Positions 1 to 64,000 of a DNA stretch of 64,000 bases are shown here, piece after piece (position 1 is the first letter of the stretch; every line of letters starts with the position of its first letter). The notes below the pieces were generated by a model. That model did no database searches, had not been told where the DNA came from, and worked only from the letters and a program-made list of their open reading frames with translations. The position numbers and the translations under genes are program-made. Source of the DNA: Trypanosoma brucei (taxonomy: Eukaryota); the NCBI GenBank assembly GCA_000002445.1, contig CM000208.1:1856001-1920000 (forward strand). The letters are read 5' to 3'.

Positions 1-1311
1 AACAACGCCCACACGATCCAAACCGCGGCGCCCCGCACGACCGGACATTTGGATGTATTCACCACCTGTGAGGTACCGGTTTGTCTCCCCATCAAACTTT
101 TTAACGGAAGTGAAGACAACTGTGCGGGCGGGCATGTTTAGCCCCATCGAAAAAGTTTCAGTGGAGAACAGCACCTTTACAAGGCCCGCCTGAAAAAGTA
201 TTTCCACGACCTCCTTCAAAATCGGCAACAAACCTGAGTGATGAATCCCAACACCACGTTTCAGCAGCGGCAGTAGGTGTTCAATCGCTGGGAGTTTCCT
301 GTCCTCAGTCGCAAGGCACTCCATCGCATTGTTGAACACCTCCGTAACAAGCGCATCCTCTTCCGTATTATTAAAATTTAGCTTGGAAAGGGCTAGTGCG
401 TTACGCTCACATTCAGCTTTCGCAAATGAAAAAACAATAATAGGGTACATGTTGCGGTTCATCACGAGCTTGATAATCTCCATAATGGGCTCTGTTGACT
501 TCCGCATTGACCTTTGCTTCCCACGCGAAGCGGCCGCAACCTCTGTTGACTCCGCACCATTGGCATCACCACCTTTATTACCAGCACCAACTGATGCCAT
601 AGCACGCCTGAAATTGTCTTCACGAAATTTTCCGAGCTCGTCGACAATTAGAAATATACCATCGGCACCACATGGGTACACGTAGTGATGCAGCGGGACC
701 GGCCGATAATCAGTGTGAATTACATGCACCTTGGTGCCGGGGTGAATACTCTCGACCCATTCCGCAAACTCCCTGGCATTTGGAATAGTTGCCGAAAGGA
801 AAACGTACTGGCAGCCCTCGGGCAACAAACTTATAGTCTCCTCCCACACCACCCCGCGTGACTTGTCCCTCATGTAGTGTACCTCGTCGAATACAACGCA
901 CCCAACCTCACGAAGCATCTCAGTTCCGCGGTACAGCATACTGCGCAGAATCTCTGTGGTCATGACTAAGCAGTCCGAATCTACTTTTATGGTTGTATCG
1001 CCCGTCATAAGCCCGACGGAGTCAAACTTGTCTGTGAATTCTCTGAACTTCTGATTGCTGAGCGCCTTGATAGGTGAAGTGTAAATAACTCGCTTTTTCT
1101 CCCGCACTGCTTTGGCGATGGCGTAAAGCGCCACTGTCGTCTTTCCAGCGGAGGTATGGGCAGACACAAGAACACTGTCGCCGTTCTCAAGCGCATTTAT
1201 GCTATCCCTCTGGAACGCGTCCAACTCGTACGGAAACGTCATGGCGGGAACGGTCTCGTGCCGGCATCGCTTCACACACGGCTCACCATCCACGGGTATG
1301 TCATCCTGCAT
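1..1311 (-). CDS. MTR4: MTR4 / Ski2-like DExH-box RNA helicase (exosome cofactor), N-terminal ~437 codons. The frame is open to the window edge, so the gene continues beyond position 1. It is not in the ORF track because there is no stop in the window.
   Basis: Manual reverse-strand translation from ATG at 1311: [68 protein letters not shown]...[52 protein letters not shown]...[14 protein letters not shown]...[81 protein letters not shown]. Motifs I (AHTSAGKT), II (DEVH) and III (SAT), plus the HHSGLLP and [10 protein letters not shown] blocks, are diagnostic for Mtr4/Ski2. Every 60-nt block from 1311 down to 1 was checked and contains no stop. Confidence 0.9.
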
Positions 1312-1534
1312 ATTCTTTGGTATTCCTTCCTGTGAGTGCTATTAGATCGGGGGGGGGGGTAAAATTTAAATAAGACAACATAGAACCTGAAAACACAGAG
1401 ACACCGAAAGCGTGCTACGCAGCCACACCTCTCCTGAAGATGGAGAGTGCGACATGGCAATATATGACCTCGGATATGGGCTCCTGCAGATTATGAGCTA
1501 AGCAACTGTACGAATGTGGTGTTACGTAATGTTG

Positions 1535-2293
1535 TTACTCGATGTTACCTAAATTCGCTTGCAATCGGAGAACCGTAGCGGCGTGCTCCTCCAGCGGACC
1601 CCGAAGCGCGGTTTCAAACACGTCAGTCGAGGCTTTCTGCGCCACTTTTACAAGTCTGGTAATTACTTCCGGCGCGAGACGGCTATTCGACTCCATCCAC
1701 ACTATGTTAGTGGGATCGTGTCCCTGCACCGTTATGCATATAGAGGGGCATTGCGAGTGTATTTCCTCTGTGGTGAGGTCCACAACGTCAAAGCCCTCTA
1801 TCAGCCCCACTGTTTGCGTGTACACAACATCCTTCATGGCAATGCTTGCATCGATAAGGGCCAAACACGCTGCATTGATACAAGCAGCCTTGTCACTACC
1901 ATCCTGTTTAAGCACCTCAATGCAAATGTGAATCTGTGAGTTTGGATACTGCGATAACAACACAACAGAGCGAGCAACATCCAGTACTGATGCGCTAATA
2001 TCCTCAGAGAGCCTTGAGTACCGCTGCTGTTCGCGCCTGCGCTCTCCGGCGAAGGCAGCGACAACAACATCACAGGTTATTGTCACCTCATTATATTTCC
2101 CCTCCAAGCGGTTGGAAACTTCCCTGGGACCGTAAACAGTGGCACAGACATGCGATAGTCCACTCACCACCGTACAGCAGCCGTCGCAGCCTGAAATCTT
2201 CCCGAACTCTAACGCTAGCCGCCGCGGCTCGTTTGGTCGGCGCCCGTCCAAGCGTAGCCCAGCGGGATTGATGTACTCCTTAATCACAGGCAT
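1535..2293 (-). CDS. RNA exosome RNase PH-like subunit (RRP41/RRP46 family; RRP41A-like), 252 aa
   Basis: ORF-track protein starts MPVIKEYINPAGLRLDGRRPNEPRRLALEFG..., the typical N-terminal signature of RNase PH-domain exosome subunits. It lies immediately upstream of MTR4 on the same strand. Confidence 0.7.
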   Translation of the reverse strand: MPVIKEYINPAGLRLDGRRPNEPRRLALEFGKISGCDGCCTVVSGLSHVCATVYGPREVSNRLEGKYNEVTITCDVVVAAFAGERRREQQRYSRLSEDISASVLDVARSVVLLSQYPNSQIHICIEVLKQDGSDKAACINAACLALIDASIAMKDVVYTQTVGLIEGFDVVDLTTEEIHSQCPSICITVQGHDPTNIVWMESNSRLAPEVITRLVKVAQKASTDVFETALRGPLEEHAATVLRLQANLGNIE

Positions 2294-3349
2294 ACACCTT
2301 CACAGCAAAGAAGCACCACTCTAGTTGTCCCCCTCCTTACAACACACAAGCGATTCAGTAAACACGACGAAGCAAAAAAAAGGAACGATGTGAATAACCA
2401 CCAGCAAAGGGGGGGGGACAAAACGGCAGCCGAGTCGAAAATGACGAATAAACAGATATACCTACAGTATCACTGGCACCATTCATAGCCAGGGAACTGC
2501 CATCTCACCCCCTCCACACTAGGCCCCCACGCTAACGACACATCCGCTCACGCAAATCTCTCCACAGAAGACCCCGTGCTCACTCGAGAAAAACACAGAG
2601 GACCTCTCAAATTCCGAGAATAGTGCGGTGATATACACTCCAAACTCCTGACAAATCGCATTGTGCATCACAACCTTTAGTGGAAGAATTATGACACCAC
2701 AAAATAGGGCGTCCAACTGCGTGCACAACCCACATGAGCGCGTGGAAGAAAGCTCAAAGGGAAGCAGAGAGCATTTACGCACTGGCAGTGGTCTCACCCA
2801 TGATAATTTGCAGAAAAAAACGGTACTTGGTGCAACCCCACCATCTTGCTCACAGCAGTGAGCGATACAGCAACAAACCAACCACAGTTCCTCAGCATAT
2901 ACTACACCGTTTAAACACGTTGGACACCTAACATTCAATGTCGCCATGGTAGGTGGTGGTTTTGCGTTGTCGCGGAATGCAGGCGTCTACCACACAAACG
3001 GGTAGAGAAAGCGAGTAACATGGGCCGTCTGAGCTTTCGAGAACGCACAACCACAGCACAATCGATGTCGATTCACGATTGCAAGAAAGGAACAACCCCC
3101 GGTGTTGCACACCCCATCACTTGAAGCAACAAACATCGGAAGAGACCAAGTGAAGGGTTCGAATTGATCTACTCACAGCAGCAACGAGAACAGCGTGCTC
3201 ACCAATGCCTCTGAAGTCCAAGCAGGAGATTATTTAGTTACCAAAAGTTGAGTGTAAGAAAGGAACGAGATAGGGAACAAACAAAAGGGAGAAAAGAATA
3301 ACCGCCCTAGCGACGGAACAAACTCCCACCCCCTTTGGAAGCGGTCACA

Positions 3350-3703
3350 TCAATCCTCGGCCTTGACCTCCGCAGAAGCACTGGCAATATTGCGGCTATA
3401 TTCCGCCTTCATCTCACGTCGTCGCTTCCGCCGCTCTAGCGCCCTACGATCTCTGGTCTCATCGTACACCGACACTCTAAGATGTCTATCCCTGTCCACC
3501 TTAAAGTCATGCAACGCCTCCAGGGCAGCTGATGCGGCCTCGCACAGCTCATATACAACAATAGCACACCCTTTCGTGGAAGCGTCGCTCCCTATTCGTA
3601 ACTGCTGGATTGTACCGTAGTTTCCAAATACCTTGTAAAGTTCCTCACCACGACACAGCTTTGTGGGAATCCCCGTTACAAGGAGAATTCGCTCATCGGA
3701 CAT
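3350..3703 (-). CDS. SF3b14/p14-like RRM protein (pre-mRNA branch-site protein p14, putative). The start is trimmed to the internal Met (MSDERILLVTG...); the ORF track extends to 3859 but the upstream part looks non-coding.
   Basis: Single RRM: ILLVTGIPTKLCRGEELYKVFGNYGTIQQLRIGSDASTKGCAIVVYELCEAASAALEALHDFKVDRDRHLRVSVY. This resembles the SF3B6/p14 RRM (RNP2 LxVxNLP, RNP1 KGxAxVVYE). A basic C-terminal tail follows. ATG at 3703 verified. Confidence 0.55.
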   Translation of the reverse strand: MSDERILLVTGIPTKLCRGEELYKVFGNYGTIQQLRIGSDASTKGCAIVVYELCEAASAALEALHDFKVDRDRHLRVSVYDETRDRRALERRKRRREMKAEYSRNIASASAEVKAED

Positions 3704-4440
3704 TCGCTCTCGAATACCTTCAAGGAAATCTGAAACCAATAGAATTAGAATGAGAGAATTAAGACGCTGAGACATTAGGGGAAATATTCTCCAGAGGGGC
3801 ATCAAATGTGTTGGAGAGGGGCCACCCAGGGATCCCTCATGTTCTTTCCTATAGCGCACTACGCAGGTTCACTATACCCATCAACCTGGATATACTTTGC
3901 GAGGTGCCACCATCAGATGTGTATTAGTGAACTGGTTCACCAATACCCGCAAGTTCCCACACATACACATAGGGTGCGTTGGCAACCTGCAGCGCATATC
4001 GCCTTGGTGCTGAGCAAGTTTCCATGCCCTGAACTTCACTTACACCTTGTCGAGGTTTGCATCATCCGAAATGGTCACACCTTGCCCCCGAACCTCACTT
4101 AGTTTCCATCGCAGCAGTAGCGAACTCATACATAGAGTGGTAGCCTCGATCAGACCGCGATCAGCAGCTAGCTTGCATGACCGATAGGGGAAGTGGGGAA
4201 GCAGTCGACATGATCTCCCTGTAATCACAACCTACAGGAATCATTTTTCAGGCATGCAAAGGGTTAGTTGGTTGTTCAGGGATTTTCTGAGTGCTCATGT
4301 AAAATCCCCATTGCTTCTTGCCCCATACCCCCTTTTCTGCAAATCGAAATCTGACAATTTCGACATGACAGTCCGTTGTCAACGTACCAACCAGTGACGA
4401 AGGCCGCTTCACGGAAACCAGTCAGCTATGGCACTCGAGA

Positions 4441-5031
4441 TCAGAACAACAGTTCGGATAAAGAAGAGATGCTCGTCATCGCTGAACCCGTTGCACTGGA
4501 ACCCACCAGAACAACGTTGGGTAAGACAAGACTTAAAAATTCCGCCTGTGCAGAGTCATGTGTAACTAGAATAGCCGGTTTGATTTGCCGACTAAACGCC
4601 TCATACCCCTTTTCCGTTTCGCAGAAAAGAATATTATGTCGTGCGAGTTGCGGTATATCCTTCACCATCGAAAGAACCTTACCTTTCTCATTAGCATTGC
4701 TAATGTGACACATAAGATAAACGATCATATTGGATGATAATGCCAGAAGCGTTTCCTTAGCGCAATCCCTCCATTCGTGTTTCTCCACCAAAGTCTCCCA
4801 AGAAATACAGATTGTACGGCCACTGAACTCTCCCAGGTGAATCCTTCTAAGGAAAGAGGCTCCATGCTTCTTTGGAGTTGGTGGTGGTGACTCACGTCGT
4901 CGGTCCTGATGGTCGTTTCTCGTCAGAAACATATAAAATGAGACAGCACCGACAAAAACAGTGATGGCCATTAAGGCATTTGAGTCGAGCATTTCGTTCC
5001 ATATAGTTTCAAACAGAGGTTTGCGATGCAT
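4441..5031 (-). CDS. Hypothetical membrane protein (196 aa) with a single N-proximal transmembrane helix, suggesting type II topology.
   Basis: ORF in the same orientation as the flanking genes. Hydrophobic segment ALMAITVFVGAVSFYMFLT. No recognisable catalytic motif. Confidence 0.35.
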   Translation of the reverse strand: MHRKPLFETIWNEMLDSNALMAITVFVGAVSFYMFLTRNDHQDRRRESPPPTPKKHGASFLRRIHLGEFSGRTICISWETLVEKHEWRDCAKETLLALSSNMIVYLMCHISNANEKGKVLSMVKDIPQLARHNILFCETEKGYEAFSRQIKPAILVTHDSAQAEFLSLVLPNVVLVGSSATGSAMTSISSLSELLF

Positions 5032-5242
5032 ATATATATCGTGTTAAAGCAACCCTATCCTTCTTCTGTCTCTTATTATCGCTGGGACGATAAGAAGCCA
5101 AGGGAAATGATATACAATATGTGGAAGAAGCAAATAAAAAATAATCTGCAAAAGTAAAGCTGCCTTCTGCCAGCTGGAAGCGCGGAAACAAAGAAAGAAA
5201 CTTAGCAAAACTTCGACAAGGTGCCGCACAACCGTGCCATGG

Positions 5243-7378
5243 TCAAGCTTCGTAGACGTAGATGTCGGGTCTGCTCCCCCGAGATATCAATCCTTTGTTG
5301 ATAAGTATCTCCAAATTTTGTTTGATATGGGCCATCACCGGCGTGATCCTGCTTCCCTTTAGAGCCTCAGCCACTTGGGTAAACATTTCACCGTGAGAAA
5401 GAGTTTTGTTACGTTTCACTATTTGCATCAACACTGCTTGGATACTCTCTGCATGAGTAGTCTCTGACGCCACCTGAGTAACCCGCACCTCCGCACTAGC
5501 TTTCACTGTTCTGTTTCCACCTACATTTCCTATCCGAAGCTTTGTCCTGTGGTGCGCAAAATGCTTATTGAATATGAATCGTGACAGCCCACCGGAGGGA
5601 ACATTACTAATCAAACCAGTGTTTACAAGAGCCTCCAGCTGAGGCAACACATCCGTCTCAATCATTTTCGTCTTGTTGCAAATGTCTTTTACTGTCAGTG
5701 GTTCGTCGATACCGCCACAGCTCTGAAAGCAAAGTATAGTGTTCACGAAAGACGTTGGTGCTGCGAGCTCATACACTTCCTTGTGGTTAAGTGTAAAGCA
5801 TATCGTCCCACAACCGGTGTGGAAACTAAGAACCCTGCCATTGTGATGAGGAATATAATACGCCTGAAACAAACTCACACACTGCTGCATGCATTCGGGA
5901 AGGTTAATCTCGAAGCCGGGATAGATTGGCCACACACCTGCGGTGATAACCGTGACATCAAAACTCAACGGTAACTGGACGTCTGGAGAAAGAGAACTGA
6001 GGAAACCTCTGTTTATTTCAGTCCGCATCCTACCGTCCTTAATCATGACGTCAAGATGGTTAGCGACAGAGTCTCCACATTCACTCCGAAGATGCTCAAC
6101 GAAGATAATTTCATGTACAAGTGAATCGTTTGGCTTACAGTTGATGAGCCTTGCCGCCAGAAGCAGCTTAAAGGTTTGCTCAAATGATTCCTTTGATCTG
6201 AGAAGTCGATAAAGACTGAAGGTATCAGCAGCCACTTGATCCATCGAATCGTGTGTACCCCTTGATCTGGCTTTGACATCGTAATAATACGCCAGTTTCG
6301 TTGAAAAATCAGGGCATTCATTCACAATTTCTGCAAGGGCCCGTACTATTGGCGGTTTGTCACCTCTTAATGCACCAGGAAGCTTCTCCACGAGTTGTTG
6401 GAGATTGTTTCTCAGAGTTAACACTTTCCCCACGGCTGCCACAGGGTCTTCATTCTCAACTTCACTCAGCAGTTCACAACCCACTGCCTTCGTAGTTGAA
6501 ATCAACATCTCCAAAAGGGCATCGGTTTCACCAACCGTTACGAGAGCATCAGCCAGCCTTCCCAAAGATGCTGAGTTCATTTTCCTGACCATAGTTGAGC
6601 CGCCACCCGAACAGCTGTAGAGGAGCTTTTGCGTATTTTCTTTGATAAGCAACCCTCTCATGTGCTGCCTGACTGCCTGATCCATACTGTCACCAACAAG
6701 CTTAGAGACATCAGACTGTACCTGACCAACCGTAGTCAGAGCCCAGGTAAGATAGCCGTCAACATCTAAGGAGTCTAGCTTCAGTTCCATTTCCCCCTTA
6801 TACTTCGCCGTCAAAACTTCAAGGAGGGGCCGCTCCACAAGGGGTTCAAAGATTGTGTCCCTGTATAACTCACGAAGTTTGCTAGTCAAACACTTCAAGG
6901 ACTTCTGAGATGCAAAGCCAAACTCCAGGCTTTGGCGAACACTGCTGACGAAAGTGTTGGAGATAACTTCATTTTTCAGCACTCCTGCGTAAAAAAGACT
7001 CTCTCCCATCTGTGAAATTGTTTTCTGGTTGTTTGTATAATTTTTATCGAGGTAAAACAGTGCATCACTGATGCGACGAAGCGCAGCGCTAAAATCTTCC
7101 CACTGAGTTTCAAGATCTTGAAGAAGAGCGGAGTCAGTCGACGTGAGCAATTGCTCACGTATAATTGTGACCTCTTTTGAAAGTGCATGGTGGAGAAGAT
7201 CAAAAAGAGTACCACTCCGCTGAGTTTGGCACATCTGAAAAACTGAATGGTGAACCTGTTGAAAGGAGTATTTCGATAACGATTTTTTGAATATAGCATT
7301 AACGGCATCACTGATCACGCACCATTTCTCCTCGGTTGACACATCATGAAGCAACAGCGCAGCGTCCAACATCAGCAA
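5243..7378 (-). CDS. Cullin family protein (711 aa)
   Basis: Cullin-homology domain and C-terminal neddylation/winged-helix region (...VMAHIKQNLEILINKGLISRGSRPDIYVYEA). The length is typical of cullins. Confidence 0.8.
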   Translation of the reverse strand: MLMLDAALLLHDVSTEEKWCVISDAVNAIFKKSLSKYSFQQVHHSVFQMCQTQRSGTLFDLLHHALSKEVTIIREQLLTSTDSALLQDLETQWEDFSAALRRISDALFYLDKNYTNNQKTISQMGESLFYAGVLKNEVISNTFVSSVRQSLEFGFASQKSLKCLTSKLRELYRDTIFEPLVERPLLEVLTAKYKGEMELKLDSLDVDGYLTWALTTVGQVQSDVSKLVGDSMDQAVRQHMRGLLIKENTQKLLYSCSGGGSTMVRKMNSASLGRLADALVTVGETDALLEMLISTTKAVGCELLSEVENEDPVAAVGKVLTLRNNLQQLVEKLPGALRGDKPPIVRALAEIVNECPDFSTKLAYYYDVKARSRGTHDSMDQVAADTFSLYRLLRSKESFEQTFKLLLAARLINCKPNDSLVHEIIFVEHLRSECGDSVANHLDVMIKDGRMRTEINRGFLSSLSPDVQLPLSFDVTVITAGVWPIYPGFEINLPECMQQCVSLFQAYYIPHHNGRVLSFHTGCGTICFTLNHKEVYELAAPTSFVNTILCFQSCGGIDEPLTVKDICNKTKMIETDVLPQLEALVNTGLISNVPSGGLSRFIFNKHFAHHRTKLRIGNVGGNRTVKASAEVRVTQVASETTHAESIQAVLMQIVKRNKTLSHGEMFTQVAEALKGSRITPVMAHIKQNLEILINKGLISRGSRPDIYVYEA

Positions 7379-7695
7379 ACCCCTACTCTATATATCTGTC
7401 ACAATGTTAACAGGAAGAGAAGTAACCTAAACAACCGAGAAACAGAAATAGCAGAACGTTCACAGGACTTGGACTAGAGGGGCCGCACACAAGGCGCCTT
7501 TATTAGTCGATCACCTTAAAATATCGTGAATAAGTTAGTTCCCTCCTTTTATTATTACCTGTTCGCCACTTAATTTTTTCTCGAAATGTTGTGTCGTAGG
7601 CCGTTTCATTTAGCCTCCATTTTCTTTCCTTTCCTCATCCATAACTTTCGATCAACATTGCACATTATATCATTCCGTTCTTATTCACAACATTA

Positions 7696-8598
7696 TTATT
7701 GTTGTACTGCTTTCTTCATAGAGCGATACACCCCTACGACAACTGCGTGGTCTCTTTCAAACGGTTCCAGTGAGGCTTGCTCCAGTGGCTTCAGACGGTC
7801 CTTTCTCAACTTATCAAGTTCAGCTGCGATAACCACGGGAGCATCGAGGGTTGAGTCGATACAGTTGGCTTTGATAGAAATTACGTAATGACCACCATTC
7901 TTAAGAAATGCCTGAGCATTTAACGCGAGAATCCGGGCCTGATCAGGTTGGGCAACATCCATGAAAATGCAGTCCACCATCGGCATCAGCATACGGTATT
8001 TCATTGGGTAACGAGCGTCCTCTATTATAGGAACGATGTTAGGCCTTCTCTTCGACATATCAACGAGGTCACGACCACTTCGGTTGGAGAACTCTACCGC
8101 GTAAACCATTCCTTCAGGTCCAACAAGATCGCTCACGTGGCTCACAGTCGTGCCGCTGGCGGCCCCCAGGTACAACACCTTTGAGCCAGGTTTCATGTGG
8201 ATGCTCCCTACTCCCGCATAAATGGCGGCAGCAAGCTTTGACCGGTATGGATTCCAAAGCCGATACTCCTTTTTCTCGTCACCACTCTGTGTTGCCCCTA
8301 CTTCTACACGCTTTTCCCCGTATACTGACACTCCAGGAACCATATTAAGCGTGCATAGTGAATCCGCTTTACCCTTAGAAATAAAGACACCGGGATGCAA
8401 CAAATGGGGTTCAACGACAACTTTGGCTCCAGCACCCCCACCACGACCCCCTCCACCACGGCCACCGCGGCCGTGGGGTCCAGCGTTACCGCCCCTTCCA
8501 CCTCCTCGTCCAGCGCCACCCCGACCACGGCTTGGTGCACCGCCACCTCTTCCGCCTCGGAATCCACTACCGCCTCCACGTCCAAACCCACCTCGCAT
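7696..8598 (-). CDS. NOP1: Fibrillarin (NOP1), rRNA 2'-O-methyltransferase, 300 aa
   Basis: N-terminal GAR domain ([18 protein letters not shown]...). It is followed by [19 protein letters not shown]...[20 protein letters not shown]...[34 protein letters not shown], which is an unambiguous fibrillarin. Confidence 0.95.
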
Positions 8599-11345
8599 TT
8601 TTGTCCTTCCTAAATGACATAAACAAAGTTCGTGAACGATCGCAGAGACAAATAGAGCAGGTGCCGATTAATCGAGGTTTCATACGAATGTTTTTTTTAA
8701 AAAAAAAAAAAGGACTCAACGTAATAATTAAAAAAAGACGGTAATGCAGGTACTCTGAAATGTCGTCCTCGTCGTGACGAAACCGTTCAAAAGTATGTAA
8801 GGATTTAAATACATATGCCTCCGCTCACACATGCGACTAGTTTCAGCGACAAAGTGGATAGAAACGAGATGAACAGCTGATCCCTCATATATTTAGGGAC
8901 CCACCTTTAAAAATAAAAAAACTCCCTGTTCAAGGTGTGCTTGTACCGTACAAAGACCAGTGTTCTCATATAATACCTACCAATCCGCAAACTGATAGAC
9001 TCATCATTCCCAACGATGTTCCACAAAACGATAATGAAAATAGTCAGCGTAGGAAACAACGAAAAGCTCCTAGAAGGGGATCCTCATCTCCCACGGTTGT
9101 AACATAAAGAAAACAAGGTTAGTGGCTGTTCACAAATCCCTCATGAACGTTTCTTCTTTACGCACTCCGAAAAAAAAAACAGTTGACAGGTTAAGCATAA
9201 ACGCGAGACTAAAAGAAGTCAAAAATTCAACCTCGTTTTTTTTTTCTCACACCCCACTCTGCACTAAATATTCCTTGCAAACCTGAGTCACGGTAGTTTC
9301 ACGCTTTGAGCAAGGCTCACATTGAACAAAGCTGGAACTCCCTCCGTCAAGGGGGGGGAAATACTCTTGGAACTCTTTCACACGTGCACAACAAACAGCA
9401 GCCTTCCCTTTCGACACATCGTACCCTAAGTGGAAGGAGGCGGTGTGAAAAACCTCCTGTAAATAGCTTTCTAGCTTCGTGGCACGTAGTATACATGTTT
9501 AAGATCAAATAGCAACAATGAGACAGAAAACAATACCTCATCATACACACCTTTGAGGAGACTCTCTCTAAAACTCTCCCACAGTGTGTTAGATCATCTA
9601 GACGGGTTCTTGTTTAAATCCAGAAATGGTATGACAACGCAGGTACAATACTCTTTTGGTGAAGAGAACAAGACGGTATAAAACTGCACGGAGAAAACCG
9701 TATACTGGTACCTCGAACCTGCCCCATCCTTACTCAGAACGCTCACAGTGAAGAGACGGGGCTGCCATTGAAGCGCCCTTATGAAATGCCGTTCTACAAT
9801 GGAACACGAAACTGACGAGTCTTATGGGAAGGGGTGCAGTTACTCAACGGATATCCTCAGTTATTCAAAGAAAGGGGGAAACTGCTGGTCCTCCCCGAGG
9901 CCTCCCTTTGGCACTTAAGGCATAAAAGACACACTAAGAGATGACATTAACAGACCCAGGAGCGGAGGTACGCTCGGTGCGGAAGCGACGACAGCTTCAA
10001 GTCAAAGTCATGAGTACACGGCATCCGGTAGCGCGGAAATAGGTACACCGCCCCGCGGAAGACCCACTCCCTTAGAGTCAAACGAAAGAACCCCTTCACA
10101 ACCGCTTAACCACCCCTACCCCATTACCCACGGCAACTGAACCACACGTTTACACGCCCACGCACATGTGCATCCACCGCCAGCCCCGGGACACACCGCA
10201 ATGCACGAACAAACCAGAGAAGGGCAGCGACTAGAGCAGACCACTGGGGAGCAAAGACACCCGCAGCACCAGAAATCCAGTTCAAGCCTTCGTGCCCAAA
10301 AGAACGAGATTCTGATAACAGTCAGACACTGACAAACTGACGCGGAACATGAACCGGTGCCGTAGCGATGCAGCACCAACCGAACCGACGTGCCAATCGC
10401 CGCCGACCTATCGCAACCAAACAACAGCCTGGCAACCTGACGCTCCGCTTACGGAAACAGAACTATCCTTCTTTCGGTGATGGAACGGGGGTCAGACATG
10501 AGAGCGTCAAGGTCGAGAGGAGGCAACCAACGTCAATGACCGAAAACAGACACGGCGCAGCAAGCCCCGCCCACCCACAGTCCAGCAAAGCAAATACCGC
10601 TCCCCAGCAGCAAGTGCCGATTAAAGGATCAAACAAGCATCTATTTCTACAATTTTCTATCCTTTTCAAAAATACGTTGTGGTTCATACAAATGTGAGGT
10701 GTAACGTAAACCGACGGCACCGGTTAATTCCAGCCGGCAGGCTCGTACCCAATGGAAGGGATATGGAGAAAATTAGAAAAGTAAAAATGTTTTGAAATAT
10801 GTCTTTCGAACCTCTTACATAGCTACGAAGGCAGTTGCAGAAACCGACGAGGACGGCGTTTATCTTGTTTTGTTTCCTAAAAATAAAAACGTTATTTTGT
10901 TAGATTGTAGCCTGTTTCTATGGGTATTTTGGCTTTCCAGGGGGCAAGCCTTGCGCAGGGAGGTGTGAACGCAAGATCCTCAGGTGATTGTTCACTAGTG
11001 CAATACTATATCCGGTACTCCTTCGGGGAAAGTTTGCTACCCACCACGGGTGGGAGGTCCTTTTTCGTCTGCGGACAGATGCAGTTTCTTTTTTCTTACG
11101 GGCTGCCTTGTGAATGCTGCGGCCCTAAAAGGCGAGTGACGCATATGGCCATTAACTGGACAAAGTGTAAGAGCTGAGCTGGGCCACACCCTTCCTCCCA
11201 TTGTACACCCCTCTTTCAGCATTTCGAGCTCCAACTGAAGCCGTGACTGTTTCCGTTAAGTTTTTCCACTTTTCCCCACAGTGCACAGGCAGTCTCTACA
11301 CAGCGTGTCAACATCGGTTTCGCTGAAGAGAAAACTGCCTCTGCG

Positions 11346-11440
11346 AAAAAAAAAATTTTGACCGTTAGTTGGGAAACCCTACCTTTTTTAACACCCCCAC
11401 TGTGTATAGTTTACCGCGGCCACCGGCGAAGGCCGACCGC
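11346..11440 (-). ncRNA. Candidate small Pol III transcript, divergent from tRNA-Gly and ending in a T10 run. Identity unknown.
   Basis: Minus-strand sequence ...GGCCGCGGTAAACTATACACAGTGGGGGTGTTAAAAAAGGTAGGGTTTCCCAACTAACGGTCAAAATTTTTTTTTT lies about 75-170 bp upstream of tRNA-Gly, in the opposite orientation. That is the tRNA-companion arrangement used by trypanosomatid snRNA/7SL genes. No U6/U2/U1 signature motif was found. Confidence 0.15.
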
Positions 11441-11514
11441 TCCGACGCCCTTGCAGTAGTATGAAGAAGTAAAAAATAAGTTCTGACAAATTTTATCCCC
11501 TGTACCGCGTCGAA

Positions 11515-11585
11515 GCGCAGTTGGTCTAGTGGTAGAATTCTCGCCTGCCACGCGGGAGGCCCGGGTTCGATTCCCGGACTGCGCA
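11515..11585 (+). tRNA. tRNA-Gly (anticodon GCC)
   Basis: GCGCAGTTGGTCTAGTGGTAGAATTCTCGCCTGCCACGCGGGAGGCCCGGGTTCGATTCCCGGACTGCGCA folds as a cloverleaf with anticodon loop CTGCCAC. It is near-identical to the eukaryotic tRNA-Gly-GCC consensus. TTTT follows 3 nt downstream. Confidence 0.9.
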
Positions 11586-13574
11586 GACTTTTCACGGCTC
11601 CACTTTACCCAAACGATAATAGTCTACCGCCGGGAAAATCACAGATGCAGCCGGCCTCGGGGCAAAAGCTGGCCGGTCGCAGCCCTTTTGGGCGTAGACG
11701 CTGGACACGCGCGCAACCAACATTGGTTGCAGCAGCGCCTCCAAAGTGACGGCGGGAAGTGGAACGGCGTGGACGAAACAAGGCTGCCAGCCGCGGGCGA
11801 TAGCGGGACAAACGGCTTCAACCACAAAGTTTCTGCCCGCGGTTCTGAAAACGCTTTCCTGCACCGAGTCGAGGCCTTCGTGCCTCACCAACTGGGGGAC
11901 ATATCGTGTGCCGTGCTGCCATACCTTGGGTCGGCGATTCCCCCGCGGTTAACTGTTGGAGCGTGAGGGACTGCGGGCGCACCCGCAACTCAGGATGACG
12001 GAAAAGTGGAAACGGAATGGCGGTGGGTTGCTGTTTGGGATCGAAAATCCGGGTTTACAAATCAAGAGACACTTCGGTCTCCATAAACACATGCGGGAGA
12101 GCTTTTCATGGTGATATAAAGAGTAGGGGGAACCCCTCTGCCCGAGGACAGCGAGAGTTAACGCCGGGGAACTAGAGCACTTCAGCCACGCCCCGACGCA
12201 TACCTTTTCCGGCATTTGGATGATGAGTATAAAGGATGGCTGCGCAGGAAAACAATTGGAAACTGGCAACCGCAATCGCATGGACGCGGAAAAGGAAAAG
12301 GATGTCCTGCCCAGCGCACATTCGCTGGCGGTGCGTGGGAGGCTGCTGCTGAGGGTAGTGAGGGGTTCAGTTTCTCTCTAAAGAACACCGGCGGCGAAAA
12401 TACTATACTCCGTGCAAGGATATAAAAAAGGTGGAAAAAAGGGACCGCAAACGACAAACGGAGCAACAGTATTTCCACCCACCAACCCCCGCGAAAGTTT
12501 AGGTACGTGGAGAAGGAAATCCCCGGGGCGACAGCTTACAGAAAATGCCTGCGACGCGTTGATTATTATCCCCTAAGTCTGCTGTTTACACACACGCACA
12601 CACATACACAAAAGGAATGCAGTTCCCTAAGAGGCCCCGGAATATAGATTTTTTCTTTCATTATTACTCGCCGCATCACCTCACTTATTCTAACCTTTCT
12701 ACAAACTCTCTTTATACTAAAAAGCGCCCCCAAAGAGCATCTTCACCCACAACGTGCAGCACGCTCAAGGCACAGTGGCTGGGCTCTCCTCAGCACTCCC
12801 CTATCGAGCTCTCCTTTACTTTCGGTACGCGTGCGAACGGCGAAATAGTTGCTGGCATGCGTCTTTAGCGGCGCACCCTCCCTTTTGTCCCGGAATTTGC
12901 AAACCCACCGCCTTATGCACTCAACAAGCTGCTTCAGATTAACCTTACCGGTTGACCTTTCCCCTCAGCGCCGTAGCGAGCCGGAGCTCACACCGGAGAG
13001 CACGGAAGCAAATACACAGACAGTAAGGAAGGCAAACACGCGAGCCGCAAGTGACCGCGATCAGGCGAGCCAAACCACTTACGCTTCATGAGTTTTGTAG
13101 TACGGGTGTGAACGATGCCCTCAGCCCTGCATAAACACTCAATGACAGCATAGCGCAGCGCCGGTCCGTAGTCGAACGCATCCCACCGCACCGAACACCG
13201 CAGCGACCATGGAGAAGTCCGAGGGCGTTGGAAAAGTCACGCGCTGTGCACGTGGGTTACGTTGGACGCACGTGCACGCTCAGCAACCCATTCACTGGGA
13301 ACGAACTCATGCCTTCTGTTCTACAAAGGTGAGAGGGGAGAAGACACAGCTACGGGCATACGCCAGCAAAAAAGTATTCATACAAGCTTCCAGCGAGTCA
13401 AGAAATTTTAAAAAAAAAACACGAGGTACTTGGAGAACAACATACGAAGGGATGATGGCTCGATCCCGCCTCACAAACAACGAGCATAGATAAGTTATGT
13501 TCTACATGTTTCCTCATCTGCAAACCAAGGGCTGCCAAGGAAGATCGGGGCAGAAACTGTGTATTTTTCTCCTT

Positions 13575-15044
13575 TCAAATAACAGCTAAAAAGTGGTCGG
13601 TAGCGACGATCGCATGCCCCCCTGAAAGAGCGTACTCGCAGGAGTCATCGTCAACTTCGCGGTCTTGGAGAAGCTTATCCGCACGCGCGACGGCAGCAAC
13701 GGACAAACGCTCACCGCCCTGAACAGCCTCGACGCTTTGGCCCTCACCCTGAAGAAAAAGAAGGGACTTATTTGATGCGTCCTTTCCTGGGATGAGAAGA
13801 ACCACGAAGTGATTAAAGCAAACTAGTCGGACCTCACTTCGCGCGGCTTCGAGCAAAGCATCTCCTGCAAGCGACGGAAAGGTGGTCTTGATGGCCACCC
13901 CCAACCTCTCTGACCACCGCATTTTCCCAAACCAAGTGGACTCTCGTTTGTCCTTTATCCAACGGCCGAGTGCTCCGTACCTATCCATCCTCTGTTGCTG
14001 ACCATCACCAATGCAACGACTTCGAGAAATAGGAAGGCCGCACGATAGCCAGTCCATGTCGCTTGTGAGCAAGACTGAACGATTGGCCGAGCACCAGATC
14101 GACACAATGCGTGCTTCTCCTGGCCCCAGTTCCGGACTTATACGCTCTACACGAAGCGGAAAATACATGCTTTCCGCTGACCCCCAAGCGGCCCTCAGCG
14201 TTTTGATAGCATACGAATCCAAATTTTCATTCCCCCTTGGTTGAGGTGAAACGGAACGGATAGTAACGGGGGTTGGTGTACCAACAGCTTTCGTGGAGCC
14301 GAGGCCGAGTTGCCCGCTGGTATTGTCTCCGAAGGCCAGTAGTTTTCCAGTTTGCAGTAACACGAAGGAGTGATTCCCCGCCGCGGCGATTTGCCTTATC
14401 GGCAGTCCGAAAAGGAGGCGGATAGATTTGAACGACGCCTGTAATGGGGGTTTTCGCTTCCCACCCAGTTGGCCACTCAGACCAAGGCCACAACCGTACA
14501 CCGCGTTGCACTTCCTTGTCATCAGCAACGTGTGATGGGATCCGCAAGACACAGCAGTAATTGGCACACAAAGGCGCCTACCTTCAATCACGTCTCCTCC
14601 ATCGACATCGTAACTACCGTTACCGAAGCCACTGATCATCTTCGGGGCAGAAAGTGCTGGAACCCTGTCGTCACTGTCTTCGCCACCTTCCGCTTTGTGA
14701 CTGGTCCACACACTGCCGTCGCCCAACTGCCCATAAATGTTACTGTAACCAAATGAATGCACAGTTCCGTCTTCCTTGCAAAAGACGATGTGTGTGTCAC
14801 CGGCTGCAACATCCTTAACGTTATCCTCCCCATTTTGCACGGTGCTTCCGTGATATTCGGGGGACCCCGGGGCCAACAATATCAAACAACCACTTCTGAA
14901 CAGGGCGACTCCGTAGTGTTTCGCGCAATACGCCACCTTCAGAAGTGTATCACCCGCCTCTAGGCGTTTTCCGAGAATTTCTATCGTCTCTTCACGACCA
15001 TATGTGGCGGCCGAACATGCGCCAACCACAGCATAAGGCGCCAT
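13575..15044 (-). CDS. RCC1-repeat (regulator of chromosome condensation-like) protein, 489 aa
   Basis: Multiple RCC1 blade signatures (YGQLGDGS, GQLGLGS, SGQLGGK, HTLLMT...). Confidence 0.7.
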   Translation of the reverse strand: MAPYAVVGACSAATYGREETIEILGKRLEAGDTLLKVAYCAKHYGVALFRSGCLILLAPGSPEYHGSTVQNGEDNVKDVAAGDTHIVFCKEDGTVHSFGYSNIYGQLGDGSVWTSHKAEGGEDSDDRVPALSAPKMISGFGNGSYDVDGGDVIEGRRLCVPITAVSCGSHHTLLMTRKCNAVYGCGLGLSGQLGGKRKPPLQASFKSIRLLFGLPIRQIAAAGNHSFVLLQTGKLLAFGDNTSGQLGLGSTKAVGTPTPVTIRSVSPQPRGNENLDSYAIKTLRAAWGSAESMYFPLRVERISPELGPGEARIVSIWCSANRSVLLTSDMDWLSCGLPISRSRCIGDGQQQRMDRYGALGRWIKDKRESTWFGKMRWSERLGVAIKTTFPSLAGDALLEAARSEVRLVCFNHFVVLLIPGKDASNKSLLFLQGEGQSVEAVQGGERLSVAAVARADKLLQDREVDDDSCEYALSGGHAIVATDHFLAVI

Positions 15045-15297
15045 ATTTCTAACTACAGTCCCCGCAACAACTCTAAAATAAAGGCAAGAAAAACCAAGAA
15101 CAATAGTGCCGTCTGCCGGCTGGTAAGGGCTCCGCGATTGGGGACCAGCGAAGCTGGTTGACGCGACCTTTTTGATAATACAAACACGGACACACGGAAA
15201 AAGCTGTTGTAGTTAGCATGAAGATATTTGTTGGTCAGCTGGCACCAACACCATGACTCAGTACCCCTACTTCCTGCAACGTCTTGTTCCCCAGCAC

Positions 15298-16800
15298 TTA
15301 AGACCCTTGCGAGTCATACAAATTCACAATGTCGGAAACCAAAAAAAACGACCCCGTAACAAACACTTGAACTGGTTTTGACGTGTCTTCGTCATCGCTA
15401 GATGCCGCAGAAACAACTTCAACGACCTCCTCTACCGACACGAACGGTGCCGCCCGTGAAAAGCAAGGGACTGCCCCACACAGCGTCTTCCAACATCTTA
15501 TTAGTCCGGTGGCTTTGTCCTGAGTGTAAGCGTCAGAGTTGTTCTTCCATATCTCCCTCATTCCCTTTGGATCGAGAGCACAAACGAATACGGCCTTGGA
15601 GAAGCTATCAACAAAGGGTCTGAACGCCTCGACAATACGTTCTGGCTGCCGTGACGAGTACATCAACAGGACACGCCTCGGCTTGCTATCACAAGTCCTC
15701 TTGGTGCTTTCCTTCACAAACCAGCGGGTGGCGCACCTTAAGCTTTCATACGTGTGCGCACCATCTAAATAGAAGGTGCCTTTGCTCCCATCACCAACAG
15801 GCAAAACCTGCGAGCGACCCATCACTGTCGTCCTTTGAAGTACGTGGCGCTCGACATCGTCAAGCGGTTGTGTGAGTGGGATTCCCATCACACTGCGCGC
15901 CGCCAACAAGGCTAACCGTGAATTCTCCACAGCGTGCTCCCCTCCAATTGATAGGCAGGGCCACCCATCCGTCGGCACCGCAACGTCATCCGCGAATACC
16001 AATGGCGAGTCTACCCCCTCGGCATAATCTTTAAGCACCCGACGGGTGGATGGGTGATCGCCTTGAGGAGCGGCATAACAAACGACACCAGGTTTCATGA
16101 TGCCGGCTTTTTGCAGTGCAATTTCCTCCACCGTATCGCCTAATATTTCCGTATGGTCGATACCAAGAGCTGTTATCACGCTTGCCTCAGGAATGATGAT
16201 GTTTGTTGGGTCGCGGCTGCCCCCGATACCAACTTCCACCACAGCTACGTCAACACTCTCGCCTGCGAAAGCAACCAACGAAACCAAAAACATCAGGCAG
16301 AAGAAACTGCATGGTGCCGGGAGGTCCCAAGTCACCTCCTTGTCCGCACCAGCAAGCTCCACGAAACAATCTACAACTTGGAAAAAATAGTGTACAAATG
16401 TGTCCATTGGGAGAACTTCATTGTTAACCATAATGCGCTCTCGAACATCCTTAACATGGGGTGATGTAAAGAGGCCAACCTTGAGCCCATAGGCCTCTAG
16501 GAGCGCTGCCGTATAGGACGCCGTGGTGCCTTTTCCTTTCGTCCCCGCCACATGAACGAAACGGAGCGTGTCAAGGCAGCGCCGCATATTGAGACGCTCA
16601 ACGAGCAACCCGACCAGCTCAGCGCTCTTACCCGAGGTGTTAGCAAGCGTGCGATTTCTGTACGTTGGGTTCACAACTCTCAACGTTAACTCATACATAA
16701 CACGCAGCACATCGTCATATGAGCGCTGGGAACCCGTACAACCTCCCTTCGCACCGAATAACGCTCTCGCTGCGGCGGGGAGGCGGTGCCACGCAGTCAT
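15298..16800 (-). CDS. FPGS: Folylpolyglutamate synthase / dihydrofolate synthase (Mur-ligase family), 500 aa
   Basis: P-loop VHVAGTKGKGTTASYTAALLEAYGLKVGLFTSPHVKDVRERI, the typical FPGS N-terminus. C-terminal Mur ligase domain. Confidence 0.8.
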   Translation of the reverse strand: MTAWHRLPAAARALFGAKGGCTGSQRSYDDVLRVMYELTLRVVNPTYRNRTLANTSGKSAELVGLLVERLNMRRCLDTLRFVHVAGTKGKGTTASYTAALLEAYGLKVGLFTSPHVKDVRERIMVNNEVLPMDTFVHYFFQVVDCFVELAGADKEVTWDLPAPCSFFCLMFLVSLVAFAGESVDVAVVEVGIGGSRDPTNIIIPEASVITALGIDHTEILGDTVEEIALQKAGIMKPGVVCYAAPQGDHPSTRRVLKDYAEGVDSPLVFADDVAVPTDGWPCLSIGGEHAVENSRLALLAARSVMGIPLTQPLDDVERHVLQRTTVMGRSQVLPVGDGSKGTFYLDGAHTYESLRCATRWFVKESTKRTCDSKPRRVLLMYSSRQPERIVEAFRPFVDSFSKAVFVCALDPKGMREIWKNNSDAYTQDKATGLIRCWKTLCGAVPCFSRAAPFVSVEEVVEVVSAASSDDEDTSKPVQVFVTGSFFLVSDIVNLYDSQGS

Positions 16801-17155
16801 TCCTGGAAGGGGAGACAGCGCCGTTACAACCTAATCTAGAATAGAGGTGGGTGATCCCTCCTATCAGAGCCACACGAAGCTCTAATATCTATACCCTAAA
16901 TCAAAAAATGGAAGTAAGTGCGTGCGATTGTGTGCGTGTATTAATCGGTGAATCTGACAGATGTTCTGCGGTACACACATCCGTAACTGTTACCCTTGCA
17001 GTCACTGAAATTATCGCTACAGTCATCAGTAGTTGGCCCTCGAGGTGAACCTGCGCGCAGCTGCACGACGCCGCCAAACCACGAACTTCACCCCCAAACC
17101 CTCATGGGTCAAAGAGTGGCTCGCCCCATTCCTCAAAACTCCGCAGGTCGCACAT

Positions 17156-17605
17156 TCAGTTCAGCCTCCTTCGTTTTGACAGTTTCCACTGTAAGGGCGC
17201 AAAGCAACCCTTACGCTCTCCAAAAGCCGAGAACTGGAATACTTTACCCTGCATCCAAATACTAAACGCACGGTGTTTGCGGTCGTCAGATCTACGTGAG
17301 ACCCAAACTGGCAGAAAACAAAGGACGAAAAAAATCATTAAAAAGAAAAAAGACAACAACGCCGGGAAGGCAGTACTCCCTTCCCCACTATAATCATGTT
17401 TACCATACTCAACCACACCATTCACTTGGTACAAAAATTGAAGGTGCTGCAAAACCTGGCGCGCATCGGCGCAGCACTCGCCGAAGCACATCTGATCCGG
17501 GAACCCGCGGCGGGCGTACCTCACCGCCGCATCACCTAAATACTCATTCCCCTTTCGATGCTCTTGACTGCTGTTTGGGCAACCAACCCGGCGCAGAGCG
17601 TCCAT
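17156..17605 (-). CDS. Small hypothetical protein (149 aa) with one transmembrane helix. Weak call.
   Basis: It is the only ORF in an otherwise ORF-free 1.8 kb gap and is in the same orientation as the gene array. There is no domain evidence. Confidence 0.2.
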   Translation of the reverse strand: MDALRRVGCPNSSQEHRKGNEYLGDAAVRYARRGFPDQMCFGECCADARQVLQHLQFLYQVNGVVEYGKHDYSGEGSTAFPALLSFFFLMIFFVLCFLPVWVSRRSDDRKHRAFSIWMQGKVFQFSAFGERKGCFAPLQWKLSKRRRLN

Positions 17606-18637
17606 AAACCGCCCTTAAGGCCCGCGAACTCCCCTTCATCCCCTTTAAGCACCGCGTCCTCACACCAGGAACAACGCCCTCTACAAAGGCTCCGCAAACC
17701 GCCGCGTCTCCGTGCTGATAAGAGGAATTTTTTGAAAGTCTGCGATTCCCTTCCGCGGTGACTTTCTATCCCCCCTTGACCTTTACCGCGGCATTCATTT
17801 TGGAATATGTTCTTTACTCGGCGATGCACCCATCATGCCCCCACCTAGATAAAACTTTTACGAGCGCATTATTTGATACTGACCGTAAGCGACGCACAAG
17901 TTCAACAAATTACCGCCCAGTGAAGTGGTCTCGTAAGAAGCAAAGGGTGCTGACATCAGTTGACCAAATAGTACGAACAACCTCCTCGTTCGTTGACTAT
18001 AAAGATCCCCTCACGCTGCATGAAAAATACTAAAATATCTTAACCATTCCACATACCTCATCCACACGCGAGCCCGTGACAACGCAATAACACTATGTAG
18101 AACCTGTCAGTGATCGGGCTGTTAAAAAAAAAAATGCTCCGCCCACTGAACGAAACAGTGGGGGTTCCCTCCATGCCGATTTGGGTGCCATGCGTCACCC
18201 CTGATTCCACGCAACTGCACAATGCCGCGACGCGCACAGTCAAACACCGTCTGCAGCGTTACGTTTTATTCGTTGAGAAACCACCCCACCGCATTTTATC
18301 ACGTAAAAAGTCTCCCTGCCGTTTGCGAGGGCACAAAGATGCCTCGTGGGGAGCCGCTGCCCGAGGGGTCAGCTGCGTGGAACAAGGGGGAAAAATACTT
18401 TATGCGAGAAAAATATCCGTTTATCATCAGCTTACACCTACATGCACAACCATCACCTTTAACGGAATGTCACCCACACACCCACCCCCGCCATCACACG
18501 ACGCATAAAAAACATTCGGATTGTAGAGAACCGAAAGGCGTAGCAGAGGGCCCGAAAGTGAGAACTAATGCATCTTCTCCCTTTCCCTTCACTAGAGATC
18601 TCCCTTTCTGTAGTGTGTTGTCATGGCGGTAAAGGAG

Positions 18638-21600
18638 TTATACAGGAGGGTGCGCTCCGTCCTGTCGGTTGCGACCCCTCCCATGTTCCGTTCCGTCATG
18701 GCGGCCTTTAGAACGATTTGATTTTTTTTTCCCTTCGTCTACATCGGTGACATGTGCCACAGTGACATCAAACTTGCACCGCAGCAACGTGTCGATAGTG
18801 CTGATCTGTTTTTCGCTCAACGACTCGTTCGGGCCAAGCACCTCCACCAGCTTGAACTCGTATCCGTCTGGTTGGGATGGCACTTCACGCCACAACACAA
18901 GGTCGGGAAAACTGTCAAAGTGAACACTATAACCATCTTCAGGCGGTGGAAGGTACAAACAACGGAGAAGAGCGCATAGTGCACCCTGCGGGACCGCCTG
19001 CAGGAGGTCAAATAGAGGAAACTCCTCAGGGTCCAAAAGCTGCTCGGCAGGTATAAAGGACGCAGTCGGCCCGTCTTTTTCTTGAGAGTTGGGCGACCTA
19101 ACCGGCTGGCCGAGAGGCACAAAATTTTCATCGCCCGATATGAAGTCAGCCCCAACGTCATTTGCGTGAAGGGGTTCTTTAAGGCTACTAGAGTTTGACT
19201 TCTGCTTGGAGTTATCTTCACAGGCCCCACTGTTCTCTGAAACGCACCGTTGACGCACGTAGTAGATGAGAACATCTCTGGAGCACCGCTCAAAGAACCT
19301 TAAGCTCTTTTCGATGATGTGCCGACGTCGTTGCTGGAAACTGATGCTGCTTGTTTCGAGATCTAACGGAGTTTCTTGTACTGGCGAGAGCCAAACAAAC
19401 TCCGGTACAGACCCAGTCATCGACTCATTTCCCCGGGGGAGGGCATCTGGATCAAAGTGAAACGCATCCCACAAAAGGAGTCGCCCCAGATAGTTAACCC
19501 AACGCCCTTTGCAGTGCAAACCCGTCCACGACGAAGGTCGACACGTACCGTCGCCACTCTCATGTACCTTCGGCAGCCCAAACCATCGGAGCACACACTT
19601 CTCCGCACTGAAACAGCCAGTTGAAGGCTTGGTATCGCCCCAAAACGTGGCATCTGAATGGTCCTTATCCCCAGGGATTGTTGTCTCGGGCGCCGAAAGC
19701 ATGTGGGCTGTGAAACTCGAGAGGTTGGGCGACGTTGGGGTCCAGCGGCGCAAAAAACTTTGCAGCGACAGAAGTGTCCTCTCTATCGCAATGCGATCAG
19801 ACCGCCGGTAGAAGTGAAGTCGGTGATGCTCACCGACAGCGTTGTAAAGAGCCACAGCCTTTTGGGACCCACTGTTTCGGCCCCTCCCCACACGGAACAG
19901 TGCGCAAAGAAGGCGAGCGCGACGCTGAATAGATACAGGAAGCTCTTCTGCGCGTTCCATGCGTAGATACCGTTGGGGAGAATCTTGTTCCCTCCAGGCG
20001 CTCTGTCGCTTTTCAAGCAATTGAAACGCACCCTCCTTGTCACCCAAGTGTGCATGACCCTGTGCAAGGAGATTCCACCACTTACCCCGCTTCTCGTAGC
20101 GGTAGTACATGGGAAAGGTTGGTGTTCCGAAACTCGTACTGACGACGTAAACAGGTTCGTCAAGTAGTTTCCGCAGCCACATGTTTACCAGGTCCCACCT
20201 CTTGTGGGCCTGCAGTAAAGGAACTAAAAGCTCAGCACACGCAAACCAGCGGTATTTAGGAAGGAAATGAAGAAGATGCTCATAGAGCAAACCACCATGG
20301 TGCAGTAGCTCCTCCACAGACAGGGCACAACCATCACTCACATCGGCACTGGTTGTCACTGAGTACGTCCTCTTCCGTCGCGCAGTCTCGTCGGCGCAGT
20401 CATCGGCAGTTAACGGCCTGCTGTCCAATAACGCGAGCTTTTTCTCAATAGTGCTGTGATATTCCAACACAATATCAGCGCTGCACTGTTTCAGGGTTTT
20501 GGCGTGTCGAAGTTCACACAAGCGTTGGCACAGTTCTATTGCCTCCCTGAAGCTTACCAAAGCCTTTGGGGAAGAAGCAAGAAGTGGCACAACACCTCCA
20601 GAGGACTCACCCCCCACTATTCTACACGCTTGAGGCCACAACATCCAGGGGCCGCGCAAGTCAGAACTCTGGCGCAACATCAACTTCGATACGATCTTCA
20701 GGATGGTGGTGTCAGAGGACCTGCACCCCGCTGGAGCTGAACCCGGGTATTTGCATATATCATCACGAATGCTTGGGGCCGTTACTTCGTGGATTAATTC
20801 ACTAATCTTTAGTATGCTATCTCTGAACAATTGATGAACACAACATATCGGACCAACGGTTCTATCCCACGCACTAGCAAGCTGTCCTTCTTCATCGGAA
20901 ACTGATAAAATCCTATCGATCAAATCTTCCTTCTCCGGAAGCAGACGGGACGAGCAACCCTTAGCGTTCCATGAACTCCGCCCCGCTGTTTGGACGCCCG
21001 TTATTGACTCTCCACCGTACGAATGGTTTCCTGCTAAAGTGTAATGCACAGCACTGTGGTTGTGAGAAGGGGGTCCATCCTCATATCGCACACATCGGTC
21101 AAGTTGCTGCAGCTCATGAACCCTCGCCGTCCGCAAAATCTCTCTGATCTCTTCCCTGCACCCTAACGGAGGCCGAAAGATCGCCTTACCATCCAACACC
21201 CTGACAAGTTGTTCTCCCTCACTCCGTGTATCGCTAATAACGTACTTCGCTATTGGGGTTATGTTCAACTCCTCCAGGGCAGAAGCTACGCGAATAAAAC
21301 AGCTATATTGTGTTTCGATGCATCGCACTCGAAGCCACTTGGCATCGCGCAGAGCCATGCGAAGAAGAAGTTCAAATGCCTCAATTCCGTCAGCAGCCTC
21401 TTCCGATCGACACAGGTTGTTTAGAGACAGAGTTATAAGCCCGCGCAACGACAATAAATCTGAGGAATCAATCGCCTTTTCGTAATACTGAAGTACATAC
21501 CAAGCGCTAACGTGAAACGCTTCAACCATCGGTAGCGACAAAGCCCGCTCCAAGTCACGAGAGGAAGGGCAGACGTCACCTGTCATTGTGTCACGCGGAT

Positions 21601-21658
21601 GTGTATCACCGGCCTCTTCGAGGAGGGTCACCACCCGAATACAGAACTGCCCCTCCAA
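18638..21658 (-). CDS. Large hypothetical protein (1006 aa) with no recognisable domain, probably kinetoplastid-specific
   Basis: Long uninterrupted ORF in the array orientation. It is preceded about 84 bp upstream by copy 1 of the 381-bp repeat. Confidence 0.6.
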   Translation of the reverse strand: MEGQFCIRVVTLLEEAGDTHPRDTMTGDVCPSSRDLERALSLPMVEAFHVSAWYVLQYYEKAIDSSDLLSLRGLITLSLNNLCRSEEAADGIEAFELLLRMALRDAKWLRVRCIETQYSCFIRVASALEELNITPIAKYVISDTRSEGEQLVRVLDGKAIFRPPLGCREEIREILRTARVHELQQLDRCVRYEDGPPSHNHSAVHYTLAGNHSYGGESITGVQTAGRSSWNAKGCSSRLLPEKEDLIDRILSVSDEEGQLASAWDRTVGPICCVHQLFRDSILKISELIHEVTAPSIRDDICKYPGSAPAGCRSSDTTILKIVSKLMLRQSSDLRGPWMLWPQACRIVGGESSGGVVPLLASSPKALVSFREAIELCQRLCELRHAKTLKQCSADIVLEYHSTIEKKLALLDSRPLTADDCADETARRKRTYSVTTSADVSDGCALSVEELLHHGGLLYEHLLHFLPKYRWFACAELLVPLLQAHKRWDLVNMWLRKLLDEPVYVVSTSFGTPTFPMYYRYEKRGKWWNLLAQGHAHLGDKEGAFQLLEKRQSAWREQDSPQRYLRMERAEELPVSIQRRARLLCALFRVGRGRNSGSQKAVALYNAVGEHHRLHFYRRSDRIAIERTLLSLQSFLRRWTPTSPNLSSFTAHMLSAPETTIPGDKDHSDATFWGDTKPSTGCFSAEKCVLRWFGLPKVHESGDGTCRPSSWTGLHCKGRWVNYLGRLLLWDAFHFDPDALPRGNESMTGSVPEFVWLSPVQETPLDLETSSISFQQRRRHIIEKSLRFFERCSRDVLIYYVRQRCVSENSGACEDNSKQKSNSSSLKEPLHANDVGADFISGDENFVPLGQPVRSPNSQEKDGPTASFIPAEQLLDPEEFPLFDLLQAVPQGALCALLRCLYLPPPEDGYSVHFDSFPDLVLWREVPSQPDGYEFKLVEVLGPNESLSEKQISTIDTLLRCKFDVTVAHVTDVDEGKKKSNRSKGRHDGTEHGRGRNRQDGAHPPV

Positions 21659-21741
21659 GCGTGCAACAACCTCGTTTCACGAAGGTGCGCGCAGGCTCGA
21701 TAATGCAGCAGCGACCGAAGCCCTACTCCTTCACCGGAAGT

Positions 21742-22122
21742 ATCGCATAGGAAAAATTAATGGTAGAAGTAATAGGGAATGTGTGAGTGAGTCTGTGTAA
21801 ACAGAAAATCTGCAGAAGCACAAAGAACAACACGATCCATACACCCCATCACGGTAGTGATACCTGACACGGAAAAATATATATGTAACAACAACCCGTG
21901 CCACCAGTCGTTTCGCAGAGACTCAACAACTGCAAAATCCCAACGACAACGATGAGGGGATAAAACAAACAATTGAGTGCAGCAATACCATGCCTAACCC
22001 CACACCGAACCTGATACAGACACACACACCTTTAACAACACCGCCATGTGGATACAGCAACCGATAGCCCGTGTGCATGCTGCTTAGCGGCGCATATACA
22101 TACGCATGCACTAAGAGGAAGT
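21742..22122. repeat. 381-bp dispersed direct repeat, copy 1. It is 100% identical to 40396-40776 and carries a spurious 71-aa ORF.
   Basis: Read directly: both copies run from ATCGCATAGGAAAAATTAATGG... to ...GCATGCACTAAGAGGAAGT, identical by base-by-base comparison. The flanks diverge immediately outside. Confidence 0.9.
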
Positions 22123-22908
22123 AACAGAAAAAAAAAGCAGATGGAAAGAACAGGAGCAGGTGTGTGTGGGAAACTGGTTTACCGGGAGTTAGTGGACGCC
22201 TCTCGACAACGTTAGTTCGGACCCAACTGCTGTTGTCAACATGTTTTGCCGAGTCATACGTTTTCCGTTCGCGCCAAAATGAGGCCTACAACGTGCCTTG
22301 TTGTAACAAGTGATAGAATGTCTAGCTTCGCTCGACTTTCTGTGGCCCGGGTAACGTTCTCATCACGCTACAAATGTGTGAGACGCTGGCATGAGCTCGT
22401 TTTAATAACACGCATTGTAAGGTACGGTCACACACAACAAGGACCATCCCAATGATCTCTGCCTCTACCTTTCATCAAAAGCGACAGCAGGAAAAGTTTA
22501 CGGGAACGATACGGAGACGATTGGTGTGACACCAGTGGTAATGCGTGTCAGCACTCCAGCAGCTGGCGCATACAACCATTGTCTGTCACTGAGCAACAAC
22601 GCGCCTGGGTCAATTCTACCGCCTGGCGCATAGACTAATGAGAAGCTTGAGAAAAAAAGTGTTCTTTTTGTGCAGGCGAAGACACTTGGTTGCACCTCTA
22701 TAAAAACTCAAAGATAGTGAGGACACGTAACGCTGGTGGCACAGCACTCGTCAGCTGTTGGACAGAAACCCTTGCAAAGGGGATCAGTTTTACACACACA
22801 CACACACACGCAACCTTGAGCGCACGAATTACCGCAAAGTTAACCAGATTTCCTTATCCATGCACAATGATGAGACTTAGTCCGGCAGAGGCCCCTTGAG
22901 CGGTTTCC

Positions 22909-24579
22909 CTATCCCTGCAGTGGCGCAGCTGATTCACCTGCGACTAATGTCGGAAATGGATTCTGGCGTGACAAAACAACCACTTTATGCTCGCATGAGA
23001 TGTACCCACGAAGTAGACCAGTAGATATAAGCTTTGCCACCCACCAAGTCATTTCGCTATCTGTTAAGGCAAGACCATCGTCAATCTCGTCCTCGTTCCG
23101 TTGCCGTTTCGGCCTCCTTTCGGTCGTTTCACGTGCGGCGCTGTCTTGATCGGCTATCATTTTCCCTTCCCTTGCAATGTTTATATACATTGTAGTGAGC
23201 ACCCGCAGTGGTATCCGTGTACTGTCTTCACCACAAGCATCCATTGTGGCGTGCACCCGGGCCACTAGAATGAGAAAACAAAGCAATTTTGCACGCTGTA
23301 ATATAAAATACACGCCCCTTCTTCGCAAGATCGGTCCATACGCATCCACGGCGATGCTGAAGGCACGCGGGTCTCCCCGCTGTATAGCTTTAAGGATCGG
23401 CTGAAATATGTAGACGATGAGGTCATCACGTTGCTGGATCTCCTCTGGCGGCATGCGACCGCTGACAACCCCCGCAACGGTTAAGAAAAATCTCACGCGC
23501 TGCTTGTTACGATGCTGCACGATGTTGCCACTACCTGGTGGTGGGAGTAGTTGATAGGCCTGCTGCAACGCAGCGAATGCCTCGCGCGCCTGGTGATCGT
23601 AGAGCGCCACACGGCCCTTGTAATAGTAAAAAGTCAGCACCTCCGATGTCATGTGCTGCGCCGGCTTAAGCACTTCCCTGCCCGCGGCACCCCCGGTTTC
23701 GGTCACTCGTTCGGCCTGCACGATGGTGTTGATAAGCACTCGGCACTGATGAACGTTGTATCGACGGAACAATATGCTCAACAGCCCATTACACACCGCA
23801 AGGGCACCACGACGTCTAGAAAACTCCGGTGAGAGGCCGGGGTCCACAACCTGAAGAGACTGTAGTAGCTTCCGCCAACTTCGCACTATCCGTCCTGTTG
23901 CCTCGTCTATCACACCGGGGCTTGCGTCGCGAGCGGCACACGGAATGCGATGGACAAAGTGAAGAAGTAAAAGGGTGTCCCAGCCAACGGTGCCAACGGT
24001 GGTGTTGCTTTGTCGATGCTGATAGTTGGTCCGCCGCATCGAGTGAACCTCCTGGAACACTTCGAAAACGTGCAAAAGTCCAAGAGCAAAGCGGTCCTTT
24101 GTCAACTGTGTTATCCACTGCTTCCGCTCTTGCCTATCATCGCCGCCCTTCGAGTCGTCTGCATCTTTTATGGAGTACGACTCCGTGTAATACTTTACTA
24201 GTGCGCCGGTGATTGCGACCCGAAGCACCACCTCAACAAATAATTGCCGCTCCTTCACGTCATCAGCATGGCCGCTGGGTGGCACTCGTGTCTCCCCAAC
24301 TGCTTGTTCAACGCTGTCTAACAAACGCTGTCGCAGTTGATCGATGGCAGGCTCAATGCCACTATGTTCTGGCATATCTCGAATAGTCAGTGCTTCACCC
24401 ATTTCCGCATGCACAACAAAATCCGTCAGCAACATACCGTTGCGTGACGCGATCCCCTCCGCTGCGCGTTGCATCCACCGTGGTGACACCTCAAACAGTG
24501 GTGACTGTTGCGCACCCTTCTTTGCCGGCATGACTTCACCTAAAGACACAGATATAGGCAGTATGCGTTTTTTTTCCAT
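22909..24579 (-). CDS. PCI-domain protein of the CSN12/PCID2/Thp1 family (556 aa)
   Basis: C-terminal winged-helix signature ...LISTGLLRGYISCEHKVVVLSRQNPFPTL, which is characteristic of CSN12/PCID2. Confidence 0.65.
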   Translation of the reverse strand: MEKKRILPISVSLGEVMPAKKGAQQSPLFEVSPRWMQRAAEGIASRNGMLLTDFVVHAEMGEALTIRDMPEHSGIEPAIDQLRQRLLDSVEQAVGETRVPPSGHADDVKERQLFVEVVLRVAITGALVKYYTESYSIKDADDSKGGDDRQERKQWITQLTKDRFALGLLHVFEVFQEVHSMRRTNYQHRQSNTTVGTVGWDTLLLLHFVHRIPCAARDASPGVIDEATGRIVRSWRKLLQSLQVVDPGLSPEFSRRRGALAVCNGLLSILFRRYNVHQCRVLINTIVQAERVTETGGAAGREVLKPAQHMTSEVLTFYYYKGRVALYDHQAREAFAALQQAYQLLPPPGSGNIVQHRNKQRVRFFLTVAGVVSGRMPPEEIQQRDDLIVYIFQPILKAIQRGDPRAFSIAVDAYGPILRRRGVYFILQRAKLLCFLILVARVHATMDACGEDSTRIPLRVLTTMYINIAREGKMIADQDSAARETTERRPKRQRNEDEIDDGLALTDSEMTWWVAKLISTGLLRGYISCEHKVVVLSRQNPFPTLVAGESAAPLQG

Positions 24580-24754
24580 GCACTAACGCAAGCAACATGC
24601 ACATGGATAGAATAAAAGATAAAGGAAATGCGCGACACAACACAGAGGGGAGCCAGCTGTAGTATATAAAAAAAGGAACGCACGCAGGTTTTAAGAGGCG
24701 AAGCACATCAAAAGGTGGAATGAATAGCACTGATGGCCCATCTCCAAAGTGCCG

Positions 24755-25651
24755 TCACTGTTCACCCCTCTTACTCTTCTGCAGCACAACGCACCAGTTT
24801 TCCTTGTCGAAATACGACTCCCGCACAACACCACCCGCTTCCTCCACAAGGCGTTCCAATTCACCTTCTCCAAAGAGGTGATAATATCGGTGGTGCACAC
24901 GTCGCTCAGGGTCGTGCGCCTCATGCATCTCCCAGCGGATAAACACGTCTGATGCACCACTCCTTGGACGCTTTTCCGGCCGTTCCTTCGCCCAGACATA
25001 GATCAAAATGAGACCGTCTGGCCGTACAAGCCTCAACAGCTCGCGAACAGCGTCGAGGCGCCGTTCGTGTGTAGCGAAATGATGAACAACCGCAATGCTA
25101 ATCGCTGCATCAAATGCTCCGTTGCGAAACGCTGTACGACGGGCATCAGCAAGAAGAAGTTCGGTGCGACCGCGAGTCCCAAGCGACCGTGAAGACGACG
25201 GCGAAGTCTCGCTTGCTTCGTGGTCCAGTTGGTTCAGTGCTAACCGGAGAAGCCTCTCACTAAAATCAACGCCGGCAACGAACCGATACGCGGGGCCTGT
25301 TTGTCCCTCTTCGTTTGCCCCGTCGTCTGGAGCATTAGAAGTTGCCGCCATAAAGTTTTGTGCGCAAGAAAAGTATTTGCCGTTCCCACAGCCAACATCT
25401 ACCACAGCGGCATATCTCGGCAGCGACTCGATAAAGGCGCGCACCCTTGGCCACGCCTTGTAGCGAGTTGCCGAGAAATGTGTTGCAATATCATCGTACA
25501 CCTGTTGCACGTGTCGACGTTCAATACCCGCGACGTCAAGTAGTTCGGTTGGCTGAACCTCTGTCACTTTATCATTGCCTAAACGTTCCCTTTCAGTAGG
25601 GGCACTCATGAAAACTTTCGGTGCTGCAACACGAGAACTCACGTATAACAC
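24755..25651 (-). CDS. TRM9: tRNA (mcm5U34) methyltransferase TRM9-like SAM-dependent methyltransferase (298 aa)
   Basis: Motif I VVDVGCGNGKYF. Also AISIAVVHHFATHERRLDAVRELLRLVRPDGLILIYVWAKE, which matches the Trm9/ALKBH8 methyltransferase-domain signature. Confidence 0.75.
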   Translation of the reverse strand: MLYVSSRVAAPKVFMSAPTERERLGNDKVTEVQPTELLDVAGIERRHVQQVYDDIATHFSATRYKAWPRVRAFIESLPRYAAVVDVGCGNGKYFSCAQNFMAATSNAPDDGANEEGQTGPAYRFVAGVDFSERLLRLALNQLDHEASETSPSSSRSLGTRGRTELLLADARRTAFRNGAFDAAISIAVVHHFATHERRLDAVRELLRLVRPDGLILIYVWAKERPEKRPRSGASDVFIRWEMHEAHDPERRVHHRYYHLFGEGELERLVEEAGGVVRESYFDKENWCVVLQKSKRGEQ

Positions 25652-26448
25652 ACAAGGGGTATGGTGGAAACAGGGTGGACAAGAAATTGGAGGTTAACTG
25701 ACGACTCAAATACGTACGCTTACAACCGTGCTGTACTTGTCATATGCGCTCAAACTCGAAAGGACTCACGAAATTAGGAAAAGACAAAGGAAAGAGATCG
25801 CTATCCGCTACCGCCATCGGCCGTCACATATATGGATTCCATGTTCAGCTTGCGCTTGATATCATCGTGGCGGTACCTCCCTTTAAAACAAAAAAATATG
25901 AGATTGTTTTACGTGCCCCACTTTAGGTAGCTATTCGTGCCCGTACATCACCTTTTTCGCGTCCCTCCCTAGCCCTCCTCAGAAACAAAGGCGGAATTAG
26001 CGTTTTAAGTCATTCTCCCCTTGTTTTCTGTTTGCGCTACCCTCAACCGCGTTCCCTCCCTCGCTTATTTTTTCCTTTACCCATTTCACCACACCCTTCT
26101 CTTTCTTCCCCCCATGCACTCTACACTCACACTTTTTCCTTCTCAGCCTCTTTTGCCTTTATATTTACCTCCCAGATCGACGACGACAACACATATTCAT
26201 ATCGTGCGCCCCATGAAGAAGATCCACAATGATAATATCAAGGGAGAGGAAAAAGGGGGAATATAAACGCAAGCATCGTCTTCATTAGCTTATTGGCCTC
26301 CCACCGTGAGTTTTCGGGGCATACGTAGGGCCGGCATGCTGCAAGAATAGTAATAAAAAGGACAAAGGTTGAAAGATTCCACGCGGTACCCACTGGCACC
26401 CGTTCTCCTAGAAAATATGCATATTATTTCGTGCGCACATTACAGTCC

Positions 26449-27804
26449 CTACAGCAATAGCGAGAGTGGGTTCTCAACCGCATCCTTGAAGTGTTTGCAC
26501 CACTGAGACGCAACGGCACCATCAACCACGCGGTGGTCAAATGATGCGGTAAACCTTACAAACATCTCAGCTTCCGCGCCAACTGTGTACTTTCCTGTGT
26601 CCGGATCTAAAGACATACGCGGACGGGGTTTGGCGGAGCCAACAGCTACGATGAGCGCCTGCGGGGGATTTATAATAGCTGTGAAACCGGGGATACCGCT
26701 GGCTCCGAGGTTGGACACAGACACTGTTCCACCAATGAACTCGTGTGGCTGAAGTGTCCCCTCGCGGGCTTTTTTTGCAAGGACCTTCATCTCGTTCGAA
26801 ATGTCGACCAACCCACGTGCCTGTGCATCCTTAATTATGGGGGTGATGAGCCCTGTGGGAGTTGCGACTGCAACGCTCACGTCAACGGTGCGATACTGAC
26901 GGATAAAGTCCCCTTGCCACGAGCTGTTAGCCTCGGGAACCAGCATATTCGCCCGCGCCACTGCTTTGATGATATAATCATTAAGCGTGATTTTATACTT
27001 GCCGTCACCCTTGGAGTTGAGTTGCTGTACCAGGGCCATCATATTCTCTGCGCAGCACTCCTCGAAAAGGTAGTAATGCGGAATCTCCACGTTCTTTGAT
27101 TGTGTAAGGCGTTTGGCGATCGTTGACCGCATGTTCGTGACGGGGATGTCGGTGTAGTTCTGGGTTGATGGAGTCGTGGCTATTACTGGCACGACGGGCT
27201 TAGCGGCAGGCGCGGCGGCGGGAGCAGCGTGTTCACGCTTTGACGCTGCAGCTTCAACGTCCTTCCTCACGATTCGGCCCACCCCTCCCCCAGTGCCCTC
27301 GATGGTGTCGAGTGATACATTGAGCTCCGCCGCCGTCTTTCGGGCCAGGGGAGACGCCTTCACACGACCACCAGCCTCCTTTCCGCCGGCTGGTAGTGGC
27401 GCCACTTGTGTGGGTGAGGGAACCTCCTGCACCTTTGACTGAGTTGCCGCAGGGGAACTGCCAGCGGCCTGCCAGTTCTTAACCTCATCTGAGTTAACAC
27501 CTGACGCCTCATCCACAATAAGGCACACCGCATCGCCGACTGTGGCCTCTTCCCCAACTTGAACAAGAATACGGGCGACAAAGCCGTCCTCTGACACATT
27601 GTCGTACGAAACAACGGCTTTGTCTGTTTCAACCTTGCACCATGTATCGCCCGTTTCAACTGCGTCTCCAACCTTCTTGACCCATTCAGATATTTTTCCC
27701 TTCTCCATGGTTGGAGAGAGAGCTGGCATAGGGATCGGCGTAACTGTCAGAAAACGAGCAAAGCACACAGGAAAGATGTGTTGCGCGACGGGACGGCGGA
27801 ACAT
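26449..27804 (-). CDS. Dihydrolipoamide acyltransferase E2 (pyruvate dehydrogenase E2-like), mitochondrial. The start is set at the internal Met (MFRRPVAQ...); the ORF track extends 74 codons further, to 28026.
   Basis: Lipoyl domain PALSPTMEKGKISEWVKKVGDAVETGDTWCKVETDKAVVSYD (lipoyl-Lys in TDKA). E3-binding region. Catalytic domain ending FDHRVVDGA (DHR active site). The presequence MFRRPVAQHIFPVCFARFL looks like a mitochondrial targeting peptide. ATG at 27804 verified. Confidence 0.85.
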   Translation of the reverse strand: MFRRPVAQHIFPVCFARFLTVTPIPMPALSPTMEKGKISEWVKKVGDAVETGDTWCKVETDKAVVSYDNVSEDGFVARILVQVGEEATVGDAVCLIVDEASGVNSDEVKNWQAAGSSPAATQSKVQEVPSPTQVAPLPAGGKEAGGRVKASPLARKTAAELNVSLDTIEGTGGGVGRIVRKDVEAAASKREHAAPAAAPAAKPVVPVIATTPSTQNYTDIPVTNMRSTIAKRLTQSKNVEIPHYYLFEECCAENMMALVQQLNSKGDGKYKITLNDYIIKAVARANMLVPEANSSWQGDFIRQYRTVDVSVAVATPTGLITPIIKDAQARGLVDISNEMKVLAKKAREGTLQPHEFIGGTVSVSNLGASGIPGFTAIINPPQALIVAVGSAKPRPRMSLDPDTGKYTVGAEAEMFVRFTASFDHRVVDGAVASQWCKHFKDAVENPLSLLL

Positions 27805-28866
27805 GTGTGTTAATTTCTTCAACCGCTTCTTCTTACTTCCGACTAGCAAACAAATCAGGAAAAAGATTATCGCACGTGAAATACGGATTTTGCTACACGA
27901 CAACCTTTTTTTTTCTGATGAACGAAGCCTTGTTGTCGCGATTGCTATTTTATGTAGCACCTCGTCAAAGAGTGATGCGGTACCACGGAACGGAACATAT
28001 GGAATGAGAAAAACCCGCTGTGTCACCGTTCACAGTAGTTGTTAAGACGGTGACTGCAACGTTCAAACCTTTTCCGCCGAAGCCCCACACACTCATTCGG
28101 ATGTCCAATCACTTACACATGCACATGGATAAGTGAAGTCGGAAATAATCATTTCTTCGCAAAAGATGAAGGCACACCTCACCACTTCATCCAACGTCAA
28201 GTTACTCACCACGGCTACAACGGCAAAACTCCAACGCAACAACGGGTAAGGAAACCACACACACACACACACAAAATCGGAGGTTCCTCCAAAAGCAGGT
28301 GCCCCACACCAACCTTTCACAGTAGGGCTGGGGCCAGAAGACTGGCTTCGGCCAAAGTTAACACAATATTAGTAAACGAACGCACAGCATGCGCTGCTGG
28401 AACCCCGGGGGAGGCACGAGGGGGAGATTCTTTACGCTGTCCTTACGCACGATGCCCTTTACGTCAACTGGAAACAAAAACACTCCCCACAGATACTGAC
28501 TGTATTACTGGGCTGATAGTGGACCACCATGGCGACTTTACCGCATTCACATGTACAGGTGTGCGTGGCGTTGAGCAGTCGTAAGCGGAAAGCGGAAATT
28601 TCATGGAGCTAAGGTGAAAAGTTCAGTAGCTGGCATACCACCAGCCGTCACTCACATAACACTCCATCAAATCAACTGCATCCAATAAGACAGCTCTTGC
28701 TGCTTTTGCACCCCTTTATCGTCTTTCCTTCGTTCATTTTTGGGGGGAGATGTATCGATATTACACCCCATTCACACCGTTTTAGCCCACCTACCTCTTC
28801 CCCCATCGTCACCACAACGGAAAACACACCAACACTTCTGAATGCCCCAGCACCGCAGCGCTAGAG

Positions 28867-31800
28867 TTACCGATCACCCTCCTGACCGCCATCTACACAA
28901 ACTTGCCCCGCAAACCGCTGCAGAAACTCCTTAAAGTACCTCCTCTTAACATCAATACGACCCATCATCGTTAAATGTGTGTTTAGTTCGTCCACCTGGG
29001 GTTGGGGATAACGGTCCTTCATCGCCGTCACGTACAGCGGATACTGAGAAACGTAGGTGTCAGCAAGCGTGACTAACAGTTTCTCACGCTCTCTAGGTGG
29101 TAACAGGGACTCATCAGCGCGCACTGCGAAATCAATCATTCGCCTGTAAGCGCAAAGAGCCATATCAACCATTTGGGCGTTCGCAGTGCCAGAGAAACGA
29201 TTAGCGTCATTGCCATTGGACACAATCGCCGATATAAAGCGGGAAGCTTCCGCAATGTTTACACCACTCTCTAAGACACTCAGCGTTACATCGACCACAA
29301 TCTGGCAAAGTGCTGGATTTCCATCGAGTCGCTTGGGATCCACCACATTTTGCCTAATAAAGGCGAAGATGTCTTTTGAAAGGCCGAAAAGTTGCCTGCC
29401 ATCCACCGCCTCCGCCTCCGGAGCGCGACTCGCGCCACGGTTCCTCTGCATGTAGAACGTGGTGCACACGGAGAGAGTCGCAGGTATTAGCCGTTCCTGA
29501 GCACTGGCTACAGGAAACAAGCAATGCGACAGTAACTGCCGCATAGCGTGGATCGGCAACAATCGCGTGACACACACTAACATCTGTAGCATATTCTCAA
29601 GGGGCTCTACAGAAAAAAATGAACTCAAAGCTCCGATCACCTGGTAAAGCGCCAGGCGTATGTCCAACAATATTTTCCGAGCCCTATATACATCGGATTT
29701 TCGACCACCCGCTCCTTCACCTTCACGAGACCTGAGGTGGGAAGCCGCCCCCCCATCTCCATTATAAGTGCCAAAAAGAGTTTTGTATTCGGGAGGCAGG
29801 TCCTTTGCGTCAATGTTGTGCGCAAACTCCATGAGCTTCATGATGGATGGTACCAACGACGAGGCTGCCTCAACAACATAAGGCAGTGTCTTGCAGCGTC
29901 GCAGAACTCCAGCAAAAACGTTGATACTGTCCCGAATAACGTAGCCTTCATCTCGCTGAGCGGTGGTGCGTCCTATAATGATATCGTTGAAGGCATTCTG
30001 ACACATATTTGTTGTGTGGTCGACCATGATCTTCGCTACAGGATCAAGAAAACTCTGAAGACGTCGCTGCGCCTCATCCTCCGGAAGCGCGGTGGTGAAA
30101 GCGGCGATTGCTTCGTACAGCAATGTACGCTCCATCGCTGATGTCGACGAGAACATCAGCAAACGCTCCATCTGGCACAAGAAAGGCTCCCCCAGCAAAA
30201 CCAGCTGCTTAGCATGCTTACTGCAGGCGGTGACCAATAGTGTGAGCGCCCTCTTGCGCGCGGATACAACATCAATGTCATTTACCTCCCTGTATCGATT
30301 CCCAAGTGATTTGAGAATGATACCCATCGTACCTTGCCATACACCCAGAGCAGTGTCATCCCGGCAATTCCACAACAGCGAAAGCATGTTAAGGTAAACC
30401 GGAAAAATGACCATGTCTTCAGGCTCCCTTTTAACCAACTCGTTAATTATTTGGGGTACATACTCGGACGAGTGCTTGAACGACTCAGATAAACTATACA
30501 GAAGGAACTGCGTTGCTTCCCAATTGCAAAAGGTGTCACTTCGCTGCGTCACAAACCCACATTGGGTCCTTGCATCCTCCTCCGTTCCGCGGCTATCGCT
30601 AAGATTACTTACTAGCTGAAGCATAAACTGATTAGCAACGACTGGATAGATCCTCGCCACCGACGTCAGAACATGCGCCGCGAGGCTACGGAACTCCGAG
30701 AAAGCTTGCGTAAATGCTTCGACTGTCCCGAAGTCATGCTCCGATATCTGCATGCCTCCCTCACAAGTGCCGCAACAAGGGTGCAATTTGTTTTTTGGAA
30801 CCAAGACCGCTAGGCGCGCCAGCAACTCCAAGGGATTAATCTGTGTGAAGGCAGCGTCGCCGAGTCGTCGGAAAATGGAGCACGCAACGGAGGCAAGAAG
30901 CACACTTGGGATGGATAAGGTAAGAAGACAGACACGACCAGCCACAGGGGCGGCCGGCTGCAGAAGGGTGTCTGGCGAATCGTGCAGCAATCCCACAACT
31001 TCTTCGATATTACCATGATTTGACTCAGCTACCCACATGTCTACCGAACCAAGGGCAACGTTCAGGAGTTCCGTTCGCAGAGAGTCAGCTGCCGTGGATT
31101 CTCCTGCACAAGACAAACGGTCACACCGAAGAAGTGCCGTTGTTGCAGCGAGTGCTTCCTGGGCAGCTGGTCCCCATCGTACAAGCGCTGAAAGGGTGTT
31201 AGTAAGGCCGACTTCCGACCACACGTGCACAGGAAGGCAGGGGGTAGCGTTAGCTACGGTCATGAGACAATCCGTAACGCTTTCCTTAGTTCCTGGAGCA
31301 CAGCTGTTACTTGCCGCTCCACCGGCTTGTGTGTATAAGTCGAACAGCGCCTGAATCACCTCCACAAGAATTGTACGACCATACAGCTCAATCGCCTTTT
31401 TCAACCGCTTCATACGATTAACGGGCACACCTCCCACGTGCGGAGAGGTAATATGCGCGATAAATGACGAAAGGAAATGAAGTTTACGAGGTTGCTGTGC
31501 AAGCTGGGTTGGAGGAGCGCACACACGGGCAATCAAGTCCGGGTAGGACTCGGGCCACTCACGCACCATGCACTCTATGAGTAGCTCCACAATGTCAGCA
31601 CAGAGGAGACGGCCTAGTGTTGGTTCGTTGAAATACCATGTCATTAACTCCTCGTACGGTACAACCGAGGGGGGTATTCGTCCAGACACTACAGCATTTC
31701 GTAGAAGAACTGCGCCGTAAGCCTGTACGGCTGCACCTCGGTCCGTAACTGCAAGCAAACCCGTACCGATACTTACAATTTCCTCGCTATTCATTTGTTC

Positions 31801-31980
31801 TTCCACCTCATGAAGTTCAAAAGTGGCCCTTCGGCGGTCCCCGTTATCTTCGGCTGCATATACAACACTCAAGATTTGCACGATCCTTTCGACACTCATT
31901 GTATGTTCCTCTAGCGAGAAAACACATTCAATTACGAGAGAAGCAGGGGAGTGGTTAGAGCAAGTACGAATATTTCGCAC
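28867..31980 (-). CDS. Importin-beta superfamily nuclear transport receptor (exportin-like), 1037 aa. The true start may be the Met at ~31899 (MSVERIVQ...).
   Basis: The N-terminus has an importin-N-like pattern (ATFELHEVEEQ...YGAVLLRNAV...W...P). The remainder is HEAT/ARM-like helical repeats. Family-level call only. Confidence 0.45.
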   Translation of the reverse strand: MRNIRTCSNHSPASLVIECVFSLEEHTMSVERIVQILSVVYAAEDNGDRRRATFELHEVEEQMNSEEIVSIGTGLLAVTDRGAAVQAYGAVLLRNAVVSGRIPPSVVPYEELMTWYFNEPTLGRLLCADIVELLIECMVREWPESYPDLIARVCAPPTQLAQQPRKLHFLSSFIAHITSPHVGGVPVNRMKRLKKAIELYGRTILVEVIQALFDLYTQAGGAASNSCAPGTKESVTDCLMTVANATPCLPVHVWSEVGLTNTLSALVRWGPAAQEALAATTALLRCDRLSCAGESTAADSLRTELLNVALGSVDMWVAESNHGNIEEVVGLLHDSPDTLLQPAAPVAGRVCLLTLSIPSVLLASVACSIFRRLGDAAFTQINPLELLARLAVLVPKNKLHPCCGTCEGGMQISEHDFGTVEAFTQAFSEFRSLAAHVLTSVARIYPVVANQFMLQLVSNLSDSRGTEEDARTQCGFVTQRSDTFCNWEATQFLLYSLSESFKHSSEYVPQIINELVKREPEDMVIFPVYLNMLSLLWNCRDDTALGVWQGTMGIILKSLGNRYREVNDIDVVSARKRALTLLVTACSKHAKQLVLLGEPFLCQMERLLMFSSTSAMERTLLYEAIAAFTTALPEDEAQRRLQSFLDPVAKIMVDHTTNMCQNAFNDIIIGRTTAQRDEGYVIRDSINVFAGVLRRCKTLPYVVEAASSLVPSIMKLMEFAHNIDAKDLPPEYKTLFGTYNGDGGAASHLRSREGEGAGGRKSDVYRARKILLDIRLALYQVIGALSSFFSVEPLENMLQMLVCVTRLLPIHAMRQLLSHCLFPVASAQERLIPATLSVCTTFYMQRNRGASRAPEAEAVDGRQLFGLSKDIFAFIRQNVVDPKRLDGNPALCQIVVDVTLSVLESGVNIAEASRFISAIVSNGNDANRFSGTANAQMVDMALCAYRRMIDFAVRADESLLPPREREKLLVTLADTYVSQYPLYVTAMKDRYPQPQVDELNTHLTMMGRIDVKRRYFKEFLQRFAGQVCVDGGQEGDR

Positions 31981-32251
31981 GCAACAGATAGATATGTTGA
32001 ATCAGGCGGAAATAGGAGGTGCAAGAACGAAAACTTTTTCCACGGGTAGCTAAAAACACTGAAAAAAATGATAATATGACGCAAACACAGTACGAAAAAA
32101 TATTTGGTCCACGGGACACTCATCGCGCCGCGGAATGCGTGCAAACGGTGGCAGTAGCTCTAGGAAACCACCAACTTAGAGGTGAAGATACATTTCTGAA
32201 CCGGCTTTTCAGGTCAGCGGGAACCATACATACTAACCGTTAACAGAGACC

Positions 32252-33091
32252 TCACTTGACCCACGGTGGGTGCTCGCGCGGTCGAAGAGACAACCCTCTC
32301 TCCCCTCCCTGTTCCCTCACTACGCGGCAGTCACCCACGGCTCCCTCTCCGAACGGCACCCAGTTGAGGCGCCGGCAACACTCCCAGCCGACAGGCTCGA
32401 CGACCGTTGTTTGGCTGTCATACGTCCACCCGCTCATATCACACATGGTGAAAGTGCAGCGGTAAAATGTTGCCCCGCGAACGTCCCACCCACTCATGCT
32501 AGCACGGCAGAATGTGCAATGCGAAAAACGACCACAGCGGGCATCGACACCAACCGCATCGGTAGCCAAAAATGTGCACGAGTGAAACTGTGCCCCTATA
32601 AAGCTGGACCGCCTGATATCAGTCAGGTTGAAGGTACTGTGGCTCACGAAAGCGCCACCGAGGGAGGCAGAAACGAGAGCACATCTGTTGAAACTGGCCG
32701 AAAGGTTAGTGCAAGCAAAGTCGAGGGAACTAAAACACCGGCCCTCTAGGATGCTACCAATTTCAATCTCCTTTGACCTAACACTTTCTACCCTCCTACA
32801 ACCACCATCCGCAGCTCTCTGCCCTCCAGTGCTCTCGCCTAAGGCTTCCAACACCGCCCCGCGCACAAGCGGCTGCACCTCCATCTCCGCCTCCAATGGA
32901 AAACTTAACAACTTCGCATATGGTACCGCCGGAGATGGTGAAGCGGAGGAGGAAACACGATGCGAATCGAGATTTTTTCCAACCCTTATCATTGACGTTT
33001 CAAACGGTAGAGAAAGCAAAGCTACCTTGCGCCGAAGGTTGAGAGCGTCCAAGAGCCGGCTGATTACACCGAGAGAGAGACAACGCTCCAT
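32252..33091 (-). CDS. Pentapeptide-repeat-like protein (279 aa)
   Basis: C-terminal half shows a 5-residue periodicity: FSHCT FCRAS MSGWD VRGAT FYRCT FTMCD MSGWT, with a central F/M/L every fifth residue. This is typical of pentapeptide-repeat (right-handed quadrilateral beta-helix) proteins. Confidence 0.4.
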   Translation of the reverse strand: MERCLSLGVISRLLDALNLRRKVALLSLPFETSMIRVGKNLDSHRVSSSASPSPAVPYAKLLSFPLEAEMEVQPLVRGAVLEALGESTGGQRAADGGCRRVESVRSKEIEIGSILEGRCFSSLDFACTNLSASFNRCALVSASLGGAFVSHSTFNLTDIRRSSFIGAQFHSCTFLATDAVGVDARCGRFSHCTFCRASMSGWDVRGATFYRCTFTMCDMSGWTYDSQTTVVEPVGWECCRRLNWVPFGEGAVGDCRVVREQGGERGLSLRPREHPPWVK

Positions 33092-33783
33092 GCAACACGA
33101 CGAAAAAAATATATAGAGCTTCTCAGGACGAAGTGTACAACACTCACTCCGAAAGGAGCGGCCCGTTGGCCTAACGCTATCAAACCTTGGTAGAAAAGGG
33201 AAGGATGAAGAAGGAAGAGTGGTCTGGTGGGTAGTTCAGCTACTTAAAAGCCTCATATGTGCGGTCGCACAATTAAACTGGGATAACTAAGTCTCCACCG
33301 GAGTTACAAACGTGCTGACATACGAGAAAACTGCGAAAGAGTGCGCTTTTGGCCAACAGTATCATCGTCACCCCTACATCTCCGCTAGTTTCACTACCGA
33401 GTCCGCATCCGCAGGCTCCAACTACTTCAGCACCTAGCACCTAACACTGCAACTCCCCGTGTGTAAATAGTGGGGGGCGCATAAGAAATAAAATGGGGAA
33501 GTGTGCTAACTTAATGTTTCGACTTGGCCCATGGGTTGGTGGGAGACATGAGTACTATGTGGAGGCAAACCGTACAGCACGCCTTAGGAACCCTTCTTTG
33601 ACAATCTGTTATTGTTAATCCCTTCTCGAACGGCCCACTTCCTGTACCTAAAATCTGTCCTCTCATCCTTGCATTGTGGAAAATACAATAACCACACCCA
33701 GATACAGATAGGCATGTGCACTTTCACTGACCCGTTTCATGGTAGCCGCACTTTCCGTTCTATATAAGGAAAGAGAGTATGGG

Positions 33784-34932
33784 TTAACGAGTAGAACGCG
33801 AGCCAAAGCCCATGGGGGGTCTGCGTGCTACATAGGGTGGCTTTTTGGAGGCCGGTACATCGCCATAACTGCGAACTGCAGCGGGATCAACAGAAACGAC
33901 GAAAGGCTGATGGGGGAGTGTCCTCGCGCTGTACGCACAGGTAGCAGGCGCATAACAGGCGTGGTGTCGTGGGGGAGTGACCCTCGCGGGGGTAGTCTTC
34001 GTGGGGGTGGGTGAGCAATCCCTAATTTCTGGAAGGAACTGCCCCGTAAGCGGGGTCGCGTCCTCGGCATCTGCTGTCCGCCCCGCCGTCATGGTTGTCC
34101 CTGCACCGGTATGAAACGTAGACCCGTCAAATATATTACTAACGCCACGTGTTGCACCGTACCGTGGAGGTGAGGTGCGAGTTGCCCGCATGCCGCCCGG
34201 GCACAAGGGAGACGCTTGTGGATCGGCCAGTTGCGCTCCCTTGAGTACCTGCACCGCCTCCTTATTCAACGCACAAACCCCACGGACAAACGCTGTCCTC
34301 ATTTTCTCCTCTAAGTTCTCGCTGTGGCGCCGTTCCTCCTCTATTACCTTATTCAAAACCTCTAATTGCCCAACCAACTCAGCCTCACTACACTTCCATT
34401 GCGACTGCTCAGCCACTGCGAGTCGGTGATGCCGCCGTGCAGCCGCGAGAAGACGCCATTGCGTGTAAACATGGTAAGCACGAATGCCATTGATATGGCA
34501 TTCAATGGTTTTATACAGTTTCTTACGGTGGCGTTTCCTCAGCACCCACAATTCCCAATCGTGAAACCGCTTCTGCATCCACATCCGCCGATTCGCATTA
34601 CCCAAGCCCCCAACAAGACGAGACATAGTTTCTTTTTGTCTCTCGACTTCCCTTAATGCGCCTACAGCCGTCACCTCTATCTTGCGCCTTTCGTCGAGTA
34701 TCGCATTTTCACGGCGGACAGCCTCAGCGTGTAAAGACTCCTTGATGCTTTGGTGCTGTTGATTTACGTAACGGCCCAACATGGTTAAGATGTCCTCCCG
34801 CATTCTAGAGGTATAAACGTCAACGTTGCAGCCAACATCGTGGAGAAATCCCTCATGCTGGCCAATAGCTCCGTCCGGCATCCTCCACTGCACTGAAAAC
34901 TTAGGTGTCAGCAAAAAAAAAAAATGAGTCAA
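33784..34932 (-). CDS. Hypothetical coiled-coil protein with a Pro/Arg-rich C-terminal tail (382 aa). The alternative start at Met18 (MPDGAIGQ..., ~34881) is more plausible.
   Basis: Array orientation. Heptad-like charged region (ERRKIEVTAVGALREVERQKETMSRL..., EEERRHSENLEEKMRTAF). No enzymatic motif. Confidence 0.45.
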   Translation of the reverse strand: MTHFFFLLTPKFSVQWRMPDGAIGQHEGFLHDVGCNVDVYTSRMREDILTMLGRYVNQQHQSIKESLHAEAVRRENAILDERRKIEVTAVGALREVERQKETMSRLVGGLGNANRRMWMQKRFHDWELWVLRKRHRKKLYKTIECHINGIRAYHVYTQWRLLAAARRHHRLAVAEQSQWKCSEAELVGQLEVLNKVIEEERRHSENLEEKMRTAFVRGVCALNKEAVQVLKGAQLADPQASPLCPGGMRATRTSPPRYGATRGVSNIFDGSTFHTGAGTTMTAGRTADAEDATPLTGQFLPEIRDCSPTPTKTTPARVTPPRHHACYAPATCAYSARTLPHQPFVVSVDPAAVRSYGDVPASKKPPYVARRPPMGFGSRSTR

Positions 34933-35730
34933 TACGCATACAACGAAGATTAGGAAACAGTATTGGGCTGAGGAATGGAGAACAGTAGAAGGTCATCTCA
35001 ATTAACAAATGAGCGGATAAACCCACCCTTCGAGCGAGCGAGTAGAAAACAGAGGATGAAGCTAAATAGCTCCCGTCGTTCTCCACACGGATTTACACGC
35101 TAAGTGAAGCATTGCCAATGACACGCAGTTTCTACACCTACAACACCAAATATTGTAATGGTGCATACCAACCCTTTCATTCGCTCTTTTTTTTTTAACG
35201 TTCATTATTGTGTGAAAATACCCGTGGTGGTCATCAACCACCAACGGCACACCATAACCACGCATCCGACTACCTGCCTTACCGAGAATTACCCCACACC
35301 ATTTCCCCAAATCATTCCGGCCGTAGGGGGGTGCAAGACTCAATTTTTCGTGTGTGCGCTTGTTATTATTGATACCACTGCAGAGGCGCAATTTTTTTTC
35401 CGATATTATTATGCGTCACAAACAACACATAAGCTATTCTAAGCGTAATTCACGAATGTTATACCGTTTGTCGTGTGCTCCCGTCAAGAATAGGTGCGTT
35501 GGTCCTACTAACTACCACAGTGTCCGAAGGCCCGTGGGGTACGCCCGCAGAACACAAAGACACCCCGACACGTCGTCCCTCACCAGTGTCGTTCATCGTT
35601 GAAAATACCATTTTCTTGCACACCAACCCCAGTGCATGCACTCACACTGCGAAACGCCAGCCCAAACAACACTCCCATTATAGAGAGTTACCTCCAAGGG
35701 AAGGGTGGCACATGCCTGAAAATGGTGGCT

Positions 35731-38700
35731 CTACTTTGTTTCGAATAGTTCCTTTGTAGAGGGGTCTGGTTTCAACCCAATAGCCTCCTCATCCACCAGC
35801 ATAGTGCAACCTTGCTGCTCCTGCAGCTTAGCTGCTTGTTGTGGATTTAGCGAGCTTCCCTGCGTCTGAAGAGACGCCTTCCGTTGCTTCAATTCCGCAT
35901 AGTCTCGAGCGGCTAGATCTGCTCGAAGGCTTGGGTTGTTCGCTATCCGCTCGTGTGTCAGAGCTTCACGGTACAGAAGAGAGGTGCCGTAACAGAATGT
36001 CTGCCGTGACGGATCGGCAAGATGAGATTCCAGTGCGTGAATAGTTTGGTCCAATTCCCGCCTGTGCACCAGGTGCGACAACTTCTCCCGCACTTTCACC
36101 AGTTCTCGGAGAAGAACCTTCTTTTGTTTTTCATCACCTGGCAAGAGAATTTGGCAAACCCGGCGTAGTGCATCATTGATTAGTTTTTGCCCACGGTTGC
36201 GGGACGCAAGTGCGCCCTGAGTATATATGTATAGATAGGCAGGCTCATACATATCCCACATTTTCGCAACTTCCTCACAACTTTTCGGGTGGACACGGAA
36301 TGCGAAGTAAAGGTGGGTCCAGAAAAGATAAGGATCGGATCCCTCGCACTCCTGAGATCGCCACCGTAGTATTCGCTTCCGAAACACCTCATCAGCAACC
36401 CTGTCCACAGCCGCGAAGTATTCCTCCGTCTCAGGCAACTGTGCGCCTCCACGGGAACGTTGCTCCATGTTTTTCAAGAGTAACTCATTACCAGGCGAAT
36501 TTTTAACACACGACTTCACTCTGGCGGTAATGCACTCCCCAAAGGCAGGCAGATTTGCATGCACTACCGCGAGCCTGTAGGGTAACTCAGAAAAAGGCTC
36601 GATCCAATGTGGTGGCTCCTTTTCCGCAAAAAGTCTGTCAACAACGCGCTCCACATCTTTTATATGCTCTTCCACGCCGGAGCCAGGCTCATAAACCCGC
36701 ATCAGATACTTTGCCCTCGTTAGCAGAGGCGCTTTCCATGATGGCGGAAGCCGCTCAGCTGCAGTTCGGGTTGCCAAGTGGTAGAGGTTCAGACACTTTT
36801 CCCGATAGATGCGAGCGGTCTGGAAGCGACCGTTCCGGAACATTAGCTCACTGTGTTCGTAGTATAGGTCACCCAGGTGCCGCATCCAGAGATGTTCTGC
36901 AGTTTCTTGTGTCAGTGGTGCCCCTTCCAAGAAAAGCCGGGCCCGTTCAGGAAAGGGATGCACTGACGGATGTGTCTTCTTGTTCACGTTCTCCAGGCAG
37001 CGATCCGAGATGTCAAGCGCAAGAGTTATGCGGCCGCGCCGCTCATTGTACCATATGTACTCCGTTTCATCGATAACCGGATACCACCTCCTAGAGGTTC
37101 CAGAATGCCAAAGGCCCTCAGCCTTGTCCAAATGCCCAGAGATCTCCTCATAAATAGCGTTTTCACCATCAAGAAAGTCCTTCTCCTCATACTCATACGG
37201 AGGATCGGAGTCAGGAATAGGTATCTGCACAATCCCATTAGATGCTTTAGCATAGTTAGAAAACCATTCGATAGAGTCCTCAAACAGTTCTTCGGCCCTC
37301 GTACGAAAACGAGTATCAGCAAAGTCAATACACAGGCGCTGCAAATGTTTCCCCGCGTAAAAACAAAGGGCACCACGACACCACTGATAAAAGGCTTCGA
37401 CAGTAGCATCGCGTGCTGAATCACGGACCCCTTCCAGACGCATTGGACATTTAGCTCTGGCGTCGTTCACGTGTCGTTTGAGAAACTCCATATGGGTCTC
37501 GAGCTGCTCGATGCCTTGAAATTCATTCACAATGAATTCACTAAGTTCACTGTTTATCCAGTTAATAAATGGCTTTCCCAGAGGTTCGTACGCCCGGTCA
37601 CGGACCATGATGGCGTAACGCTGAGCGGGGTTGTTGCGAACCGAATCAAGCTCCAAAGAAGTCATTTCCTGTATGAAGTTCATGAAGTTGGGACCCAGAA
37701 GCTTGCATTTTGCAGAAGCACGACGAAGGATTTCGTCAGCCTCCGCCTTCACGGTCTTTCCCTCAGTTACACGGTTACCCTTGAATCTGTAGAAATCCGA
37801 CAGAAAATGTTTAGTGTGTGCTTCAAATATCATGCGGAAAATAGCCTCCAACTCCTCCGGAATCTGAGGATGATCCCCAACGTCTCCGCGACGGAAGCGG
37901 TCCATCACATCCATCAACATCCGCTCACACTTGTCCTCAGTTGTTACTTGCGTAAGGTTGCCGAACTCTGTCATGCTTTGCCGAAACGTATCACGATATG
38001 CCCTCCACGTTTTCTCCAGGTCCGCTTTGTTGAAGTCTATTGCATCCCCCTTCGCCACTCCACGGTACGGATCGGCAATAGAGTCCGATTCCCATGGAAG
38101 CGAAGGAAGAAGGATGTCCGGGTCATAGTGTACCTTCGCCTTTCGCACCCGATCCTGTCTTTCTTTGCGTAGTAAATCAGATCTTTTTGCTGATCCACCA
38201 GAAACACTATTGTCTTGTGGGCCCGCATCACCTTTTCCTGATGCCACCTCCCGGTAGAGTGGGAGGGGCTTGTAGCCCTCCACTAATTCAGGTAATGACT
38301 TCATTTTTCTCATTTTGAGCTCGTCAAAAGACGAAACACCGGCAACAGCGTCATCATTTGTAATACGAGTGTCTTCAGTCAGTTGCGGTGGATCGTAGTA
38401 TTCGTGGGTGTCAACAATCCGCCTTTCAAGGGGATCATGTGTCAAACCATATGATTGAATCATCGGCTCAGTTTCCACGAGGGTTCTGCGGTACCACTCG
38501 GGCATACCTTCCGTTTCACGACCACAGGGAACATGATACAGTTCCGTTGGGATGTCCGGTTCGGCGCCTTGCGGACGTTTTTTCACCTCAATGAACCCCG
38601 CTGGGGTTCCTTTGTGTGGCTTCCCTTCTTTAGATGCCTGTCGCTCCGTTTCGCTGCTCGTGCAAGAGGCTTCCGAGAGCTTCTCAGATTCATTGAGTTT

Positions 38701-40029
38701 ACACCCAATGACAGGAACTGCCGAACTTTCAATCTGCTCCACAATCCTTCCTGCATCACCTAACTTGGAGTCAGATGTTGTCTCCAGAGTTCTTGTGGTC
38801 CTTTCAATTTTTTCCTCCACGAGGGAGCGAAGTGCCGGACGATCATCGTACTGCTTTGAAGCCTTGTAGTGAGCTTTCATTAAAGCAGGAACAGGATCCT
38901 GTCCAGCCTGTCTTGCGATATCAGCTGTTTGCTCCAGCATTTCATTTTTGATGTTCGCATGGGCAGCAATAGCAACGCCCTGTTCCACAGTGACCCCCGT
39001 TGGGAGTGGGGCCATGTCGGCTTTCGGTAGGCCTGAAATAGGATCTAATCGCGGTGAATCAATTCCCTTGGCACACTCTAACGCTTGCCTTGCACCGTAT
39101 GCTTGAAGTTTCATTTTGGTACGAGCAACTTCCAGTGGGTCCGCGGTGCCCGAAAGGGCTTGGTAGGTCTGCTCAGGATCAAGATCAACTACCCCAGAAA
39201 CGATCCCGTTGTATACGTCAGCCATTTCCAGCTGCCGCTGCTCCTCCTCCCCCAACAGTTCATGTTCGGCCTTGAGGCTTTGGTGCACAGCATTTCGCTC
39301 TTCACCCTCGATAAGCCACATTCGATCTTTATATTTTGTATCAGCTAAATGCTTCCAAGAGGTATCGGACCAACGCTGATCCGATGGAAGAACACGACGC
39401 CTGCCGTGAGCATCATAGTGATCAAGGTAGTCCGTGTATCCCTGGGGCCAAATCATACGATCCTTCTGAATTTTAAAAGAACGATCCTTCCAATGCAGAT
39501 ACCATTCTTGCTCACGGTCAATGGGATCCTGAATGTATAAATCGAAACGATCACGGACATCTTGAACCATCTCCTCCGGTGTCGGTATTACCGTTTTCCT
39601 CCAACGTACCTCCCATGGGAGACCATCCACATCCTGTTGTCCTTGCAACATGTCACGGCGAACCTGCTGTGAACTCTTATTGGTGCGCTCACCCGGCCCG
39701 CCTTCACCAAACCGCTTTTGCATGTCACGCTCTTTTTCCATATCGGTTCGCGTGCGATCCGCCTCTGAGACGTCGGGCAAAGTAACATACTCTAGGTTGT
39801 TCAAACCAAACTGGATATGGTGAGTTAAATCAGGAGGCTCAACAACAGAAATTTGATGCCCGGTAGTAGGGTCTGCGTTCGGTTGACTTCGCCGCTGCTC
39901 ACGTGACAATCCCGCTGTGTCCCGACGTTGCACGCGGATAGTAAAAGACGGCCAGCTGTTGTCTGTTGTTGAGATCAAAAGTTCTCCAGAAGAAAAGGGC
40001 AATGATGCCCGAATTTGTAGGCGACGCAT
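35731..40029 (-). CDS. Very large hypothetical protein (1432 aa) with no recognisable domain
   Basis: Uninterrupted 4.3 kb ORF in the array orientation. It is preceded about 370 bp upstream by copy 2 of the 381-bp repeat. Confidence 0.6.
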   Translation of the reverse strand: MRRLQIRASLPFSSGELLISTTDNSWPSFTIRVQRRDTAGLSREQRRSQPNADPTTGHQISVVEPPDLTHHIQFGLNNLEYVTLPDVSEADRTRTDMEKERDMQKRFGEGGPGERTNKSSQQVRRDMLQGQQDVDGLPWEVRWRKTVIPTPEEMVQDVRDRFDLYIQDPIDREQEWYLHWKDRSFKIQKDRMIWPQGYTDYLDHYDAHGRRRVLPSDQRWSDTSWKHLADTKYKDRMWLIEGEERNAVHQSLKAEHELLGEEEQRQLEMADVYNGIVSGVVDLDPEQTYQALSGTADPLEVARTKMKLQAYGARQALECAKGIDSPRLDPISGLPKADMAPLPTGVTVEQGVAIAAHANIKNEMLEQTADIARQAGQDPVPALMKAHYKASKQYDDRPALRSLVEEKIERTTRTLETTSDSKLGDAGRIVEQIESSAVPVIGCKLNESEKLSEASCTSSETERQASKEGKPHKGTPAGFIEVKKRPQGAEPDIPTELYHVPCGRETEGMPEWYRRTLVETEPMIQSYGLTHDPLERRIVDTHEYYDPPQLTEDTRITNDDAVAGVSSFDELKMRKMKSLPELVEGYKPLPLYREVASGKGDAGPQDNSVSGGSAKRSDLLRKERQDRVRKAKVHYDPDILLPSLPWESDSIADPYRGVAKGDAIDFNKADLEKTWRAYRDTFRQSMTEFGNLTQVTTEDKCERMLMDVMDRFRRGDVGDHPQIPEELEAIFRMIFEAHTKHFLSDFYRFKGNRVTEGKTVKAEADEILRRASAKCKLLGPNFMNFIQEMTSLELDSVRNNPAQRYAIMVRDRAYEPLGKPFINWINSELSEFIVNEFQGIEQLETHMEFLKRHVNDARAKCPMRLEGVRDSARDATVEAFYQWCRGALCFYAGKHLQRLCIDFADTRFRTRAEELFEDSIEWFSNYAKASNGIVQIPIPDSDPPYEYEEKDFLDGENAIYEEISGHLDKAEGLWHSGTSRRWYPVIDETEYIWYNERRGRITLALDISDRCLENVNKKTHPSVHPFPERARLFLEGAPLTQETAEHLWMRHLGDLYYEHSELMFRNGRFQTARIYREKCLNLYHLATRTAAERLPPSWKAPLLTRAKYLMRVYEPGSGVEEHIKDVERVVDRLFAEKEPPHWIEPFSELPYRLAVVHANLPAFGECITARVKSCVKNSPGNELLLKNMEQRSRGGAQLPETEEYFAAVDRVADEVFRKRILRWRSQECEGSDPYLFWTHLYFAFRVHPKSCEEVAKMWDMYEPAYLYIYTQGALASRNRGQKLINDALRRVCQILLPGDEKQKKVLLRELVKVREKLSHLVHRRELDQTIHALESHLADPSRQTFCYGTSLLYREALTHERIANNPSLRADLAARDYAELKQRKASLQTQGSSLNPQQAAKLQEQQGCTMLVDEEAIGLKPDPSTKELFETK

Positions 40030-40395
40030 TTGGGGTCTATCTGTGGAACCTTCGATCTACAATATGCTCTCCGCACCGTGTGGCCCAGCAGCACGTCTGT
40101 TCCCTCCAAGTGAAAAAATGGGGCGTAAGCGAAAGATATGAATAGGTCAAGTTGCTAAACAGAGGTATTGCTGCAATTTTCCCTTTCACTGTGGATACAG
40201 AATATTGTCTACTTGCCGACTGCCACAACTGCCTTGAAGGGGGGTGGGTATCACTGAGTCTCCAAAATGGTCCTCAACTCACTCAGTGCGCGAGTACCGA
40301 GTTTCTACATTTAATGAAATAAAGTCTGGAGTAGAGAGAATGGGTAGAGGAAGTCAATACTTCCCTACATTTTAACAAACAGCCTTAGAGGAACG

Positions 40396-40776
40396 ATCGC
40401 ATAGGAAAAATTAATGGTAGAAGTAATAGGGAATGTGTGAGTGAGTCTGTGTAAACAGAAAATCTGCAGAAGCACAAAGAACAACACGATCCATACACCC
40501 CATCACGGTAGTGATACCTGACACGGAAAAATATATATGTAACAACAACCCGTGCCACCAGTCGTTTCGCAGAGACTCAACAACTGCAAAATCCCAACGA
40601 CAACGATGAGGGGATAAAACAAACAATTGAGTGCAGCAATACCATGCCTAACCCCACACCGAACCTGATACAGACACACACACCTTTAACAACACCGCCA
40701 TGTGGATACAGCAACCGATAGCCCGTGTGCATGCTGCTTAGCGGCGCATATACATACGCATGCACTAAGAGGAAGT
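40396..40776. repeat. 381-bp dispersed direct repeat, copy 2. It is 100% identical to 21742-22122 and starts 28 bp after the FtsH stop codon.
   Basis: Identical sequence and an identical spurious 71-aa ORF (40411..40626 versus 21757..21972). Confidence 0.9.
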
Positions 40777-40803
40777 CACCAATGATACACTGATTGGTAT
40801 TTG

Positions 40804-42777
40804 TTACGTTATGGAAACGGGGCGTTGTTTCCCTTTCATACTTTCTGTTCCAGCTGGTGGCATTTTCGAGCAATGATGGTGAATGCTCACCTTCTCCTTC
40901 CTAGCCGGAATTGTTTCACCGTTTACTATGCGTTTCAGCTCATCTCCTGACAACGTCTCGTGCTGCATGAGGTGCTTGGCGATAGACTCAAGTTCCTCGC
41001 GATGACTCAGCAACATCTGCTTTATTTCAGTGTACGAATTCTGCAAGAGAGTTGAAACCTCTTTCTCAATTTTGCCCTTCGTTTCATCGGACATATAGGC
41101 GCCCTCGGGGGTATCGGAAGACTCATAATCAACAAAACCGAGGTCGCCACTAAAACCGAACCGCCGCACCATATTCCTCGCAATTTTTGTAGCTTGATGG
41201 AAGTCCGAACTGGCACCCGTGGTGACGTCATCTGAGCCGAGTAGTATTTCCTCACCCACTCTTCCTGCGAGACAGACCTTCAAGCGCGCTAGGCATTGTC
41301 TCTTACTTTGGCTGTATTTGTCTTTCTCAGGTAACTGCTGCACAAGGCCCATTATGCCGTTTCCCCTTGGTACAATTGTTGCCTTGTGCACGGGCTCCGC
41401 TCCCTCTTTCTCAAGAAGTAGCGCCGCGAGTGCATGGCCCCCCTCATGGTATGCGGTCACTTTGCGCTCATCTTCTGGGATGACCTTTGCACTTTCCGCC
41501 CCCATCATCACCCGATCCTTTGCGTATTCAATATCGTTCATCGTCACAACCTGATTGTTTAGCGTGGCAGCGCGGATGGCAGCGATGTTGACCAAATTGC
41601 TCAACTCCGCCCCAGTGAATCCCGTAGTTCCTCGTGCGATGGCAGCTGCGCTAACAGAAGATTCAGCTTTAATTTTGCTAAGGTAAATTTGTAAAACTTC
41701 TTCGCGCCCTTTCATGTCTGGGGGATCAACTGATACCACAACGTCAAATCGACCTGGACGGGTGAGGGCTTTATCCAATGAATCGGGGGTGTTCGTCGCA
41801 GCGATGACGATGACAGAGTCTTTGGAATCGAACCCATCCATTTCTGCCAGAAGCTGATTCAGGGTCATTCGAGAATAAGCATGATCCGTTCCCGACCGTT
41901 TACCCCCCAATGCGTCGATTTCGTCTATAAAAATAAGCGATGGGGCACGAGCTTTGGCAGCGGCAAAAAGCTCGCGGACACGTCGAGACCCAACACCAAC
42001 AAACATTTCGTCAAACTCACTCCCCGCTGAGTAAAAAAAGCTTACATCGGCTTCCTTGGCAATAGCCTTCGCAAGCATTGTTTTCCCGCAACCAGGGGGG
42101 CCAACTAACAGCGCACCTTTAGGAAGTCTCCCCCCTAGTTTGTGGAACTTCTCAGGTTCTTTTAGAAACTCGACAATTTCCTTAAGCTCTTTTTTCGCCT
42201 CATCACACCCACGAATCGTGTCAAAAGTTACATCGAGACCGGTCAAATCCACTGGCTTGACATCAGGAGAACCAAACATCCCGATTTGCTGACCCCGAGA
42301 TATCCCTCCTATTTTCGTCACCGAATTGCCGTCTTGCATTCTCGACATCAATTCTTCGATGAGGCTTAGGGTGCAACTGGCTCCAATTCCAAATAACAAC
42401 AATAACCACAGTCGGGTTGTCCAAGTCGTTTTTTGTGGAGCCGAAACTACGACAACGGGCCGTTCCTTTGTTCCCAACTCAGGTACTCCAACACCGACGT
42501 AACCCGATGCGCCCATCCCTGAATTGAAGGGCGGGGGTACTTGTGAAACTCCTTGATGCGCATGTGGGTGGTAAAATGATTGATATCCCGAAGCGTAGGG
42601 TGGATATGGAGGCAACGGGTTCACCGGCGGTTGCGGGTACACGCTGCTATGGCGTTTCTGAGTAAAGCCACCAGGAAACACAGTCAACGCACCTGTCCCA
42701 CCACATGATGGTAATAAAGGCAGCGGCGTTGTGCGGCCACTTGGGAAAGCTGGTATGATGGGACAGCGCCGGTGCAT
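40804..42777 (-). CDS. ATP-dependent zinc metalloprotease FtsH/YME1-like AAA protease (657 aa), mitochondrial inner-membrane type
   Basis: Walker A LLVGPPGCGKTMLAKAIA. Walker B/SRH IFIDEIDALGGKR. Zn-binding HEGGHALAA (HEXXH). One transmembrane segment (LWLLLLFGIGASCTL). Confidence 0.9.
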   Translation of the reverse strand: MHRRCPIIPAFPSGRTTPLPLLPSCGGTGALTVFPGGFTQKRHSSVYPQPPVNPLPPYPPYASGYQSFYHPHAHQGVSQVPPPFNSGMGASGYVGVGVPELGTKERPVVVVSAPQKTTWTTRLWLLLLFGIGASCTLSLIEELMSRMQDGNSVTKIGGISRGQQIGMFGSPDVKPVDLTGLDVTFDTIRGCDEAKKELKEIVEFLKEPEKFHKLGGRLPKGALLVGPPGCGKTMLAKAIAKEADVSFFYSAGSEFDEMFVGVGSRRVRELFAAAKARAPSLIFIDEIDALGGKRSGTDHAYSRMTLNQLLAEMDGFDSKDSVIVIAATNTPDSLDKALTRPGRFDVVVSVDPPDMKGREEVLQIYLSKIKAESSVSAAAIARGTTGFTGAELSNLVNIAAIRAATLNNQVVTMNDIEYAKDRVMMGAESAKVIPEDERKVTAYHEGGHALAALLLEKEGAEPVHKATIVPRGNGIMGLVQQLPEKDKYSQSKRQCLARLKVCLAGRVGEEILLGSDDVTTGASSDFHQATKIARNMVRRFGFSGDLGFVDYESSDTPEGAYMSDETKGKIEKEVSTLLQNSYTEIKQMLLSHREELESIAKHLMQHETLSGDELKRIVNGETIPARKEKVSIHHHCSKMPPAGTESMKGKQRPVSIT

Positions 42778-43287
42778 AATCTTGGTTTTACAGTTATTAC
42801 TATTTTTGAAACTCTTAAAAATAAGCGGCTTTAAAAAAAGGGGGGTGCTGCGTTCTCCTCTTCGTATTATCCCTCAAAACGATCTTTTATGGAAAAGAGC
42901 GGTTATATTAAAACAAAATGGAGAAAAGGAGACAGTGAAGGAACAAACGCGAAAGTGTGGAAACAAGGGGAAAAGGAAGCGTAATCGATTTTAGAGAATA
43001 AATAACATCACTGCACCGCACAACTGCCGCTTTGATGGGAACTTTATTTCCACAACTACGTATTCCTTTTGAACCTTTGGGCACATACCCTGGTGTAAAG
43101 GGATAAAAGCCAATGCCTAATGTATGTCAGCGGACAAAGACAGCATCATAGACACTTTTAGGGGAAAAAAAAGTGCGTTACACCCTGGAAAATATCTGTG
43201 TCCTTGCATAACTTACTCAGCCCCTTCCTCCTCCCTCTTTTTGAAGGGAGCAGGAGCGCAGCCTTCTACGACTCCGCACTTCTGTGG

Positions 43288-52008: not shown

Positions 52009-53646
52009 TTTTCTGGGCGCCCAATTTCCTTACCCACCGGCTTCACCGAAACGGGAAAAAGGCACGTGTGGTGGATGGGTGTTTTGTCCACCTTCCTTCC
52101 AATGTGGCGAAAAAAGCTGTCGTTCTGCGTGGGAAGGGAGGGTCGCATTTTGGACCGACTGATATGCATGTGGAGGTGGATGGCGAGTCGTGACGCCCGA
52201 AAAGCGGTGATGGTTCTTCGGGAGTTGGAGAAGCGGCGTTTGGGGAACGCTGGGGTCTCCACCCGTTGCGGGAACGGATGGTTTGTGGCCTTCCTAAAGT
52301 GAACAAGCGGAGACCCTCATTGAGGGAATTCCTCTTGTGGCGGTAAAGCGCCTGGAGCGAGGCCGCGGCACAGAGGATATAGGATGATATAGGTTGGTTC
52401 ATTCGGTTGGAGGCCGCTGGTTCCCCCCTAAACTTGGAACTGCAGTTGTACATTTAAAAAGGAGGTCCCTGTCAAGCTTCACCGTGTCGAAAAGAGTTGC
52501 ATCAACACTGGAAGAGAAAAATGGTTTACGGCGCGCCGCCGCCGTCCTCGTTCGAGCCCTCAGCAAATGGACGAATGGGCAGGGAGAAAAGAATCAGGTT
52601 TACTAGTAGAAGGCGGTGCGGCCCACTAAGGCACCTTTTATCATCCGTACTCCGTTTCTTAGCGGTCGCCTGCTCATGAGAATCTCTTCTTTGGTGCAGC
52701 TTGTCCCTTCCTTCCCGCTAACAGCGGACTTGCCCACCTGGTGTATTCCGGCCTTTTATTGCTCACCCCCCTTTGCACCACATGAGGGGACAGTGTGAAA
52801 TCCTTACCCTTCGTTGGGGGCTCATGGATAAGGCACCAGCAGGCGAACGCGCGATGTAGATTCCAATTGTCAGTAAAACCGCACAGACCTACCAACGCGC
52901 GTCGGCTATTTGTCTGGGTCCGTGACATAAGCAACCCCTGAAGGGATGCAGCCCCACAATTGTCGACAATCGCATTTTTAGTCTTTGAAAGAAGAGAAAA
53001 CACTGAGGAGGGAAGTTGCAGTTTCAGCGACGGAAGCGACACCTCCCCAAGGGGAGATAAATACATCAAGTAAAGTGTTACTGTGTCGTCTATTTTATTT
53101 TTTTTACTCTGCCCCATGGCGATGCCTGCCACCTCAACGTGGTGCCAGGGTTCAGTACCCCGTCTCATCGGGGAAGCCAAGAGCCAGCAGCGTTCCTTTC
53201 ATCGGGAACAATGCTTTGCTCCGGCTACGGCATCATACAGCACAGGGATCAGCAGCGCCTTGCTGGGACACCGTTTTTCATTTGTCGGTCCCTGGGCACG
53301 TGCCATCAGCAGTATCAACCGCACTAAGATGCTGCTGTCCGGTGATGTGGAACTCCAAAAAAAAGGATTGCTAATTGACATCTTTGGGAGAGTCCGGGGT
53401 GAGGGGGGCTTCTCTCCCCATCTGCTGTATTCCGTTCAACTGAGGAGCTACAACAAAAAATTATAGAGGGTGTGTTAGGGTGAATAAAAAAAAGGGAGAC
53501 TCTGCCACAGTCGCCAGACCGATAGCACCTCAGGGCTCTACGGTGATGGCTGATGGCCGCGCCAGTGGGGGGAAACTCTCACGAAGGAACGAAGAAAATT
53601 CCGATTTTTTTTTTACTCTGCTGATGATTTTGCTCCGTCATTGCAC

Positions 53647-54375
53647 TTAATTGGCCCTTCGCGTCTTCAGCACGGCCTCCCGTCCCTGCCGCAACCTTTT
53701 TGCTTGGAGGTCTACTCCCCGCTTTTTGGACCTCAACCAAACGTCCTCTGCAGTAGGTGTTTTCTTAACTGACTGGACTCTCTTCATCGTTTGGAACTTC
53801 CGCGCCTTCCTTGACGTGAAGTCGATGGACCTCTCACGTACCTCATCAATGGTTAACAGTTTTCCCTCCAGCTCGGTTACCGCGGGTGCTGCGGGGGATA
53901 CGCCAGTGCGTGTCAATCCCACTCGCCGAACGACACCGGCTGTGTCCGCTCGTCCATCCCATATGCTCGTCAGAATCTCTAGATTATCGCTGTTGGTGAT
54001 GTCTGGTATGACGATTCCTTTGGAGGAGTTGAAATCATCTGCCTCACTTGTTTTCATGGCCTCGAGTATTTTGATACGCCCCGCAGTGGGATTGCGCATG
54101 GATTTCAGAGCCACAATTTCCTCGTCGTTCCGTTTTAGATATTGTTCCGTTAGCACCTGTGCCTCCTCGCGGGAGAACGCCAGTTTAGTCCGCCCCAAGG
54201 CCAAACATTGCTCGCGAAACCAGAAGAAGCGAGCCGCCTCCAGAGCTGCCTTTGCGTTCCGCTTTCCCTTCTGTTCACTAATTCGTTTCTCCCGCCGCGA
54301 CTGCCGCTGCAGTTGCCGCACCTTCCGACTCTTCGGATGCGTCACAACCACTTTGGCATTTCCTTTTCCCGCCAT
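53647..54375 (-). CDS. Translation machinery-associated protein 16 (TMA16)-like basic nucleolar/ribosome-associated protein. The start is set at Met8 of the ORF (MAGKGNAKVV...).
   Basis: N-terminus AKVVVTHPKSRKVRQLQRQSRREKRISEQKGKRNAKAALEAARFFWFREQ follows the TMA16 pattern (K.V.HP.SRKA.Q..R...K......WF). It is Lys/Arg-rich throughout. ATG at 54375 verified. Confidence 0.5.
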   Translation of the reverse strand: MAGKGNAKVVVTHPKSRKVRQLQRQSRREKRISEQKGKRNAKAALEAARFFWFREQCLALGRTKLAFSREEAQVLTEQYLKRNDEEIVALKSMRNPTAGRIKILEAMKTSEADDFNSSKGIVIPDITNSDNLEILTSIWDGRADTAGVVRRVGLTRTGVSPAAPAVTELEGKLLTIDEVRERSIDFTSRKARKFQTMKRVQSVKKTPTAEDVWLRSKKRGVDLQAKRLRQGREAVLKTRRAN

Positions 54376-55571
54376 GAGAGCCGTCTGCACACACAACCAC
54401 GGTGTTGCTTAATGAGAAATGAGGGGGAGGAGCCGCTGACGGCGTTTAAAAATTGTAAGGTCACTTAGGGCAAGAAAAGAGGGGTTGAGAAAGAGTCTGG
54501 TGCGGGTCACAGGGGGTTGTGTATGTGTATGTGTGTGTGTGCGCGTCAAATTGACAAATGCGTGTAACGATCAGACGGCCACTACGGGCGGGAAACGTGT
54601 GCAAATGGCCATAGCAAACACACACACAAAAAATTACCGCCTCCGATTTTGTATCAAAGGGGTGATAGCGATGACATACTATTAAAAAGCACGAAGGTCG
54701 AAGCCAGAAATTGGCCGCTCCTTGAACGTGTCTTTCACTTCCCCCTCCTTTGCGCCAACTGCATGGGTGAATGAACCCATAACGTAGAACTTTAAGTCTG
54801 CATCGGGAACCGGAGTGGTAATAGAGATGAAGAACACTTCCGCAGCCAGTCAACATGGACACGTTATTTTGCGCTTGTAGGAGCGGCGTTACACCAGCGT
54901 ACGCATCGCAACTTCAGTAGCTGGCTGCTCTCCCAAACGCCTCAGCGCTGTGTTTGAGGGTCGTATCAAAAGTCTTACGCAGATTCCAGCATTTCCTTTC
55001 CCCCTTTTTTCATTTAGTCTGCACCACCTTCCGCGGTGGAATATGGGCCGGACATGCGTAGGAAAGTTAACGCACCTCCCTACACACGGAGTTCAGTAGC
55101 TTGTACAACTGGCAGTGCATTTCGTTCGGCCCCAGTTCGTAGCAAGGCTACAACATCACCATCAGGGCACAGTAGCGGCACAAGGGGTGGACGTAATAGC
55201 GGAAAAACGATTAATACGCCACGGCGACTTCAGTAACATATGTACTACAGCTAGTAACGCTGAGGGTACTGGCGATCAGCGAAGATGATGCACATGCGAA
55301 AAGCGGGAGCATACATCTGGAAACCAACCAGCAGTAGCAGCACAAGGAAAGAGATCGAATAGAGAATGTACATACCTACGGAGGAACAACGCCTCCGGCA
55401 CAATGATCTTCTTATTTCAACATCAACTCTTCCTCCCATGCGTTGGATGCTTAGCTACCCTTTGTTTTGTATGCGCCTTCAACCTGTCAATCCACGTACA
55501 ACACCACCAGGTCAACTTATTTTCTTCCCTCGACCCCCCCTCCCCAAATCCTCTGTAGTATTTCTTTAATT

Positions 55572-57164
55572 TTAGTATTTAGTGTAAGTTAACCCTGGCG
55601 CCGCCTCCTTGCACTCGGTGCAGACAGCACCAATATCTTCGTTCCACCACTTTGGTTTCCGCTCATTGCACACTTCGCAAGGTTCAAACGCCTCTGTCTT
55701 CGGGGCCCGTTGCAGCCGGGGGGCTACGTGCTCGTCAAACGCTTTCGACCGCAAAACGTCAATGGAAAGTTCCTCATCGCCTAATTCCATAAGTCGGGCC
55801 CGTTGAAGGATCTCCTTGATGTCGTTGGAGTCTGTCACCTTCGAGTCGAGGCGCATGATCTCGTACAATGTGTTAGCATCATTTGCCGACTTGACTCGGA
55901 GAATCGAGCTACGGAAGCGCTCAACAACCGCAAGACAGAACTTTATGAGAAAATTGATGCCGCCATCAATAAATAAGTCCAAAAATACGAACAGATCCTT
56001 GAAACTCAGAACGTGGACGCACAGACCGGTGAGGATCTTTTGGAGATAGGTGTCTGGCCAGAACTTAAGGTCTTCAAGATGTTTTGCTACATCGGGGAAC
56101 TTTCTCTTCATAAAATGCTCAACGACCCAGGCACTGGTTGCAAAACCCACGGCCTCGGCTGCCCAATGCCCGGGAATGTATTCCTTTGAAACAAACCGGA
56201 GCACTGCCGCTGTCTCCTCCTCATTTAGCACCAAAAGGCAGATGCCGGCGAGGTAACTCATCGCCTGGCCATACGCCTTAAATTCATGAGACATGGCATT
56301 GAGGAAAGAAACAAACTTCTTCCGGTGATCGGGGTGGAAGAAGGTTCTGTCCGCATCCTTAATGATTACACGAACTGTCTCCTCATCTTCGTCATCGATT
56401 TCAATATACTGAACCGGTTGTCGGTAGAAGGACGCCTTCGTTACCCACCTCTCCAGCCTCCCACGCAGCCCACCTCGGTTCTCCTCAAGAAATCCACCGT
56501 TGAGATTCAACAGTGGACAAAGTGCTTCCACCTCCTCCTCCCAGAAAAGCGGCATGTCGAAGAACGGACCAGTAAAGTACTTGGGTTTACAGTATTTGAC
56601 CTGCTCAGTACGGGGCTTGTCGTTCGTTTTCTCTACGGGTTTTGCCGCCTGGCCGAACCCTTGGAAATTAGGTTTACCAGATGTCTGGCTTCCGGTCGAG
56701 TTCACAGGCGCTTCCCCAAACCCAAAGTTGACGGTGGCGGGGGATTGAGTCGGGAAGGCGGCACTGCAGAAACCAAATATGGACTTTGGTGGCTCTGTGG
56801 GCTGCGGTGGAGCGCTGGGCGGCTGTTTCTCCTGCTGTTTCGGCGCCAAGGTGGCTAAATGCTTGTAGTACGAACCCCAAACATCCTTATCGCCTTCGCC
56901 TGACCGCTCTTTAATTTCTCGCGCCCTTTTGTAGATGAGCTTCAACTCAGCATTGATGACGGCAGCGTTCTTCACTGCCCTTTCCTTGTCTTCGAAGAAG
57001 TTATCCGGTAGTGTCGTGTAGGATTGTGCGAATGATGCGAGCGCTGGGGCATAGCCCCCAAAGCCGTCAAAACACTTTTTCGCCTGTTCCATTTTGAGAC
57101 CAGTGGTTTCCGCGAACTCCTTAAGTGTCCGCGGTTTGTCGGCCTCTAAACCGTTGTTGATCAT
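55572..57164 (-). CDS. TBC-domain Rab GTPase-activating protein (530 aa) with a C-terminal Cys-rich zinc-finger-like tail
   Basis: C-terminal half resembles the second half of a TBC domain (...LSFKDLFVFLDLFIDGGINFLIKFCLAVVERF...). A CxxC...CxxC tail follows (CEVCNERKPKWWNEDIGAVCTECK). Family-level call. Confidence 0.5.
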   Translation of the reverse strand: MINNGLEADKPRTLKEFAETTGLKMEQAKKCFDGFGGYAPALASFAQSYTTLPDNFFEDKERAVKNAAVINAELKLIYKRAREIKERSGEGDKDVWGSYYKHLATLAPKQQEKQPPSAPPQPTEPPKSIFGFCSAAFPTQSPATVNFGFGEAPVNSTGSQTSGKPNFQGFGQAAKPVEKTNDKPRTEQVKYCKPKYFTGPFFDMPLFWEEEVEALCPLLNLNGGFLEENRGGLRGRLERWVTKASFYRQPVQYIEIDDEDEETVRVIIKDADRTFFHPDHRKKFVSFLNAMSHEFKAYGQAMSYLAGICLLVLNEEETAAVLRFVSKEYIPGHWAAEAVGFATSAWVVEHFMKRKFPDVAKHLEDLKFWPDTYLQKILTGLCVHVLSFKDLFVFLDLFIDGGINFLIKFCLAVVERFRSSILRVKSANDANTLYEIMRLDSKVTDSNDIKEILQRARLMELGDEELSIDVLRSKAFDEHVAPRLQRAPKTEAFEPCEVCNERKPKWWNEDIGAVCTECKEAAPGLTYTKY

Positions 57165-57688
57165 CTTTGTCTTACGTGTGGCCCCATTGATTACGTTTCG
57201 TGGGACGTGCCGCGGCGACAGGGGTCATGGAAAAAACAAACAAACAAACGGCAAATAGGATGTAGGTGGAGAATAATATTAGGTAAAAGAGACAGCAAGG
57301 AGTTTTTTTTTGTTCTTTCAGCTGGGGAGCCAGATCAATAGGTTGTTCCAGATGGTAAACGGTATGCATACCAAAACATCCCGGGATCCTTCTCTCTCTT
57401 TAATGTTCCCATCTATCCAATGGCAAGCTATGTAACATACACAGTGTGTTTCCCACAGTGAGAAGGGGTGGCTTGCATAGGAGCTGGGGGAAGGGTCGCA
57501 CAGACATATATACGTATATACATATGCACGATATGTGCACCCAGCTCTCCGTGCACATTCCTTCTTTCATCTACTCTTCCTTTCCCTTCCGTCCTCCAAC
57601 ACAGGTCCCTACAGCAGTCAAAGACGTGGTGCAACACAACCGAGGAGAACACGCACACGACACACAGCGTCGCTCAATCCCAACAACT

Positions 57689-59863
57689 TTAAAACATAAT
57701 GAGCCGTTTTATTTCTTTCAGTGGAAGCCGCCGACGCGACCAATCCGTGGTCCCCGGGACACTGTAGAACTTAAAGATAAGTGAATCCATCTGCTTATCG
57801 GTGAACGTCAACCCCATTCGTTCAGTCAGAGCCCTTTTGAAATCTTCCATGGCAAGGTTGCCATCATAACTGGCGTTTGCTTCTTGCTGAAATGCGCGGA
57901 TGAGAAGTGTTCGACGTGCCTCGACGCACGAGATGAGGTTCCTCAGTGCCTCATGCGCTTCCTTCTCCCGATTCTTGTACGCTTCAAGGTCTTGTTGCGA
58001 TCGAAGGGGCCCACTAACGTTGGGGAGACCGTTATCTTTAGTTTGGGAGAAGTCCGAGAGGAACTGCTGGCAGAGGAGATTCTCACAAAACTCTGTCATG
58101 GAAATTATTTGATCATTATCCTTATCCACACTCGCCATCACGCGGTCGAACTCGGCGGCATCCAACCGTCTGCCGCACTCTAAAAACAACCGTTTAAGAT
58201 CCTCACCAGTTAGTCCTTCTTCCCTCGATTTGAAGTGGCGAAAGGCGTCAGTGACGTTCGAGAACCGCTGAAAGATGACGTTCTTCACGTGCCCAATAAG
58301 TTCCTGTGTGGAAAAGTACGATTCATCCATGTGAGGGAAGCCCATTTCAATGTAGCGCTTTGTGCGCTCATCCATATCGATCAACTCGTATTCCGCACCC
58401 GCCAGTTTGACCTTCGCACCCACATATAACTTGCTGGGCTCGGGGATTTCAGCGACGGGGGAACGGGCAAAGCACTTGCCGCCGAGGTGGCCGCTGTTGT
58501 GAACAGGGATTTCATACATCCCCACAGTGTCATCTGCCAGGTAATAGCAAAAGAGAAACTTTCGACCTTCGTCTTCGTAACGATCGCTGACAAGGCGAGC
58601 CGCGAAGCGAAACACGTCGTTGCAGTAATGAATGAGTTTGAGACGATCTTTTTCTACCACTGTATCTTCAAAGGTCATGGTGGAGACTCCACGCGCTTCT
58701 TTCCGTGCTGTTGGTTTTGTTGGCTGCTTCGACGGTTTGACGGTGGGCATAAGGCTGTCCGACTCCGTTTTGGGCTTTGGAAAGGATGGCTGACCAACAC
58801 CTTTTGCTGCGTAGTAATCTCGCGTGAACTTATCGCAATCATATATATAAAACTCTCTAGTCATTAAGTTGATCGTCTGTCCTGTTTGCAAATCATCTTC
58901 CGTAATGTACTCAACTGGTCGTGTGAGCGGGACGTTCAGTGTCTCTGTCTCCTTTACTCTAGTAACGGGGTACTTGGGTATTTTTGTGCGGCGAATGAAC
59001 ACAGGGTTCGGGTCACGACCGTCGTTGCGGACACTCTCCACCATGACAGACATGGTCTTATCCGCGATATAGTACAGAAGTTTGAAAGCCCTCTGCTCCC
59101 AAGTTGCAGCAAAGCGCAACACTTCCCGGTCGTGTTCAAAGAAGTTTCGAGCGGTCTCCCGCTCCTCCGGTGTAAGGAGTGATACGTGAGTTCCCGCCGC
59201 GGTGGCAGCCATGACTTCCACATTGTGCCGTAGGTCCACATGCAGCTCATCCTTAGGGTTCCTTTGCACCAAAACACTCTGCTCGAAGGTGTCACTCGGA
59301 TAGTCAAGGGGCTCCGCCTGCGGTATGCCCATCGCCTCGCAGAATTCACGTGTGGCGCCGTCGCAGTCCACGATGTGATATTGCAAACCTCGTATGTTGA
59401 CCACAGAGCCTACGAACAGGGAACGAACACCGACACCATCAATTATGGTACGAGAGACTGTCAGTCCGCGACGGAGGCCGCTGTTCACAACGGCCGGTGT
59501 TTCATATACACTGATGGACCCATCCGAGAGATGGAGATACATCTTGACCTTTCGCACGCGCATTTTCTCTATCGAGCTCTCGTCCACACGCTCCACGTAA
59601 TATCCAAAGAAACGTAGAGCCTTATCGTCCAGTGACTTCCAATCCGGAAACTTGGCAAATATCTGCGCGGGCTGAAGCCCACCGCAACCATCACCTCCCT
59701 GCTTCTCGCTCCTTTTGCTGGACCCACTGGGGTCGAAAACTGTTCTTATGCCTTTTCGTATGGTGCATAACTGCGGGATCCCATTAGTTGGGGGTGGGTT
59801 AAGCTCAGGGAAACTAAACCCCGGAAGCTTGGGGAGTGCATCATAAATGGTCCGGTCCGTCAT
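57689..59863 (-). CDS. Rib72/EFHC1-like flagellar protofilament ribbon protein with DM10 domains and a C-terminal EF-hand (724 aa)
   Basis: Repeated DM10-like segments (...YHIVDCDGATREF..., ...FYIYDCDKFTRDYY..., ...YELIDMDERTKRY...). EF-hand loop DKDNDQIISMTEF near the C-terminus. Confidence 0.7.
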   Translation of the reverse strand: MTDRTIYDALPKLPGFSFPELNPPPTNGIPQLCTIRKGIRTVFDPSGSSKRSEKQGGDGCGGLQPAQIFAKFPDWKSLDDKALRFFGYYVERVDESSIEKMRVRKVKMYLHLSDGSISVYETPAVVNSGLRRGLTVSRTIIDGVGVRSLFVGSVVNIRGLQYHIVDCDGATREFCEAMGIPQAEPLDYPSDTFEQSVLVQRNPKDELHVDLRHNVEVMAATAAGTHVSLLTPEERETARNFFEHDREVLRFAATWEQRAFKLLYYIADKTMSVMVESVRNDGRDPNPVFIRRTKIPKYPVTRVKETETLNVPLTRPVEYITEDDLQTGQTINLMTREFYIYDCDKFTRDYYAAKGVGQPSFPKPKTESDSLMPTVKPSKQPTKPTARKEARGVSTMTFEDTVVEKDRLKLIHYCNDVFRFAARLVSDRYEDEGRKFLFCYYLADDTVGMYEIPVHNSGHLGGKCFARSPVAEIPEPSKLYVGAKVKLAGAEYELIDMDERTKRYIEMGFPHMDESYFSTQELIGHVKNVIFQRFSNVTDAFRHFKSREEGLTGEDLKRLFLECGRRLDAAEFDRVMASVDKDNDQIISMTEFCENLLCQQFLSDFSQTKDNGLPNVSGPLRSQQDLEAYKNREKEAHEALRNLISCVEARRTLLIRAFQQEANASYDGNLAMEDFKRALTERMGLTFTDKQMDSLIFKFYSVPGTTDWSRRRLPLKEIKRLIMF

Positions 59864-60035
59864 TAGTGTGGAAGCGCGCCGTTGCTCCTGCCGTCACTCA
59901 GCCCTTATAAATGCAGCATTGGGACAAAGCAAAATAAAGTGCAGACGATATAGGGGGTAAAATGGCACCGCTGGCACCATCAGTGAATTTGACAGCATGA
60001 CAAGAATTTATTGTGCATTACATGGGAGGGCGTCT

Positions 60036-60056
60036 TGTGTGTGTGTGTGTGTGTGT
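60036..60056. repeat. (TG)10 microsatellite. Similar (AC)n tracts occur at 22792-22809 and 28255-28273. A G16 homopolymer is at 60217-60232 and a G11 at 1349-1359.
   Basis: Read directly; all lie in intergenic/UTR sequence. Confidence 0.95.
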
Positions 60057-61549
60057 CGTACGTTAAGCGCGCCTGCGTTAAAACAGACGCACCCCACAGG
60101 TTGACTCACGATTGGACAGGTGTGGGAATATAAGAACACTTGTGCCTCATTTCCGAAGCCTCAGCTGTGAATGCCGGGGGTGGAAAAAAAAAAAGAAGAG
60201 GAAGCGATCGGGGTTTGGGGGGGGGGGGGGGGAACGGGACCGCAATCTGACAAATAATAATAGTAATAATAAATTGAAATAAACGATAATTGCAATATAC
60301 ATATGTAGCCGCGTGTCCTTTGGAGGGGGTGAAGCCGCTTCTCAAATAAATAAATGGTACTGTACCTCAATATAATGGCTCCCAGAATAAAAGTAAGGAC
60401 GAACTGGTGCTACCTCCCCTAATTCTTAAGGTCACAAACACCCAAAGTAGAAAAAGAGGAACGAGTGACACAGCGGAAAATTGCCCGCCCCATCCCGGTC
60501 GCACCAATGAATAAATAAGTAGAACAAGTAAATAAATAAAAAAAAATAAATAGATATGTATACGTGCCCATGCGCGTTCGTGAACGTTCGAATTGCGGCC
60601 TCACTGTCCGCATCCCGAACACAAGTTGCGAATTGACGCGCCACTGAGGTGCACACCACTCACACGAACACCGCTTACGGGATGTTGGGGTGGAGAACGG
60701 AAAAAAAAAAAGGGACCCCCCCGTTGTGCTCCACGGGCTCTGCGGAAACCAAATTAACTTAGCATCCGAATCAATAAGGAAAAGAAATATGACAAAACAC
60801 GTAAGTCCTTTGCAAGCCACCAAAGTAAATGATAAAGGAGTGGAACTCTCACCATATTGTATTGTAACGTTCCCGGAGAATAAATCTGTTGGCTCCTTCA
60901 GAAGGAAATGCCCCATTGATTGCGTCCCCCCTGCCTCTCCATATACCGCAGCGTGACGTTTATACGCCATCGAGTAATACTTACGTCAAAAAATAAAATA
61001 AAATAATAACGAACAAACGAACTCAAATATAATAGAACAAAACCAAACTAACAATACGCTTATGTACCCTCCTCTTAGACACACCCTGTCACACTGGTCC
61101 TCTCGAACTTGCCACATATTTGCATACTCCCGCAAACAAGGAGAAAACATAACCTGTTCTTGAAAAGTAGGAAGTAAAGCGTGCCAGAGGGAGGGGCATA
61201 AAAGGCAGAATAGGATCTCGCGCCCCCAACCCAAAGAAACCCTTCATCCCGCATTTTTTTCTACCTTCTTTTTCCTTTCTCCTTCTCAAATTATTATTAT
61301 TATTATTATGTGCATGTACATCTTATGCATGTATGTTTTTTTTCTCTTTCAACTCTTATTGTCCGCACGTGTACCTGCTCGTGTCCCCACGCTACGGAAC
61401 GTGCGGAATGTGCACGGGACCAGCCCATTTGTTTTGTAAGCCCTGCCAAACCCTCCTTCCAAATATTCGCACGATTGCCGTCTTTCCCTTTTTTTTTAAA
61501 AAAATTCTATCCCCATGTTGCATTTCTCAGGTCCATTACCCGATTTTGT

Positions 61550-63580
61550 TTATAGTTTGTGTCGCGCCGCCTTGTACAACGCACCCAATATTCCAGTGCG
61601 CAGCAGAACATAGAAGAGCACCAAGCACAACCACATGATCCAGTTTTCAGACTGCCCATCCTCCAGCCCATTCAGTTCCAGAACCTCTTTTCCGTTCGCT
61701 GGGATGTATCCGCAAAGACCGGAGGCATTAGTCTTCTCGTCACACTCAATCTCGTCAATGTGCTTCATTTCATTGCGAAGAACAAGAATATAAGCATGTC
61801 GAAAGAAGGAGAGCTTCTCCAAGAAGTACCAGTAAGGGCGCATGCGATCGGTGGTGGCGTACAGTCCTCCAACGAGAGTAAGCGGCAACAATACGATAGG
61901 GGCAAAGCCCGTAGCGCCGACGGAAGTACTGCAGGTCGCACTAAGTAAAAATCCCAAACTGGCCGCAACCTCGCTGAGGAGCGCAATGGCGGCATAGAAA
62001 GTGAAGAAGGCGCCCGCGCTTGCATAGAGGCCCACCATCCAATAAACAACTGCGCATTCGACAAGACAAAACAATAACCGATAGGGAGTTTCCACGATCG
62101 TCTTGGACAGCAAGTAGAGGAGTGGCGGGTATGAGCCAACTTGCTGTTCACGTATATATAACGCCTTGAAGTCATAAAAGCGGTGCATCATGGTATAGGT
62201 TTGTCCCATCGCACGGTTTATAACAACCATAAAAAGAACGCCTTCACGGTCCTGAATCCCCGTCATATCTGAACTGACACCGAAGAAAATAAGGCCAGCC
62301 ACCAATGAGAAGATCAATGATTGGAAAAGAGATGTGATAATGAAAGTGCGATTACGTATGAGTTCCGTGAAGTCACGGCGAACAAGCTCCGAAAACTGGC
62401 TCACAGCACTTCCCTTGAACCGTTGAATATACCCGTGGAGAAACTTGGCTGTGTCCGATGTCCATGGTTGATGATTCAGCTCTACAACCCTCGTGTGGAG
62501 CGTTCTCTTCCTTTTTACGTGCCTTTTCCACTGTTTGATGAGAACCTTCGCCTGCACTGAGTCCTGCATTAGTGTCATATAAAAGTCGGTTGGGGTATAT
62601 GTCTCAGGACAGACGTAACCAATCGATTCGAAGTATGCCACTGAATCTTCCATAGTCCCGTGGTACACGCACCGTCCAAGGACGAGCAGCATCAGATCAT
62701 CAAAGTGGTTGAGCACTCCTGCGGAGGGCTGATGAATGGTGTATATCACTGTGCGCCCTTTGCGGGCAATAGTGTTTAGAAGTTGCACTACCTTCGCTGA
62801 CGTGACATGATCCAACCCGGAAGTGGGTTCGTCCAGAAGCAGGATTTTCGGGTCACAAATAAGGTCCACTCCCATGCTACAACGTTTGCGTTCGCCCCCA
62901 GAAAGGCCAGCCACAAGACCTGGTGTCCCGACAGTCGTATCGCGGCAATGCTGAAGACCAAGCTCGTCCATTACGTCTGACACTTGTTGTTTGGTGGTTT
63001 CTGGATCTGGGTTACGCCTCACGCGGACAGAAAAGCGGAGGGACCGTTTCGGCGTTGAGATGTTTGAAAGCACATCATCTTGACCCACAAAACCCATCAC
63101 CTTGCGGTACTGATGCCTGTACTCCACATCCCCAAGCTGAATTTTCCCCTCAAGCTTACGGTCCTTGGAGGTTGCAAGATGGTCGGACAACGCGTGGAGG
63201 AACGTTGACTTCCCCGCACCGCTGGCACCCATAATAGCAAGGCAACGCGACGGGAGCGCGGTGCCGGTGAGATTGTGAAGGATTACCCTACCCTGCAGCG
63301 AGTAGGTTAGATTATGCCATGAAACCGGGACGGGAAATGGTGTTGTGCAGAAACTGTTGCCCACCATCGAAGCGTTGGGTTGTACGAACGATCCAAAGAA
63401 CTGAGTTATGTCACCTGTCTCCGGCACTTGCTCTTGCGGGTCGGCATTTCCGTACGGTTTGCCATCGTTGCAAATGTCTCCCTGGAGTTCCTCACTCACG
63501 CTGCTGGTTAGGGTGAATTCTTCTTCATCACGCACCTTTTTTCGAAAGCAGCGCATTCTTTCTTTTTGCGACAATGCCAA
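61550..63580 (-). CDS. ABCG-family (white-like) half ABC transporter (676 aa): N-terminal nucleotide-binding domain plus a C-terminal 6-TM domain
   Basis: Walker A LAIMGASGAGKSTFLHALS. ABC signature plus Walker B LSGGERKRCSMGVDLICDPKILLLDEPTSGLD. The NBD-then-TMD order and hydrophobic C-terminal half are typical of ABCG. Confidence 0.85.
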   Translation of the reverse strand: MALSQKERMRCFRKKVRDEEEFTLTSSVSEELQGDICNDGKPYGNADPQEQVPETGDITQFFGSFVQPNASMVGNSFCTTPFPVPVSWHNLTYSLQGRVILHNLTGTALPSRCLAIMGASGAGKSTFLHALSDHLATSKDRKLEGKIQLGDVEYRHQYRKVMGFVGQDDVLSNISTPKRSLRFSVRVRRNPDPETTKQQVSDVMDELGLQHCRDTTVGTPGLVAGLSGGERKRCSMGVDLICDPKILLLDEPTSGLDHVTSAKVVQLLNTIARKGRTVIYTIHQPSAGVLNHFDDLMLLVLGRCVYHGTMEDSVAYFESIGYVCPETYTPTDFYMTLMQDSVQAKVLIKQWKRHVKRKRTLHTRVVELNHQPWTSDTAKFLHGYIQRFKGSAVSQFSELVRRDFTELIRNRTFIITSLFQSLIFSLVAGLIFFGVSSDMTGIQDREGVLFMVVINRAMGQTYTMMHRFYDFKALYIREQQVGSYPPLLYLLSKTIVETPYRLLFCLVECAVVYWMVGLYASAGAFFTFYAAIALLSEVAASLGFLLSATCSTSVGATGFAPIVLLPLTLVGGLYATTDRMRPYWYFLEKLSFFRHAYILVLRNEMKHIDEIECDEKTNASGLCGYIPANGKEVLELNGLEDGQSENWIMWLCLVLFYVLLRTGILGALYKAARHKL

Positions 63581-64000
63581 CGTTAACTCTTATTGTTTTC
63601 TTTTCCCTTACTAGCTGTTGCCACACTTCATGCGCCGTCACACAAAACCATATAGATAAAGAAGAGCGGTAGTTAAAAGGACACAACTGTGTGTGTGTAT
63701 GTGTGGAAGGATTGTGAGTTATGTAGCATCAAGCAGAAGGACAAGCCCGACAAGTACGTTATCGACGCTTACATGGATGTAAATGTCAGCATGCGCGCAT
63801 GTGGGATATGATTAAGCGAAAATACTGCGCCACAGCAGCTACCACTCACGCGACGGATTGCGTAGGTGGGGGAGGGAGAAGAGACGTCCGCATGCGATGG
63901 AATTCGCCATTGAGTTCCGTGACGGACTGATCACACAAAAACAACAGTAACAACAACAAATATTAATCTACAGATGACTTCCGCGTAACCAATTTACTCC

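What the first reader, a model, noticed from the sequence alone, without database searches (positions are those of the whole stretch)
21742..40776. A 381-bp intergenic sequence is duplicated with 100% identity, 18.65 kb apart, and each copy sits just upstream of a large orphan gene.
Copy 1 is at 21742-22122 and copy 2 at 40396-40776. Both have the same orientation and are identical at every base I compared. The flanks diverge immediately outside the repeat. Copy 1 lies about 84 bp upstream of the start of the 1006-aa hypothetical gene. Copy 2 begins 28 bp after the FtsH stop and lies about 370 bp upstream of the 1432-aa hypothetical gene. Perfect identity in non-coding DNA points to one of three things: very recent duplication or gene conversion, strong functional constraint, or an assembly artefact. 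One functional possibility is a shared UTR or processing element that carries the trans-splice acceptor or 3'UTR determinants and co-regulates the two orphan genes. The sequence does not resemble the conserved 5' hallmark of ingi/RIME/SIDER retroposons, as far as I can judge by eye.
Basis: seen in the sequence. Interest (0 to 1): 0.55.

Follow-up and report, generated by a model that had tools for sequence, protein, structure and literature searches.

The report
Low-copy intergenic direct repeat, gene-converted
A 381-base stretch of non-coding DNA occurs twice, 18.65 kb apart, on chromosome 10 of a Trypanosoma brucei-group parasite; it is a real, old, low-copy duplication whose two copies were recently made identical by gene conversion, and it is an ordinary example of a class of repeats already catalogued in trypanosomatids.

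Summary
Positions 21742-22122 and 40396-40776 are 100% identical direct repeats with sharp boundaries.

The window is Trypanosoma brucei-group chromosome 10. All genes here lie on the minus strand. The flanking genes are not orphans: they are a FAN1-type nuclease (Tb927.10.7540) and a protein conserved across kinetoplastids (Tb927.10.7610).

Both copies sit at the same two loci in independent assemblies, so the duplication is not an assembly artefact. In T. b. gambiense the two copies differ at 7 substitutions plus 1 indel. Between strains the element diverges at the ordinary intergenic rate (1.3-2.1%, against 1.4-1.9% for other intergenic DNA and about 0.5% for coding sequence). Copy-diagnostic sites and variants shared across copies point to interlocus gene conversion, most recently copy 1 into copy 2.

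I found no RNA family, no unusual fold, no coding potential and no similarity to the RIME element in the same window.

From published mRNA lengths, the element lies in the 3'UTR or processing region of the upstream genes (Tb927.10.7550 and TbYme1, Tb927.10.7620). At copy 1 its pyrimidine-rich end probably drives FAN1 trans-splicing. Co-regulation of the downstream genes is not supported.

It meets the criteria for the low-copy intergenic repeats catalogued in trypanosomatids by Ubeda et al. 2014. Interest is low.

The parts
21742..22122 (-). Copy 1 of the 381-bp element. It lies in the intergenic region between the 556-aa gene (Tb927.10.7550) and the FAN1-like gene (Tb927.10.7540).
   Evidence: It is 100% identical to copy 2. 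It is present at the orthologous place in T. b. gambiense DAL972 (L006) and T. equiperdum OVI (L005/L007).
40396..40776 (-). Copy 2 of the 381-bp element. It starts 27 nt after the stop codon of FtsH/TbYme1 (Tb927.10.7620) and ends 366 nt upstream of the ATG of Tb927.10.7610.
   Evidence: It is present at the orthologous place in DAL972 (L002), T. b. equiperdum IVM-t1 (L004) and the Logan contig from ERR7929162 (L009). The OVI scaffold ends 32 nt inside it.
21749..21781 (-). Pyrimidine-rich 3' end of copy 1 (CATTCCCTATTACTTCTACCATTAATTTTTCCT). It is the last pyrimidine tract before the FAN1 ATG. The first AG dinucleotides downstream are at 21729, 21726 and 21723. I infer it is the trans-splice polypyrimidine tract for FAN1.
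   Evidence: Sliding-window pyrimidine scan and AG positions. This is inferred from sequence, not from mapped spliced-leader reads.
40403..40435 (-). The same pyrimidine-rich tract in copy 2, followed by an AG at 40384. It is probably at most a minor or latent splice signal at this locus.
   Evidence: Two further tracts lie closer to the ATG (next part).
40108..40357 (-). Unique sequence downstream of copy 2 that holds two more pyrimidine tracts (40357-40321 and 40146-40108; AG at 40104). The proximal tract is the likely major splice signal of Tb927.10.7610. The inferred poly(A) site of TbYme1, at about 40160-40215, falls in this stretch.
   Evidence: for the tracts. mRNA lengths of 2669 and 4999 nt against ORFs of 1974 and 4299 nt. 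Predicted TbYme1 5'UTR of 51-106 nt.
21874..22049 (-). Interval inside copy 1 that must contain the annotated poly(A) site of Tb927.10.7550.
   Evidence: The mRNA is 2706 nt with an annotated poly(A) site and the ORF is 1671 nt. The upstream intergenic region is only 175 nt, so the 3'UTR is 860-1035 nt. Counted from the stop codon at 22909, that gives this interval.
18638..21586 (-). FAN1-like VRR-NUC nuclease gene (982 aa; Tb927.10.7540), downstream of copy 1.
   Evidence: Pfam VRR_NUC, E = 2e-11. 100% identical to the T. equiperdum protein named VRR-NUC/Fanconi-associated nuclease. The ORF length of 2949 nt matches the published table.
22909..24579 (-). 556-aa conserved hypothetical gene (Tb927.10.7550), upstream of copy 1.
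   Evidence: for the ORF. The gene is called at the same place in DAL972. The ID is inferred from gene order between Tb927.10.7570 and 7540.
35731..40029 (-). 1432-aa pan-kinetoplastid conserved protein (Tb927.10.7610), downstream of copy 2.
   Evidence: 100% identical to T. brucei TREU927 XP_822995 and T. equiperdum, and 64-77% identical across trypanosomatids. The ORF length of 4299 nt matches the published table.
40804..42777 (-). FtsH-family i-AAA protease TbYme1 (Tb927.10.7620), upstream of copy 2.
   Evidence: Pfam AAA plus Peptidase_M41. The ORF length of 1974 nt matches Tb927.10.7620. Tb927.10.7620 is described as TbYme1 in PMC8630662.

Best explanation
The element is a real, non-coding, low-copy dispersed duplication of 381 bp. 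Both copies lie inside one minus-strand polycistronic transcription unit of T. brucei-group chromosome 10.

The duplication predates the split of the T. brucei subspecies. Since then the two copies have exchanged sequence by interlocus (ectopic) gene conversion. In the lineage of this window a recent conversion, most simply copy 1 overwriting copy 2 across the whole element, erased all differences. That event, rather than selection, explains the 100% identity.

The element has no dedicated function that I can detect. It is transcribed as part of the polycistron and serves, as any intergenic sequence there does, as UTR and processing sequence:
- At copy 2 it makes up most of the 3'UTR of TbYme1 (Tb927.10.7620).
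- At copy 1 its 5' part ends the 3'UTR of Tb927.10.7550 and contains that gene's poly(A) site.
- At copy 1 its pyrimidine-rich 3' end is the probable polypyrimidine tract for trans-splicing of FAN1 (Tb927.10.7540).

As a pair of 381-bp direct repeats, the copies are also a potential substrate for homologous recombination that would excise or duplicate the 18.65-kb, seven-gene segment between them.

Shown: existence, conservation of both loci, rate of divergence, variant patterns, and the absence of RNA, ORF or RIME signals. Inferred: the direction and timing of the conversion, and the positions of the splice and poly(A) sites.
For: 1. Exact 381-bp direct repeat with sharp edges.

2. Both loci carry the element in independent assemblies. 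DAL972 has copy 1 (L006) and copy 2 (L002). T. equiperdum OVI has copy 1 (L005/L007), and its scaffold stops 32 nt into copy 2 (L001). IVM-t1 has copy 2 (L004). The Logan contig from ERR7929162 has copy 2 (L009).

3. In DAL972 the copies differ by 7 substitutions plus 1 indel, which is about the same as the orthologous differences between strains (5-6). In the window they differ by 0.

4. Variant patterns, numbered on the transcribed strand:
- Positions 7 and 56 are copy-diagnostic in the other strains (copy 1 has T and C; copy 2 has C and G). The window's copy 2 carries the copy-1 states.
- Positions 190 and 193 are G,G in both window copies and in OVI copy 1, but A,C in both DAL972 copies and in the IVM-t1 and ERR7929162 copy 2.
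- The haplotype 139C plus an AT insertion is shared by DAL972 copy 1 and the IVM-t1 and ERR7929162 copy 2.
- These splits are mutually incompatible without exchange between the copies.

5. Divergence from the window:
- Against DAL972, IVM-t1 and ERR7929162: element 1.3-2.1%, other intergenic DNA 1.4-1.9%, coding sequence 0.35-0.5%.
- Against the near-identical OVI assembly: 0%, 0.35% and 0.03% respectively.

6. No Rfam match. Fold z-score -0.72. No homologue of any reading frame. Chance-level similarity to RIME.

7. Pyrimidine tracts and AG positions, combined with TriTrypDB-derived mRNA lengths taken from PMC4845500 and PMC4285177, place the element in the 3'UTR or processing zone of the upstream genes.
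Against: I had no read-level data. A polishing or iterative-correction step that maps reads ambiguously to both copies could also make two 98%-identical copies identical.

The whole genome could not be searched, so more copies may exist elsewhere.

The direction of conversion rests on two diagnostic sites and three other strains, with no outgroup.

The splice and poly(A) positions are inferred from total mRNA lengths annotated on strain TREU927, not from mapped sites in this strain.

Only a handful of variable sites exist, so a short constrained sub-element cannot be excluded. One example is the variant-free stretch at transcribed-strand positions 247-374.
Confidence: 0.7

Rival explanations
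1. The duplication is real, but the perfect identity is an assembly or polishing artefact. Reads from two roughly 98%-identical copies were mapped ambiguously, and both copies were corrected to one consensus.
For: In every other genome where both copies, or copy 2, could be read, the copies differ at several sites. Short-read assemblies break at the element's edges, which shows that assemblers struggle here. The origin and assembly method of the window are unknown.
Against: The independent T. equiperdum OVI assembly has exactly the window's sequence at copy 1, including the G,G state at positions 190/193. The concerted A,C versus G,G pattern is also seen in the DAL972 assembly, so exchange between the copies is real in any case. 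A mixed consensus would more likely give a mosaic or ambiguity than the full copy-1 haplotype.
Confidence: 0.17
2. The element is a selected regulatory cassette. It would be a shared 3'UTR or processing module that co-regulates the genes it touches, and its identity would be maintained because its sequence matters.
For: It lies in 3'UTR or processing territory at both loci. It ends in a pyrimidine tract followed by AG at both loci. Both loci have kept it in all T. brucei-group genomes examined. A 128-nt stretch (positions 247-374) shows no variant in any sequence.
Against: Between-strain divergence equals that of neutral intergenic DNA. There is no structure signal. Its position relative to stop and start codons differs greatly between the loci (27 versus 786 nt after the stop codon; 155 versus 366 nt before the ATG). 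The published bloodstream half-lives of the four neighbouring mRNAs differ (4.6, 8.7, 13.6 and 13.9 min). With 11 variable sites in 381 nt, a 128-nt variant-free gap is not unusual.
Confidence: 0.06
3. The element is a relic or non-autonomous copy of a mobile element (a retroposon or other transposon) with additional copies elsewhere in the genome.
For: It is a discrete segment with sharp edges at two unrelated loci. Its size is similar to short trypanosomatid retroposons. Each copy is followed by a partial recurrence of the element's first 12 nt: ACTTCC, 6 of 6, after copy 1, and 9 of 12 after copy 2. That could be a degraded target-site duplication.
Against: It has no similarity to the RIME/ingi 5' hallmark or to the rest of the RIME at 53113-53602. 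There is no poly(A) or A-rich tail shared by the copies on either strand. There is no ORF with homologues. No third copy occurs in the 64-kb window or in the related loci I fetched.
Confidence: 0.05
4. The element carries a small non-coding RNA gene, for example a snoRNA, duplicated along with its flanks.
For: Trypanosomatid snoRNA genes sit in intergenic regions of polycistrons and are often repeated (my own general knowledge, not tested here).
Against: No Rfam family matches, even at E <= 10 within the element. The fold energy is no better than that of shuffled sequence (z = -0.72). There is no excess conservation.
Confidence: 0.02

Closest known systems
Low-copy intergenic repeated sequences (direct and inverted repeats, grouped into 'RAGs') of trypanosomatids, described by Ubeda et al. 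2014, PLoS Biol (PMC4028189)
   Same: That screen used four criteria: non-coding or intergenic, 0.2-2.5 kb, at least 85% identical, and on the same chromosome. Direct repeats typically lay 1-100 kb apart, and many families had only two members. The paper reports at least 773 such repeats in T. brucei, with PCR-proven rearrangements at four of them. The present pair is 381 bp, 100% identical, direct and 18.65 kb apart, so it meets every criterion.
   Different: The T. brucei list is not published in the files I hold. The four tested examples are on chromosomes 2, 3, 6 and 7, so I could not confirm that this chromosome 10 pair was catalogued. No rearrangement product was tested here. Amplification has not been observed in T. 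brucei.
Concerted evolution by interlocus gene conversion of duplicated sequence in trypanosomatids, for example the T. brucei chromosome 4/8 duplicons (PMC2212663) and the tubulin arrays (PMC1621084, PMC1533823). These papers were found and I read only their abstracts.
   Same: The paralogous copies are more alike within a genome than orthologous copies are between genomes, and variants are shared across loci.
   Different: Here the converted unit is a short, purely non-coding segment with no homology beyond its 381 bp. It is not a gene array or a large duplicon.
Short retroposon-derived elements in trypanosomatid UTRs: RIME/ingi (T. brucei), SIDER1/2 (Leishmania) and SIRE (T. cruzi)
   Same: Similar size range, and a location in intergenic or 3'UTR sequence, where such elements can supply processing or stability signals.
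   Different: It lacks the conserved 5' hallmark, tested against the RIME in this window. It has no A-rich tail, shows no evidence of many copies, and has no clear target-site duplication.
Coupled trans-splicing and polyadenylation signals of kinetoplastid intergenic regions: a polypyrimidine tract plus AG, with the upstream gene's poly(A) site set by the downstream splice signal (summarised in PMC9380746 and PMC9639853, abstracts seen)
   Same: The element ends in a pyrimidine-rich tract followed by AG. At copy 1 the inferred poly(A) site of the upstream gene lies roughly 90-270 nt upstream of that tract.
   Different: This is generic intergenic anatomy, not a property specific to the element. 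At copy 2 the same tract is apparently bypassed in favour of a proximal tract.

Membership tests
Low-copy intergenic repeated sequences of trypanosomatids (Ubeda et al. 2014) | Non-coding, located in intergenic regions | tested here: met
   Both copies lie between ORFs. No reading frame has a homologue.
Low-copy intergenic repeated sequences of trypanosomatids (Ubeda et al. 2014) | Length 0.2-2.5 kb with at least 85% identity | tested here: met
   381 bp at 100% identity. The copies are about 98% identical in DAL972.
Low-copy intergenic repeated sequences of trypanosomatids (Ubeda et al. 2014) | Copies on the same chromosome, direct or inverted, typically 1-100 kb apart | tested here: met
   Direct orientation with 18,654-bp spacing in one window. 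The same spacing and order hold on DAL972 chromosome 10.
Low-copy intergenic repeated sequences of trypanosomatids (Ubeda et al. 2014) | Recombination products (circle or deletion) detectable at the repeats | not testable with these tools
   This needs junction PCR or split-read analysis of sequencing reads.
Interlocus gene conversion / concerted evolution | Paralogues within a genome are more similar than expected from the age of the duplication (orthologous divergence) | tested here: met
   The window has 0 differences between copies. Orthologous copies differ by 5-6 substitutions and the DAL972 paralogues by 7. The duplication is shared by all T. brucei-group genomes examined.
Interlocus gene conversion / concerted evolution | Variants shared between different loci that are phylogenetically incompatible with a simple tree grouping all copy-1 sequences against all copy-2 sequences | tested here: met
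   Positions 190/193 split by strain in both copies. Position 139 plus the AT indel are shared by DAL972 copy 1 and the IVM-t1 and ERR7929162 copy 2. Positions 7 and 56 split by copy, except in the window.
Interlocus gene conversion / concerted evolution | Identity confirmed in reads that are anchored in the unique flanks | not testable with these tools
   No read data are available.
ingi/RIME/SIDER retroposons | Conserved 5' hallmark of about 79 nt | tested here: not met
   Local alignment of the element (both strands) to the first 79 nt of the RIME at 53113-53602 scores 10. Shuffled sequence scores 9.7 +/- 1.4.
ingi/RIME/SIDER retroposons | A-rich 3' tail and a target-site duplication flanking each copy | tested here: inconclusive
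   The copies share no A-tail. There are partial recurrences of the element's first 12 nt after each copy (6 of 6 and 9 of 12), but the pattern is not that of two independent target-site duplications.
ingi/RIME/SIDER retroposons | Many dispersed copies in the genome | not testable with these tools
   None of the searchable DNA collections holds a T. brucei genome. Only two copies occur in the window and the fetched loci. A metagenome scan found nothing.
Structured non-coding RNA gene | Match to a described family, or a fold more stable than shuffled sequence | tested here: not met
   No Rfam hit within the element. z = -0.72.
Kinetoplastid trans-splicing / polyadenylation signal region | Polypyrimidine tract followed by an AG upstream of the ORF, with the upstream gene's poly(A) site a short distance upstream | tested here: met
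   The tract at 21781-21749 is the last one before the FAN1 ATG, with AGs at 21729, 21726 and 21723. The poly(A) site of Tb927.10.7550 is bounded to 22049-21874 from published mRNA lengths.
Kinetoplastid trans-splicing / polyadenylation signal region | Spliced-leader and poly(A) reads mapped at these positions | not testable with these tools
   No RNA-seq data are available. Only total mRNA lengths were found in supplementary tables.

The most novel reading that the evidence does not exclude
The 381-bp pair could be more than a passive duplicate in either of two ways.

(a) It could be a portable 3'UTR and mRNA-processing cassette. It carries its own poly(A) region and polypyrimidine tract, was copied into a second intergenic region, and is kept homogeneous because both host loci depend on it.

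(b) It could be a working recombination substrate. Its direct repeats would let T. brucei excise or duplicate the 18.65-kb, seven-gene block Tb927.10.7550-7610, which includes PDH-E2. This would be the Leishmania-style stochastic amplification mechanism operating in a trypanosome core chromosome.
Probability: 0.1. Interest if true: 0.5.

Novelty: new member of a known kind. Interest (0 to 1): 0.2.

Why it matters
It matters little beyond housekeeping.

- It is a clean, datable example of ectopic gene conversion between short non-coding repeats in the T. brucei core genome.
- It is a place where short-read assemblies break and where polishing can homogenise the two copies.
- Read-mapping at the 3'UTR of TbYme1 and of Tb927.10.7550, and UTR-targeted RNAi or reporter designs, will cross-hit the other locus.
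- It corrects two 'orphan' labels. One gene is a FAN1-type nuclease and the other is a strongly conserved kinetoplastid protein.
- If the direct repeats do mediate excision or duplication of the intervening seven genes, that would be a further example of the rearrangements Ubeda et al. detected by PCR in T. brucei.

Tried and rejected
1. Looking for extra genomic copies through called ORFs. I joined all stop-free stretches of 25 aa or more from the six frames of the element into one query and searched the 5.8-billion protein collection. There were no hits. This says nothing firm about copy number.

2. Scanning JGI metagenome contigs for an invariant 27-mer. There were 0 hits. This was expected, because no trypanosome genome is in the searchable DNA collections.

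3. Exact-protein look-ups of the window's FtsH, 556-aa, 365-aa and TREU927 FAN1 proteins. None is on record, so the TREU927 and Lister 427 loci could not be fetched. All 12 look-ups are spent.

4. ncRNA hypothesis. The Rfam gathering and E-value searches and the folding test were all negative.

5. Retroposon hypothesis. I tested it against the RIME found in the window, and similarity is at chance level.

6. Paralogy of the two downstream genes as the reason for the shared upstream sequence. BLASTP finds nothing (best E = 1.2).

7. Per-gene splice and poly(A) site tables. The supplements of PMC9639853 do not list these genes. Only total mRNA lengths were recovered.

8. Outgroup (T. congolense, T. 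vivax) intergenic regions. These could not be fetched, so I could not decide which locus is ancestral or when the duplication arose.


Full report
OBSERVATION

Aligning the two regions with 100-nt flanks shows 381 consecutive identical columns, 21742-22122 against 40396-40776. An exact string comparison confirms this. The copies are in the same orientation and 18,654 bp apart.

Outside the element, identity drops to chance level. The only exception is a 4-of-6 match in the six bases on the low-coordinate side.

A sensitive blastn (word size 7, E <= 10) of the element against the whole window finds only these two copies plus chance-level matches of 12-23 nt.

CONTEXT

Every ORF of 200 aa or more between 1 and 47 kb is on the minus strand, apart from one 233-aa ORF lying antisense within the 1432-aa gene. 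The element must therefore be read as its reverse complement, which is T/G-rich and ends in a pyrimidine-rich tract.

The 1432-aa protein is 100% identical to proteins of T. brucei TREU927 and T. equiperdum OVI. It is 64-77% identical to orthologues across Trypanosoma, Leishmania, Leptomonas and Porcisia.

The '1006-aa' ORF is a TTG-extended version of a 982-aa protein with a VRR-NUC domain, named Fanconi-associated nuclease. Its ATG is at 21586.

The window is therefore T. brucei-group chromosome 10, and neither downstream gene is an orphan. The two proteins are unrelated to each other.

I assigned gene identifiers as follows:
- Tb927.10.7620 is the FtsH-family protease TbYme1 (PMC8630662).
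- Tb927.10.7570 is PDH-E2 (PMC3868518).
- The window has exactly the expected number of genes between those two.
- Published ORF lengths match the window's ORFs: 1974 nt for 7620, 4299 for 7610 and 2949 for 7540.

In transcription order the two loci are:
- Tb927.10.7550 (556 aa), then copy 1, then Tb927.10.7540 (FAN1).
- Tb927.10.7620 (TbYme1), then copy 2, then Tb927.10.7610.

IS THE DUPLICATION REAL?

I fetched orthologous loci through exact-protein look-ups.
- T. b. gambiense DAL972 chromosome 10 has copy 1 (L006) and copy 2 (L002) at the same places.
- T. equiperdum OVI has copy 1 (L005/L007), identical to the window. Its 108-kb scaffold stops 32 nt inside copy 2 (L001).
- T. b. equiperdum IVM-t1 has copy 2 (L004).
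- A Logan contig from run ERR7929162 has copy 2 (L009). One from ERR7929159 stops 6 nt short of copy 1 (L008).

The boundaries are the same in all of them. The duplication is therefore real and older than the T. brucei subspecies radiation. It is not an assembly duplication.

WHY ARE THE COPIES IDENTICAL HERE?

The variant table (positions on the transcribed strand) is informative.
- In DAL972 the two copies differ by 7 substitutions and one AT indel. That is about as much as orthologous copies differ between strains (5-6 substitutions).
- Positions 7 and 56 distinguish copy 1 (T, C) from copy 2 (C, G) in DAL972 and IVM-t1; ERR7929162 can be read only at position 56, where it agrees. The window's copy 2 carries the copy-1 states.
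- Positions 190 and 193 are G,G in both window copies and in OVI copy 1. They are A,C in both DAL972 copies and in the IVM-t1 and ERR7929162 copy 2.
- The haplotype 139C plus an AT insertion occurs in DAL972 copy 1 and in the IVM-t1 and ERR7929162 copy 2.

These three site patterns are mutually incompatible on any single tree. The simplest explanation is repeated exchange between the two loci, that is, interlocus gene conversion. The latest event, in the window's lineage, would have converted copy 2 to the copy-1 sequence over the entire element.

Selection is not needed to explain the identity. Against DAL972, IVM-t1 and ERR7929162, the element differs from the window by 1.3-2.1%. Other intergenic DNA differs by 1.4-1.9% and coding sequence by 0.35-0.5%. 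Against the closely related OVI assembly the figures are 0%, 0.35% and 0.03%.

I cannot exclude that the final homogenisation is a polishing artefact, because no reads are available. The identical copy 1 in the independent OVI assembly argues somewhat against this.

WHAT IS IN THE ELEMENT?

- No Rfam family matches at gathering thresholds anywhere in the window except the tRNAs. Nothing matches within the element at E <= 10.
- The RNA fold of the transcribed strand is no more stable than shuffled sequence (z = -0.72).
- All reading frames are short. A joined six-frame query found no homologue among 5.8 billion proteins.
- The window contains a genuine RIME at about 53113-53602, with the retroposon 5' hallmark and a target-site duplication. 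DAL972 has an additional RIME that is absent from the window.
- The element aligns to this RIME, and to its first 79 nt, no better than shuffled sequence does. The copies share no A-rich tail.
- One oddity: the 12 nt following each copy partly repeat the element's first 12 nt, ACTTCCTCTTAG. After copy 1 the sequence is ACTTCCGGTGAA. After copy 2 it is CGTTCCTCTAAG. This could be microhomology left by the original duplication event or a decayed target-site duplication. I could not resolve which.

HOW IT PROBABLY WORKS IN THE TRANSCRIPTS

In kinetoplastids a polypyrimidine tract plus AG directs trans-splicing of the downstream mRNA, and it also sets the poly(A) site of the upstream mRNA. This is general knowledge, summarised in the abstracts of PMC9380746 and PMC9639853.

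At copy 1:
- The element's terminal tract (21781-21749) is the last pyrimidine tract before the FAN1 ATG. The first AGs follow at 21729, 21726 and 21723.
- The Tb927.10.7550 mRNA is 2706 nt with an annotated poly(A) site, against an ORF of 1671 nt. The upstream intergenic region is only 175 nt.
- Its 3'UTR is therefore 860-1035 nt, and its poly(A) site lies at 22049-21874, which is inside copy 1.

At copy 2:
- The element starts 27 nt after the TbYme1 stop codon.
- The TbYme1 mRNA is 2669 nt against an ORF of 1974 nt.
- With the predicted 5'UTR of 51-106 nt, the poly(A) site falls at about 40160-40215. That is just upstream of a third pyrimidine tract (40146-40108, AG at 40104), which would give Tb927.10.7610 a 74-nt 5'UTR.
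- This in turn fits the 4999-nt Tb927.10.7610 mRNA, with a poly(A) site about 40 nt upstream of the next pyrimidine tract.

The element therefore belongs mainly to the 3'UTRs of the upstream genes: all of it in TbYme1, and its 5' part in Tb927.10.7550. Only at copy 1 does its 3' end plausibly act as the downstream gene's splice signal.

The published bloodstream-form half-lives are 4.6 min (7550), 8.7 min (7540), 13.6 min (7620) and 13.9 min (7610). They give no hint of co-regulation.

All positions in this section are inferred from sequence and from TREU927 annotation lengths, not from mapped reads.

COMPARISON WITH WHAT IS KNOWN

Ubeda et al. 2014 (PMC4028189) screened trypanosomatid intergenic regions for repeats of 0.2-2.5 kb with at least 85% identity on the same chromosome. 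In L. major they found 1,926 repeats in 507 families, of which 242 families had only two members. Direct repeats typically lay 1-100 kb apart. They also report at least 773 such repeats in T. brucei, with PCR-confirmed rearrangements at four of them on chromosomes 2, 3, 6 and 7.

The present pair meets every criterion of that class. The T. brucei list is not available to me, so I cannot say whether this pair was already catalogued.

Recombination between the two copies would excise or duplicate 18,654 bp carrying the seven genes Tb927.10.7550-7610.

Membership in the ingi/RIME/SIDER family fails on the hallmark test. Membership in any Rfam family also fails.

VERDICT

This is a real feature that is ordinary in kind: a low-copy intergenic direct repeat subject to gene conversion.

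Its 'recent gene conversion' option is the best supported. Its 'functional constraint' and 'co-regulated orphan genes' ideas are not supported.

Whole-genome copy number and read-level confirmation remain untested. Interest is 0.2.

Noticed in passing
window 53095-53622: A complete RIME retroposon of about 490 bp lies on the + strand, starting CCCATGGCGATGCCTGCCACC. It is flanked by a 17-18-nt target-site duplication (tttttttttactctgc).
   Followed up: partly
L006 20865-21385 (DAL972); corresponds to window ~10716-10729: T. b. gambiense DAL972 carries a RIME insertion with a poly(A) tail and an AATTAACCGGTGCC target-site duplication, near the tRNA-Gly region. It is absent from the window, so it is a strain-specific retroposon insertion polymorphism. 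It is 92% identical to the window's RIME.
   Followed up: partly
window 21728-21741 and 40382-40395 (minus strand, just 3' of each copy): The 12 nt after each copy partly repeat the element's own first 12 nt (ACTTCCTCTTAG). After copy 1 the sequence is ACTTCCGGTGAA (first 6 identical). After copy 2 it is CGTTCCTCTAAG (9 of 12). This may be microhomology or a target-site-duplication-like trace of how the segment was copied.
   Followed up: partly
window 35731-42777; protein P0019: A EukProt gene model of 2260 aa fuses FtsH domains with a homologue of the 1432-aa protein. The FtsH-then-1432-aa gene order is therefore conserved in a distant kinetoplastid, and the fusion is probably a read-through model. 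The 1432-aa protein is very strongly conserved (64-77% across trypanosomatids and 34-50% in more distant hits). It has no Pfam domain and is classed 'Mito.pathway' in the tables from PMC4845500.
   Followed up: no
window 11515-11585, 48001-48205, 51649-52008: There are six tRNA genes on mixed strands: Gly-GCC, Pro-AGG, Thr-AGT, Leu-AAG, Met-CAT and Pro-TGG. The 48-52 kb clusters lie in the part of the window where no ORF of 200 aa or more is called (about 46.1-53.6 kb). GC skew weakens or briefly reverses from about 50 kb. This could mark the boundary of a transcription unit.
   Followed up: no
window 47521-47574 and 60195-60248: Long homopolymer runs are present: about 22 C at 47.5 kb and about 16 G at 60.2 kb. 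They were reported as a weak inverted repeat pair.
   Followed up: no
L005 8756-8765 (T. equiperdum OVI); corresponds to window ~22830: The OVI scaffold has a 10-N gap about 75 nt after the stop codon of the 556-aa gene, and no gene is on record for that ORF in OVI. The same scaffold terminates 32 nt inside copy 2. Both show how this region troubles short-read assembly.
   Followed up: partly
window 37471-38172 (+) and 53647-54412 (both strands): Several long ORFs are probably spurious. One is a 233-aa ORF antisense within the 1432-aa gene. The others are overlapping 249-aa and 253-aa ORFs on opposite strands, right after the RIME.
   Followed up: no
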